Positions 1-64,000 of a DNA stretch of 64,000 nt are shown here, one piece after another. Position numbers and translations under genes: made by a program. Each line of letters starts with the position of its first letter. The stretch's first letter is position 1. Under the pieces are notes generated by a model. That model was not told where the DNA came from. It saw nothing but the letters and a program-made list of their open reading frames with translations, and ran no database searches. This DNA comes from Chiloscyllium plagiosum (taxonomy: Eukaryota): contig NC_057718.1 in assembly GCF_004010195.1 (NCBI RefSeq), forward strand, positions 89,279,645 through 89,343,644. Direction: 5' to 3'.

Positions 1-2531
1 GGGACCACACTGCAACACACTGCACTGGGGCTCACACTACAACAGAACACACTGCACTAGGGATGACACAGCAACAAACTGCACTGGGGACCACACTGCA
101 CTGGGGACCACACTGCAACACAACACACTGCACTAGGGACCACACTGCAACACACTGCACTGGGGCTCACACTACAACAGAACACACTGCACTAGGGATG
201 ACACAGCAACAAACTGCACTGGGGACCACACTGCACTGGGGACCACACTGCAACACAACACGCTGCACTGGGATCCACACTGCAACACAACACGCTGCAC
301 TGGGAACCACACTGCAACACAACACACTGCAACACAGCACACTGCACTGGGGACCACTCTGCAACACACTGCACTGGGGACCACACTGCAAGACACTGCA
401 CTGAGGATCATACTGCAACACAACACACTGCACTGGGGTCCACACTGAAACACAACACACTGTACTGGGGACCACTCTACAACACACTGCACTGAGGAGC
501 ATACTGCAACAGAACACACTGCACTGGGGACCACACTGCAAGACACTGCACTGAGGATCATACTGCAACACAACACACTGCACTGGGGTCCACACTGAAA
601 CACAACACACTGTACTGGGGACCACTCTACAACACACTGCACTGAGGAGCATACTGCAACAGAACACACTGCACTGGGGACCACACTGCAACACAACACA
701 CTGCACTGGGAACCACACTGCAACAGGGACCACACTGCAACACAACACACTGCAACACAGCACACTGCACTGGGGACCACTCTGCAACACACTGCACTGG
801 GGACCACACTGCAACACACTGCACTGGGGCTCACACTACAACAGAACACACTGCACTAGGGATGACACAGCAACAAACTGCACTGGGGACCACACTGCAC
901 TGGGGACCACACTGCAACACAACACACTGCACTGGGGACCACACTGCAACACAACACACTGCACAGCGGTCCAAACTGCAACACAACACACAGCACTGGG
1001 GTCGACACTGAAAAACAACACACTGCACTGGGGACCACACTGCATGACACTGCACTGAGGATCATACTGCAACATAACACACTGCATTGGGGACCACACT
1101 GAAACACAACACACTGCACTGGGGACCACACTGCAAGACACTGCACTGAGGATCATACTGCAACACAACACACTGCACTGGGGACCACACTGCAACACAA
1201 CACGCTGCACTGGGATCCACACTGCAACACAACACGCTGCACTGGGAACCACACTGCAACACAACAGGCTGCACTGGGGTCCACACTGCAACACAACACA
1301 CTGCACTGGGGTCCACACTGCAACACAACACACTGGGGACCACACTGCAACACAACACACTGCACTGGGAACCACACTGCAACACAACACACTGCACTGG
1401 GGATCACACTGCAACACAACACACTACACTGGGGACCACACTGCAACACAACACACTGCACTGGGGACCACACTGCAACACAGCACACTGCACTGGGGAC
1501 CACACTGCAACACACTGCACTGAGGATCATACTGCAACACACTGCACTACAACACATTGCACTGGGGATCACACTGCAACACACTGCACTGAGGATCACA
1601 CTGCAACACACTGCACTAGGGATGACACAGCAAAACACTGCACTAGGGACCACATTGCAACACACTGCACTGGGGACCACACTGCAACACAACACACTGC
1701 ACTGGGGTCCAAACTGCAACACAACACACTGCACTGGGGACCACACTGCAACACACCGCACTGCTCTGGGGCCCACACTGCCAAACACTGCACTGGGGCC
1801 CACACTGCAAAATACCTCACTGGGGACCACACTGCAACATACCTCACTGGGGACCACACTGCAACACAACACACTGCACTGGGGCCCTCACTGCAAAACA
1901 CCGCACTGGGGACCACACTGCAACACAACACACTGCACTGGAAACCACACTGCAATGCACTGGGGACCACACTGCAACACACTGCACTGGGGACCACACT
2001 GCACTGGGGACCACACTGCACAGCGGTCCAAACTGCAACACAACACACTGCACTGGGGACCACACTGCAACACAACACACTGCACTTGGGTCCAAACTGC
2101 AACACAACACACTGCACTGGGGACCACAGTGCAACACAACACACTGCACTGGGGACCACACTGCAACACAACACACTGCACTGGGGACCACACTGCAACA
2201 CAACACACTACACTGGCGACCACACTGCAACACACTGCATTGTTGACCACTCTGCACTGAGGACCACACTGCATCAAAATGCACTGGGGACCACACTGCA
2301 TCGCACTGCACTGGGAACCACACTGCAACACAACACACTGCACTGGGGTCCACACTGAAACACAACACACTGTACTGGGGACCACACTGCAACACACTGC
2401 ACTGGGGACCGCACTGCAACGGGGACCACACTGCAACACAACACACTGCACAGGGGACCACATTGCAATACACCGCACTGGGGACCACACTGCAACACAA
2501 CACACTGCACTGGGGACCACACTGCACTGGG
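1..2531. repeat. Tandem satellite/minisatellite, ~27-32 bp unit actgcactggggaccacactgcaacacaacac; runs off the window start
   Basis: Directly visible tandem units built from cactg sub-repeats, with higher-order duplications. Confidence 0.97.
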
Positions 2532-3337
2532 AAACATATTATAATGCATCAGTGCGAACAGTATTCTGGGACATACACAACAATGCAGCAACGCTGCAGA
2601 GAACAACCATCTCTTTGAAACTTCACATTGCAAGTCACTGGCATTGGGAACCCTGCTGCAGTAATCAGAGCGACAGAGAGGTCTGCCAGGGAAGATTAGA
2701 ATAGAACTCACTACTGCTTAAAAGCAAGCACAGGAAGAAACATATCCATTCCACATCCAAGGCAGAATGTGCCCAAACCTGATATCCGCTGAAGACTGGC
2801 TGTGCTGTGAGATCCCTACGCTCAACTAGTCTTACTTCATCAAATGGGGGAGGGCAGTGGTTCAGAAACTGCTCAGGGAAGCATCAGGCTCTCACACCCG
2901 GCAATCACTAGCTTCACACTTCAAAGCTCGAACTCGGAGCTCTAGTCCTTATGGCATCGAGTGAGACACAAGAGTCTTTTTAACGCTTTGTGCGGTGTCC
3001 AGTTTTTACACCAGCTGACCGTCCAAGTTGAGACAAGCAAGTCACTTCACGTGAACAAGTTAAACCACACATGCAACTCAGCATGAGGTCCCATGTAAAA
3101 GGTTCCTGTCAGGGGACGGGAGTTGGTTGCACATTTGAGCGCCTCAGCTTTCTAAGATAGACATTCAGTGTGAAGGAGATTAAACCGATCCACATTGGAA
3201 CAGAGGAAACCATCTGCCCTTTCCCCTGAGGACTGCTTTCCGGACTCTCAGATTGAAATAAGCCATGCTGCTCCAATCGCCAGAGAGATAAAGTAAAAGA
3301 GTAAAAGAGGAAATGAGAGGCAAAGGGCGATGGAGGA

Positions 3338-3339
<2 letters not shown>

Positions 3340-3374
<35 letters not shown>

Positions 3375-3590
3375 GAGAGACAGAGAGAAAGGGAGAGAGA
3401 AAGGGAGAGAGAGACAGAGACAGAGAGAAGAGGAGAGAGAAGAGAGTGAGAGGAGAGAGAGAAGAGGATAGAGAGAGAAGAGAGAGAGAGAAGAGGAGAG
3501 AGAGAAGAGGAGAGAGAGAAGAGGAGAGAGAAGAGAGAGAGAGGAGAGAGAGAGAAGAGGAGAGAGAAGAGAGAGAGAGGAGAGAGAGAG
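3340..3590. repeat. (GA)n / purine-rich microsatellite
   Basis: Almost pure A/G run. Confidence 0.97.
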
Positions 3591-4829
3591 CATTTCATGC
3601 CTGCAGGAAAAATGAACAATTACATGATGATTAAATAGGTCAAGCCAGTTACTTCAGACAAGGCTCATGGGGATAACACTCGCAATACGTAAATCCAGAA
3701 CTTCACTTCAAATACTTAAACCTTTTTTAAAACAAGAAATGCCACAACAACAGCCCCATAAAACTATTAAAGGTTACCTGACTTGTTGCTCAGAAGGGAC
3801 TGTTTAACACTCACTCCGAATGGATGGATCCATGAGGTCTCTGAACCAGTTCTGTTCCAACCTCACAGACAGACATGTGCAGGGCCACAGGGAAACAGCA
3901 GGAGAGCTGGACTAATCAGGGAGCCCTTCCCAGGAAGCAGCACAGACCCAGTGAGACAAATAGGCTCCTTCTGTCATGTAAGGCTCAATGATTTTAGTCC
4001 AGTGTCCCAGGGCAGACTTAGCTTCACATAACATTTCATGAGATATTTTACCACTTTGTTGTAATGTACAAAACTGCGAAATCACCAAATTAGTGGGATG
4101 TATGATACATCGTTTAACTGCTGCCAAACTGAAACAGTGGCTTCCAAAGAGATATGTTCCTGCTGTGTAAAGCCGATGCCTGTATAACATGCAGCATTGC
4201 ATTAATTATAGCTCTCTTGACTGAAGGAATGCCTTCAACTGACTCAAGAACTCCCACAAAGCCGATTGTTCATACTATTACGCAGAGCTCCCTTGTGAAA
4301 GGTTAGCTCATGAAAATGAAATCTCCTCGCATTCTTTTGTCATGTACATAACCTGCAAGATGGCGGGTTTCAAAATCTGCTACTCTTCAGTTACGGGGTG
4401 CTGGTTTGGCACCATCTCCCGATGTCTCAAACTCTCACAATTCCCAAGCATATTTACCTCAACTGGTGTCAGCTGTGGATTAATGGACAAAGGGGCACTG
4501 ACCTAAAACATTAATTATTTCCTGCTTTTGAGCTAGTTTAGTAGGAACACTCTATCCCGTGTTGGTGGGATTGGATTCCAGCATCACTCTAGAGCTGCCC
4601 CCACTTAAGGAGTAGTGGTTCAGGAAGGTATCCTCTCAAGGATAATTAAGGTGGGCAATCGAAGATGGCCTCGCTAACAATTCCCACGTCCCGTGAACGA
4701 ACCAAAAACCGAGCTGACACTTCAGTGCGGTAGCAAGGGAGAGCTGCATTGTTGGAGATAGCGGGTAGTTGCTCAATGAAACATTGAGATCCAATTCTCT
4801 CAGGTGAAAACACATCGGTGAAATATCAG

Positions 4830-5240
4830 TGAATTTGATTTATTGTCATGTGTACTCGAGTACAGCGAAAAGTTTACAATGTCGCCACTCCCGGCGCCAT
4901 CTTGGTTACAAAGATGCCTCAGGTACAAAGTCTTAGGCATAAAGTAGGAAATGAAGAAATGAGGTTAAGAGTCCAACATTACAGTCCTTCTTAAAGGTGT
5001 TTAACCACAGGCCTGGATCTGGAACCTTCCAGACCAACACTGAGACCAACACCAGCAGGAAACAGCCAGCCAGGCCGCTGGGCGCCATCTTGTAGCAACC
5101 AATGATGGTGCAGCCTGGAGACTGCCCTGGGCTGTGCTCAACAATGCAGCTCCCCACCAGGCACTGGGTCCTAAACTCGCCTCCCTCCCCCTTCCACAAT
5201 CCCACCCCCTCACACACTCCCGCCCCCTCCCCCCACCATA
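4830..5240 (-). mobile_element. Non-autonomous element with a Rex1/Babar-type 3' tail
   Basis: 4830-4875 is the reverse complement of the Rex tail seen at ~34060-34110 (ctttcactgt..gagtacacgtgacaataa). Body has two ggcgccatctt motifs. Confidence 0.4.
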
Positions 5241-5255
5241 ACACACTCTCACCAA

Positions 5256-5262
5256 NNNNNNN
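5256..5262. other. Assembly gap (7 N)
   Basis: N run. Confidence 0.99.
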
Positions 5263-5566
5263 TCCCCTCCCCCAACCAGGAACACATCTCGACCCCCACC
5301 CTTCACCACCGGGAGAAAACTGTGTCAGACTCACTGGACACCTTGACCTCGTCGGAGTTTCCCCAGATGGCAACGTGAAGTCAAAGTAAGAAGAAATAAG
5401 CAGGAAAATCAAATGGACGGAGCAGATGCATTGCGGGGCAGGAACCCACACACAGTTACTCCACTGTCATCTCCCAGTGTGAAACAGGAGGGTCTCAAAC
5501 TGTTTAAAGAGGCAGTGCAAAGGGAGCTGTGCTGACCGATAGGTATCCTTCACTTACAAACAATCT

Positions 5567-5668
5567 ATTCCTGATCAAGGGCTTTTGCCCGAAACATCGA
5601 TTTTCCTGCTCCTCGGATGCTGCCTGACCTGCTGTGCTCTTCCAGCACTGCTCTGATCTAGAATCTGG
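5567..5668 (+). mobile_element. Penelope-derived short element (family A), degenerate hammerhead core
   Basis: attc-ctgatca-a-gggc-tttt-gccc-gaaacatc followed by the family body ctcggatgctgcctgacctgctgtgc. Confidence 0.75.
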
Positions 5669-6285
5669 CCATTGTCAAACAGCATTGATTTGGAGGGAGC
5701 GTGGAATAATGTGGTGAAAACCACACTCCACAAACTGCCCGACTCCCCTGACAATCTGGGCTCCAGTGTCATTCCAAACCGTTCTGCCCCCCCCGAAGAA
5801 GAGGGACGGTTTTAGTTGCGAATCGCAATTTTAACTCGCGAATGGGGGATAGAAACTGCCGACTCGGATGGTCCGGGTCAAGAGGAGTTGGGTCTGCTAA
5901 TGGAGGGGGGACGCTGAGCACTCACAGCAGGAGTTCAGCTCACGTTCCACTACCCTGCACCTATCCAGCAGTAAATTAAGTGACAGCAATTCACCGTGCA
6001 GACAGCTGACAGGCCGGAACCTCACTTGCAGGGATTTATTAGCAGCCTGCCCTTCCTTTGTGCTATTTTCGGAATCAATAAACATGGCACTTGGGTTTTG
6101 CACAAGAAGGAGACACTGCACTTTTGAAAAGCGAGGTGAAGGGGGACACCAAGAAATAGGCAAGATGGGCGGTCTGCAATGGTGGGGGGAGCCCAGGCGT
6201 GTAAAACATTCTCCACGGCGCGGGAAGGCTCCAACCAAGCACGCAACAGCAGAGAGCGACCGAACGCAGAGAAGCCGAGACCTGC

Positions 6286-6344
6286 CTGTTCACGTCACAG
6301 TGACACTCGGGAAGCTCAGGGTCTGCATCGCAGCACTCGGCCAT
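6286..6344 (-). CDS. SYNE1: Putative alternative first coding exon of a short nesprin-1-alpha2-like isoform: MAECCDADPELPECHCDVN(R)
   Basis: Strong Kozak gaagcgATGG, in-frame upstream stop at 6399-6401, phase-2 GC donor AACAG|GCAGGT matching the phase of this intron. Peptide resembles the recalled mammalian alpha2 N-terminus (..MAEDGC.VDADLPDCNCDVT). Confidence 0.7.
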
Positions 6345-7150
6345 CGCTTCTCCCCCCCCCAGGCGACTAGAGTGACGAGGGCCAGCCCGCTCACTGTGTC
6401 AGGAGCTGAGCAACTCTCGGAGAGTGCATGCCCTGGGACCCCATACAGCAGCAACCCCCTGCGCACGGCTTTGGCAATCCACACTCCCGGGCGGGGGGCT
6501 GCTACAGCCGGCCTGACAACTGGCACAACAGAGTGACAAGTGGTCAGGTTTCTAAATAAAAACTTACACTCATCGCCATGTGTTGCTGGCCTCACATTCC
6601 TGGGGCATCAGGCCAGCGACGCCAAGCACCTTCCAAAACGAGGGGCAGCACAGTCCTGACACTCCAACGTGGGCCATCCCAGTCTAAAGAGGCAGCTCCA
6701 ATGCTGAGAGTTCTCTGGTGCCTGGCTGCAGCAGGCAAACACTCTTCCTAAACTATTCCTAAACTGTGACGTCTCTCCACTGTGATGTGTGGAGACCAGC
6801 AAGGAAAATCATGAACTGTCAGAGGCCGGCTTTCTCTCTCTTTCTCTTCCCCCCTCTCTCTCTTGCTCTCTCCCCTTCTGAAGCTTTTCCCTCCTAATAT
6901 CGATGTGGTATGGGAGCACAGCCTCTCCCACACACTGTTCACTAACAATTGGGGCTTTCAAACGGTCGTTTTCCCTCTGAATCTTAGAGTCAGCCGAGCA
7001 ATCGCTGAACTGTGCAGCCCTGAGCTCTTGTGTCGGAGCCAAGATGTGGGACAATGAACAGAAAAATCCCCCAGCAGCTGCGAATTTCAGCTCGAGGATT
7101 TGCTGCGCACACTGACTTTCATTAGAGGCTGCAGGGCCAGCTGTGGGAAC
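6345..7150 (-). promoter_or_regulatory. Candidate internal promoter / 5' UTR for the short isoform
   Basis: Largely repeat-free, locally GC/CpG-rich sequence upstream of the 6344 ATG. MCAT core CATTCC at 6595-6600, E-boxes CAGCTG at 7075 and 7138 (also 6003 downstream). Confidence 0.35.
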
Positions 7151-7194
7151 GGCAGCTCCCAGAGCAGGGCAGAGGCTAGGAATATTATAGCAAG

Positions 7195-7370
7195 TAAGAC
7201 TCCACACAAAGCCTGTCCACCATCTGTAATGCACAAGTCAGGAGTGTGAGGGAATACTCCCCACTTGCCTGGATGGGGGCAGCTCCAGCAATGCTCAGGG
7301 AACTTGACACCATCCAGGACAAAGCAACCCGCTTGATTGGCACCACGTCCCTCCACCAATGCGAACCACT
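7195..7370 (+). mobile_element. LINE ORF2 C-terminal fragment (CR1/L2-like clade)
   Basis: Translates as EYSPLAWMGAAP..LRELDTIQDKATRLIG. Related 3' pieces at ~11040-11290, ~20660-20915, ~25970-26440 and ~40730-41010. Confidence 0.7.
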
Positions 7371-8117
7371 CAATATCTGCACGTCCACCTCTCCCCCACT
7401 GCCACCATTCACTCAGAAACCAGTAGGAAGGGGGGAGGCGTGCTTCACAGATCCGTTAGCAAAGAAACAAGCTGACCCCCCAGGGAGTCTAGAGAACTCT
7501 GCGGTGGCCAGTTTGAATGGAGTTTGAACAGAGGAAGTGGTGAGGCTACAGTGATTAATAACATGCGATATGCCAGGAAAGCAATTGTTATACAGTGCAC
7601 TGCCCTCTCCCTCTAACCTTCACCTTTGATGGTCTCCATTGTCCTTAACAACATTGTGTGTCAATTAATCAAGGCTGAAGGATGACTCTCATTGGTAAAC
7701 ACAAGGGGGTTACAGATGCAGTTAGTAGGTGAAAAAATATTGCTGCACCTCCCTCCAGTGCGTTACTCTTTAAAGCAGATTACTTTGACCACGTGCTTAA
7801 CCTATTGGCAAAGCAGGTGTTGTGGCACAATGGCAATGTCCTCACCTCTGGGCCAGAAGAGTCTGCGTTCAAGTCCTAGCTGCACTGGAGCTGGGTCAGA
7901 GCATATCCGAACATGACAGCAGTTGCTAGGTGGAATCCTAGACATCAAAACCAAATGTTGGGGGTTCAAGGGCTAATTTATAAACAGAGTAATGCAGTGG
8001 CCAAACTGGCTGCTGCCTGTCCGTCTCCTATAACCCTGGAGAGAGTTTACAAGTATCCCGTTTAGCGGTGAATGGGATGGGCTTCTCAAGGGCAACTAGG
8101 GCCAGGCAACAAACCAG

Positions 8118-8228
8118 ATTCCTGATGAAGGGCTCCTGCCCAAAACGTCAATTCTCCTGCTCCTCGGATGTTGCCTGACCTGCTGTGCTTTTCCAGCACC
8201 ACTATAATCTGCAGTCCTCACTTTCCCC
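8118..8228 (+). mobile_element. Penelope-derived short element (family A)
   Basis: attc-ctgatga-a-gggc-tcct-gccc-aaaacgtc plus family body; GAAA is decayed. Confidence 0.75.
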
Positions 8229-10054
8229 AAACAAATCAGCTGGCATTGCCCACGCCCTACGAGTGAATGTCGAAAAGAAAACTTAAAGACAGTCTCTATA
8301 ATTCTGACCTGACAGCTTTGCAAAAGCCTGCAATGCAAGTGAATTCACATCAGGAAACTAAACGCTTTCAAGAACACCAGCGCCTCTAATTAAGTATCAT
8401 TATAACGGCAAAACATAACAACAAAGGGGCAGGTAACTTGACACACGATCTGAGCACTTCATACAAAGCAGGGAACCTGATGGAAGATAAAAGGGAGCAG
8501 GAGGGGATTGAAATCTGAGCAAGGCTGTGGTGACCCGAGGCAAGTTTAACATCCAAGCCAGTAACACCGCCTCAATCAGAAAACACACTCATTTTAAAAA
8601 TATATATATATATTTTTCTGCAGATTACTTATGCAGAGTTTGCTGCATAAGTGTTTATTACAGCTGCAAATAAATCAGGCTGCAGCTTTCCCTCTTTGCT
8701 GAAAACAATGGAGTTGAACATAAATCAGTTTGAGTGGAAACACAGCCTCTGGACAGATCCAAGGGCAGGGAACCATGGAAAGCTGGAATGCTGTGAGCGT
8801 CGCTTGGGAAGCTCCGGAATTGAGCCGGCTTGGACAACGCTCCGAGCCGCTTGGCCTGCCTTTATCGGAATGTGGGAACAATCCCTCGAGGCCTGAACCA
8901 CCACAGGCTCCTGTAGACGTAGCTCAGACCGGCTTTTGGAATCCGGCAATTTCTTTCTCACGGCAAATAAACCTGCTTTTGTTGGACCTCCCACACTCCA
9001 GCGTCACGCCAAATGGCCTGGAGTCGCTGGAATCCGTGCCAACGGGGACAGCAGCGATGCCCGGACGAATGGCGTGCACAGCAGCCTCCCCCACCCCTGT
9101 GATAGGGCATGTCTGCATCGCTGTCTAAGGGGAGCCCCTCACAGTACGGACCAAGAGGAGAGCATTCCCTGTCCGCACGGCCGGTTATTATAGCTGCAGC
9201 TCCTCATTTTCAGCTCTTGCCTGATTCACTGGGCAACCGATTAAAAGGGCACTGTGTCAAGGGGTCAGGCTCAAACGGAAGCAAGGCTATGATCTGAATT
9301 TGAATTGTTCAGATTTACAACAGTGCACCCATTGCCTGCGCTTGACTGACTTCATCAGTGAGCAGCAATCTGATTTCAGACTTCGTTCCTTCCCCTCCCC
9401 CCACCAGTCAGCTTCACTACTTACAATCAGCCTGTCTATTTCTCTGGATCTGTCACAGTCTTACAGATGGTGGAAGCTGTCACTAACGATGGCTCGTCTG
9501 CTTAGAACAGTGCCAACAATCCCCAGCAACCCTCCCCGCTCACACAACTAACTGTTTCTAAGCTGGTTCCAGCAACCTCACTCTCTCTCTCTCTCTCTCT
9601 CATTCACCCAGACTTCCAATCTGCTTAATTACCAAGCCCGCCTCCCCCGCCACACCCCTCTCCTCCTCAATTCATCCACAGCTGAAATCCTCATCCCCAC
9701 CTCTGTACATTTAACCCTTTTAATGTCAGGGAACTTTTCTCAACACTGAGCTCGGTTAATGGTCTTTACCAATCTCCAACAGTCCTTCTCTCAAACAAAT
9801 CAGCAGCTTGGCCAGAAATAGTGTTACAATTCCATCGTATAGCGCAGTGACGGTGCCGAGGCTGAATTTAGTCAGATACTAGACTCTGCCGACGCAGAGG
9901 TCATGAGTTCAGGTCCCAGTGCAGCAGGCTAGGAGTATGAATTCAATTAAATTTGTGGGAAGACAGCATGGAAAAGTGACCGCAAACAAATTGCCACAAA
10001 CTGCGGGCGACATATCTGCAAAAGGACGCTCTCTCGATGGAGGGCGTATATTGA

Positions 10055-10520
10055 TGGTTTACCAGATTGATTCCGGGGAATGGCAGGATAGATGGCTGAG
10101 GAAACACTGGATCGGTTTGGATTATAGTCACTGGAGCTTAGAAGAAGGGGGAGTAGGGGAAATCACACACAAAATTCCAAAAGGACTAGACAGGGTAAAT
10201 GCAGATGACCAGGGAATCCAGAACCAAGGATTCAAAGTTGATGGAAATGGAGTAGGCCATTCAGGGCTGGGAGGAGGAGAAACATCTTCACCCAGAGAGG
10301 GGTGGGCCTATAGGATTCACTGTCACAGAAAGCGGCTGAAACCAAAACACTAAAAACTTTCAAGAAGAAGTTAGATATAGTTCATATGGCTTAAGGGATC
10401 AAAGGTTATGGGGAGGAAGTGGGACCAGGGCACTGAGTTTGATCACTGGCCATGATCATATAGAATGGTGGAATAGTCCCGAAGGGCCGAATGGCCTACT
10501 CTTGCTTCTATTTTCTATAC
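10055..10520 (+). mobile_element. CR1-type LINE 3' fragment
   Basis: tttaccagattgattccggggaatggcagg ... ggccgaatggcctactcttgcttctattttctat CR1-type tail. Confidence 0.75.
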
Positions 10521-11666
10521 AATTGCATTACCAACGCCCTTCAAAGGTGACGGCCTTTGACATCAAGCCTACTTTTGACAGAGCGTGGCATCAAGGAGCC
10601 ATAGTGAAACGGCAGCAATTGGGTATTGGGGGAAACTCTCTGCTGGTTGGAAACATGCCTGGCACAGGAGAAGATGGTTGTGGCTGTTAGTCATCTCAGC
10701 TGCAGGGCGTATGTCCAGGAGTTCCTCAGATGTGTTATGACACACCTCTGGAGCAGGTGGGGCTTGAAGCCAGATCTCCTGGGTCAGAGGTAGGGTCCCT
10801 CAGTGAGGTGGGCCCAGCGACAGAGGGACGCCACCTGAAGAGTGGCGACCACAGCAACGCTGGGTCTGCTGCAGGTGGAGGTAAGGGGCCGGTGGCACAG
10901 GGGTCATTGGGGTGAGCTAGCTCAGGCAGAGTAACAAAGGTAGGCTCTCTCACAGCTCCATTTTTTCACTCTTAGGGTGCGAATTGCAGCTCTATTTCAT
11001 TGGGTTGTTCACTGTAGAGTACAAGTGACAATAAATCATTCCTCATCTAGAAGGACAAGGGCAGCAGACAACATTGGAACACCAAACCCTGTAAGTTCCC
11101 CCCAAAGCCACTCACAATCCCGACCTGGAAATATATCATTGTCCCTTCACTGTCGCTGGGTCAAAACTCGAACTCCCTCCCTAAGGGCATTGTGGGTCTA
11201 CCTACAGCACATGGACTGCAGTGGTAGCTCACCAGCACCTTCTCAGGAAGGAATACAGATGGGCAATAAATGCTGGCCAGCACTGACTTTAAAATTAAAG
11301 TCCTTATCCAGTTGGACCTCCGTGTGAATGCTGTGCTGCCTGTCAGCTAATGTCCTCGTGCTAATGAGGGGCGGGCACACAATTTATGGTGGTGACTCGA
11401 CATTCAAAAAATGTTGCCGTCTCCAAAGTCTTTTGGATAATCCTGAGGTTATGAGAAGTGTAATTTTTCCATCAAAATTTGTTGACGCACATGGTCATTT
11501 GAAAATGTCAATAAGCAGACTGATAGTCTTTATGTAGGATATTAAAAAGAGTACATGAAAAGAGAATGCTGGTGCCCTTTCAGGAAGGATCCCCTCAGCC
11601 AGCCTTGCCCAGTCTGGCCTTATTGTGAACTCCAGGCCCACAGCAACGTGGTTGACTCTTGACTAA

Positions 11667-11991
11667 GGTGGCTCAGTGGTTAGCACGGCTGCCTCACGGG
11701 TTCTGGGGACCCGAGTTCGATTCCAGCCTCGGGTGACTGCGTGGAGCTTGCATATTCTCCCCATGTCTGTGTGGGTTTGCTCCGGTTTCCGCCCACAATC
11801 ACAAAGATGTGCAGGTTAAGTGGATTGCCCACGGGAAATTGCCTAAAGCATCCAGTAATTATGCAGGCTAGGTGGGTTAGCCATGGGAAATACAGGATGG
11901 TGGGTGCCAGTGCTCCGAAGAGCCCTTCAGAGAGTTGGTGTGGACTTGATGGGCCAAATGGCCTGCTTCCGTGCTGTAGGGATTCTATGAT
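11667..11991 (+). mobile_element. HE1-type tRNA-derived SINE nested in a Deu-SINE tail (~11580-12070)
   Basis: A box tggctcagtgg, B box gagttcgattcc, body aaagatgtgcaggtt, CR1-like tail gattctatga. Confidence 0.85.
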
Positions 11992-13134
11992 TGGCTTTCG
12001 AGACCATTTTAGAGGGCAATTAGGGATGGCCAGCAAATACAGGCCTTGCCAGTGACATCCTATGAAATAAAGAAGAGAAACTGGGAGGGAGAACACGGCT
12101 TGAGGGGCTGAAAAGCCTAATCTTGGCCTAACTCTTTAAATGCAACTCTTCCCATTATTTTTACAAAAAAACAACATATTAATCCAATATAACGTCTGGA
12201 GATGGGTGCTATCAGTTGCCGTGAACATTACAGATTTGATCTAACTTCGCATTCAACTTGACGAGAATTAAATCCTTGTCCTTTTTGCGCCAACGCATAG
12301 CACCAGTTCGTAGGCAGTAGAGGGGTTTGTTGAAATCTCCTCGGACCACTTTCACTTGTCCCATTCATGCCAGAAACAACAGGAGTAATTCCATGAAATG
12401 ACACACATGCTGGACTGTGCAGCCTGGAACTGGTCCCTTCACCTCCTCCCAGCTGTTCACCCATTGAGAGAAAACCGCCCTGCCGTCTTCATAACATCAT
12501 CAACCAGCACAGCCAAAGAATAACATTAACTGTTACCTCTGTGTGGTGACACTGTGGGATAACAACACAGTTGGGTCAGTCTACTGGACAGTGCCAATCA
12601 GCATCACTCAAACCAGAGAGCTTGATATTATCAGAGGAGCTTGCTGTGTGACCCATGGTAAAACTAGGCCTAGTTGGGCCTGGGGAGGCTCTAGAAACCA
12701 TCAGGCCATGAAACCTTAAGTGCTAAGTTCTTCCTTTTCGAGCAGTTCATCTTGGTGAGGGGGTTAAAAAACAACAGTGCGCTTCTGGGAAAAGGTTGAC
12801 CAGTGAGAAGCAGCAACTTCAGAGCGAGCACAAGAGTTCTAGGTCAATCAGGATGACCAAAAAAAGAGCACTCCGTTAATGAAGATGGAGGTTCGCTGTG
12901 GTCTGGTACAGTCACACGCCACTAATGTTAGCTTTCTCCATAGCATGACTCAAGGAGAGGGGTCTAACACAGAGTCACAGGCCAAACCAGGTAAAGACAG
13001 CAGGTTACCTTCCCATTGGTGAACTGGTTGATCTTTTATGAAGCTCCTTAGTCAAGTTTGCTGATAAGAACTGACATCAACGGTTTTCTTGAGAACATGA
13101 CTCTCTGTGGAGGCTGAGAGAGGTCTTCTCCTCG

Positions 13135-13635
13135 TAGGAGGAAGCGAGGACTGCAGATGTTGGAGAGTCAGAGATGAAAAGTGTGGCGCTGGAAAAGCAT
13201 AGTGGGTGAGGCAGCATCGAGGAACTGGAGAGTCAACATTTCGAGCAAAAGCCCCTCATCAGGAATGTGGATGGGGGTAGGAGGATGTGGGCAAGGCGGC
13301 TGGGAAGGTGATAGGTGGATGCAGGAGGGGGGTTAATGGTGACAGGTTGGAGGGGAGGGTTGAGCAGTGTGGCGGGAATGAAGATGGACAGGTAGGGCGG
13401 TGCCGAGTTGGAGGGTTGGACCTGGGATGAGGTAGGGGGAGGGGAAATTTAGAAACTGGTGAAGCTGATGTTGATGCCGTGTGTTTGAAGGGCCCCAAAG
13501 TGGAAGATGAGGTGTCCTTTCTCCAGTCATTGGGTGGCTTGGATTTGGCAAGAGAGAAGGCCCAGGACTTTCATGTCCTTGGGTGGGTGGAGGGGGAGTT
13601 GAAGTGGTCAGCCACAGGGCAGTGGGGTTGTTCAT
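13135..13635 (-). mobile_element. Penelope-like element 3' end: GIY-YIG C-terminus, 3' UTR and family-A terminal repeat with hammerhead-like core
   Basis: Minus strand reads PVADHFNSP...LGLL...LE..HLIF.FGALQTHGINISFTSF, then attcctgatgaggggcttttgctcgaaatgtt. Ties family A to a PLE. Confidence 0.75.
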
Positions 13636-13679
13636 TATAACCAAGGCAATGCACAGCCCAACTGCTGATTCAGGGAAAT

Positions 13680-14173
13680 GCATCAGAATACAGCTGATAT
13701 TATCAAACTGGAGAGGGTTCAGAAGAGATTTACCAGGATGTTGCCAGAAACGGAGGGTTTGAGTTTTTTAAGGCATGCTGGGACTTTTTTCACTGGAGCG
13801 AGGAGGTGGAGAGGTGACCTTACAGGAATTTATAAAATCGTGAGAGGCATAGATAAGGTGAATGGCAGGTTTCTTTTTCGCAGGGTGGGGATTTCAACAG
13901 GAGGGGACATATTTTTAAGGTGAGAGGAGAAAGATTTTAAAAAGACATAAGGGACATTTCTTGTTACATAGGAGTGGTTCATGTGTGGAATGAACCTCCA
14001 GGCAAAGTGGTGGATGCAAATACAGTTATATTTAAAAGATATTTGGGTAAGTTCATGAATAAGGAATGTTTGGAGGGATACGGATGAAGCACAGGCAGGT
14101 GGGACTAGTTTGGTTTGGGATTATGGTCAGCATGGGCTGGTTGGACCGAAGGGTCTACATCTGCGCTGTATGA
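13680..14173 (+). mobile_element. CR1-type LINE 3' fragment
   Basis: DIIKLERVQKRFTRMLP peptide and CR1 3' UTR ttggaccgaagggtct..gctgtatga. Confidence 0.9.
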
Positions 14174-14375
14174 TGTGGGGGTGTTAGTGTTGGACGGGGG
14201 TGGACAAAGTCAGAAGTCACATGACACTAGGTTATGGTCCAACAGGTTTATCTGAAATCACAAGCTTTTGGAGTGCTGCCCCTTCACCGGGTCCCCTATG
14301 ATTACTGGTGAAAGTTTGTGATTTCAAATTAACCAGTTGGACCACAACCTTTTGTTGCGTGACTTCTGACTTTGT
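14174..14375. mobile_element. Penelope-derived palindromic short element (family C) with TSD gctgtatga
   Basis: Inverted arms caaagtcagaagtcac / gtgacttctgactttg; direct repeat at 14165-14173 and 14376-14384. Confidence 0.65.
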
Positions 14376-16738
14376 GCTGTATGACTCTACGACTCTCTGT
14401 CCCTCACCCTGATGGGCAGCCTCCTACAGGTTCCCCAGCCCGCCCGCTATTCTTCACTGGACAACAGGCATGTCTCTGACCACCCTGGCGCCAAGGTGTT
14501 CGCAATTGATATAGGGTGACTGTGTCTCAGTAGGGTGCAGAATTGGTCCTTACACTCAATCCAAGCTTCGGGTTTCCCAGCCCACGATGGGAAAATATTG
14601 CCCAGTTTCTAGTCAAGTGTTTGAACAGTTCAACCAATCTGTGTCAAATCGGCGAGGCCAGCAGCTGACACCAAAGGCATTCCACATTTCATTCAGGAGG
14701 GGACAGATGTGCAGTCCAACACACAGAGTCCTTTATAACCACATGTAAGGGGGGCTTTCAAAATGGCAGGAGCAGCTGTTCAAGAACCTGACAACTGTTC
14801 CATTACAGCGCAGAAAGAGATTACCAACTGATTCTCATGTTTACAAAGAAAATTTCAATGATTTCGCCAAAGAGTTCAGTTCCAGCAAGTCAAGGCCCAA
14901 GAATGGAAATCTGTTGCCAAAACTGTGCCCTTTCCTTTAATGGTGGAATCATCAGATCTCCCAAAGCCGTTGTCAACTGTCCTGCTCCACTGGTGTCAGT
15001 TCTTATCAGCAAACTTCACTATGAAGTGGTCAGATTGTCATAAAAGATTAACTAGTGCACCAAGGTCTAATGAGAAGGTAACCTGCTGTCTTTACCTGGT
15101 TTGGCCTGTGACTCCATGGTCCTTGCATCTGTGCGTCAGACCCCTCATGAGTCATGTCAATGGAGAAAACTAACCTTATAAGATCAGCCAGTGCTGGCTC
15201 AGTTGATACACAGAAGCACTGGGAGTGGGATTTGAACACACAAGTTTTAACTCAGAGGTGAAAGTGAAGCTGAAATTGATACAGAGGGAAAACTGCCAGC
15301 GTACATCAAATGTGTGGGATTGGTCATCTTCTGCTGGCCACTCCTGCCTTGAAGTTGAGCTGGACAAATTACTTTCATTGATTTTCTCCAACATCACAGC
15401 ACTGAGAATTAATGCTTGCTTCCTTGACAGAGCAGAGAAAGGAGATACAAACATAGAAATGAGGGGCCTCTCAATCCGATGACAATCGATTTGCACCTCA
15501 ATTCTATGTCGCAGCACCGCACTATTCATCAGTCCTGGATTCATATCCCCTGATGCCTTTAACCAACAAAATATTCAAAGCTCCAACTGACCCCACTTTA
15601 TCAACCACCTGCAGAAGCAGTGAGACCCAGTCCACTGCTGTTCTATCAGAAGAAAGTGCTTCCAGACTCCACTCCTGAATGGCTCGGTCCTCATTGTTTA
15701 AATTATAAAGGCACAGTTTGGTACCACAGAGTCCATTTCGCCCATCACTCACATGCTGGCTCTATGAAAGAACTTTCCGGTCAGTTCCACTCCCCTGCTC
15801 TTTCCCCACAGGCCCACAAGCTTCCCCTCTTCAAATATGGATCCAATTGCCTTTTGAAAGCTATTACTGAATCTGCTTCCATCACCATTTCATACGTACT
15901 GCACTCCAGATCCAAACATGCCCTCACGGTTGTTCCCCTCTTGTTGTCTCTGGTCTTTTATCGACCACTTTTCTTTTTCCTATTGAGTCATAAATTTATG
16001 TTATTCCATTAAAGGTAATATGGTAGCCCCTTGTGAATATACTTGGTGACTGACCACCAGAGCAACCAAACAACCAAAGTAGAACTTATGGTCTATCAAG
16101 CCAGTGTAACTTCCAGATCTCCCAGTATTACCACCAGCTGGGAATACAGCAGTGTTTAAGTCCCCAGTTATTGACCCATTTCCCAGTGGGAATAGTTTCC
16201 TCTTAGTTAAGCTGGAAGAAGACAGGTTTCTCCAAGCTTTACACCTGGCACTCATCAGGATCAGCTGCCAAAACCATCAAGTTCGGGGACAACAGTGTAC
16301 TGCCTCGCCCTTTACTGTGGTGTTTCACGTGAATCGTCCTGATGAACACAAGGCAAAACGTTTCATCACAGTGCGCCTTTTCTCAGCAATGCTCCTGTTC
16401 CACACAACCAAGTTCGATTTCTCCTTATTAACTCAATCAAAACCTTTCAGGACTTTGAGAAAGCCCATTGATATTCGCACCTTGACCTTCTCCAGTTTGA
16501 ACTCTAGTTCTTCACCCTGGTTACCGTTCTGGTTACTCATCTTTGCGCCTTCCTTTAAGATCCCTTTAGCCTGGATATCGGCACCAAAAACATTATCGCC
16601 TTGTATCTAATCTCTCAAAACTTTGAACACCTCACTTAGATCACCATGTGATCTCCCACACTCCCAGAGATACATGTCACTAAGTTTTGCACAGTCAGAA
16701 AGGAGGTCATACCCAGAGTATGACATAGCCAGAGTGAG

Positions 16739-16881
16739 TACAGGGAAATCTTAATTATCCGACATTTGATTTTCCGAATATCAGATTATCCGGCAAGATC
16801 GCACATCCTGGTGCTTGGCTAAACTATGTTATCCGGCATTCGATTATCTGAACAAAATATTCCCCGCCTGTGTCCAACAGA
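16739..16881. mobile_element. Tc1/mariner (Tigger-like) MITE, degenerate
   Basis: TA-flanked, imperfect terminal inverted repeats, internal repeated attatccg motifs. Confidence 0.55.
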
Positions 16882-17710
16882 TCGTCAAGGGTCCTCCGTA
16901 TACAGTTCAGGGAATTTGTTGACAGCATGAGAATTCAGTGCAGAAGGGAAGAGATCCTTTTTTGCTTGTTTTTTTTTGGCTCATGGTTTGTAAGTTTTTT
17001 TTTGTAAACAGGATAAATCAAAGCCTAGGATCAGGAGCCCAGCGCAAAACAGCAACATCAAAGATTCACTGGTTGGTAAGAGCTACTAATTAGACTGTTA
17101 GAGATTCCTTTCAGATTGAAGGTAAATAGCAAATATAATCACAGGCTACAAACTAAAAGACCGGCAGGAAATTTTGATGAACTAAGTAAATAAAATAGAG
17201 ATGCCAGGCCAGGCAATGTGTTGTAAGTGCATGCTGAAGGAGCTAGTAGATAGAGCCCATTGGGGTTCATTGGTAGCAAGTGCTGGTTGCTTGAGGAATT
17301 CCGGCTCAGATTTGATGAACTGGACTCTGAACTTCAAATGTTGCAGCACATCAGAGAGGGGGAGAGTTACCTGGATGCTGTGTTTCAGACATTCACACCC
17401 CTTACATTAACTCCCTCGAATTCGGTCAGTAGTCAGGGGACAGGTAGAGGAATCCAGGAGGTAGAGCCAAAGGAGCCTCAGTCCTTGAACTTGTCCAACA
17501 GGTTTGAGAATTTTGCTTCTTGTGTGGATGAGTGTGGGGGCAGTATGGAGGATGAGCAAACTGACCATAGCATCATGGCACATGGAACCATTCAAGAGGG
17601 GGGAGAAAAGAGAAATGCAGCTATGGTTGGGGATAGTATATTCAGGGGAATGGACATTATTCTCTGTAGCCAGGATCAAGCGTCCCAAAGGCTGTGTTGC
17701 CTCATGGTGG

Positions 17711-17793
17711 AGAGTGTGGTGCTGGAAAAGCACAGCAGGTCAGGCAGCATCCGAGGAGCAGGAGAATCGACGTTTTGGGCATAAGCCCTTCAT
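17711..17793 (-). mobile_element. Penelope-derived short element (family A) inserted in CR1 ORF1
   Basis: Reverse complement of the family-A repeat; interrupts the esterase reading. Confidence 0.75.
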
Positions 17794-18365
17794 TGGCTTA
17801 TGGTGTCCAGGTTCAGGATCTCTCATCTGGTGAGTTTGGGATGGCAGGGGAAAGATCCACTTGGCGTGGTCCACGTGGGTACCGATGATATAAGTAGGAA
17901 GAGGAAAGACACTCTGCTGAGGGAATAGGTAGGGGCTAGGGGCTAAATTAAGAACAAAACCAAATACGTAACAGTCTCTGGATTCCGACACAAGCAAACT
18001 GGCATGAGGTCAACCAGATTAACGAAGTAAATACATGGCTCAAAGAATGATGTGGGAGAAATGGGCTTGAATCCATGGGATGTTGGTGGCAGTACTGGGG
18101 TAGGTGGGAGCTGTTCTGAGGGGACAGGACTCTCCTCAATCAGGCTCGCACCAGAGTGCTGGCTAGTCACACAACCCAGGCTATGGATAGGGCTTTAAAC
18201 TAAATGGTGGGGGAATGCATTCAGTTGCATGGAAAATGTTGGGGGTGGTGGGGGGTGGGAGGGAACGAGAGGCTCAGCAGAGGTTATTAAAGTTTCCAGA
18301 ACAAGTAATAGGACAGGGAGTATGGAAAGGGTCATGAATCTAACTTCAGGCCGGGCAGATAAGGG

Positions 18366-18562
18366 TCAGGAGTGTGGTGCTGGAAAAGCACAGCAGGTCA
18401 GGCAGCATCCGAGGAGCAGGAGATTTGACATTCCTGATGAAGGGCTTATGCCCATAACGCCGATTCCCCTGCTCCTTGGATGCTGCCTGACCTGCTGTGC
18501 TTTTCCAGCGCCACACTCTTTGACTCTGACCTCCAGCATCTGCAGTCCTCAATTTCTCCCAG
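18366..18562. mobile_element. Palindromic family-A element with 13 bp TSD gggcagataaggg
   Basis: Inverted copies around attcctgatgaagggcttatgccc; direct repeat at 18353-18365 and 18563-18575. Confidence 0.8.
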
Positions 18563-19232
18563 GGGCAGATAAGGGGATGACTATGTGAAGTGGGGTGGGC
18601 AGTCACTGCAAGTCTGAGGGCTTTGTAGTGATATGCTGGCAAGATCCGAAACTAGGTAAATGAGCTTGTAGCACAGATGGGAATCGGCAGGTGCAATGCG
18701 GTGGGTATCACAGACATGACTGCAAGGGGGTCAGCGCGGGGAACGAAATATCCAAGGATACATGTTTTATCGAAAAGACAGGCAGATGGGCAGAGGGGTG
18801 GGGGTTCGGGAGGCACGTTTGCTGTGTTAGTCAGAAACAAAATTAAGGTGTAGATTCTGTTTGGGTGGAGTTGAGGAACCGCAAAGGAAAAATGGTCCAA
18901 ATGGGAAGTGTGTAAAGGGCGCCAACAACAATAATCAGGATGTGGGCAAGAAAATAAATCAGGAGATAAATAAGGCCTGTAAGAAGGGCCCTTTTACAGT
19001 AATCATGGGGAATATGAAGGTGGAGTGGGAAAATCAGGTTGGTAACGGATCTCAAGTCAAGGAATTTGTGGAATGTCCACAACATGGTTTTGTTTTGGAG
19101 CAGCTTGTGGTAGAGCCCACCAGGGAACGGGTAATTCTGTAATGAGGCAGACCCGTTAGGGAGCGCAGGGGGCAGTGACCATAACATGATAGAACTGACC
19201 TCCAGTTTGAGAGGGTGGAGCTGTATTCAGAT

Positions 19233-19544
19233 ATTAGATTAGATTACTTACAATGTGGAAACAGGCCCTTCGGCCCAACAAGTCCACACCGACCCACCGA
19301 AGCGCAACCCACCCAGACCCATACTCTTACATTTACCCCTTCACCTAACACGACGGGCAATTTAGCAAGGCCAATTCACCTAACCTGCACATTTTTGGAT
19401 TGTGGGAGGAAACTGGAGCACACGGAGGAAACCCACGCAGATGCGGGGAGAATGTGCAAACTCCATACAGAGAGTCACCTGAGGCAGGAATTGAACCTGG
19501 GTCTCTGGTGCTGTGAGGCAGCAGTGCTAACCACCGTGCCGCCC
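19233..19544 (-). mobile_element. HE1-type SINE
   Basis: Reverse complement of the 55820 copy, with (taatc)n tail. Confidence 0.9.
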
Positions 19545-20401
19545 ATATAATGGTATTCCAACTGAGTGAGGGTTACTGCAGGGACACAAAGGAGGAGTTG
19601 GAAGGGAACCCCAGCTGGGAAGGTGTTGGCAATGGCAGGGTTATCTGGGGGTAACTGACCTAATTAGCAATGAAGAATCAACCATACTGCTGTGGGATTC
19701 ACATGCCGACCAGACCAGGTAAGGATGGCAGGTTTAGTTCCCCTGAAGGACATTAATGAACCAGATCAGTTTTTACAAAAATCAAGAACAGTTTTATGGT
19801 CTTCATGATTTTGGATTTAGTAAACTTAAATTAAGAGCCTTTGGTGGCGCAGTGGTAATGTCCACATCCCTAGATCAGGTAGTCCATGTTCAAGGCCCAC
19901 TCGCTCCAGAGATGTGTATTATATTGATCAGAAAACTGAGCTAAATAAAATAATTCAACTTAAATTCCTCTATCTATCAATATGAGATTTGTTTGCAGGT
20001 CCACAAAGCATCACCTGGCTCTCAGGATTCCTAGTCCAGTGACAATGCCATGAGGGCTTTGCCTCCCCAGAGGTTTTGCCCCTAACTCTTCTTGCTGATG
20101 TCACATGCCCTCATGACATAACCTTTCCTAACCCTGTGATTCTCTCCAGCTGTTAGTCACTTTAAAAAATAAACTGGTTAGGACTTCCTCAGCAAAAGCT
20201 CAAGGCAAAGAAGAAAGGAGCAGATCTGGCGCAGCATTAACGCCTTTCATAAAGGGAATAAGACTTTAATGTGAAATAAAACAACCTTCAATATTCAACA
20301 TGACTGCTGTGTCGATGGAGGATTAGCTCTGTCAGTACCGATTGGTCTAATTGTCACTTTACATGTCATTTACCTGATACCACAACAGATCCATCTCTTA
20401 C

Positions 20402-20568
20402 CTGGCCCCAATCAGGTCCAGCAGATGCTGCCAGCGATCGTCGGCCTTGCCCAGTTTGTATTCGATCTCGGAAGCTTTACTCTCGTGACTGGCTCGCATC
20501 AGCCTCTGGCCCATTTGCTGCAGCTGCATTTTGTTCTCGCTTGCTGCTGTTATCTCCTCCTGATAGTC
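20402..20568 (-). CDS. SYNE1: Nesprin-1 coding exon DYQEEITAAS...WQHLLDLIGA(R)
   Basis: ccacAG acceptor, AG|GTAAGA donor, 167 bp, phase 0/2. Contains ASHESKASEIEYKLGK. Confidence 0.95.
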
Positions 20569-20974
20569 CTGTGGACCACGTGGGAGAGGCCTGTTAGCGG
20601 ACTGTACTACCACATGCACTGAGGTAACTAACCCAAGCAACTGCAACACCTGCATAACCATATACAACCTGGAAGCACAAGGTGATCAGATACATGAGAA
20701 CACCAGCACTTGTAAACCCCCCTTCAAGGCACACACCATCCTCATTTGGAACTCTATCATCGTTCCTTCACTCGAGAAGGTCTAGATTCTGGGACTCCCT
20801 CCTCAGCAGCACTGTGTGTGTACCTACACTACATAAACTGCAGTAGTTCACTACTCACTTCTCACGGGTAATTAGAGATGAAATGTTAAATGCTGGCCAA
20901 TGCAAAGCCCCACTTCTCATTATTTCAAAAATGCTTCATACTTAACATTGCTTGGAGGACTTCAATTTTGAAGG

Positions 20975-22004
20975 ATTGTGGGTAAAGGAATTGTTTTTCA
21001 GTTTCGTGGACATAGCTGAAGTGGTTTCTTTAAAAGAGCTCATCGTAGGTTCACTGTGTAATTTTATTTTAAAATAAGGCTTCCTTGAAATCACGTGATT
21101 GGTAAAAAGTGCTTGTTTGACTGAAGATTTGAGGCTGTTGTTTTCAACAGTGGCTGGCTTGGACAGACTATTACTGTAGCTGGTTGAGTTTGAAAGCAGA
21201 GTTTGATAAAAGCCTGCTCAGAACAGGCTGAATTTGAGGACAGCCTGCTCAGGATAGGCTCGTTGGATGAAAGCTTGCTACGAACAAGGTGAGTTGGAGG
21301 AAAGTCCACTAAGAACAAGCTGAGTTGGAGGAAACCCTGCTATGAACAAGCTGCTCAGCTGATCTCTTCCAGTTATGTGAAGAAAACATTTAAATTACTT
21401 CTGAATAAAACGATTGGTCTTTTGAAACGGTGACTGAAAGAACACTTCAAGATTATGCTTCGAGCAAGCTTTATCTACGAGACTTCAGAGACAACCATGC
21501 ACAATTAGTGACTTGAAAACACATGCCAAACCATCAGAGACACAGACTCTGAACTATTTTACATTTATCCTTTAGCCTTCGAAAACAACCCATTGGCCAA
21601 AGCTCTTTTTTCTCAGAGAGCTAGTACCTGGAGAGGAATCGGTTCTGTTTCTTTCTCCTTTGCTTTGTTCAGGAGCCGGGGAAGGGGGGGGCGGATTGTG
21701 TATGGTATGTGTCTGTGTGCACGTGTGTTGGTAGGAGTCACAGGGAATCGTATTTACACTTCATTTGACAGACTGTGTATGCTAACCAAATATTATATCT
21801 GTATTGATCAAGTTTTGTTTTGGTAATAAACTCATTACTGTGCTTGTTAAGAAGCCTGGTTGAAAGATCTTTTTGTTTATAACTTGATATCGTTACTGGT
21901 TTAATCGGTCATCTTGCTAACTAACCGGCAAAGTTATTTTTATTTTATGTTGTGGAGTAGAGGGACTAGAGCAACAGTATACTCCTTTAATCTCAGTCAT
22001 AACA
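20975..22004 (+). mobile_element. Possible degraded solo LTR; left boundary uncertain
   Basis: Ends ...tcagtcataaca, aataaa at ~21825, internal direct repeats tgagttggaggaaa. No clear TG start or TSD. Confidence 0.35.
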
Positions 22005-22334
22005 CTGTACGTATGACTGTATGACTTTAAGATCCTCTGAGTGCCTCTTGTGTGAGGCAGGGCCAGCTCGCAAAGCGAGGAGAGCATACTGGAGAAACTC
22101 AGCAGGTCTGGCAGCATTTGCCAGACAAAATAAAAACGAAGAATTTGCCTTGGCACAGAAAGGCATTCATCTTCAAATTGCCTAGGTCTGAAGAACGGTC
22201 ACGCTGCACTCGAATCAGTAACTCTGTTTGTTTCCCCACAAATACTGCCAGACCTGCTGAGTTTCTCCAGCATGCTCTCCTTGCTTTGGGGGCTGGCCTT
22301 GCCCCACACAAGAGGCACTCGCAGGATCTCAGAG

Positions 22335-23290
22335 TCATACAGTCACACAGCACAGAATCAGACCCTTCAGTCCAACTCGTCCATGCTGACCAAATTTCCC
22401 AAACTCAACCAGTCCCATTTGCCTGCGTTTGGCCCATCTCCCTTCAAACCTTTCCTATTCATGTACATTTCCAAATACCTTTTAAATGTTCTAACTCTAC
22501 CTGCATCTACCACTCCCACACGAACCATCTTCTGTGTGAAAACATTGCCTCTCAAGTTGCTTTGAAATCTTTTTCCTCTCACGTTAAAAATACGCCCCCT
22601 AGCTTTGAACTCTCCCACCCCAGGGAAAAGACCTTTACTATTCACCTTGCTTATGCCCCTCATGATTTTATAAATCTTTTGTAAGGTGACTCCTCAACCT
22701 CCTACACAGCAGTGAAAACATTTGCGGCCTATCCAGCCTCTCCTTATTACGCAAACCCTCCAGTTTCGTTAACACCCTTGCAATTGTGTTTTCATATCCT
22801 CTCCCAATTTAATAATATCCTTCCTACAGCAGGGCGACCAGAACTGGACACAGTACTCCAAAGGTGGTCTCACCAATGCAAATACAACTGTATAATGAGC
22901 TCCCAACTCCATTACTTAATGGTCTGAGCAACGATGGCCAGCATGCCAAAGATCTTCTTAAACACCCTGTCTACATGTGGCAAAACTTCCAAAGAATTAT
23001 GTACCTGAACCCCATGGTTTCTCAGTTTGGCAACACTACCTAGGGCCCTAACATTAACTGTATAAGTCCTGTCGTTGTTTGTTTTACCAAAATGTAATAC
23101 CTCACTTTTAGCCAAAGTAAAATCCATCTGCCATTTCTCGGCCCACTAGCCCAATTAATCAAGATCCTTTTACATTCTTAGATAACTTTCTTCATTGTCC
23201 ACTATACCATCAATTTTAGTGTCATCCACAACCTAACCATGGCTCCAACATTCTCACCGAAATAGTTGAAATAAATGACAAACAACACTC
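22335..23290 (-). mobile_element. CR1-type LINE 3' fragment
   Basis: Minus-strand RT-region peptides (KSEVLHFGKTN, RGNVFTQKMV) and CR1 tail. Confidence 0.88.
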
Positions 23291-24397
23291 CCTGACATGT
23301 GACCTTATAGAGTGATAACTTATGCTTCATCGATCTACTCGATACCCACTTGGCTGGTCTCAATGGGATAAAACGCTGGCTGGATCGATAGGGGGAGCTG
23401 GTGACCCACTCCACCAGGTTTGTATGGGGCTGGCAGGGGGGACATAGATGAAAATGCCACCCCCCCAAATGGAGGCAGCTTCGATACCTCTGGGAGATGT
23501 TCTCTGAAGTCATGGCTCTGTCAGCTACACATGTAGAATCCAATGTGTAACAGTCTCCCATTCTTGTCTTGGGGCTGAGGGGGAGAAAGGGCGGAAGACA
23601 GAGAATAAGAGGAATCACGCTGCCTATTCCATGGAACCTCCATAAGATCATAGGAATAGGGTAAGGCCATTCAGCCCCTCAAGCCTGTTCCACTATTTAA
23701 TGAGGTCAAGACTGGCCTGTGGCCTAACTCCATTGAACTGCCTTTGACCCATATTCCTTAATACAATTGTTAATTTTAAATCTGAGATGGATAAGTTTTT
23801 GTTAAGCAATTAATTTAGCAACAACTGTTATTTGTGGTAGAGGGTTCTCTGTACCTTTGTGTGTTTCTAACATCTCTTCTGAACAGTATGGCCCGAATTG
23901 TCAGACTATGTCCTTGGGTTCTAGAATCCCCAATCAGTAGGAAAAGCTTATCTTGATTTATCCTGTCCTGTCTTTTCCTGTTCATATCTTGAAGTATTCG
24001 ATCAGATCATCCTTTAACCTTCTAAAGAGAACAGGCCTAACTTGTATAATCTCCCCTCGTAACTTAGCCTCTGAAGTCAAGGTATCATACTTGTTACATT
24101 CCCTCTAGGCCAATATGTCCTTCCTAAGGTGTGGTGCCCACAATTATCCAAATTGGGGCTTAATCAGGATTTTGTACACCTGAGCCTGGGCTTTAATTTT
24201 ATGCTCTTTGCTCTCCCCACAAATAAATATCAAAGCGCATCCCTGTTGAGAAAGCCATCAGGCAGACTACTGATTTTGTTCATAAGTGAGGGACTAATTT
24301 ACTGAACCCCGAAGTTCTTTGACAAGAGGCTCCAACAACACATCATTTTAGTGTATTCCACACCTTGGACTCATGCAGGCCTTCCTTAGCCAACCAT

Positions 24398-24650
24398 GGG
24401 TGGCTCAGCTGTTAGCACTGCTGCTTCATAGCGCCAGGGACCTGGGTTCAATTCCAGCCTCAGGCGAGTGTCTGTGTGGAGTTTGTATATTCTCCCCGCG
24501 TCTGCGTGGGTCCAAAGATGTGCAAGTTAGGTGGATTGGCCATGCTAAATTGCCTATAGTGTCCAGGGATGTGCAGGTTTGAGGGATGGGAGGTCAGTGT
24601 GAGCTTGATGGGGCTGAATGGCCTGCTACTACACTGTTGAGATTCCATGA
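24398..24650 (+). mobile_element. HE1-type SINE
   Basis: tggctcagctgttagcactg...ggttcaattcc head and conserved body. Confidence 0.85.
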
Positions 24651-24710
24651 TAAAGATCCATTTTACAATTAGCAGCTGATTTAGACTGTTACTCAATTTG
24701 GACAAATCTC

Positions 24711-24911
24711 AGAAATGGCCGGGAAAACTCAGCAGGTCTGGCAGGCATCTGGGAAGAGAAAGCAAAGTTAACGTTTCAGGTCCAACTTCAGAACTCTTCT
24801 GAAGAAAGGTCACTGAACCTGAAACGTGAACTTTGCTTTCTCTGCACAGACCTGCTGAGTTTTCCCTGTTTTGGTTTCTGATTTCCAGCATTCACAGTTG
24901 TTGGGTTTTTT
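24711..24911. mobile_element. Palindromic Penelope-derived element (family B) with TSD gacaaatctc
   Basis: Inverted aaactcagcaggtctg / cagacctgctgagttt arms, core ctgaaga-a-aggt..acct-gaaacg, direct repeat at 24701-24710 and 24918-24927. Confidence 0.7.
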
Positions 24912-25092
24912 AATTCAGACAAATCTCTACGACTTAATGCGGTAATCTCTTTACGTTTTGAAAAAAAATCTGAAGACCCAGACAGGGAATTACCCATCTA
25001 CACCTTCAAAGGAAACGCGGGGTTAGTGTATTTAAACAATGGGAATGAATAACCACTGGTGAAATCACCTCGGGTGGCGTTTCAGAATTTAC

Positions 25093-25251
25093 CTTCTTCA
25101 GTTTCTCGATCATCTCCTCGATGCTGATGTCTCCATTCTGTGATACCTTGCTTTCCATCAGGGTCAGCCATTCACACAGCTCCTTGTTCTTCTCGTTGAA
25201 CAGCACCCACTCGTTCAATTTCTCGGTGACCAGCTGTCGGCGTAATGAGAC
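25093..25251 (-). CDS. SYNE1: Nesprin-1 coding exon VSLRRQLVTEKLNEW...EMIEKLKK
   Basis: tccccAG acceptor, AAG|GTAAAT donor, 159 bp, phase 0/0. Contains KNKELCEWLT.MESKVSQNGDI. Confidence 0.95.
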
Positions 25252-25660
25252 CTGGGGACGTACAACAGCCAGAGAGGATCACATCTGAGCTGGTTACACA
25301 AAGAAACCAACACACAGAAATGCACATGAAATATTAATGGGCCGCGATATCATTCCGCTGACGGGACACAACATGACTCGGAACCTGCTGACCAACATTC
25401 CCCCATCGAGAAACAGAAACTAACCACGCCACTGAATCAAGACTTCAACTCCGTCCCGGTAGCATGCCAGTTAGCCATCTGCCCAGTTTCTTGCAGAAAC
25501 CCAACAGGTCAGGAGGAGGGTACACAGACTATCCACAAGGAACAGGTCAGGTCAGGAGGAGGGTACACACACTATCACAAGGTACAGGTCAGGTCAGGAG
25601 GAGGGTACACACACTATCCTCAAGGTACAGGTCAGGTCAGGAGGAGGGTACACAGACTAT

Positions 25661-25850
25661 CAGGTCAGGCAGCATCCAGGGAACAGGAGATTCGACGTTT
25701 CGGGCACAGGCCCTTCTTCAGGAATGACAAGAAGGGCCTGTGCCCGAAACGTCGAATCTCCTGTTCCCTGGATGCTGCCTGACCTGCTGTGCTGTTCCAG
25801 CAATAAAGTTTCAACTTTGATCTCCAGCATCTGCAGACCTCACTTTCTCC
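25661..25850. mobile_element. Young palindromic family-A element with perfect 58 bp inverted arms
   Basis: Arms 25661-25718 and 25729-25786; duplicated flank tacaca(g/c)actat. Confidence 0.85.
25690..25725 (-). ncRNA. Minimal type I hammerhead ribozyme motif, intact core
   Basis: AUUC-CUGAAGA-A-GGGC(CUGU)GCCC-GAAAC-GUC-GAAU: stem I AUUC/GAAU, 4-bp stem II, palindromic ACGU stem III. Confidence 0.7.
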
Positions 25851-27194
25851 TACACACACTATCCACAAGGTACAGATCAGGTCAGGAGGAGGGTACACAC
25901 ACTATCCACAAGGTACAGGTCAGGTCAGGAGAAGGGTACACGCACTATCCACAAGGTACAGGTCAGTAAGGTAGTAGAATTCTCTGTACTGCCTTAGATA
26001 AATGCAGCTCCAATAAAATCCAAGATACCCAATATCATGTGAAACTGAGCAATCCCTTTGATCAGCAGGCCATGCAACTACTGCAACATTCCCTCTCCTC
26101 CAATGCCAGTGTATAGTGGCTGCAGTGTGTAGCATCTGTATGATGTACGACAACAGCTCGGCAATGTTCTTCTGACCACAGCCTCCAAACCCATGACCTG
26201 CACTATCTAGCACAACAGGCAAGGAGATGCAAGAAGGACAGCATCTCTGCCAAGCCACTGTTTGGTTGCCTCAGGCATACATCACCATGTCTTTTAATGG
26301 TACCGGGAAAATCCCTGGGATATCTGTGCTGACAGCACCCAGGGATGAGCTTCAGCAGATTGACAGCAACGGTCCATGAAGGTGGCTCACTAACGTTAGG
26401 AGGCAATCCACATAAACGTGATGCACTGCTCCACCCCTTGGTTGTTTGAATAAGTGCACTCCTTAATATGGGTGTCACATTTATGGCTCTGCATTTTAAG
26501 AAGTTCAGATGATGTCTCTTCCAGCAGACATTGAGGACATTTTCGGAGTTGGTGGTGATATTCACTATCTGACGACGAACACAAGGAATTACAATTACAG
26601 CTCAATTTACAGGCAAGTTGCTGTGCTCCCTTTACAATTGGTTTAAATAAGTTGCAGAACCCAGCTGTTCTAAAGCTGGTGAGTTTCCAGGTGTTCGTTG
26701 AATAAGAAGAGTTTCATGAGAACAATATTTCTCTTCTAAATGCCTACCCTGAAGTGCTCAGTCAGATGGCAGACTCAAATCTCTAACCTGGGCTTGATCC
26801 CACAACGTTTCTGACTCAGAATTGAGCACGTTCCCACTGGATCGCAGCTGACAACCGGGAGCACCATCTGAACACATTCACCTTCCAGCTGGAGTGAAGT
26901 TGCTTTGACGATGACAGGGAGCGTAAGAAGATGCACAAACATGGTGAACGGGAACCATCCCAAAGCAGTCATCTTCCTGTCGGTATGCAAACTGAGCTTC
27001 ATTTTGGAATCCTCAAGCACTGATGTGGGCCATTTGGCCCATCATAGCTCTTCTGGTTCCTTGAACAAGATAGTTCGTCAGCCTGCACTTCCACATAATT
27101 CTCCAAATCTCTTCTGTTAAACTATACTTACAATTCCCTTTTGCAAACTTTTATTAAAATTTGTCAGGCTTTCTGGTGGTACATTCACAGAATA

Positions 27195-30100
27195 GAGACA
27201 TAAAGTCGTACAGTACAGAAACAGGCCCTACGGCCCAACTCATCAATGCTGACCTAAACTGAACTAGTATCATTTGCGTCTATTTGGACCTAAACCTTTC
27301 CTCTCCATGTACCTGTCCAAATATCTTTTAAATGTTGTCATTGTACCAGCCTCCACCACTTCCTCTGGCAGCTCATTCCATACACACACCATCGCCTGCA
27401 TGAAAAGGTTGCCCTCCGCTCTATTTTAAATCTTTCCCTCCTCACCATAACGCTATGCCCTCTAGTTTTGGAATACCCGACAGTGGGAAAAGACCTTGGA
27501 CATTCACCTTATCTATGCCCCTCATGATTTTATAAACCTTGATATGGTCATGTCCTCAGCCTCCCATGGTGCAGGGAAAAAGTCCCAGCCTCTTCGGCCT
27601 CTCCATAACTCAAACCTTCCAGTCTCAGTAACATCCTTATAAACCCTTTCCAGTTTAATTACATCCTTCCTATAGCAGAGCACCCAGAAGTATATGCAGT
27701 ACTCATGAATTGTACAGCAGTAACATGGCATCCTAACTCCTGGACTCAATGAAGGCATGCGTGCCAAATGCCTTCTTCACCACCCTGTCTACCTGTGACA
27801 CCACTTCTGATGAACTAAGGTCTCTCTGTTCAACAATACTCCCCAAGGCCCTACCATTAACTGTGTAAGTCCTGCCCTGGTTGTTCTTACCAAAATGCAT
27901 TAATCTAAATTAAACTCCATCTGGCATTTCTTGACCCACTGGCCGAGTTGATCAAGATCCTATTATACTCTGAAATAACCTTCACTGTCTGATAGTCCAG
28001 CGACAACGGTGCCATCCGCAGACCTGGCTTACCATGTCTCCTACATTTTCATCCAAACAGTTTATATAAATGACAAACAACATTGGACCCAGCACCAATC
28101 CTCGTGGGACAGCACTGGTTACAACCTGCACTCTGAACGACTATTCCATAGTCTCGCATGAACCTGTTAGCTTGGCCTTCTCGACAGTGGCCCTACGGAA
28201 AGTGGCTAGCTCGGGTGCAGTCCCTGGCCATGCACTCAGACCCTGTGCGGATCAGCTGGTGGGAGCATTCACAGGCAATCTTCACATCTCTGTCCTACCA
28301 TCTGAAGCCCCCCCCACCCCCGGCTTCAAGAAGACCACCATCATCCTATGCCAAAGTAAAAAGCATGCAGTGTGACTCATTGACTGCTGGCTCTGGCCTC
28401 CATGATTATGAAGTGCTTTGAGAGGTCAGTCATGGCTCACATCAACTCCAGCCTCCCGAATTGCTTTGATCCTTTGCAATTGGTCTACCAGCGCAACAGG
28501 TCCACAGCAGATGCCATCTCCCTGGCCCCACACTCATCCCTGGAACATCTGGATAACAAGGGTACCTAGATCAGGCTCCAACTTCTTGACTACAGGTCCA
28601 TCTTCAACTCTATACTTTCAAACAAACCCATCTCGAAACTCTGAGACCTAGGTCCCGGCTCCCTCCTCTGTAACTGGATCCTTGACTTCCTGACCCATAG
28701 ACTGCAATCAGTAAGAACATGCGACAACACCTCCTCCACCATAATCCTCAACACCAGCGTCCCACAAGGCTGTGTACTCAGCCCCCAATGTACGCCTTAT
28801 ACACTTGTGACTGTGTGGCCAAATTCTGCCCCAATTCCATTTACAAATTTGCTGATGACATCGCCATTGTAGTTACATTCTCAAATAACGACAAGGAAGA
28901 GTGCAGGAATGAGATTAAGTGCTTAGCGGCAGGGTGTAAAGACAACCATCTCTTCATCAACGTCAACAAAACAAAGGAGCTGGTCAAGGAAGTGGAGTGG
29001 AGGGAATGTCCCTGTCTGTATCAACGATGCTGAGGTGGAGATGGTGGAGAGCATCAAATCCCTGGGAGTGATGGTCACCAACAATCTGTCCTGGTCCATC
29101 CATGTTGATGCAATGGTCAAGAAAGCAGAACAATGGCTCTACTTCCGGAGGAGGCTAAGGAAATTTGGCATGGCCAATTTTTACAGGTGCACTATAGAAA
29201 GCATCCTATCTGGATGCATCACAGTTTGGTATGGCAACTGCACTTCCCAAGACCGCAAGAAACGACGGAGAGTCATGGACACAGCCCGGTCCACCACGTA
29301 AACCAGCCTCCCATCCACTGGCTCCATCTATACTTCCTGCTAGTTTGGGAAAGCAACCAACATAATCACAGACTCCCTCCCACCCAGGTTATACTGTCGT
29401 CCATCCTCTTCCGTTGGGCAGAAGATATAAACACTTGAATGCACATACAAATAGATTCAACACCAGCTTCTTCCCCGCTGTTGCCAGTCTTTTGAATGGA
29501 CCTCTCAAATGTTGGTTGTGATCTTTCTCTCTGCACCTTCTCTGTGGCTGTAACATTGCATTCTGCACTCTGTTCTGTTACCCTGATGCATATTGCATGT
29601 TACTATCTGCCTGTATAGCACACAAAAAACACTCTTCACTGTATCTCAGTACAAGTGACAACAGGAAATAAATCAACCAACCCTCTCCCACCACCCTCTG
29701 TCTCCTACTGTCAAGCCAACTTTGTACCCAGTTGGCTAGCTCTTCCTGGATCCCATGAGATCTAACTTTACTAACCAGTCTACCCTGCAGAACCCTGTCA
29801 AAGGCTTTGCTAAAGGCTTTGCCCATGCTGACAATGTCTACTGCTCTGCCTTCATTTATCTTCTTGGTCACCTCTTCCAATACACAAAGTCATGCTGACC
29901 ATCTCTAACCAGTTACTGCCTTTCCAAATGCATTGTAGATCCTCTCTCTCAGAATCCCCTCCAACAACTTACTCACCACTGACGTCTGTAGTTCTGTCTT
30001 TTCCTTCCAGCCTTTCTGAAACAATGGCACAACATTAGCCATGTTCCAGTCTTGCTGTACTTCACCTGTGGCTGTCGATGATGTAAATATCTCCACTAGG

Positions 30101-30255
30101 GACCCTGCAATTTCTCCCCTCGTTTTCCACAGCATCCTGGGATACATGTGATCTGGTCCCAGTGATTTACCAACTTTCATACGTTTAAAGACTTCTGTAA
30201 TCTGAACTCTTTTCCAAACAACACTATTTATTTCTCGGAGTTCCCTAGCTTCCAC
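27195..30255 (-). mobile_element. CR1-type LINE split by a Rex1/Babar insertion (pieces ~27195-28130 and ~29677-30255)
   Basis: RT peptides FSKAFDRV..GRLVSKV and DWNMANVVPLFQKG; the two pieces read as collinear. Confidence 0.85.
28135..29672 (+). mobile_element. Rex1/Babar-clade LINE, 5'-truncated and degraded
   Basis: [48 protein letters not shown], tail cttcactgtatctcagtacaagtgacaa. Confidence 0.85.
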
Positions 30256-30682
30256 ATCTCACATCATCACAATTCAACTGCAGCACAACAATGAAGGTTC
30301 ATTGCCCTTTTAATGTTTCTTTCCCAGTTATTATGAATCTGTACCCTGAGTCCTTACGCGGTCTCCTGCCATCTGCTTTATCAAAACTATTCAGCATTCT
30401 TAAAACCTCTACTCCACCTCCCCTTAATCTACTCTATTCCAGAGAAAAATTTCACTTCTTCAGTCCCTCGACAAAACTGCGGTACCATTCCTATAAGTCT
30501 CCTCCATACCTAGTATTGGCCACCTGCTTGAAGCTACAGAGGGTGATCATGAGACCTCCATCACTGAATTCCTCGTGATAGTGCAGCTTGGTGTCACTAA
30601 ACTTCCCAATACAGAAGTCTCAAAGTACACTTTAAAAAGGAACAGCATTATTTCATTGTAACAAATCACCTTTGTGACACAG

Positions 30683-30912
30683 AGTCATAGAGATGTACAG
30701 CATGGAAACAGACCCTTCAGTCCAACTCGTCTATGCCGACTAGATATCCTAACCTAATCTAGTGCCATTTTCCAGCATTTGGCCCCTATCCCTCTAAACC
30801 CTTCCTATTCATATACCCATCCAGATGCCTTTTAAATGCTGTAATTGTACCAGTCTCCACCACTTCCTCTGGCAACTCATTCCATATACGCACCACCCTC
30901 TGTGTGAAAAAG
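30683..30912 (-). mobile_element. CR1 3' end
   Basis: gagtcatagagatgtacagcatggaaacagaccctt tail. Confidence 0.85.
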
Positions 30913-33172
30913 TGTCAGGTCAACAGAACAGGGTGCAATCTCATTTCAAACTTGTAGTAAAAAGCCACATTCAACATTACTCCAGGGAAAACATAATCGA
31001 TGAATTTAATTGGAATTGTTTTGGTTCCAGGGGAGAACAATGGAACTGATCTCAAAGAAACTTCGGACAGCCATTCCCAACACAATCCAAAATGGGAATC
31101 ATTTTCAGCAAACTTTCATGGCTGCTAACAATCTCAGTGGAATGGCAGCTTACGTACGAGACAGAGCTAACTTTAATCAACTCGCCCATGCCTTGTTTAC
31201 AATGACAATTAAACTATCAAAAGGAAATCAGCCCGGGCTATTCAGTTCACATTATTCTCATTTAAAGTCAATTACATACTGATTGAAAACATCAAACTGA
31301 GACACTAAATCTCATCAGTCTAGATCTACATGGATTTCAAGCATTTGACAGGAAGTGTAGACATCTCTGCTTGTACTCAAACCGAAGCCGAAAGGAAGTG
31401 CTACACCTCTCGAGCACACCCGCAACTGACATCTGCATCACCCATCGGTCTGAAAGCCTCCTGACTGAAAGCCCATCCCATCACTGAAGCTTCAGCATTC
31501 AGAAGGTGGGCAAGGCACCTGCTCTAATTGCGCAGCTTAAAATCTTTTAAAGAACGGGATCTACATTGTAAAAGCTGAACTGAGCAGCAAAAGCATTCCA
31601 GACTAACCTGCCCGCATTGCTTTCTATCGTCTGCTGTCAGGTGACCTTCCCCAGGTTCCGAGATTAACAGACTTCCTGTTGCGGTATCGTTAGATGCAAA
31701 TAGTGCACCAGAATGCAACTGAGGCAGCAGAATCCTCCACTGGCAACCTTCACACTGGCATGAGGAGATGGCATGGCAAATTAGGGCCATGCAAAACCTC
31801 GTAAAGATTAAATCATCCAATCAGGTTACTCACCATTAAAATACTGAGCTGGGACTGGAAAATGGGGGGATTTCTGCCTCTTCAGTGATACTGTTGATCT
31901 TTAAAAGAAATACTTTAAGTGTGCAATATAGCACTTACTTGACAGAACATCACGTGATGAGAGATTTAATCAAGTTTCATTCTACAGTCCTCCAAGAGTT
32001 CAATTCTGTTTCAAGCTAAGTTCTTGAAGTGTAGCATGTCTGCCTCTCAGACAGAAGGTTATGGTTTCAAGCTCAGCTCTAAACATACAACCACCATCAC
32101 TAAGAATAGATGATCTGATTTCTTACTACATTGCTGTCTACGGCAACTGACTACACTCCAAAAGTACTCAGTTGGCCGGAAATCATCAAAGGACATCCTG
32201 TGGTTAGAAAAGGCGCTATATAATTGCACCTCTCTTTTCCTCTGTCTTACTGCAAACTGTCAATAATCAGGAGGCAAGTGAATTAAAGAACACTCACTAA
32301 CATCAAGCCTTCCTCTGCCCCAGGAGTGTACTCTGGTCTCATTTCAATTTAGCCTTTCATTTGCAAAGTCTCTCTTGTACCTTTCCAATGCAGGTTCCAT
32401 CTTAACACACTTTCATAAATTTAATTCTGAAAATCATTTTTATGGGCTGGAAACTGCTTTGAAACAGTCTCAGGCCCGGGAAAACACGCATGTTCCTGTT
32501 TCCTTATAACCTTTTGATGCTGAAAGGCTTCCTATTAAAGGTGAAAATTACAATTTAAAAAAAAAAGTCCTGGCAAAACTGGAACATCTCAAAGCTAAAA
32601 TATGTTAAATCCTCAACATGTGTTTTGGTATCTTGCTTTAAAACTCACAGCATTTTCCAACAGACTTTAACTTTTATTCATTCCTACCACTAAGCGTGAA
32701 CAAAGAGTTACTTGAAGCCCTTATTTAATAGTGTTTCTGAATGATGGGCCAGTCAGCAGTGCACCACTCCCTCAAAACTGCACTTGGACCTCAGCTTAGG
32801 TCATATTCAAATTCCTGGAGTAACCTGAACCTACAACTTGTTAGTCACAGATTAAGCTGTTCCGACTAAACCAAGTTACATTCGTCTGCATCCAATGAAG
32901 AAAATTAAAGATTCCTGATGAACTACTGTGACTTGTCCCCATAATCCTCGAATCCCATGTCAATCAAAAAGTAGTCAAATTCAGCCTTGAATATACTGTT
33001 TGAGCCGGCCTCCCCTGCCCTCGGAAGAAAAGAATTCCAAAGACAATTGACCCTCCGACAGAAGAAATTCCATTGCATTTCAGATCTAAATGGGGACTTC
33101 CTCCTTTCAAGCTCTGCTGCTAGTGTTAGATTCCACTACAACAGTATCGACCTTGGCAGTGCTTGACAAAGG

Positions 33173-33443
33173 TGGAGTGACACAGTGGCTCAGTGGTTAG
33201 CATTGCTGCCTCACTGCACCAGGATCCCAGGTTCGATTCCACCTTTGGGTAACTGTCTGTGTGGAGTTTGCACATTCTCCCTGTATCTATGTGGGTTTGC
33301 TCCAGTTTCCTCCCACAGTCCAAAGATGTGCTGGCCAGGCTAAATTGCCCATAGTGTTAGGTGCATTAGCCCAGAGGGAAATGGGCCAGTGTGGACTGGT
33401 TGGGCTGAAGAGTCTGTTTCCACACTGTAGGGAATCTAATCTA
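33173..33443 (+). mobile_element. HE1-type SINE
   Basis: A/B boxes and atctaatct tail. Confidence 0.88.
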
Positions 33444-33617
33444 AAAAGAATTTTACGTTTAAATAAGATCATCTTCCATTCTTATAAACTCCAATGAGTT
33501 TAGGTCACTGATGAGATGGCCAAAGCCATAAGGGTTTCTCTGACAAATGAATCCTAAACCAGTTGACACTGTGAGAGTCTGGTGCCAAAGCTGTCAGATC
33601 ATCATTGTCCATAAAGA

Positions 33618-34115
33618 CAAATTTTACAGATGCATCATAGAAAGCATTCTATCTGGATTCAACATAGCTTGGTTTGGCAATTGCTCTGCCCAGGACCATA
33701 ACAAACTACAGAGAGTTGTGAACACAGCCCAGTCCATCCCGCAACCCAACCTTCCATCCACTGACTCCATCTACATCTCTCGTTACCTCGGGAAAGTAAC
33801 CAACATCATCAAAGACCCCTCCCACCCCAGTCATCATCTCTCCCAACCTCTTCCATCGGGCGGAAGATACAAAAGCTTAAATACACGTACCAACAGGTTC
33901 AAGAACAGCTTCTTCCCCACTGTTATTAGATCTCTGAATGGAGCCCTCCAACTTTAAATTTAATGTTGACCTCAGTCTTTGAGCACTTTCTTTGCTGCCG
34001 TTATGTTGTAATCCTTGCTCTGCTCTCGCACCCCCTAATGCACTGTGTATGGCATGTAAAACCTTTCACTGTGCCTGAGTACACGTGACAATAATAAATT
34101 GAATCAAATCAAATT
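33618..34115 (+). mobile_element. Rex1/Babar LINE 3' fragment
   Basis: FYRCIIESILSG...LPSGGRYKSLNTRTNRFKNSFFP and tail. Confidence 0.85.
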
Positions 34116-35679
34116 CAATCCAGTGCAAAGCCAGCTGCTCCCCTCCAGCTAAACCTTCCAGGGCTCTCTAACACAGAGTCCAGGGAGACAAAACTCACTT
34201 TTCCACAGTGATGGGCCTTGGGAATCCCTAAATATTTTCGCAGAGGAGAGCTCTGTACTGAGAGGCAGTCACCAGGAGGCAGCGCTGTTAACACGACTGC
34301 ATTAACTCAGCTGAAAACCAAACGGCTTTAATGAGAATGGCCACACAGTCTTGCATTTACATAATGGCTCTTACAACGTTAGCAGGCATTTCGTATCTAG
34401 CCGAGTTCTTCCAATTCTGGATGCTTCCTATCTTCCCCACCCCGTTCCCCAGTTTTTTTAAAGCTGTTGTATTATTCTCCACCGCTGATGAAGGGTCCCT
34501 CACCAGAAATACCAAATGACATGTTTATTCTCATGAGAGATGCTACTGAACATCTACTTGTTGACCAAAACGCTACCCTGCAAGGTGATCTGAAAGCAGG
34601 TGATCTGAATGCTTGCAACAGCTAATGTGCAAAGGGCTCTCGAGCAACAAAATGATTGTTTGAACTTTTTTTTTGGTGTTGCTCACATAGAACTCCTTGT
34701 TCTCTCTTAAATAACCAACCAAAAGCTTCCTGCAAGTTGCAAGTAAATGCGAGCTGTGTGAGAGAAGCTCTTGGGCCAGAACCATCTAGAACGAGTTTCT
34801 AAACATGGACCCTGTATGATCTCTCTGCAGCAAACTCCCTCTGCTGGTACTTGTGTGTATAGAGGCCTCAAGAGGACAAAATGCACCATGTAATTTTGAC
34901 TACATTACAGAGTTCAAAATGACATTCTATTTTGAATAGAAAATTAATAACTCAGCATATTATTGAGGAGTGTTCGCTAAGCACTAGATTTGAGCTTTGG
35001 CAGAGACAGCTATTTAAATTCCGTTTGCCACAGCGTACCTTAGAAGTTATTCCTAAAGCTGCCTGGTTAGGATCAGGTGATCTGTATGAAGCCACAGTTA
35101 CCCCAGTGGTCAGAGAGTAACTCAGCAGATGGCCTTCCTATGGTAAGCCAAGGACACATTATAACATAAAGCCAATATACCATTACAGAAGTGATCTGTT
35201 GGATACTACTTCCTGTTATAGATGAAGTAAGGACTTGCATTTATATAGAGCCTTTCATGACTTCAAAGCACCTAAACTGCATGACAGTCAAGCAAGCATT
35301 TTGGAAGTGTAATGCAGGAAATATGAATGCCGATTTGCACACAGCAAGATCCCATAGACAGTACAAGATAAATGGCCAGCTGTTCTGATTGATTGAGGGA
35401 TAATATTGGTCAGGACAGCAGTTCGGGCTCTCCCAGTTCTTCCAGGCTGGATATTCTCCATCTAAAGAGGAAGACTTGTTTAAAGCCTCATCCAAAAGGC
35501 TTTGCCTCCAATATTGCTGCAGTCTCTGTGTACAATACTGCAACGTCAGAGTTATACATGTGCCCAAACCTATGGAGTAAACCAACTTTCAGAGTTAGAG
35601 AGGGGCACAGAACCAACGTTGTCACAGCCACTGCATCTAAAGTGGACAGCGAAAGGGACGTGGTGAAAGATCCTGAACT

Positions 35680-37410
35680 ATCAACATACATCTGATTTAG
35701 ATGGGCAAGTAGAAGGTGTGGTTAGTAGGTTTGTGGATGACACCAACATCGGTGGCATAGTGGACAGTGAAGAAGGTTACCTGAGATTTTTACAAAAAGA
35801 TCTTGATCAATTGGGTCAACGGGCTGAAGAGTGGCAGATGGAGTTTAATTCGGATAAATATGATTGCGTTTTGGTAAAGTGATCAAGGGCAGGACTTCTA
35901 CAACTAAAAATAGGGCCTTGGATAGTATGGGGGAACAGAGAGACCCAGGAGTTTAGGTACATAATTCTTTGAAGTTTGTATCACATAATGATAGGATGGT
36001 TAAAAGGACATTCAACATGCTTGCCTTCATTGCTCAGATCTTTGAGAGCAGGAGTTGGAATGTGATGCTGAGGTTGTACAGGACGTTGGTGAGGCCTCTT
36101 CTGGAATACTGTGTGCAGTTCTGGTCGCCCGGTTATAGGAAGGATATTACTAAGCTAGAGAGGGTTCAGAAGAAACTTAACAGGATGTTGCTGGGAATAG
36201 AGGGTTTGAGTTATAAGGAGAGACTGGGACTTCTTTCACTGGAGCGTGGGAGGTTGAGGGGTGACCTTCTAGAGGTTTATAAAATCATGAGGGGCATGGA
36301 TGAGGTGATTGACAGGTGCCATTTCCCTGGGGTGGGGAATTTCAAAACCAGGCAGCATATTTTTTTAAGGCGAGAGGAGAAAGATTTAAAAAAGACATGA
36401 GGTGCAGATCTTTTATAAAAAAATCACACTGAGTGTGGTTTGTGTGTGGAATGAATTTACAGAGGACGTGGTGGATGCAGGTACACTTACAATATTTAAA
36501 AGACATTTGAATAAGCACATGAATAAGGAATGTTTGGAGGGATATGGGCCAAGTGCAGGCAGGTGGGATTAGTTCAGCTTGGGATCAAGGTCAGCATAGA
36601 CTGCTTGGACAAAGGGTCTGCTTCGGTGCACTATGATTCGATCCAAGATCACAATTTCTAAATAGTAAGCTCTCAGAGATGACTTTGGTTAGTATTTGCT
36701 TAGTTGTGAGGTTCCACTCTGTACACCAATGGATCAAAATTTCACCAGATTTAAACAAAAGAGGAAGTGACGCAGAGGTACTGTACAAAAGCCAGTCATT
36801 ACCAACACTCACAGAATAACTTCCACAGTGAGCTGAGCAATTTCTAGTTATTGAGGGAGTGCAACAAAGGTTTACCAGACTGATTCCTGGGAATGGCAGG
36901 ACTGACACATGAGGGGAGACTGGAGGGAGAGTTAGCATTGTATTCAATGGACGTTAGAAGAACAAATGGGAGATCTCTTAGAAACTGATATAATTCTAAC
37001 AGGACTAGACAGTGTAAACGCAGGAAGGATGCTCCTGATAACCAGGGAGTACAGAACCAGGGGTACGGTTTCAGGACACAGGGCAGGCCATTTAGGATTA
37101 CCGGACCGGACGTCGTTGCCACAATCAGATTGCCGTGTGCAAAACACCGGAGCAGCAGCGCAGCTGAGATGGAATGGACCGAACTAAGGAGATGCGTCTT
37201 CACCCAGACACCAGTGAGCCTGTGGAATCCTCGGTCACAGAAAGCTGTTGAGGCCAAAACACTGAATGTTTTTTTTTAAGAACGAGTTGGATATAGTTCT
37301 TAGGGCTCAAGGGAACAACGGGTACGTCTAGAGGGCAGCAACAGGGGACTGAGTTGGACGATCAGCCATGATCGGACTGAATAGTGGAGCAGGCTTGAAG
37401 GGCTGAATGG
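35680..37410 (+). mobile_element. Two CR1-type LINE 3' fragments (~35680-36640, ~36850-37410)
   Basis: [27 protein letters not shown]1 tails. Confidence 0.88.
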
Positions 37411-37702
37411 TCTTAGAAATTGAATCCCTACAGTGTGGAAACAGGTCCTTTGGCCCACCAAGTCCACACCAACCCTTAGAAGAGCACCCCATCCAACCAA
37501 TTCCCCATTACACTCCATTTACCCCGACTAATGCTCTTAACTTACTGGACACTATGGGCAAGTTAAAAAGGAAACAAAGTGCGAACACCTAAAGTAGATC
37601 ATTTGATTCCTACAGACTCCCTGACACTGCTGACTGGAGATGCTGTTGAGCACACACACACACACATACAGCCCACACACACACACGCAGGACTGGCCTT
37701 AC

Positions 37703-37858
37703 CTGATGGCACAGCTCATCCCACTGCCTGTGCAGCAGCTCGATCCGCTCCTGGAGCAGTGAGATATCATCGGCGCGAATGTAGCTGGATAAGGTCTCTT
37801 TCAGAAAGGAGAGGTGGGCCAGGTCATCAGTCCACCCTCCAAAAGAGCTTTCCAGTTC
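37703..37858 (-). CDS. SYNE1: Nesprin-1 coding exon ELESSFGGWTDDL...QWDELCHQ
   Basis: cctgcAG acceptor, CAG|GTAAGG donor, 156 bp, phase 0/0. Confidence 0.95.
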
Positions 37859-37944
37859 CTGCAGGGAGACAGTGAAGCCATTACTGGTGAGATCGACTGG
37901 ATTCACAAAGCACACAGTCACTGGGCCCTTTCGCGTGGAGCTTC

Positions 37945-38478
37945 AGGGGAGGTGACGGCCTCCTGGCTTTATCACTAGGCTATTAGTCCCGAGACAGAAA
38001 GCGTGGTGCTGGAAAAGTGCAGCAGGTCAGGTAGCATCCAAGGAGCAGGAGAGCCCTTACGAAGGCCTTATACCTGAAACCTCGACTCTCCTGCTCCTCG
38101 GATGCTGCCTGACCTGCTGTGCTTTTCCAGCAACATACATTTCGACTCTGATTCTCCGGCATCTGCAGCCCTCACTTCCTCCAACTAATCCAGAGACCCT
38201 GGCACCATTCTGGGGACCCGGGTTCAATCCTGCCACAGAAGGTGGTGGAATTTAAATTCAGTGAAACAAAACAAGTTCGGAATCACAAGTCCAACGATAA
38301 CCATTGTCAGGAAAAACGGATCTGACTCACTAATATCCTTTAGGATCTGGCCTCATCTGGTCTGGCCTTCATGTGAATCCAGACCCACAGCAACATGGTT
38401 GACTCTTAATTACCCTCTGGGCATTTAGGGATGGGCCATAAATGCTACCTAGCCAACGACGCCCACATCCCATGAATT
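37945..38478 (+). mobile_element. Deu-domain (SacSINE1-like) tRNA SINE containing a palindromic family-A element (~37997-38182)
   Basis: B box gggttcaatcc, body ccagacccacagcaacatggttgactcttaa, tail gcccacatcccatgaat. Similar copies at ~46450-46560, ~47400-48060 and ~60215-60520. Confidence 0.7.
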
Positions 38479-38730
38479 GACAGAATAAACGGGAGGAAAC
38501 AGGAACAGAAAGCAGCCCATTCGAACCCTCGAACCTGCTCTATCCATTCCACTAGGTTATGGTGACTCAACACTATTTTCCAGCACTTGTTGCCATCTCC
38601 TGATCTTTAATAGCCAGCTTCTCAGAGTTGGCTTTCATCGGGCTGAACAAGGACTGCAGAGAATTCCCCTTTTATACGACGGTGATGAGGAAACATTAGA
38701 ACTGGAACGAAGCAGAAAGTAAGATCTTAC

Positions 38731-38856
38731 CATGCAACGGATCTGCTCCGTGTGTAGCTCATCGTGATGATCAGGGAGGGGTTGCGATAGCTTTCTCTTG
38801 AAAGACCTCAGCTTGGCCAGAGAATCCGCGATTCCTTTCTCACACCGCTCCCAGTC
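38731..38856 (-). CDS. SYNE1: Nesprin-1 coding exon DWERCEKGIADSL...EQIRCM
   Basis: ccacAG acceptor, ATG|GTAAGA donor, 126 bp, phase 0/0. Confidence 0.95.
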
Positions 38857-39139
38857 CTGTGGAAGGTGATCGATGATATTGATTAGAAACTTGGAGAAAA
38901 GATTGATTCGGTGAGCACAACAGAACATTTCATTTCAGCTCAACCACACTCTTGCTCGATAGGATTGCAGGGGTAGAGCTGGATTGATAAGTTGTGGAGC
39001 TGAGCTAGCCAAATATAACACAGTATATGAGTAAGAGAAGTCACTACCTGCACTTGGTAGCTCAAATCCAAGGTGGTTCAATGCTGCCGTGTCAACCCCT
39101 TTTAAACAGAAAGCGGTTTTTGTTCAAACTCTTAACCAG

Positions 39140-39878
39140 TTCTTCTGGAGTATTGTGTGCAATGCTGTTATAGGAAGGACATATTAAACTGGAAAGGATT
39201 CAGAAAAGACGTTGCCGGGAATGGAAGGTATGGAGACTGGAAAGACTGGACCTTTGTTTTTAACTGGAGTGTAGGTGGCTGAGGGGCGACCTTATCGAGG
39301 GTTTATAAGATTGCAAGGGACATAGATAAGGTGAATAAGAATGGTCTTTTCCCCAGGGTGGGGGAGTTCAAAACCAGGGAGCATATTTTTGAGGGGAGAG
39401 GAGGATGTTTTAAAAAGGACATGACGGGCAACTATTGTGCACAGACAGCGGTTCGTGTGTAGAATGAACTTTCAGAGATAGCGATGGATGCAGGAACAGT
39501 AACAACATCTAAAGACATATGGGCAAGTTCACGAATAGGAAAGGTTTGGAGGGATATGGGATGGGACAAAAGGTGTGGCGCTAGTAAAGCACAGCAGATC
39601 AGGAAACGTCCGAGGAGTGGGAGAGTCAACGGTTCGGGCACAAACCCTTCATCAGGAATGAAGAGCGTTTGCACAAAACATTGGCTCTCCTAGTTCTCAG
39701 ATGCTGCCTGACCTGCTGTGCTTTTCCAGCACCACACCTTCCGACTCTGATTCTCCAGCATCTGCAGTCCTCACTTTCTCCTTGGAGGGATATGGGCCAG
39801 GAGCAGGCAGGTGGGACTGGTTTAGTCTGGGATTACAGACGGCATGGACTGGTTGGACCGAAGGGTCTGTTTCCATGA
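39140..39878 (+). mobile_element. CR1 3' fragment containing a palindromic family-A element (39561-39781) with 15 bp TSD ttggagggatatggg
   Basis: Direct repeat at 39546-39560 and 39782-39796. Confidence 0.85.
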
Positions 39879-40322
39879 TTGTTTTCTCAGCATTGAGAGC
39901 TACTGTGCCAGTGTGGCGTATGACTAATGTCAATTGGAGTTGGGACTCACTGTTAGTGTTCAGCATTCCAACAATGACAGGCCTCTCAACACTGTTCGCA
40001 AAGGACTGTGGGGGGGGGGGATGTAGCCAGTACAGGGAGGGCAGTGGACAGCAAGGTAGCTCAAGCTAAAGCCTGGCAAGGCCTCAGTGCTTCCGGAACC
40101 AGCCTGCCCACCGACAGGGCTGGAATACCCATGCTGGGAGCTCCCAGCTATTGGCTTTCCAGAGGGTGCAAGGGTTACAGAGTGAGAGCAGGCGAGCGAG
40201 AGAGGGAGGGATTATAATCAGCAAGAGGGAGGGAGGAACAGGGGTTTCCTTGGGGGGTGGGGATGGGGGCAGCATTCCTATCCCTCCCACAACTACTGCT
40301 GGATCTGGATGCTCAAGCTTCC

Positions 40323-40449
40323 CATTCCTGACGAAGGGCTTTTGCCTGAAACGTCAATTTTCCTGCTCCTCAGTTTCTGCCTGACCTGCTGTGCTTTTCC
40401 AGCACCACTCCAAACTTGACTCTAATCTCCAGCATCTCCAGTACCCAGT
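40323..40449 (+). mobile_element. Family-A element with intact hammerhead core and 10 bp TSD tcaagcttcc
   Basis: ctgacga-a-gggc-tttt-gcct-gaaacgtc; direct repeat at 40313-40322 and 40450-40459. Confidence 0.8.
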
Positions 40450-41024
40450 TCAAGCTTCCAGCCCACTGCCAGGTCTTCCAGTCCCAGGAAATATTTAAAA
40501 TCTGTCAATCTTTCTCCAGACAGGAACATTCAGACGCACTTGAAACCCCGATGTACACATGCTGACTGTGTTGGTGAGCCACAGCACATCTTGCCTTTCG
40601 GAGAATTCGCTTTGTGCTGTGTGTGTATAAGGTTGTGACTCTGCCTGTGGGACTGGCAGAGTCCACAACCTTTGGGACTGCAAAGTGCCCACATATAAAT
40701 CAGTGGATTTGCTGTAATTTATTTGTTTTAATTCATGGGATGCAGGCAACATTGAAGGGGCCAGCATTTACTGCCTGTCCCTAGTGGCTCTTGAGAAGAC
40801 GGTGGTGAGCTGCCATCTTGAACCCTTGCAGTTCAGATTGGTCCACCATGGCCTGTTTGGGTGGGGGGGTGGGGGAGGTGGCGGAGATTCCAGGATTTGG
40901 ACCCAGCAGTACTGAAGGAACAGCAATATATTTCCATGTGAGTGGCTTGGATGGGAACTTAAGAGTGTGGTGTTCCCTCGCATCTGCCAGCCTTGTCAAT
41001 CTAGATGGTAGTGATGTGGTGGAG

Positions 41025-41125
41025 GGGCTGGTGTTGGACTGGGGTGGACAACGTCATAAGTCGCACAACACCAGGTTATAATGAACTTCACCTGAAGAAG
41101 GAGCAGCGCTCCAAAAGCTTATGAT
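41025..41125. mobile_element. Family-C Penelope-derived fragment
   Basis: gtgttggactggggtggacaa start as at 14187; core cctgaagaaggagcagcgctccaaaagc. Confidence 0.6.
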
Positions 41126-41849
41126 TACACTCACACTCACAACCCCCACCCCAGACAGACACACACACAGACACAAACACACAATGATATTACTAACAGA
41201 TTGCCTGTGGTATTGCACTTGGCCGAGTACAGGATATAATTTAGTCTTGGTATTAAAATCTGACAGGAAGTTACCATAAGTGTAAACTACACACAAGACT
41301 ATTAATGTGGGTTCGAATGCAACAGGAAGTAGAGTTATGGTGAAAACCAATGCACAAGTAAGGTAACTTGTCAGGAGGCCTGGATTTAACCCACACCCAG
41401 CAGCTGAGCAGCCCAAGTTAGTGTATCCAAGGGTTGCTAACCCAGAGAACTTTGCTCATAACTTGACTTCTCGTGAGAAGTGACTGCTTTTGGAAGTGGA
41501 GTTTCCTGTAACGTTGCCAGAATCTAAACACAGGTTACTTTGGTCACTTCCTCAGATGGTTCTATTTGAAACCATCAGATCACATTCTAATATTAACTAT
41601 GGAGGATTTTGTACAATGGTTTGGACCGAGCATTAACAACCAGCTCTTTACCCTTTTCTGAATATAGACTTTAACGGGTTAAGAACTGTAACAAAAACAT
41701 CAGATCTATCAGATAATGGAAACTTAGAGAAGTGGGTTGGAAACTTATCAAAGTAACATCGTGCAGGTGATGGTGCGCTCCAGCCTGCCCATCGGTCTCT
41801 AAAAGCCTCTCCAATACCAGTTCGCACTGTTCGTTCCCTCGTGATGGGA

Positions 41850-42360
41850 CCTGTATGGGAATCTAATTGCAAACCAGGGGCAGGCACACTGATATGATGA
41901 CCCTCTCCTCAGGCCGCTGCCTGGACCTGCTGAAGGCCACTTTGGCCAGGCCCAGGAGCAGACTCCACCAGGAGACCCTCCCATGTTTCCAGCTCCTGCC
42001 CTCATGGGGGCGCTCTGGAGTCAGGAGCGTGGGGCTGGAGTGCAACAAAAGCTTTAAGAGGAGCCCTTTCAAACAGCCAAAGAGGAAATGCCAATGTGAA
42101 CACTCAACACCGTTGTGGAAAACCAATTCCTCCCCTGGGCCCCAAAGTCTACAAGTGGCCTGGCCATCAGTGAACATCCTCAGTCTAACGTTGTGTAGTA
42201 TTGCTGTGTATACCACTCTCCTCCCCAGATCCCTGATGATGGAGGTGGGGGGGGAGGCGGGGAGAGACCCCTTTATAAAGGGACACGTTCCCATCGCTCC
42301 ACACTGACCATCAGAGGGGGGAACACTGACGCAGACCAATTGGCTCTCCAGCATTTGAAG
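41850..42360 (-). mobile_element. Tx1-clade (L1 superfamily) LINE ORF2 C-terminal fragment
   Basis: LKGLLLKLLLHSSPTLL...SLLLGLAKVAFSRSRQR motif, frameshifted. Confidence 0.7.
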
Positions 42361-42623
42361 GATAGGCCCGAATTGTTTGGATTCTCCAACTCATTACATC
42401 TTTTTGACGCGAGCCTGTTACTCTCTCCCCGTTCCTCATTCCGTTCCTACTCTCCGCCACTCCATCCTTCTCACTCCCCTCCCATCACTGTTTGTCACAG
42501 CATGTTGCCTGACCCCTCACTCCCACGACGCTGTTGCTCTGGCGTGACTCGGGATGGTTTCGGTCCTTCGCGACCCGACAACGATGGCACATGACGGGAG
42601 TGAGCTGCGCTGCTGCCACTCAC

Positions 42624-42818
42624 CTTCAGCAGGAGGTTCAGCTGCTTTCTCTGTTCCTCCAGGTGGATATTGGCAGCCTGCCATTGCTCTTGTATGTCAG
42701 TGAGTTCAGCCTGCAGCGTAGCCTCGGCCTCTGCGTCAGCAGACAGCAGGAGCTGTTTCCCAGCCTCCACTGTCAGGATGTAACTCCCCTGCTGACGCTG
42801 CAGCACCTTCTCCTTCAG
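42624..42818 (-). CDS. SYNE1: Nesprin-1 coding exon LKEKVLQRQQGSYILTVEAGKQLLLSAD...NLLLK
   Basis: ctctacAG acceptor after a CT microsatellite, AAG|GTGAGT donor, 195 bp, phase 0/0. Confidence 0.95.
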
Positions 42819-42821
42819 CTG

Positions 42822-43278
42822 TAGAGGGAGAGAGAGAGAGAGAGAGAGAGAAGAGAGTGAGAGAGGGGAAAGAGAGAGAGAGGAGGGAGAGAGGGGGTAG
42901 AGAGAGAGAGAGCAGAGAGNNNNNNNNNNNNNNNNNNNNNNNNNNNNNNNNNNNNNNNNNNNNNNNNNNNNNNNNNNNNNNNNNNNNNNNNNNNNNNNNN
43001 NNNNNNNNNNNNNNNNNNNNNNNNNNNNNNNNNNNNNNNNNNNNNNNNNAGAATGAGAGAACGAGAGCAAGAGAGTGGGAGCGAGAGAACGAGAGAGCAT
43101 GAGAAAAAGAACGAGAGAGAGAGAATGAGAGAACGAGAGCAAGAAAGTGGGAGCGAAAGAACGAGAGAGCACGAGAAAAAGAATGAGAGAACGAGAGCAA
43201 GAGAGTGGGAGCGAGAGAATTAGAGAGAGAGAGAGAGAGAAAACAAGAGAGAGAGAGAACGAGAGAGAGAGAGAGAAC
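42822..43278. repeat. GA-rich microsatellite/minisatellite containing a 130-N assembly gap (42920-43049)
   Basis: Directly visible. Confidence 0.95.
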
Positions 43279-43544
43279 ATTAATCCCTAGTTTATGCAAA
43301 GTGTCTGAGGCCCATGACAGTAGACTGATCGCGGAGTGAAGGTGATAGTCAGGGCGGCCAAATGTCCAAGGGCTGTTGCCAGCAATGACCACTTAAACAC
43401 CCAAACTGATGGCCAGACAACAAGTTCTCCTGGACTCCGTTAAGCAACACAGTGAACAGTGATGATAAGAAATGGAACAGTAAGAAGTGAACATAGTAGA
43501 AGGTGCACAGTTGGACGGTGCTACAGTAGCACAGAATTAAAAAA

Positions 43545-44900
43545 GAAACAGAAAGTGCTGGGAATACTCAGCAAGTCTGGCAGCATCAATGGAGACTGAG
43601 AGAGAGAGTTAACGGGTCAGGTCGATTTTTTCAGTTCAGAACTGGAATAAATGAGAGAAGTAAAAAGGTTTCAAACAATCCCAGAGGCAGGGATAAGGGA
43701 GAGGGAGGAAAGAGCCTTTAGTTAAATGCTAAAAGGAATGATGATCCCTGATGAAGGGCTTATGCTTGAAACGTCGACTCTCCTGCCCCTCGGACGCTGC
43801 CTGACCTGCTGTGCTTTTCCAGCACCACACTTCTCGACTCTGATCTCCAGCATCTGTGGTCCTCACTTGCTCCCAAAAGCAAGGAGAAAGGAGATATGGA
43901 CATAAGAGACAGGACAGGGTTTGATACGATCAAGGTTCACCGTGGTCACAGGACGAGGAACGAAAGGTAGAATTCGAGCAGGCCTGAACAGGAAGAACAG
44001 AATGGATACCACCCAAAACACACATCATGAAGGAAGGAGGAAAGGGAAGGGAAGGGAAGGAAGGTACAATTAAAATCTGAAATTGTCGAACTTTGTGTTG
44101 AGTCTGGAAGGCTGTGAAGTCTCTCCTCAAGAGCCTTGCATTGAGTTTCACAGGAACAGTGCACCAAGGCCTGAGGGCCAAGGGGTCAGTGTGGGAACAG
44201 GGCAGAGACTGACCATGACGGTCGCCTGCAAAACAGCCGGCAAATCCCAAACCTCAAAATGAAAGACAGGGGTGCACATCACAAGCAGCGGAGGCAGTAG
44301 ACTAAAATACAAGCTCGTCACAGGAGACCAGTGCAGTCTTGCATGAGGAGAATGGAGGAGGGAAATGGAGGGGATGTTCCATCTGCGGTGCCCTGGATGT
44401 TACCTGGGTGCTGGGGGTGACCGAGAGCAGACCAGGCCATTAGGGAGTGAACATGAAGAAAGTAATACATGTTTGTTGGTTTCAGGTTGGCAGGTCATGT
44501 ATGTTGAGTGTCCATTTGAATTCAGGTAGTGGACATGAACCAGGAATTCACATGCGCTCCTGTATATTGGAGCAGATTGAAACTGCAGCTGGTCCGTATG
44601 GAGGGGTGGCTTTGTAACATGAGATACTCCATACAGTAGCTTCAAGTTTATAACATCTAGGTTCCAGCTCTAACCTGGCTCCCTTCGATAGGATGGCAGA
44701 GGGGGATCTATTCAATCAGGAGCCGGTCTGAAAGAAGGTGAGGACAAGGGGATCCTATCCTGGCTCTGAGAGGGAGGGTAGGAGGTAACAGCAGAAGTGG
44801 AACAGTCACTAGCATGGGTCTGCCAACCACCGCTGTTCACTGAGGGATAAGGGAAATGTATCTGGACCTTTGGTGAGGAGGATTACATCATCAGGTCAGA
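43545..44900 (-). mobile_element. Highly degraded Penelope-like element (family-B terminus) with a nested family-A copy at 43745-43873 (+)
   Basis: ctcagcaagtctggcagcatc..gagttaacg terminus and PLE-like C-terminal remnant near 44075-44220. Nested copy has ctgatgaagggcttatgcttgaaacgtc. Confidence 0.5.
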
Positions 44901-45537
44901 CGTAACAAAGCCAAAGGAGAGTGGAATGTGGTCAGGAAGCTGAGGAAATATCTTTACACCCACAGGGTGAGGGGTGTCCATAACTTACCACCACTGTCAC
45001 AGTAACAGAGGCAGGAGTCTTCAAGAAATATTTAGACGGCACTGGAAATACCAGACCATGGGCAACTGCAGGAAAATGGGATTAAAAACAGAAAGATGCT
45101 CGATGACACAGCAGGAAAAAAAGCCTTTTGACTGGGTTTCTCCCCAGGATGTGAGGCTGTACGGTGAGTCAGAGTGATGGCAATTACAGTGAATAATGAC
45201 AAATTGTCCCCATTGCTGGAGGCAGGCCAATGGAGGGAGGGAGAGAAGACTTCCTCCGGGGCAGTGGGCACAGACAGTGGCACTAGGAAATGGGCAAAGA
45301 GACAATGGCACTGGGGGAGGGGAGGGAGAGAAGGCACAGAGGGAGGAGAGAGAGAGACACAGACAGAGAGCGCGAACACAATGGGTGAGGAGGCAGAGGG
45401 ACTGAGGAGGAGAGGAAGAGGCAGTGAGGGGAGGAGAAGCCTATGGCAGGGAGAAATCGGGGGAGGATGCAGGTGACTAGACAGAGGACAGTGACATGAA
45501 CTGGAGATGGTTACAGTAATACAGGATTAGACATGAA

Positions 45538-45745
45538 TACACGTTCTCCCGCTATCAGAAAGTCGAGCGTCCCTGTGAAACCTTTCGTAAGCCGAAATGA
45601 CGTAGAGTGAAGAAGCAATAACTTTTTCGGTAAAAGCGAAAATCATCTTTGGATTTCTTTTGGTTAGTGAAAACAGGGACTAATGTAGGTCTGTTGTAAA
45701 AGTGAAGTGTGTAAAGTGAACTTTCAAAAAGTGGGGTACCATGTC
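45538..45745. mobile_element. Tigger-like MITE, degenerate
   Basis: Imperfect TIRs tacacgttctcccgct / agtggggtaccatgt, internal repeated cgaaa/gtaaa motifs. Confidence 0.45.
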
Positions 45746-45864
45746 ATTAATTGACAATGTCAGGAAGTCTCTCTCTCTCTCTCTCTCCTTGCTGCGTGCT
45801 GTGACAGCGAGAGGGACATAAATCAGCGTGAGATTGGGTACACTGTGAGAACAGCGATGCTCAC

Positions 45865-46102
45865 CTGCACCTCATCCAGCAGGCTCCTGGCCTGCTGCAG
45901 GGCAATGGGAGCTGCACTGCCCCACCTCTGCTCCAGCTGCTGGGAGACATCCGACAGCCACTTCCTCAGCTTCTCCGCCAGCTCCCGGTAACGCTGCCAC
46001 TGCCGGACCTGACTGTCAATAATCCCTCTCCGCTGCTGTGCCCGCCGGATCACCCCCTGCCACTGGTTACTCAGCATCGCCAACTTTGAGTTAAACTCAT
46101 CC
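45865..46102 (-). CDS. SYNE1: Nesprin-1 coding exon (R)DEFNSKLAML...ARSLLDEVQ
   Basis: ggttAG acceptor, CAG|GTGAGC donor, 238 bp, phase 2/0. Contains SNQWQGVIRRAQQRRGIIDSQ. Confidence 0.95.
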
Positions 46103-46785
46103 CTAACCGAGAGAGAAAACAAACAAACAAAACGCAGCATGGTTTATTTGATTCGAGCCGAACTGTTCCTCATCACCGTCAGGCACTCTGCGATTTGTTG
46201 GAGGTTCATCAGGGCTGAAGAGTGTCGATGAACAGGAAACACAGAGATCATTCAGCCCCTCAACCTGCTGCACAGAACACAAAAGTAATTCAAGCCTGTT
46301 ATACAGGAACAGGAGGGGCCCATTCCATCATTCATGGAGATCCTGGTTGATCTGCATCTTCATTCCATCTACCAGTCCTTCCTCTTTATTTCTTCATCTC
46401 TGTTACCAAGCAAATCGCGACCATCAAATTTTATCCCACCCTCTTTCCATGCACTCCAGACCCACAGCAATGTGGTTGACTCTTAACTGCCCTCTGGGCA
46501 ATTAGGGAGAGACAATAAATGCTGGCCTGACCAGTGATGCTCTCATCCCATGAATGAATATTTAAAAAAAAACAAAAGCACTTCTACAGACAGAGCACAG
46601 AGATCCAGATTTTCATTGCCTTGCACGTGCTTCCTGATAGGATCCGGACCAGCCTCCCACTCGTTTTAAGGCACTGTACCCATGTCTTGGCACATGGACA
46701 ATGCTGTAAAGTTAGTTTTGCTTATTTATTGAATTAAAAGGGACATAAGGAGCAACATTTTCACGCAGAGGGTGATGCATGTGCA

Positions 46786-47268
46786 ACAAGTAAAACTAAT
46801 GTCATTTACAAAATATCTCGCAGAACTGTAACAAAGACTACATTGGATAAACAGGCAGAAAACTAGCCACCAGGATATATGAACACCAACTAGCCACAAA
46901 AAGACATGACCCACTCTCCCTAGTATCCTTACATACAGATAAGGAAGGACACCACTGGTACAACACATCCACCCTCGGACAAGCCAAACAGAGACATGCA
47001 TGAGAATTCCTAGAAGCATGGCATTCCAACTGGAACTCTATCAACAAACACATCGACTTAGATCCCATTTACCACCCTCTGAGAAAAAGAACAGGAAATG
47101 ACATCACCACAGGAAATGGCATCACCAACCCAAGGAAACCTCAACACATAAATGAAAGCAGGTCACTGACACCAGTGCTTCACCGGAGACTCACTGATGA
47201 CGTTACCTAGTATGGTGGCGAAACGTCTGAAATAGAACCTTCCAGTTCAGCGAGCAAACTTACATCCG
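46786..47268 (+). mobile_element. Penelope-like element 3' fragment: GIY-YIG endonuclease remnant plus terminal repeat
   Basis: TNVIYKI..NCNKDYIG*TGRKLATRIYEHQLATKRHD...EFLEAWHS..SINKHIDLDPIY with stops and frameshifts. Confidence 0.85.
47191..47230 (+). ncRNA. Minimal hammerhead ribozyme motif
   Basis: UCA-CUGAUGA-C-GUUACC(UAGUAU)GGUGGC-GAAAC-GUC-UGA. Confidence 0.7.
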
Positions 47269-47540
47269 GCAACTTTTGATTTGAACCCAACTGAGCTAAA
47301 ATGCAAACTTTGCCCTCTTGGGGGCGTTTATAACTGAGGGTAACAGGGAGGAGGGATTTCTATGAAACAGAATTAAAGGGAAGCTCCTGCTGCTGGTCAG
47401 GGGAGACAATGGCATACTGGTGATATCACTAGACGATAATCTAGAGACCCTGGCTCATGACATTCAGATTGGGCTCAAGCGCCTCCTTGACAACTGGTGG
47501 AATTTCAATTCATAAAATCTGGAATTGAAAGCTAGTCGTG

Positions 47541-47873
47541 AATCATAGAATCCCTAGAGTGTGGAAGGGGGCCTTTCGACCCATCGCGTCCACGCTGACC
47601 CTCCAAAGAGTATCCCACCCAGACCCACACGCCACATATCTTTTCCCTGTAACCCTGCATTTCCCCTGACTAATCCACGTAACCTGCACATCCCTGAACA
47701 CTATGCACAACTTAGCATAGCCAATCCAACTGACCTGCACATCTTTAGACTGTGCGAGGAAACCAGAGCACCCGGAGGAAACTCACAGGGAGACTGTGCA
47801 ATCTCTACAGAGGCAGTCGCCCGAGGGTGGAATCGAACCCGGGTCTCTGGTGCTGTGAAGCAGCAGTGCTAAC
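47541..47873 (-). mobile_element. HE1-type SINE nested in a Deu-SINE
   Basis: Reverse-complement HE1 body and tail. Confidence 0.85.
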
Positions 47874-48089
47874 TAGAGTAACAATGGTAACAATGAAACT
47901 ATCACCGGATTGTTGTAAAAACCCATCTGGTTCACTCATACCCTTCAGGGAAAGAAATCTGCCATTTGTAACCAGTCTGGCCTACATGTAACTCCAGACC
48001 CACTGCAACATGGTTCATACTCATCTGCTCTCAAGGGAAATTAGAGGCGGAGCTCAAATGTTGGCCTGGATTCACTGATGAATTCAAGG

Positions 48090-48540
48090 GATTCAGAAAA
48101 GATTTACAAGGATGTTGCCAGGGTTGTGAGGGTTTGAGGTCTAGGGAGAGGCTGAACAGGCTGGGGCTGTTTTCCCTGGAGCATCGGAGGCTGAGGGGTG
48201 ACCTTATAGAGGTTTACAAAATCATGAGGAGCATGGATAGGGTAAATAGGCAAGGTCTTTTCCCTGTGGTGGGGCAGTCCAGAACTAGAGGGCATAGGTT
48301 TAGGGGAAAGATATAAAAGGGACCTAAGGGGCAACTTTTTCACACAGAGAGTGGTGCGTGTATGGAATGAGCTGCCAGAGGAAGTGGTGGAGGCTGGTAC
48401 AATTACAATATTTAAAAGGCATCTGAATGGGTATATGAATCGAAAGGGTTTAGAGGGATATGGTCCAGGCGCTGGCAAATAAGACGAGATTAATTTAGGA
48501 TAAATAATCTTCGTGGCATGGATGAAGGGTCTGCTTCATG
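48090..48540 (+). mobile_element. CR1 3' fragment
   Basis: LNRLGLFSLEHRRLRGDLIEVYKIM. Confidence 0.9.
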
Positions 48541-49138
48541 TCTCTCGACCCTAACTATAGGCCATGGAGAGTCAGTAGAGACTTGCAAGAGACTGGGGGA
48601 ATGAATAACAAGGCCTTACAAACCAGACATATTAAATACCGAACAGAAACAGGAAGTGCTTTCGAAACTCAGCAGGTCTGGCAGCATCGTGGAGAGAAAG
48701 CAGAGTTAACATTTCGGGTCCAGTGATCTTTTCTCAGAACCTATCTTCCCAGAAGTTTCTGATTTTCAGCACCCACAGTTCTTTACTTTAATTTCAGCAT
48801 TAAACTCCAATCTGATTTCTTCATCTGAATTTCTGTGGAACCAGTTTGATTGGAATTACACCAAAATTAAACAGATCTCAACTCATATAGGTTTATTCTA
48901 AATAAAAATAGCTGGATAGTGACTACTCTTCGATGTAATGAGAGGACTGTGAGCTACATTCCTTTTCATTTCCCTTTACAGACTGTTCCTTGCACTGCAC
49001 AGTCCCTTCAAGATTGCTGTGCACCTTAACGCGTTCGCTGCTCACACACTCAGCTTCTGCACGGCAGCACATTCTCAACACAAGTGCAGCCAGCCCTCCA
49101 GAGCAGCTGGGAGGGAAAACTGACTGCGAGGCTCCTAC

Positions 49139-49233
49139 CTGTCATCAACCTGGCCTTGCTCCAGGAGGCGCTGTCCGTCGCTGATGATGGAGTGCAGGAT
49201 CTGCTGTCGGCTGAACATTTCTGTCTGGAACAA
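49139..49233 (-). CDS. SYNE1: Nesprin-1 coding exon LFQTEMFSRQQILHSIISDGQRLLEQGQVDD (this frame is absent from the ORF track)
   Basis: gtgcAG acceptor, AG|GTAGGA donor, 95 bp, phase 0/2. Hand translation matches nesprin-1. Confidence 0.95.
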
Positions 49234-50089
49234 CTGCACCAGAAACAAAAGGAGGGAAAGTAAGGTGGAAAGAAGGTGCTGAGATATCGCATCAGCTCAT
49301 GTTTGCTCGGAACAGCTCAGTAATTTAGAACAGCGTGCACTTAGATCATGTACGGACACAGTTCCACTTGACATGGACACAAAAGGCCCCATGTTTCCCA
49401 TGTCCAGTGACATCTGACTGATCGGTTTTGTTTCAGCAGTTAAAGAAGCAATGGGAGAAACTCCCTCAACTCTTCTCCTAACCCTCCTGAAGAGCAGAAT
49501 TTCTCAACCACAGGGAGGCGCTGCTAACAGTGCAGCACTCCCTCAGTACTGTGTCAGAAGTGGTTGCCTATGGTAGGCAATCAAGTCTTTGGAGCGGGAC
49601 TTGACCTCAGAGAATGGACCAATTAGTGCAAAGATAGGTTTCCCGAGGGGGGCAGGGAACGGACATTCAGAGGGAGCTGCGTCCCATCCTGTTGCTGTTA
49701 ATTTTTAAGACATCAATTGGATTAATAGTGGGGGCAAGGAACACATAGAGATTGGCACAACTTGACATAGATACCCAAGGGCAGCACAGACAGGAAATAT
49801 AAATGAATAGGCACCTCAGGATACCCATCTAGTGCCATCAAACAAAAGGGGGCTGTGCTCCTGGATTCCAGACAGGAAGCATTATGGTGGAAGAGTTTCA
49901 CCCAACCACCAGTCTTATTCACAGCTTTTTACCCCAATGCACCAAGCTGGGGCAACACTGGCAGTAGGTAACTGACGCCCACCCCAGACTGCCCCACTAC
50001 ACGGTGTGCAAGTGTAGTTACATGTAGTTCAGACCAGCAGATACCTTTTCAGAACCAATGGGGATCCCAGGAGCTCGCATGGTCAGTTG

Positions 50090-50429
50090 GAATCACAGAA
50101 TTCCTACAGTGCACAGAGGACCATTTGGCCCATCGAGCCTGCACTGACCTTCTAAAGAGCATCCCATCCAATCACTATCGCCTCATAGATCCCCCCCATG
50201 GCTAATCCACCTAGTATACACGTCACTGGCCACTATGGGCAAGTTAGCATGGCCAATCCACCTGACCTGCACATGTTTGGGCTGTGGGAGGAAACCACAG
50301 CACCCAGAGGAAACCCACGCAGACACGGGGAGAATGTCTGAACTCCACACACAGCCTGAGGCTGGAATCAAACTGGGGTCGCTGGTGCTGTGAGGCAGCC
50401 GTGCTAACCACTGAGCCACCATGCCACCC
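50090..50429 (-). mobile_element. HE1-type SINE
   Basis: Reverse-complement head gtgctaaccactgagccaccatgcc. Confidence 0.88.
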
Positions 50430-51179
50430 CTAATTTCCTGGTGCCAGACCACACGTTACTGAATCCATAGAATTCCACCTCACAACTTGTCGGGAACCTC
50501 TCGGCTGAGAGTCCAGGGACAAAATCACTTGGCTACGACGCCAGGTAGCAGGATGTTTGACCAATGTCCATGGGAATGAACTCAGGTACAGATTTTAGAC
50601 TCTACCCAGTCCAAAGAAGTGAAAACCCAGAGCCAACTGATGTCACATGGTCATTGATGGGCAGCCCGTTAGCTCAGTGGCCTAGAGTCTCAGGTCAGCA
50701 CCGACAGTGCTGCATTTCCTGTTCACACTGAGGTACAGTAGGCACCAGACCCCTCGCCTGGACTAAAAAATGAGATGGATGTTCACCAATAGGTCTGTTG
50801 TACTGGATTAAATAATTAGGGACTGATTGGCTCATTAACATTGGAGTGTAGCGATATCTAAAAGTCCCTAAGACAGCAGTCTTGGCCATCCCTGAACTCA
50901 GGATCCCTGCCAGTGCAGATATTATAACTCTGCTGTTCAATGTTGCCCGATGAGGTCTGACGTATAGGGATTGAGCATCTCTGGCATTTATTTCCAAATG
51001 CTGGGCTGGCTCATTCAGCCAACACTGGGCCCTGAGGAAATACTGGTGAAGCTTAGCGCCCCGGTGCGGATGCAGGAGTTTAACCGTGTGCTGATGAAGG
51101 AACGGTGATAGAACAGGGTAGCACGTGGAGGCAAAAAGGAAACTCCCACTGATGCCCGTGGCCCCAGCTCTCCACTTGC

Positions 51180-51327
51180 CTCATGGGCCCTCTGCTGCTC
51201 CAGGAGGTTTTGGTAGTTTCCGGAAATCTCCACTGCCAGGGTTTGCTCGGTTTGGACCAAGAACTCCATCCAGGTTTCACATTTCTCCAGGAACGTCTGG
51301 TGCTGAAGCAGGAATGCTTGCAGTTTA
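51180..51327 (-). CDS. SYNE1: Nesprin-1 coding exon (S)KLQAFLLQHQTFLEKCETWMEF...QQRAHE, ending at a GC donor
   Basis: ttccAG acceptor, 148 bp, phase 2/0. Ends GAG|GCAAGT, exactly where homology continues into the next exon. Confidence 0.93.
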
Positions 51328-51499
51328 CTGGAACGAGATTAAGATATTCAATTGGTTTCACACAGAGACAAAGAAGACCATAAATGTCCATAAAGATCAG
51401 ACAAACAAACCAGGTTTACAGAAAGGAGTTGTCTGAATGAAGTGAATCTGTGACTGTAGCCCAACGGGTGAAATGGCCTCCTTCAATCCTATATGACTG

Positions 51500-54290
51500 C
51501 TGGGACCTTGACTGAGATCATTAGCCACAGATGAGGTCCCAGAAGACTGAAGAATGTTCCGTTAAAAAAGAACAACAGAAATAACCCAAGAAATTATAGC
51601 CAGTGAGCCTTATATCAGTGGTAGGGAAATTAGTGGAGAAGGATTTACTCGTATTTGGAAAATAATGGATTTATTTAGGATATTCAGGAAGGCTTTATGT
51701 GGGGGAGGTCTTCTCTTGCAAACTTGATGAGTATTTGAGGAGGTGATAATAATGATTGACGAGGGGAGGGCAGTGGATGTTGTGGAAATGGACTTTTTTT
51801 ACTAAAGGATTTGACAAGGTCCCCCATGATAGGCTGGTCCAGAAGATTAAGTCGCATGGGTTGGCAAATTGGATACAAAATTGTCTTGGTCACAGGAGAT
51901 AAGAGGTCATTTTTCTGACTGGATGTTTGTGATCAGTGGTGTTCTGCCAGGACCAATGCTGAGACCTCTGTTGTTTGTAATATATATAAAAATCACTTAG
52001 ATAAAAATATAAGTGCAGACAACATGAAAATTGGTGGAGATATGAACGAGGAAGGTTATCAAAGGATACAGTAGAATATAGATCAGTTAGAAAGTTGGAC
52101 AGAGAAACAGCAGATGACGTTTAATCCATCCATGTGTGAGATGATGCATTCTGGGAGGTGAAATGCAAGAGGCAAGTATACAGTAAATGGCAGGACCTTA
52201 AGGAGCATTGATATACAGAAGGATCTTGGGAATCCAAGTCCATGGCTCCCTGAAGGTGGTAACACAACTCGATAAGATGGTAAAGAAAGCATACCGCATG
52301 CTTGCCTTCATCGTTCAGAGCACTGACTATAAAAGTTGGCAAGTCATATTGCAACTGTGCAAGACTTTGGTTTGGCCACATTTGGCGTATTGTGTGCAGT
52401 TCTGGTCACCACACTATAGGAAGGATTTTAGGGCTTTGGAGAGGGAGCAAAAGAGGTTTACTGGTATGGTGCCTGGCTTGGAGTGCATTAGCTTTAAGGA
52501 GAGATTGGACAAACTCAGATTATTTTCACTAGAGTCTCGGAGGTTGAAGGGCGACTTGACATAAGTATATAAAGTTATGAGAGGCATGGATAGAGTGGAT
52601 AGTTGGAGTCTTTTTCCCTAGGGTGAAAATAGGGGGGCATAGGTTTAAGTTGAGAAGGGAAAAGTTTAAAGGAGATATGTGAGGCACATTTTTGATACGC
52701 AGAGGCCTAGAACGTGCTGCCAGGGAGCTGGTAGATGCATATGTGATAACAATGTTTAAGAGGCATTTGGACTGACACATGAACAAGTGGAGGATAGAGG
52801 GACATAGACCATGTGCAGGCAGATGGGATTAGTTTAGAATGACATCAAGGTCGGCAGAGACATGGTGAGCCAAAGAGCCTGTTCCTGTTCTGTACTGTTC
52901 CATGTTCTATGGGGAGAATGTCAATCCATTAAATGGAAATATAGAGTTGTTCCTCTAACGAATCTAGCAACGTTGCCCTGGTCCCCATGCCATTTAGATT
53001 ACTGCCATTAATTGTTTCTCAGGAGTTCAGTGAATACCAATATCTTGCAGAAATATGACATGCCCTCCCACTGAACCTTCTTCCTCCAAATCCTGAAGAG
53101 ATTTTGCAGACAATGTGCAGCCCCACGAGGAAGAACAGGGTGGTTAAGAAGGTGTTTAGCACACTTGCCTTCAGGCCTTTGAGTATAGGAGTGGAGATGT
53201 CATGCTGAGATTGTACAGGACATTGATGAGGCCTCTTCTGGAATACTGTGTCCAGTTCTGGTCACCCAGTTGTAGGAAGGATATTGTTAAGCAGGAGAGG
53301 GTTCAGAAGAGATTTACCAGGATGTTGCCGGGTATGAAATGTTTGTGTTATAAAGAAAGGCTGGATATGCTGGGTCTTTTTTCAGTGGAGTGTAAGAGGT
53401 TGAGAGGTGATCTTGTAGAGGTTTATAAAATCATGAGGGGCATAGAAAGGTTGAGTGATAGGTGTCTTTTCCCTAGGATTGGGAGTTTCAAGACTCGGGA
53501 GCACATTTTTAAGATGAGAGGAGAAAGATTTCAAAAAGATATGGAAGTCAAATCTTTTACACAGAGGATGGTTCATGTGTGGATTGAACTTCATGAAGAA
53601 GTGGTGTATGTGGGCTCAATTACAACATTTAAAAGACATTTGGATAAGTTCATGAATAGGAAAAGTTTGGAGGGATATGGGCCAGGAGCAGGCAGGTGGG
53701 ACTAGTTTAGTTTGGGATAATGGTCGGCATGGACTGGTTGGACCGAAGGGACTGTTTTGGTGCTGTATGACTCGATGAGTATGTAAGAAGGATGTGGTTG
53801 TGTTAGAGAGGATGCAGAGGAGATTCACAAGCATGTTGTCTGGGGCTGGAGTGATTCAGTGATGAAGAGAGACTAGCTAGGCTGGGGTTGTTTACCTTAA
53901 AGCAGAGATGGCTGAGTAGGGGGGGAGACTAATTGAGATGTACAGGTATGAGGGGCATAGATAGGGTAGAGAGGAAGAACTAAATCCCCATGGTAGAGGC
54001 GTCAAAAACTGGAGGGACAGTTTTAAGGTAAAGAGCAGGAGGTTTGAGGAAAATCATTTTTACCCAGAGGGTGGTATATATCTGGAACTCACTGCCTGAG
54101 AAAGGAGTAGAGGTGTGAGTCATCAAAATATTTAAGAACAATTTAGATGAGCACATGGAACACCACAGCGTACAAGGCCACGGGCAAGTTTGGAAAATGG
54201 GATTAGAAGAGATGGATGTTTGATAACTGGGCACAGACACAAATGGGCTGAAGGACATTTTTCCACACTGTAAAATTTCTATGAGATGCT
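51500..54290 (+). mobile_element. Cluster of CR1 fragments (~51500-52910, ~53135-53772, ~53780-54285)
   Basis: Repeated YCVQFWSP / LRGDL.EVYKIM peptides and CR1 tails. Confidence 0.88.
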
Positions 54291-54712
54291 AAATGTCCCA
54301 AGTCTTAAGGGTGCGCAGGGAGTCCATAGAGGTATTTAAAATCCTAAGGTGATTCAAATGAAGTTGTCAAAGAGAAATGGTTTTCAATTTATTTAAGGCA
54401 ATAGTAAAAAAAACAGAACCTATGAGGAGAAATCTTTTCCGTCGTGAGCGTTTAGGATTTGGAATTCTGGAATGGAGCAGATTAATAAGTAGCACAGGAA
54501 ATCTCAGTGAAGCCTTCAGTCAGCAAAACCCAGTGATGTTTGGCAGCAATAAGACCCAGTCAGACAGTTTCCTATTTCTAACAGGGGGCCACAGTCTGTC
54601 AAATCAGTCCACACTGAGTGAATGATGGAATATTTAGCCTCAGTATCAGTGTGGTAGGGGGTTACAAGTCTGAGATGGTATTCTGCTCATAAGCAGCAAA
54701 GTACTGAATTAC

Positions 54713-54867
54713 CTAAATCGCTCTGTGGTCTGAGCAGAAATTGACGACCAGTGTCTGTTCAATGTTTGCATGCGTTTGATCTCCTTATCGTTCAGGGGTA
54801 ACCTGTATCCCAATTCATTCAGACGATCCAAGTCAGGGACTGTACTGCTAAACCTTAGCATTTGGAC
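54713..54867 (-). CDS. SYNE1: Nesprin-1 coding exon VQMLRFSS...QTTERF
   Basis: ttgcAG acceptor, AG|GTAATT donor, 155 bp, phase 0/2. PDLDRLNELGYRLPLNDKEIKRMQ matches recalled nesprin-1. Confidence 0.95.
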
Positions 54868-55034
54868 CTGCAAAATACAAAACAAAAGCACTGCTATCAA
54901 ATCACCTTTCCACTGAAATCATTGCAGACTGTTTCCTAAATACTGACTAGAGACAACAGATGAGGTGGTTAAGAAGGAATGATTGACTCGTTGGGCTGAA
55001 TGGCCTAAATTCGGCCTCTATGTCCCATGGTCTT

Positions 55035-55440
55035 AAGGCATATGGGAAGTTTGCCTTTATTAGTTAAGGCACTGAATGTAAGAGCAGGGGGTTATGATGG
55101 AGCTGTATATAACATTAGTCAGGCCACAGTTGGAGTACTGTGTGCAGTCCTGTTATCACACTGTAGGAAGGATGTGGTTGCACAAGAGAGGCTACAGAGG
55201 AGACTCACCAGGATGTTGTTTGGGGCTGGAGTGATTCAGCGATGAAGAGAGACTAAATAGGCTGGGGCTGTTTTCCTTACAGCAGAAACGGCTGGGGCAG
55301 GGGGCAACTTCATTGAGATGTACAAAGATATGAGAGGCATAGGCAGGGAGAACTAAATCCCTCAGTAGAGCAATCAGTAACCAGGGAGCACCGTTTTAAC
55401 ATAAGGAGCAAAGGAGTAGGGCTTTACGGAAAATCTTTTT
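55035..55440 (+). mobile_element. CR1 fragment
   Basis: RKDVVAQERLQRRLTRML; similar to 53780-54060. Confidence 0.8.
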
Positions 55441-55819
55441 TTTCAAGCCTGTCATTTTGAATGAAACCTCGAAATGAGGCTCTACTTCAGTCAGGCTAGA
55501 GGAGGCCCTCAGTTCACAGGGATACGGAGACTGGAAAGCAGCCGTTCACTTTCTCATCAGTGGGAGTTCTTCATCATCCACATTGGATCAGCCCAGATAC
55601 AACTGTGGCTGTGCAGTCTTTAACTGGAAACCATCTTCTCCATTTTACACCCAGGATTTTACCCCATGACGTAATCACTGATGGCAAGACCAGGCCTCTC
55701 AGCGTTGGTGATTTTTTTAATGGCACACCTGTTGGGTGTCATAGTTTCAAGGGCTCCAGCAGCTTTGCTTCTGCCCATCTCTATACCCTCCTCCTACCCT
55801 CTAAACCCCTACACATTTA

Positions 55820-56130
55820 GGGACGCACGGTGGCACAATGGTTAGCACTGCTGCCTCACAGCGCCAGAGACCCGGGTTCAATTCCCGCCTCAGGCGACTG
55901 ACTGTGTGGAGTTTGCACATTCTCCCCGTGTCTGCGTGGGTTTCCTCCGGGTGCTCCGGTTTCCTCCCACAGTCCAAAGATGTGCAGGGTCAGGTGAATT
56001 GGCCATGCTAAATTGCCCGTAGTGTTAGGTAAGGGGCAAATGTAGGGATATGGGTGGGTTTCGCTTCGGCGGGTCGGTGTGGACTTGTTGGGCCGAAGGG
56101 CCTGTTTCCACACTGTAATCTAATCTAATC
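55820..56130 (+). mobile_element. HE1-type SINE, best-preserved copy
   Basis: A box tggcacaatgg, B box ggttcaattcc, CpGs retained, (taatc)3 tail. Confidence 0.92.
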
Positions 56131-56471
56131 CCTAATTTTCACTGCTTCACCATTGGCAGATGTCCCTTCATCTGCCTTGACCCTGAGTCTGGAAATCTCA
56201 CTGTAAATCTAGCAGCTTCTCCACCGCCCGTCTCTCTTCAAAAGGTGTACTGCTCTGAACAGTATTTCCGCTGCTTGCTTTGCAAGTCAATTGTCGGTTA
56301 ATAATATAACAGTTGAAGCACCTTGGGGTTAAGTTAAAGGTGCTAGACAAATGCAAGTTCTTCTTCCTGTTGCTGTTGTCTTAGCATTTTAAAGAAAAAG
56401 TTAAATTTTCAGTACGTTTCAAGTTCACAAGCAAACCTGAGTGGATGGACAAGGACCTGAGAATCGAGCTA

Positions 56472-56702
56472 TTGAGTTATACAGCAAGGAGACAGACCCT
56501 TCAGTCCAACTTGTCCATGTTGAGCAGGTTTACTAAACTGACCTAGTCCCATTTGCCAGAATCCCTCTAAACCCCTCGTATTCATGTACCCATCCAGGTG
56601 CCTTTTAAATGCTGTAATTGTACCAGCCTCCTCCACTTCCTCTGGCAGCTCATTCCATACACACGCCACCCTCTGCGTGAAAATGTTGCCCCTCGGGTCC
56701 CT
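56472..56702 (-). mobile_element. CR1 3' end
   Basis: WNELPEEV.EAGTITAFKRHLDGYM on the minus strand. Confidence 0.88.
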
Positions 56703-58232
56703 TTCCCCTCCTTTACAAACAATTGGTCTGTTCCATGTTCAACCACGTACAGCCTTATGAACAAACGCCTGCCTTTTAGAAGGTAACAAAATCAAAACAC
56801 CAACTGCCCCGAGTAAAACAGGAGGTTTCAGCTTTGACTGCAGGGATCAAACTGGCTCATAGTGAGAGGACTTGTTGGTGTTATGTCAGTGTCTCAGCTA
56901 GGTGCTTCAGCCACTTGGCCTGAAAGAATCAGGTGTACAACCAACCAGTGTCGGTCAGCAACCATTAAAATAAAGAGAGTGTCCTTTTGTTAAAACACCC
57001 TCTTTTCCCTGACAACCCTGGCCTGCAGTGCAGACTGATGTGAGATTTGATAGTAGCAGGATGGATCTATTAACAGCTGTCACTAGGTGCACTATACAAA
57101 GTCACACCCGCTCTCAGCACACAGAATCCTCTCTGTTCAGCACCCCTTCCCCCACTGCAACATTATTCTGCAGCGACCCAGGGTTACAGGAACACCAAAA
57201 ATTAGAAGGAACAATGCCACAAAAAAATATTGGCGATGCAGCAGTCAATTTGCTAATGGGACAGCATTTCAAAAGCAGAGGCGTTGTGTTAAAACTGTAC
57301 CGAACACGGGTTGGCTAACATTGAAGAGAAAACGGCACAGTCCCGGGTCTCGATATTCGGAAATGGATACAGTGGCAGTGCGCAAGGTTCAGCAGAAGAA
57401 CTCACAAAGATGTCACCAGGGCTTGGAAAAACTGAACAAAGTTGTGCAACTCACCACCCACATGAACTGATTGAGGAAAATGGCACAGTGCCTTTCATGG
57501 GATGTTAGCTTAATACATGAGGGAGTTAGGAACAGAGTGATCTAGGGAGTGGGCGAAGTGAGGTAGCATAGGGTTCAAATGGACATTAAACACCAGCACA
57601 GAGAGGTTGCACTGAATTGTTCATTTCTCTGCTGTTAAAATCCACATAACACGATGTAATATTTCTCACATCCAAGTTTTTATCTCATTTACCCCAAGCA
57701 CAAGATTCAGTTACTTTAATTAAAACCAAATACAGCTGGAAAGGACACACAGGGAGGGGGCAATGGGAGGTAATGGAAATGGGCAATTGTGAAGTGCCAC
57801 TCATACACCACCCGGAGTGATCTTCTCTTCAGCTGGTTCAATCCTGCCCGAGACCAGTTTCCCCCGGGTTAACATGCCGGGCACGGTTTCCAATTTAAAT
57901 ACTCCGGCAAACTCCCGCCTGTGCTGAAGCCTACTCTGTCAGAGATGTCCCCCCCCCCAACACACACAGTGAGGAGGCACCACGGCGAGGTCTCTGTGCA
58001 CAGGATGGAATGGAAAGGTGGATCAATGAGAGGTGAGTTGTCCGTGCCTGACATGTCAGCTCCGAGCAACAACAAAGAGCAATTGGTGAAAAGGTGTGCC
58101 ATATGAATGCAGAGAGTGCCAGGACAGTGGTGGGAAGAGGAAGGAACAATAGAGCAGTTTCCATGTCTGCACCAGCAGGAAGGGGCTGATCACTCCTGTT
58201 CACTTCATTCCTCACGCAGAAGGCATGGGGAG

Positions 58233-58986
58233 TGTTAGGACACAGTGGCGAACCCTTCTGCTAATTAAACCCAGAAAAGCTCACCTCGCCCCTAAGCTGT
58301 TAAAGTATGAGTGACAGAGAACTACAAAATTCCACTATTTGAAGAAAAAAATACCAATTTGTTCTTTAACTCAAAGTGAACTTTAAACAATAACTATTTA
58401 CAACTCTAAGCCCCCTTTCTCTTAACTACTTACTGTCTGCCTGCAACTCTATAACTATATACTGTTCTGATAAAAACCTGTATTAAATTGCATCAAGTTA
58501 ATTTCAAAACCACACAGTGGCTGTCATCGTCAGTGTCTGTATTCCTCTGGCTGTAGATCTCCATGGGTCGTCTTAGGTCTTTTGCTGCAAAGATGTTTCA
58601 TATGAAAGAGGTACCTTTGACAGAGAGTGTGTTGCTGGCAGTTACTCTGGCAATGTCAGTTGGTCTCTCTCTGTCTAACTGTCAAAGTGTCAACTTCTTT
58701 ATACCTGAGCATCGGATCATCTCATTGGTTCAATGTTGGCAAAACAATAAATTCAAAATTGATTGGTTTTTAGTATCCTGGGGCATAATTCAAACTGATT
58801 GGTTCAATTCGAATTGCAAAAATAGCAACCAAAACTCAGGTATTTGTTTCACAAATGTTACATGTTTTCAATTTTCCAGTACACTCTGAACTGATAGTCA
58901 GTCACATGACAGGTGCCTGCAAGCTCTCAGTGCAAAACAGCTTTCACTTTCTCTTAAAGGCATAGTACACCTTTACCTTCATAACA
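58233..58986 (-). mobile_element. Solo LTR, 754 bp, TGTTA...TAACA termini, 5 bp TSD gggag
   Basis: gggag at 58228-58232 and 58987-58991 flanks the inverted termini. Orientation is inferred from the tgttatgaagg..gtgtact..cctttaaga start on the minus strand. Confidence 0.8.
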
Positions 58987-58999
58987 GGGAGAAACTTAC

Positions 59000-59146
59000 T
59001 TTCAGCTCCTCCATTCTGTCCTGGATTATAGTCAGGTCAGACGATCGGTTGGGGTCCTGTGATTTGAGCACCTCGTCAGCCTCCACAATCCACTCCTCCA
59101 GAGCTTCCAGTCTCTTGCTGAACGTCTCGTAATCGCGAACACCAGC
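59000..59146 (-). CDS. SYNE1: Nesprin-1 coding exon, 49 codons AGVRDYETF...QDRMEELK
   Basis: ctgcAG acceptor, AAA|GTAAGT donor, 147 bp, phase 0/0. Matches nesprin-1 AGVLDYETF...IQERMEELK. Confidence 0.95.
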
Positions 59147-60695
59147 CTGCAGGATGAAGCAATCCCCGTTAGACGCTCTCCTTGACAACACGGATCCACC
59201 CGCGGCTCAGTCGGCAGCACACTCATCCCTTCTGTGAGAAGGTGAGGTCTACTGCCCAGAGCAGAGCTGGCAATCCTGTCTGATACTCCCCCGCAGTACT
59301 GAGCGAATGTCACGGGTGCCATCATTCACTGGAGAAGTGGAAAAAAGATCTGTCTGCCCACTTCGAGGATGTCAAACATCTCACTGAAGAACAGCAGGAG
59401 GATACCCTGGATGCCCTGATCAAACTCGATTCCTCAACCAACAGCAATCAAAAACAGGTTTGTTCATGAATCACTGGGATCGTACTGAGCCATTTACACT
59501 TTCACACCCTCAGGAGTGGCCCAAAATCCTTTAATGTTATATTCCTGGAGAGAAATACTGAGACCACAGTCCAGAAAAACATTCACCTCCCAATCAAACT
59601 ATCTGGTAATTTTGTTCAGTCCTGCTGGTGACATCCTGGGGTGGATCTGACAAGGTAGTCACGATCCCAAATTATTACCATGACTTCACTTTAGAAGTAG
59701 TATAATGGCCGAGGGGCTTTGGAAATGCAGAGATCACGAAAGACGCTACATAAATGCAAATTCTTTCCTCCTATCTGAAACACAACTGGTTTATAAGTGC
59801 TTGGTATTTCGTGTCACCTCGATATTCTGTCAATGAGCTGAACTTGTGCTTGGCTTGCCATCAAGACACTTTCAGAAATGTCAAGTAATTATTTAGTAAT
59901 AGAGAATTGGAGTATTACTGAAAAGGAAAGGACACGTGCAGCTGAAGTTTTGTCTGGTCTTATTCTCGTCAGGACAGAGACAAGAATATCACATTTCAGA
60001 AGGGAACAACAATTTATACTGCATGGGAAAGGGTGCTGATTGGATGGTAAAATGGCTCTGATGCAATGGCACTAAGAATGCATCAAGGAACCACTGTCCC
60101 CACGGACTTAAATAGGTGCAATGGTTAAGTGTTTGTTCTTGTTAAGGTCATCAATAAGACTCAGTGACATTTCTATGAGCCGCAATTTTGTTTCTTATTT
60201 GTTCAAGGGAGGGGGGGGGCATCACTGGCTAGGCCAGCATTTATTGCCCATCGGGCAGTTAAGAGTCAACTACATTACTGTGGGTCTGGTGTCACGTGTT
60301 TGCCAGACTAGGTAAGGATGGCAGTTTCCTTCGCTAAAGGGCATCAGTGAACCAGATGGGGTTTTCCCAACAACTGACAAGGGATTCATGGTCATCGTTA
60401 GACTTTTAATTCCAGATTTTATTTAATTGAATTCATGGTCACGGTGAGATTTGAACCTGCGTCCCGGGTCTCTGGATTAACAATCCAGCGATAATACCAC
60501 TAAGCCATCGTCGCCCCCTTTTGAGGCACAGGCCTCTGTAAGCTTAAAGAAGTGAGGTGCTGCAGCCTTTCTGATACAGAGAACTTGGGGACAATAGATC
60601 CTTGCTGTACTCTCCATGGCGATGCCTCCACCAATCAGAGGTCAACTTTCCAACCAATCAGCATCCTTCTCCTGTGCAGTATAAATGCTGTTCCT

Positions 60696-62596
60696 TAGGG
60701 CCCAGATGTCCTTGGAGAAAGAGCACGCGGTGTCCACCAACACCCTGGAGTTGTTCAGGGAGAGGTGGGCGCCACAGGGAGTGGAGTGCATCATTTCTCC
60801 CTCCAACTCTATTTTGATTTAGTCCCTACCCTCCCCTTCACTGTTTAGATTACACAACACTGCCCTTTGATGTGAAGGGCAGTGCTTGTCACTGGCCACC
60901 CGGGTGTTTTCCTATCTTCCTGGTGGTGGAAATTGAATAAAGAAAAGATAAAAAAAAAAAAAATCCAAAGTACACAGACAGCATTGCCCTTTGATGTGAA
61001 GGGCAGTGTTTGTCACTGGCCACCTGGGTGTTTTCCTATCTTCCTGGTGGTGGAATTTGAATAAAGATTGGTGCACTTTGTGTCTTCCACTGTGTCTCAC
61101 ACCTGCACACACACACCATGGAAAAAAAAAGAAAAAAAAAATAAACAGGAGATTCACCCGGGTGTTCTCCTATCTTCCTGGTGGTGGAAATTGAATAAAG
61201 ATTGGTGCACTTTGTGTCTTCCACTGTGTCTCACACCTGCACACACACACCATGGGTGCTGGGGATAAAATAAGCACTACCGCACTTAGGTGGTAGTGTG
61301 GGGGTTTTAAAAGAAAAACAAACAGGAAATTTCGAAAAAAAAAGAAAAAAAAAACAGGAGATTCACCCGGGTGTTCTCCTATCTTCCAAAAAAAAAATAA
61401 AAAAAAAGAGGAAAAAAAATATATAAATGCTGTTCCTTAGGGCCCAGGTGTCCTTGGAGAAGGAGCACGCGGTGTCCACCAACACCCTGGAGTTGTTCAG
61501 GGAGAGGTGGGTGCCACAGGGAGTGGAGTGCATCATTTCTCCCTCCAACTCTATTTTGATTTAGTCCCTACCCTCCCCTTCACTGTTTTGATCACACAGC
61601 ACTGCCCTTTTGATGTGAAGGGCAGTGCCTGTCACTGGCCACCTGGGTGTTTTCCTATCTTCCTGGTGGTGGAATTTGAATAAAGATTCGTGCACTTTGT
61701 GTCTTTCACTGTGTCTCACACCTGCGCACACACACACCATGGGTGCTGGGGAAAAAAAAAGGAAAAAAAAAGAAGAATAAAGAGGGGATTCACCCGGTAT
61801 GGAGGAGGGAGGGCAGGTCCTTGGAGAAGGAGCATGCAGTGTCCACCAACACCCTGGAGTTGTTCAGGAAAAAAAAATAAATAAATGCTGTTCCTTAGGG
61901 CCCAGGTGTCCTTGGAGAAAGAGCACGCGGTGTCCACCAACACCCTGGAGTTGTTCAGGGAGAGGTGGGCGCCGCAGGGAGTGGAGTGCATCATTTCTCC
62001 CTCCAACTCTATTTTGAATTAGTCCCTACCCTCCCCTTCACTGTTTTGATCACACCGCATTGCCCTTTGATGTGAAGGGCAGTGTTTGTCACTGGCCACT
62101 CGGGCGTTTTCCTATCTTCCTGGTGGTGGAAATTGAACAAAGATTCGTGCTCTTTGTGTCTTTCACTGTGTCTCACACCTGCATACACACACCATGGGTG
62201 CTGGGGATAAAATAAGCACTACCGCAGTTAGGTGGTAGTGTGGGGGTTAATATTAAAAAAAAAGAGAAAAAAAGAAAAAAATATACAGGAGATTTAAAAA
62301 TAAACAAGGGTCTCTTTGTAAAAAAAAATCAATGTGTTCTCCACACAGCAAAAAAAAGGGGACTGTTATCATACAGCGTTAAAAAAACAAACAGGAGTGT
62401 GTTCCCTATCCTCCCCTTCACTGTTTTGGTCACACAGCACTGTCCTTTGATGTGAAGGGCAGTGCTTGTCACTGGCCGCTCGGGTGTTTTCCTATCTTCC
62501 TGGTGGTGGAAATTGAATAAAGATTTGTGCACTTTGTGTCTCTCACTGTGTCTCACACCTGCACACACACACCATGGGTGCTGGGGAAAAAGAAAA
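60696..62596 (+). mobile_element. Tandem mosaic of Tx1-clade LINE 3' ends joined by A-rich tracts, TSD gctgttcct
   Basis: Three copies encode RAQ(M/V)SLEKEHAVSTNTLELFRERW(A/V)PQGVECIISPSNSIL, then 3' UTR, aataaa and poly-A. Direct repeat at 60687-60695 and 62597-62605. Confidence 0.75.
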
Positions 62597-62755
62597 GCTG
62601 TTCCTCTTGGGGAAATGTGGCATTCTTGCATCTGTGTCCAGATGGCCGAAAGCCAACACGTGTTGATGGCATGTCTTCTCTCTCAGCAACGCAAAGGAAA
62701 TGCCAATTAAATTGTGTTAAAGCCGAGGTGGCTATAGCAGAAGTAAGGAGAGTAC

Positions 62756-62938
62756 CTGTAGCACACAGCGCTGCCTACTGAGAGCGTGTTCCAGAGTGGA
62801 CAATCGCTGGCTGAGGGACAGTTGGTCAGACTGAATAGCGGCTGCTGCTGAAGAGTCCACCTGCTGCCTCATCTCTTCCCCCAGGTCAGACAGGACATGA
62901 AGAGAGTCCCGCAGTTTGGCCAACTCTTCCAACAGTGC
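62756..62938 (-). CDS. SYNE1: Nesprin-1 coding exon (spectrin-repeat rod), first exon in window, 61 codons ALLEELAK...SRQRCVLQ
   Basis: Acceptor ctctctcccttctctgattgcaactacAG, donor CAG|GTACT, 183 bp, phase 0/0. Peptide QQVDSSAAAAIQSDQLSLSQRL matches the recalled human nesprin-1 sequence. Confidence 0.93.
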
Positions 62939-63914
62939 CTGTAGTTGCAATCAGAGAAGGGAGAGAGAGTATTTCACACAACAGCATGACTCCATGTCGG
63001 TACAAATAAACGGTCGCATTTCACCCCAAACCCATCACCACCACCCACCTTCTCCCACCCCAGGTACGCCATGCCTGATCTTGAACCTTAATCCGTCCTT
63101 CACAGCACAAACCCATTCATCTCCGTCTTGGACGTTTCAACTGATCTAAACCTATGATTCCACTTGTGGGGAGTGAGTTGCTAATTCCCACCATCTTCTG
63201 TAGCGGAAACTACCTGCCATTATTTAAGATAACACTTTATGTTCAGTATTTAGCTTCCAAAGCTTTTGGGGAGTCTGAGTTCAGGTGGAGATTACACGGA
63301 ATGTGAGAGAGGCGAGAGGGAGGCCATTCAGCCGACGGGATTTATTACCCACTGTCTCTTTCCCCTCTCTGTTTAAGGTCATAGAATATTACAGCACAGA
63401 AAGAGGACCTTCAGCCCATACAGGTCATCAGGAACCTATCCTGCTGTAATTCTATTTCTCAGCACTTGCTCCATAACCTCGTATGCTACGGTGTTTCAAG
63501 TAAAAAAAACAACTTATCAGGATATAATTCCATTTCTTTCTTTCCGATGTACTTGCCTGGTTTCCCCTTAAATCAATTACTCACTGCTCTATGGTAATAT
63601 TCGTGTTGGGCAGTCTATTGACTGGTGCAGAGAAGGCAGCTCGAAAATGCATTAACTGCTGTCGAAGCTGTAAGACCTACCAACAGGGGTTGTTTTGCAC
63701 ACTCATCTAACACACAATAGAATAATGGTGTGTTTCTGCAGAACCTGCATTTCTCAGAGAAGTGTCATTTGGCAAGGGGGTACTGTGGTGTAATAGGTAG
63801 TATTTCTGCACCCCCATGAGCTGAAAGGGTGATCCACTTTAAGAAAAAATAATTTAGTTTCATTGGGAAAACATTCGATTCCAGAAATCATGTCCCTTTA
63901 CAATATTCTACAAT

Positions 63915-64000
63915 GGGCGGCATGGTGGCTCAGTGGTTAGCACTGGTGCCAGGGACCCAGGTTCGATCCCACCCTTGGATGACTGTCTGTGTGGAGTTTG
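63915..64000 (+). mobile_element. HE1-type SINE 5' end, cut by the window edge
   Basis: gggcggcatggtggctcagtggttagcactg...ggttcgatccc. Confidence 0.85.

What the first reader, a model, noticed from the sequence alone, without database searches (positions are those of the whole stretch)
5567..48790. Introns seeded with several families of short Penelope-derived elements carrying minimal hammerhead ribozyme cores
Seen: family A (consensus attc-CTGATGA-a-GGGC-nnnn-GCCC-GAAAC-GTC-ga) at about 5567, 8118, 13135, 17711, 18366, 25661, 37997, 39561, 40323 and 43745. Family B (ctgaaga..ggtc..gacc.gaaacgttaac) at about 22080, 24711, 43545 and 48650. Family C (ctgaagaaggagc..gctcc.aaagc) at 14174 and 41025. 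The bodies differ, but all keep CUGANGA + hairpin + GAAA, and stem II differs in sequence between families while still pairing. Family A is attached to a GIY-YIG C-terminus at 13445-13635. Established: Penelope-like elements carry minimal type I hammerheads in their terminal repeats, thought to cleave as dimers via a palindromic stem III. Inference: these 100-220 bp units are an abundant non-autonomous, retrozyme-like population mobilised by PLE proteins. I cannot tell whether these families are already catalogued.
Basis: partly seen in the sequence, partly recalled or inferred. Interest (0 to 1): 0.75.

Follow-up and report, generated by a model that had tools for sequence, protein, structure and literature searches.

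The report
Penelope leader run-off copies carrying hammerheads
These short intronic repeats are the hammerhead-bearing ends of several ordinary Penelope-type jumping genes; their shared start point with an extra G suggests they are likely dead-end DNA copies that ran off the capped front of the element's RNA rather than a self-spreading ribozyme family, which gives a testable clue to how this class copies itself.

Summary
All 16 named sites are real repeats in introns of a nesprin-1 gene, and families A-C carry minimal type I hammerheads whose stems I-III covary between families. Most window copies are decayed: 3 of 16 pass a strict descriptor. All three families join upstream to GIY-YIG sequence, and A also to RT, so they are pseudo-LTR ends of Penelope-like elements, about 1 million arms genome-wide by extrapolation. 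They are not retrozymes: no regular tandem arrays, ends not at the cut site, no short-only lineage. They are not random truncations either. 5' ends pile up just before the hammerhead (about 7-fold), about 30 nt behind a TATA-like box in B and C, with a position-specific extra G (64/100 and 76/100 against 13/100 and 20/100 in controls). That pattern fits cDNA run-off at a capped RNA start. About half the A and C arms sit in head-to-head palindromes, typically with one tailed arm and a target duplication. One RNA library shows family C polyadenylated upstream of its DNA ends. Minimal hammerheads, inverted pLTRs and tails are published. This scan noted the palindromes and the cap-G reading before, on this and other genomes.

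The parts
5567..5662 (+). Family A solo short copy, starts at -4, short 3' end; hammerhead core mutated
8118..8228 (+). Family A solo copy with a G immediately 5' of ATTC (8117); GAAA box mutated; 3' end approximate
13136..13645 (-). Family A long copy: broken GIY-YIG C-terminus (about 13445-13640), 3' UTR, hammerhead (C3 at 13262) and long tailed end
17711..17793 (-). Family A solo copy trimmed into the core, short end
18369..18561 (.). Family A head-to-head palindrome, one short and one tailed arm, 13-14 bp target duplication
25661..25850 (.). Family A palindrome inside a short tandem repeat; the minus arm (C3 at 25721) has a fully intact minimal hammerhead
37997..38182 (.). Family A palindrome, short plus tailed arm, cores damaged
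39561..39781 (.). Family A palindrome with a 15-16 bp target duplication
40324..40446 (+). Family A solo copy starting at -4, core intact, 10-12 bp duplication
43744..43873 (+). Family A solo tailed copy, core intact, stem II partly wobble
22011..22348 (.). B-like palindrome with longer 110-nt arms (89% complementary); hammerhead core lost
24709..24918 (.). Family B palindrome, short plus tailed arm, 10-11 bp target duplication; plus-arm core has G at position 17
43546..43632 (-). Family B decayed solo copy, core lost
48646..48790 (-). Family B minus arm (48646-48740) followed by a remnant of an opposite tailed arm
14173..14375 (.). Family C palindrome, tailed minus arm plus short plus arm, 9-12 bp target duplication
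41015..41131 (.). Family C deleted palindrome: tail of a minus arm joined to a plus-strand hammerhead (C3 at 41091, GAAA mutated)
46800..47270 (+).
45883..46110 (-). Host exon of a nesprin-1 (SYNE1) gene; the copies between about 37.6 and 51.3 kb lie among its exon-like frames

Best explanation
The units are the hammerhead-bearing pseudo-LTR ends of at least three endonuclease-positive Penelope-like retroelements, and most are likely dead-end cDNAs that ran off the capped 5' end of the element's uncut RNA rather than a self-propagating family. Shown: each family links upstream to GIY-YIG sequence; the DNA copies end at two sites (about +89 and +125 from hammerhead C3); their 5' ends pile up at the 5' edge of stem I with an extra G; about half of the A and C arms form head-to-head pairs with heterogeneous junctions, typically one tailed arm, and 9-16 bp target duplications. 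Inferred: Pol II starts at an initiator-like A (-4 in A and B, -8 in C) about 30 nt behind a TATA-like box. The element's RT-endonuclease cuts the target with a stagger and primes internally at the two tail sites, as shown in vitro for the Anolis element. It reads through the uncleaved hammerhead, copies the cap as one extra C and falls off after about 95 or 130 nt. One cDNA joined to the target by microhomology gives a solo copy; two cDNAs, one from each target end, joined to each other give a palindrome. The copies lack the upstream TATA box and, by analogy with the Anolis element, the RNA downstream of the priming sites that the protein needs, so they are likely inert. The ribozyme is likely a passenger in them.
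For: Link to protein genes: a family A hammerhead lies on the same strand about 1.0-1.6 kb downstream of the RT match in 18 of 28 oriented loci (30 fetched). GIY-YIG sequence lies upstream of A, B and C copies. 5' ends of 145 solo arms from 1.157 Mb of random sequence: 74 at -15..+10; loss rate 0.038 per nt there against 0.005 on either side. Independent loose ends at exactly -4 in three public runs (112 reads, 171 and 55 contigs). Extra G: 64 of the first 100 listed non-C junctions in an A subfamily and 76 of 100 in C, against 13/100 and 20/100 one base away (my hand counts) and a 26% background; Fisher p 7e-14 and 1e-15. In 7 G-junction copies among the 30 loci the duplication ends on that G, and the target often continues GA or GAT, so the G acts as microhomology. 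TATA-like box 28-32 nt upstream in 6/7 B and 6/8 C long copies. Palindromes: long+short in 32/52 A, 5/10 B and 15/15 C, long+long in 1, 1 and 0; junctions heterogeneous. No short-only lineage. Published parallels: two internal RT start sites and use of uncleaved RNA (PMC11167929); untemplated G attributed to the cap in L1/SVA (PMC3287187).
Against: No transcription start was seen in RNA: neither lay showed a place where many molecules begin, though the one raw library is poly(A) single-cell and only about 2% of it was read. Family A has no canonical TATA (0/26), only a YTTAT motif in 21/26. Of the copies with a non-A base at -4 (6,584 matches), many start 1-15 nt inside, so trimming must be added to the model. 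The extra G was not tested for family B. D. virilis Penelope has an internal promoter (PMC2377424), so short copies might still be transcribed. 19 of 52 A palindromes scored short+short, which may be decayed tails or true exceptions. Arms of a palindrome were closer to each other than to the median copy but usually not closer than to the best other copy (11/35 A, 1/12 C). No full-length source element with an upstream pLTR was found in 10 extended loci.
Confidence: 0.7

Rival explanations
1. The short units are a self-propagating non-autonomous (SINE-like or retrozyme-like) population, transcribed from their own loci and mobilised in trans by Penelope proteins.
For: Defined ends, target duplications and about 1 million arms by extrapolation. 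Some palindrome junctions recur identically. pLTRs can mobilise sequence in trans (PMC3846280), animal retrozymes derive from pLTRs (10.64898/2026.07.22.740005), and an internal promoter exists in D. virilis.
Against: No regular tandem arrays. Ends are not at the cut site. Short copies are no closer to each other than to long copies (A 0.907 vs 0.900, B 0.740 vs 0.753, C 0.864 vs 0.864). Most junctions differ from locus to locus. The TATA-like box is left behind. Family A RNA reads fall on both strands about equally.
Confidence: 0.15
2. The template is a long read-through RNA and reverse transcription stalls at the 5' edge of the folded or protein-bound hammerhead, giving a truncation hotspot without any transcription start there.
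For: The hotspot coincides with the 5' strand of stem I in A and B. Long copies show a continuous truncation series through the UTR, endonuclease and RT. RT adds untemplated bases (general knowledge).
Against: A stall does not predict a G at one position only, nor a TATA-like box 30 nt upstream. In C the hotspot (-8) lies 5 nt outside the 3-bp stem I.
Confidence: 0.12
3. The copies are random 5' truncations, or cDNAs of ribozyme-cleaved RNA.
For: PLE copies are known to be heavily 5'-truncated (PMC8557442). A small group of ends lies at +25..+35 near the cut site (A: 4/67 solo and 11/115 palindromic arms).
Against: About 7-fold excess of ends at -15..+10. Most copies keep the core upstream of the cut site, which a cleaved RNA would lack.
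Confidence: 0.03

Closest known systems
[quoted passage not shown]
   Same: Type I core, short helix I, extra base between positions 9 and 10.1, loopless palindromic helix III, several covarying families per genome, mostly single dispersed motifs, and opposite-strand pairs 100-700 bp apart that the authors tied to truncated PLEs.
   Different: Far higher copy number here (about 1 million arms against 4,000-9,000 motifs in coelacanth and Xenopus, counted differently). The fixed 5' end with an extra G is not described in the parts read.
EN+ Penelope-like elements with inverted pLTR, tail and TSD (Neptune type; PMC8557442 and PMC3846280, passages read)
   Same: RT then C-terminal GIY-YIG with a Cys-rich linker, heavy 5' truncation, inverted 5' copy, a 30-40 bp tail on one arm only, 9-16 bp target duplications, TATA/Inr-like motifs in the pLTR.
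   Different: Here the commonest insert is reduced to the pLTR alone, or two pLTRs head to head. Clade assignment rests on motif likeness; no tree was built.
Anolis Poseidon PAc (PMC11167929; parts 1-2 of 4 read)
   Same: Two internal RT start sites that define the tail; uncleaved RNA is the template; no RNA ends seen at the cut site.
   Different: Different clade for A-C (family D is the Poseidon-like one). Cap run-off products and palindrome formation were not reported in the parts read.
Animal non-LTR retrozymes (PMC7229834, passages read; 10.64898/2026.07.22.740005, parts 1-3 of 5 read, supplements closed)
   Same: Short non-coding units with type I hammerheads related to pLTRs; reported in one chondrichthyan genome.
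   Different: Retrozymes are head-to-tail tandem arrays that yield circular RNAs between two cut sites. These units are solo or head-to-head and are not bounded by cut sites.

Membership tests
PLE minimal type I hammerhead | CUGANGA, stem II, GAAA and UH core above chance | tested here: met
   27 strict hits in 464 kb against 0-1 per shuffle; met for the families, lost in most window copies
PLE minimal type I hammerhead | Palindromic positions 15.2/16.2 with no loop 3 | tested here: met
   CG in A (128/145) and B (25/25), GC in C (67/68) (B and C partly by selection; both forms also seen in unselected DNA)
PLE minimal type I hammerhead | Extra base between 9 and 10.1; short covarying helix I | tested here: met
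   Extra A in A, B and C, T in D; 3-4 bp helix I with different pairs per family
PLE minimal type I hammerhead | Self-cleavage as a dimer | not testable with these tools
   Only a 4-bp intermolecular duplex was computed (-3.1 and -4.5 kcal/mol); no read ends piled up at the cut site
EN+ Penelope-like element | RT followed by GIY-YIG upstream of the pLTR | tested here: met
   A: RT in 18/28 loci. GIY-YIG for A, B, C and D. Pfam hits on the fragments were weak and below cut-off. RT was not shown for B, C or D.
EN+ Penelope-like element | Inverted pLTR, one-sided 30-40 bp tail, target duplication | tested here: met
   58, 8 and 17 head-to-head pairs against 2, 0 and 2 tail-to-tail; tail classes and duplications
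EN+ Penelope-like element | Full-length element in partial tandem with an upstream pLTR | tested here: inconclusive
   All RT-bearing copies examined were 5'-truncated
Neptune clade | Zn-finger-like Cys linker before the endonuclease and RT phylogeny | tested here: inconclusive
   A Cys-rich linker precedes the GIY-YIG in A; no phylogeny was run
Non-LTR retrozyme | Head-to-tail tandem units, each with a hammerhead | tested here: not met
   31 of 343 arms have a same-strand neighbour within 600 nt, at irregular spacing
Non-LTR retrozyme | Unit bounded by the ribozyme cut site | tested here: not met
   5' ends at about -4/-8, 3' ends at about +89/+125, cut site at +28 to +30
Non-LTR retrozyme | Abundant small linear or circular RNAs | not testable with these tools
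   Only a poly(A) library was available as raw reads
SINE-like non-autonomous PLE derivative | Own lineage distinct from the coding element | tested here: not met
   Short-to-long identity equals short-to-short identity (only 19, 4 and 5 long copies)
SINE-like non-autonomous PLE derivative | Promoter carried inside the unit | tested here: inconclusive
   The TATA-like box lies outside the unit; a downstream internal promoter was not tested

The most novel reading that the evidence does not exclude
The pLTR works like a retroviral U3-R-U5. It has a TATA box, a capped start just before the hammerhead, a poly(A) site at +55..+58 (seen in RNA for family C) and priming sites at +86/+122 beyond it. 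A normal mRNA would then carry the priming sites only in its 5' leader, so every target-primed reaction first makes a strong-stop cDNA that must jump to the repeated hammerhead segment at the RNA's 3' end to copy the body. The roughly one million stubs and palindromes would be failed strand transfers, and the palindromic stem III might hold the two RNA ends, or two RNAs, together for that jump.
Probability: 0.25. Interest if true: 0.75.

Novelty: new member of a known kind. Interest (0 to 1): 0.4.

Why it matters
The elements themselves are an expected footprint of a known retroelement class. Their value lies in number and regularity. They mark a likely transcription start, both priming sites and, for family C, a used poly(A) site at base resolution, which makes the open questions of how Penelope-like elements form inverted pLTRs and what the hammerhead is for directly testable with the existing in vitro system. 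Some 180,000 family C arms, most with a poly(A) signal, could also truncate host transcripts, and the palindromes would form long double-stranded RNA in introns.

Tried and rejected
Rfam found no hammerhead family in the window at E up to 5, only chance microRNA and lncRNA matches to the palindromes. My first 5'-end mapping used the top-scoring references and under-extended copies of other subfamilies (the 13266 copy was scored -9); it was replaced by the most-extended mapping, which dropped 27 of 209 A, 7 of 74 B and 4 of 60 C arms as unmapped or cut by stretch ends or N runs. One self-copying palindromic master was rejected because junctions mostly differ. A splice acceptor at the 5' edge of helix I, as in D. 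virilis, was considered: only B has AG there, and short copies share no upstream exon. No RNA holder was listed for the window copy, and run X11 laid no reads. No full-length element or shared sequence beyond +135 was found. A genomic A-run behind the family C poly(A) site gave 0 exact matches (that search may skip simple repeats). Lunse et al. 2017 was not held and is known only through a review passage (PMC6765202). Paper searches for shark Penelope hammerheads, solo or palindromic pLTRs and Penelope strong-stop or strand transfer (0 papers) showed no description of these families or of that mechanism, judged from listings. Repbase and Dfam could not be searched, so whether the families are catalogued is open.
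Full report
Setting. The window comes from a 3.56-Gb genome. An exon at 45883-46110 (minus strand) matches nesprin-1 at up to 77% identity, so at least the copies among its exon-like frames are intronic. Positions below count from C3 of CUGANGA.

Observation. All 16 named sites hold copies of three repeat families. A strict minimal-hammerhead descriptor gave 27 hits in 464 kb against 0-1 in each of 10 shuffles. Exact core patterns occur 14,227 (A), 51 (B) and 12,421 (C) times in the genome, with 0 for the reversed controls. In 120 evenly placed 10-kb stretches (1.157 Mb without N) there were 209 A, 74 B and 60 C arms, which extrapolates to about 640,000, 230,000 and 180,000. Stem I, stem II and the stem III palindrome differ between families and keep pairing, and all carry the extra base after A9 (partly by selection for B and C). 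Individual window copies are mostly decayed: 3 of 16 named sites pass the strict descriptor. Rfam did not detect them. A fourth, Poseidon-like family with an intact core and its own GIY-YIG end lies at about 46800-47270.

They are ends of coding elements. Among 30 loci fetched with an RT fragment, 28 could be oriented and 18 have a family A hammerhead downstream on the same strand. GIY-YIG sequence precedes A, B and C copies. Only about a dozen of the 209 random A arms retain endonuclease sequence. All RT-bearing copies examined were variably 5'-truncated, and no full-length element with an upstream pLTR was found. Short copies are as close to long, element-linked copies as to each other, so no separate short lineage is visible at this sample size.

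Ends. 3' ends fall in two groups, about +83..+94 and +118..+128, confirmed by 10-15 bp target duplications. This is the published 30-40 bp tail (PMC8557442, passages), which in the Anolis element marks two internal RT start sites on uncleaved RNA (PMC11167929, parts 1-2). 5' ends are not random. Of 145 solo arms, 28 end at above +10, 74 at -15..+10, 34 at -16..-299 and 9 extend further, a loss rate of 0.038 per nt at the hammerhead's 5' edge against 0.005 on either side. Public runs laid on a long A copy show loose ends at exactly -4. Only a minority of ends lie near the cut site at +28 to +30.

The extra G. In long copies of one A subfamily the base before ATTC (-4) is C. Among copies with a non-C base there, 64 of the first 100 listed have G (5,876 matches). 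For family C, 76 of 100 have G before the A at -8 (1,522 matches). One base away the figures are 13/100 and 20/100, and background is 26%. These are hand counts of listed rows from contigs C1-C2. In several solo copies the G is the last base of the duplication and the target continues GA or GAT, so it serves as microhomology. An untemplated G at L1 and SVA 5' junctions is attributed to copying the cap (PMC3287187, passages). A TATA-like box sits 28-32 nt upstream in 6/7 B and 6/8 C long copies; A has none canonical (0/26) but YTTAT in 21/26. I infer a capped transcription start there. No start was seen directly in RNA.

Palindromes. Head-to-head pairs number 58 (A), 8 (B) and 17 (C) in the random sample, against 2, 0 and 2 tail-to-tail. 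Exact patterns count 8,896 A and 1,221 C pairs joined within 30 nt of the core. Junctions mostly differ and show microhomology and templated inserts, although a few forms recur. One long plus one short arm is the rule: 32/52 A, 5/10 B and 15/15 C, with long+long in 2 pairs overall; duplications of 9 bp or more were found in 19/52, 2/10 and 8/15. For C this is p about 2e-5 under independent ends. Arms were more alike than the median copy but usually not more than the best other copy. Inverted pLTRs with a tail and TSD are published (PMC3846280, passages), and opposite-strand min-HHR pairs were noted in PMC4209133.

RNA. In one poly(A) single-cell run, of a species not shown to be this one and about 2% read, family A reads fall on both strands about equally, as intronic read-through would give. 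On a family C copy about 1,400 reads run into poly(A) at +55..+58, 12-15 nt after A(A/T)TAAA and just before a GU-rich tract. They cross the cut site with no pile-up of ends and come from several sequence variants. No genomic copy has an A-run there. The signal is present in 46/59 C arms, against 22/201 A and 3/72 B arms. Because the DNA copies end at +86 or +122, beyond this site, polyadenylated family C RNA cannot be their template at its 3' end; the template must be a leader or a read-through RNA. Whether these reads are element or host transcripts is unknown.

Mechanism. Most likely (0.7) the element's RNP primes at the two tail sites in the RNA leader, runs through the uncut hammerhead, copies the cap and stops. 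One cDNA gives a solo copy; two, one from each target end, give a palindrome. The products lack the upstream TATA-like box and, by analogy with the Anolis minimal RNA, the downstream binding region, so they are likely inert. Rivals: a self-propagating non-autonomous family (0.15), stalling at the folded ribozyme (0.12), and random truncation or cleavage products (0.03). The boldest reading not excluded (0.25) is an LTR-like U3-R-U5 layout with obligatory strand transfer. It rests on one family and one library, and read-through transcription explains long copies equally well.

Comparison and novelty. The hammerheads match the min-HHR description (PMC4209133, parts 1-2; review passage PMC6765202). 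The units fail the tandem and cut-site criteria of non-LTR retrozymes (PMC7229834, passages; 10.64898/2026.07.22.740005, parts 1-3, whose closed supplements list chondrichthyan families that I could not compare). Searches showed no paper on these shark families or on Penelope strand transfer, judged from listings; Repbase and Dfam were not searchable. This scan has 173 notes on such palindromes in at least 16 genomes. Two of them mention copying of the RNA's front end, and I saw them before designing the G test. Notes with the cap-G reading were seen after my counts; the TATA check and the term strong-stop came from one of them and the TATA claim was tested here. These notes are not independent support. 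Verdict: new members of a known kind, with a useful mechanistic footprint; interest 0.4.

Noticed in passing
L131:1542-1562 (family C, +38..+58 from C3): Family C pLTR carries A(A/T)TAAA plus a GU-rich tract, and about 1,400 RNA reads are polyadenylated there; about 180,000 genomic arms could supply poly(A) sites to host genes.
   Followed up: partly
window 46800-47270: Poseidon-like Penelope 3' end with GIY-YIG and an intact hammerhead core with a 6-bp stem II; 5,732 first-look candidates in the genome.
   Followed up: partly
L048:2224-2947: Three copies of another long-stem-II hammerhead family, two on the same strand 226 nt apart and one opposite.
   Followed up: no
window 18486-18561; L084; L102: The segment shared by families A and B begins with an ATG and reads MLP(D/E)LL(C/S), which may be the start of the element's reading frame inside the pLTR.
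   Followed up: partly
window 22011-22348: B-like palindrome whose arms extend about 75 nt beyond the usual B end, suggesting a further subfamily.
   Followed up: no
window 1-2550: Long tandem array of 27/32-nt units.
   Followed up: no
window 60681-62591: Several 190-260 nt direct repeats at irregular spacing.
   Followed up: no
window 13700-14160, 22400-22720, 29578-30258, 35957-36610, 47972-48535, 52202-52870, 53160-53745: Many fragments of one LINE-like RT C-terminus and 3' end; the CR1/L2-type label is recalled, not tested. Three Penelope stubs (14173, 39561, 13136-13645) sit in or against such fragments.
   Followed up: no
L014 (G000:C1, around 1117936-1118000): A young palindrome whose two arms share a private internal duplication, so both arms derive from one template or were homogenised.
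   Followed up: no

Follow-up and report, generated by a model that had tools for sequence, protein, structure and literature searches.

The shark Chiloscyllium plagiosum very probably possesses an orthologue of the first exon of nesprin-1-alpha2, situated in intron 130 of SYNE1. The exon is likely to be transcribed in muscle, from a conserved sequence block located 190-240 bases before it, and a GC donor is likely to serve for its splicing to exon 131. The exon lies in a 64,000-nucleotide stretch of DNA, referred to here as the window, and its features are collected in the table. In broad terms, this isoform was already known to be conserved; the shark exon mainly completes the annotation, and the comparison adds a conserved GC donor, a putative 50-bp promoter block, and a second methionine as the more conserved start. 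The original prediction had called the exon hidden and easily missed by annotation. This was overstated, since the exon is present in at least 128 spliced protein records, two of them chondrichthyan.

Table. Features of the alpha2 first exon and its surroundings in the window (L010 is a bird-type genomic copy of the region).
Feature	Position	Strand	Remarks
SYNE1 exon 130 of the giant isoform	20402..20568	-	phase-2 GT donor; exon 131 acceptor common to the alpha2 exon
Putative MCAT-like (TEAD) hexamer	6595..6600	-	just upstream of the block; motif scan
Putative conserved 50-bp promoter block	6533..6582	-	88% identity to L010
E-box CACATG	6582-6577	-	within the 50-bp block
A/T-rich MEF2- or TATA-like site TTTTATTTAG	6561-6552	-	one mismatch to the MEF2 consensus
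MEF3 site GAAACCTGA	6552-6544	-	exact consensus
E-box CACTTG	6542-6537	-	within the 50-bp block
Predicted 5' UTR	6345..6532	-	extent predicted from the promoter block
In-frame TGA upstream of the start codon	6399..6401	-	no in-frame ATG between the TGA and 6344; ORF starts at 6398
Alpha2 first exon, coding part	6286..6344	-	19 codons and the AG of the junction Arg; profile E=7.4e-9
GC donor GCAGGT	6280..6285	-	phase 2; probable use in shark, from orthologues
Competing GT donor GTCTCG	6276..6281	-	4 nt downstream of the GC site; frame-shifting

SYNE1 runs along the minus strand of the window, where homology mapping across the 64 kb places 11 of its exons in order, from about 62900 to 20402. The 55-residue translation of exon 20568-20402 matches 48 of 52 candidate proteins at 51-84% identity, and the named proteins among the 48 are mostly nesprin-1. 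Between 47000 and 20402, the exons show 84% identity to a skate protein, compared with 70-76% to six bony vertebrates, as would be expected of a cartilaginous fish. Exon 20568-20402 ends in GCC AG|GTAAGA, in phase 2, at a distance of 14,057 nt from the ATG at 6344. According to the available text of PMC4924313, the unique leader of human alpha2 is found ahead of exon 131, and SKASEIEYKLGK belongs to exon 130. Given this placement of the two sequences, the shark exon is in the right intron: it follows exon 130 and lies on the strand of the gene. The exon had been described as lying 14 kb into the last intron. The distance is correct, whereas "last" applies to the window and not to the gene, exon 131 and everything beyond it having no match within the 64 kb.

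The start codon (6344-6342) stands in GCGATGG, with G at both -3 and +4, and it is preceded by an in-frame stop, just as the original prediction had it. The frame reads MAECCDADPELPECHCDVN, followed by AG|GCAGGT, which gives 59 coding nucleotides ending at base 6286 in phase 2; the claimed equality of phase with the donor at 20402 is therefore correct.

Homologues were collected with the start of exon 131, which matched 346 of 376 candidates; the best 120 of the 346, together with their cluster members, yielded 240 proteins. Among these listed matches and cluster members, 117 of the 240 have fewer than 60 residues ahead of the exon-131 start. The motif C-x-C-[DE]-[VI] occurs in 99 of the 117 and C-N-C-N-V in two more, while the remaining 16, judged by eye, are unrelated starts. 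A profile was built from 98 bony-vertebrate N-termini, with chondrichthyans left out. Among the 3089 ORF pieces of the window, it scores the predicted exon at 32.9 bits (E=7.4e-9) and the next-best piece at 5.1 bits, and the best scores in 20 block-shuffled windows are 4.3-8.4 bits. This score and the right intron bear out the identification of the sequence as the nesprin-1-alpha2 first exon. It is scarcely credible that the resemblance arose by chance in intronic DNA: the short peptide and the non-canonical donor might suggest it, but the profile match with its shuffled controls, the intron, the strand and an independent noncoding match (see below) all argue against it.

The core of the leader, first proposed as P-x-C-x-C-D-V, is conserved and can be refined to L-P-[DE]-C-[NDH]-C-D-[VI]-[TSN]-R; the unique leader of the shark carries it in the form L-P-[DE]-C-x-C-D-[VI]-x-R. 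The occurrence of the cysteines and of L-P in 98 of 98 peptides is by construction, because both were in the selection rule; among the matches listed, no recognisable homologue without the core Cys or L-P was found by eye. The shark leader has 20 residues and an upstream in-frame stop, rather than the 31 residues of the human form. This length was not taken as defining, because leader length varies across the alpha2 family (among the matches listed, 20 residues in skate, 27-30 in most ray-finned fish and 31-51 in tetrapods). Pfam has no family for the 20-residue peptide, and a word-index protein search with the read-through ORF scored none of six candidates.

Conservation extends to other cartilaginous fish, where it had been proposed that the peptide should be sought. 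The window peptide is identical to that of skate (P0133) at 14 of 20 positions, to the last 20 residues of the elephant shark leader (P0104) at 12 of 20, and to those of ten bony vertebrates at 9-13 of 20. The skate record, isoform X13 of Amblyraja radiata (XP_032882056.1), has a leader of 20 residues, the same length as in the shark, while the elephant shark record, isoform X5 of Callorhinchus milii (XP_042188897.1), has one of 28. In both of these predicted gene models (XP_), the Arg is joined directly to VKKLKETL, the junction that had been foreseen for the shark exon. Since these two records carry the exon, the claim that the isoform is older than the split between cartilaginous and bony fish is right, and most of its novelty is removed; sequence comparison supports this age. 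No jawless-fish form stood out in the 20 matches obtained with the profile, which is near its detection limit, among 1.84 billion representatives.

The donor has GC at +1/+2 and otherwise agrees well with the standard nine-base donor consensus: CAG|GCAGGT matches it at 7 of 9 positions, and the 11 homology-mapped donors of the window match at 6-8 of 9. Its phase, shared with the donor of exon 130, would allow it to join exon 131 in frame; exon 131 lies outside the window, and the phase of its acceptor is taken from orthologues. The nearby GT site (CAG|GTCTCG) would cut after 6282, leaving 63 coding nucleotides in phase 0, and matches the consensus at 5 of 9 positions, so its description as weak and frame-shifting was accurate.

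Among the matches listed, the Arg is joined directly to exon 131 in 114 of 128 spliced alpha2 records. A direct R|VKKL junction needs 59 coding nucleotides in the shark, and therefore the GC site. The other 14 records (P0070, P0075, P0088, P0107, P0113, P0139, P0142, P0143, P0151, P0159, P0245, P0250, P0274 and P0276) have 1-4 extra residues at the junction, compared with none of 85 giant-type junctions among the matches listed. These inserts may reflect ragged donor use or gene-model error. We weighed their sequences (QR, QA, Q, RR, TR, QAL and QAAR) as possible proof of the donor sequence but did not rely on them, since donor, acceptor and model error are indistinguishable as their source.

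There is a small chance that the exon is orthologous and transcribed, but that many transcripts use the new GT donor, fall out of frame and are degraded, such that tandem donors tune alpha2 down. A canonical GT only 4 nt from the GC and absent from the orthologues would permit this, as would the ragged donor choice that the inserts may indicate. However, the inserts may equally be annotation artefacts, the GT is the poorer of the two consensus matches, and the reading frame, the start context and the peptide are all intact. Splicing of the shark exon to exon 131 through the GC donor is the likely outcome, judging from its orthologues.

Those orthologues provide two further kinds of evidence for the GC donor. 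A scan of metagenomes with a pattern ending before the intron gave 15 loci, among which L010 alone is an alpha2 exon; its donor is AG|GCAGGC, and the 16 bases that follow contain no GT. The other 14 loci are unrelated (seven encode, by appearance, an insect-type Ig/Cys-rich protein, and seven are others). The profile search of the 1.84 billion representatives returned nine unspliced alpha2 read-throughs and 11 exon-131 fragments. In the read-through ORFs, the nine together with their cluster members, the junction Arg is followed by Gln in 26 of 26 and then by Ala, Glu or Asp. A Gln codon at this place implies C at +2 and A at +3, and the residue after it implies G at +5, which excludes a GT donor in all 26; the profile ran on into exon-131 residues, and there was therefore no selection for Gln. 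The 26 comprise 11 distinct, mutually related 20-mers in which the G at +1 is deduced, and their assignment as teleost-, frog-, bird- and mammal-like is a guess from peptide resemblance to named proteins. The donor DNA itself was read in two species, the shark and the bird-type L010.

Taken with the direct junctions, the bird DNA and the read-throughs uphold the original call of a GC donor. This donor is likely to be conserved across jawed vertebrates and does not appear to be shark-specific; GT at donor +5/+6 was seen only in the shark window. In the available text of PMC7242645, GC-AG introns are enriched among first introns, and some first-intron GC donors, such as that of ABI3BP, are kept from mammals to fish. 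The alpha2 donor resembles these in being a deeply kept GC donor of a first intron, but it extends as far as a cartilaginous fish, and the first intron in question lies downstream of an internal, tissue-specific promoter. Two supplementary files of PMC7242645 make no mention of SYNE1, and a literature search that reached few subscription papers found no published link between SYNE1 or nesprin and a GC donor.

Another GC donor is present in SYNE1 itself: GAG|GCAAGT ends exon 51335-51180 (minus strand) at window position 51180, and its phase-0 junction, QQRAHE|LFQ, is fixed by homology.

Upstream of the coding sequence, local alignment of L010 with window positions 1-20401 produced a single match at E<0.1, the 50 bases 6582-6533 (E=1.2e-11). 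The A/T-rich site within this block was compared with the general MEF2 consensus. A hexamer further upstream, which resembles an MCAT (TEAD) motif, lies in an 11-base stretch (6595-6605) that recurs in L010 at 926-936 in the opposite orientation, both copies being upstream of the block. A mouse reporter construct (PMC8523159) was made with a reverse primer whose gene-specific part matches window positions 6541-6561 with two mismatches and L010 with one; shuffled controls gave no matches in 100 and 200 shuffles. The mouse alpha2 promoter is bound by myogenin, with 21.7-fold activation of the reporter, according to the accessible part of PMC8523159. The conserved block thus stands at the end of the published mouse promoter fragment, which makes it likely that the full alpha2 exon is about 250 nt long, including the 5' UTR. 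The predicted 59 bp is correct for the coding part and falls short for the whole exon. The original prediction included neither the block and the 5' UTR nor the wider occurrence of the GC donor.

The putative MEF3 site is the only exact MEF3 9-mer in the window, and its sequence is the consensus as printed in the available text of PMC2978361 and PMC5062961. Mismatches to this consensus number none in the shark, one in the bird and two in the mouse primer. Muscle modules that combine MyoD/myogenin, Six (MEF3) and MEF2 sites (PMC2978361 and PMC5062961, as far as their available text goes) likewise have E-box, A/T-rich and MEF3 sites within 50 bp. The alpha2 block differs in that its putative sites are read from the sequence and in that the agreement with MEF3 weakens in amniotes. 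The available main text of PMC5062961 does not name Syne1, and no published link between Syne1 and a MEF3 promoter site was found by a literature search in which most subscription papers were out of reach.

The distance from the block to the ATG is 199 nt in the shark and 217 nt, to the matching ATG, in the bird. An even slimmer chance than that of GT-donor use attaches to the exon being a silent relic, homologous yet disused in the shark. The replacement of the first ATG of bony vertebrates by CTG would fit such decay, but the peptide, the start context, the donor and the noncoding block have all been kept, in register, and the same 20-residue form is present in the skate record.

The predicted 5' UTR of the functional exon that we favour contains a 17-codon upstream ORF that is out of frame and has two ATGs (6444-6391, minus strand), which may lower alpha2 translation. 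A 7-codon upstream ORF is found at a different place in the L010 region. The CpG observed/expected ratio is about 0.8 in 5800-5999 and 6200-6399, compared with 0.33 window-wide, and fits a promoter-proximal region.

Initiation at the equivalent of the second mammalian methionine had also been predicted. This agrees with the 20-residue leader of skate, but it is not general in cartilaginous fish, since the elephant shark leader is eight residues longer. The shark CTG at 6359-6357 aligns with the first ATG of the bird. An upstream Met is present in the elephant shark model and in bony fish, and its absence may therefore have arisen by loss in sharks and skates. For a broader comparison, 126 distinct alpha2 N-termini from the matches listed were used, which are not independent sequences. 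A Met lies 17-22 residues ahead of the junction in 124 of them, and a further Met 7-14 residues earlier in 118 of the 124. Two salamander records (P0071 and P0119) are those without the conserved second Met. The residue immediately ahead of the upstream Met can be read in 36 of the matches listed and is Phe, Leu, Pro or Cys in 35 and Ser in one; the codons of those four residues begin with a pyrimidine, and the -3 context is therefore poor. Before the second Met (123 visible among the matches listed), there are 40 residues with purine-first codons, 81 Arg and one Ser that are ambiguous, and one Gln. The Arg codon at this position in L010 is AGG.

The choice of start might bear on a puzzle in mammalian muscle. 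In adult fibres, staining by an antibody raised against residues 2-17 is weak, even though the mRNA and a 111-kD band persist, and epitope masking was suggested as the reason; the same antibody stains myotubes (both from the available text of PMC4924313). Initiation at Met12 may offer an alternative to epitope masking in adult fibres. The staining of myotubes implies that translation there starts at Met1 or that the antibody recognises residues 12-17. It is conceivable, though we consider it rather doubtful, that the second Met (human Met12) is the ancestral strong-context start and the first a leaky add-on, with much mammalian alpha2 carrying a leader of 20 residues and not 31. If so, the ratio of the two leader lengths may change with muscle maturation, which would explain the antibody result described in the available part of PMC4924313. 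Nesprin-1 is absent from the leaky-scanning literature among the matches listed.

Projecting from the orthologues, expression of the shark isoform would proceed as follows. An internal promoter with myogenin/MyoD E-boxes, a MEF2/TATA-like site and a MEF3 site would give rise to a first exon some 250 nt long, translation would begin at the ATG at 6344, U1 would pair at AG|GCAGGT, and the 59 coding bases would be joined in phase 2 to exon 131. The product, of about 965 residues, would lack actin-binding domains and would comprise six spectrin repeats, the kinesin motif LEWD and a KASH anchor. Spectrin repeats and KASH are both present in the skate protein, and all 50 aligned isoforms carry LEWD unchanged. 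The mammalian isoform binds kinesin-1 through the LEWD motif (PMC6775114) and anchors the nuclear-envelope microtubule-organising centre in muscle (PMC10317153, PMC8523159); human alpha2 is restricted to heart and skeletal muscle, where it is located at the outer nuclear membrane (PMC3981789, PMC4924313, PMC6775114), all according to the available portions of these papers.

The 20-residue leader would be mostly disordered, with the conserved Asp capping a first helix that has lost its upstream neighbours. In an AlphaFold2 model of the skate protein, from which local features alone were used because the pTM is 0.33, residues 1-15 have pLDDT<50 and a helix starts at residue 18, directly after Asp17. 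Of the 98 peptides, 96 have Asp and two have Asn at the equivalent residue, and the modelled position of this residue fits a helix cap. The invariant C-x-C may serve in zinc binding or acylation, roles guessed from other cysteine motifs; the idea of a zinc-bridged homodimer is neither strengthened nor weakened by a predicted complex of two skate copies (residues 1-140) with Zn, for which an alignment was not used and which scored 0.13 against a mark of 0.32.

The closest well-characterised counterpart is mammalian nesprin-1-alpha2 (Syne-1A; mouse NP_071310.2, AAG24392.1), which has the same intron, the same phase-2 junction to VKKLKETL, the same L-P-x-C-x-C-D-V-x-R core, identity at 11 of the 20 leader positions, and the promoter block under the mouse primer. 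The shark form differs from it in several respects: its leader is shorter (20 versus 31 residues) and lacks an in-frame Met further upstream, positions 4-5 hold two additional Cys, the MEF3 site is exact, and donor +5/+6 is GT.

The comparison narrows the functional leader to about ten residues with two invariant cysteines and the promoter to a 50-bp block; it also reveals a weak-looking GC donor that GT has not replaced in any sampled group. The antibody puzzle becomes testable through the Met12 start. These points are relevant to the switch of the muscle microtubule-organising centre to the nuclear envelope, and to the reading of non-coding variants in SYNE1-linked dystrophy and cardiomyopathy. 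If they hold true, the second-Met start, the GC donor and the block would be three short non-coding stretches on which screening for variants in SYNE1 muscle disease could focus.

Other observations concern the intron itself. Rfam gave no matches in 4500-20600. Four of 19 sequencing runs, none of the 19 listed as RNA, were compared with 5950-6820. Two of the four, labelled as another organism, each contain one short contig that is identical to intronic sequence just downstream of the alpha2 exon (X1, 5996-6181; X3, 6026-6181). These lie off the exon and have no joints or loose ends. Runs X8 and X9, of which only about 2 and 6 in 100 reads were sampled, have no reads on 5950-6820, and none of the four runs counts for or against use of the exon. 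Local alignment found no match to 5996-6181 in L010. The first 2550 bases of the window, inside intron 130, form a long low-complexity tandem array that is A/C-rich on the plus strand, and smaller arrays of this kind occur near 25500-25950 and 60500-62700.
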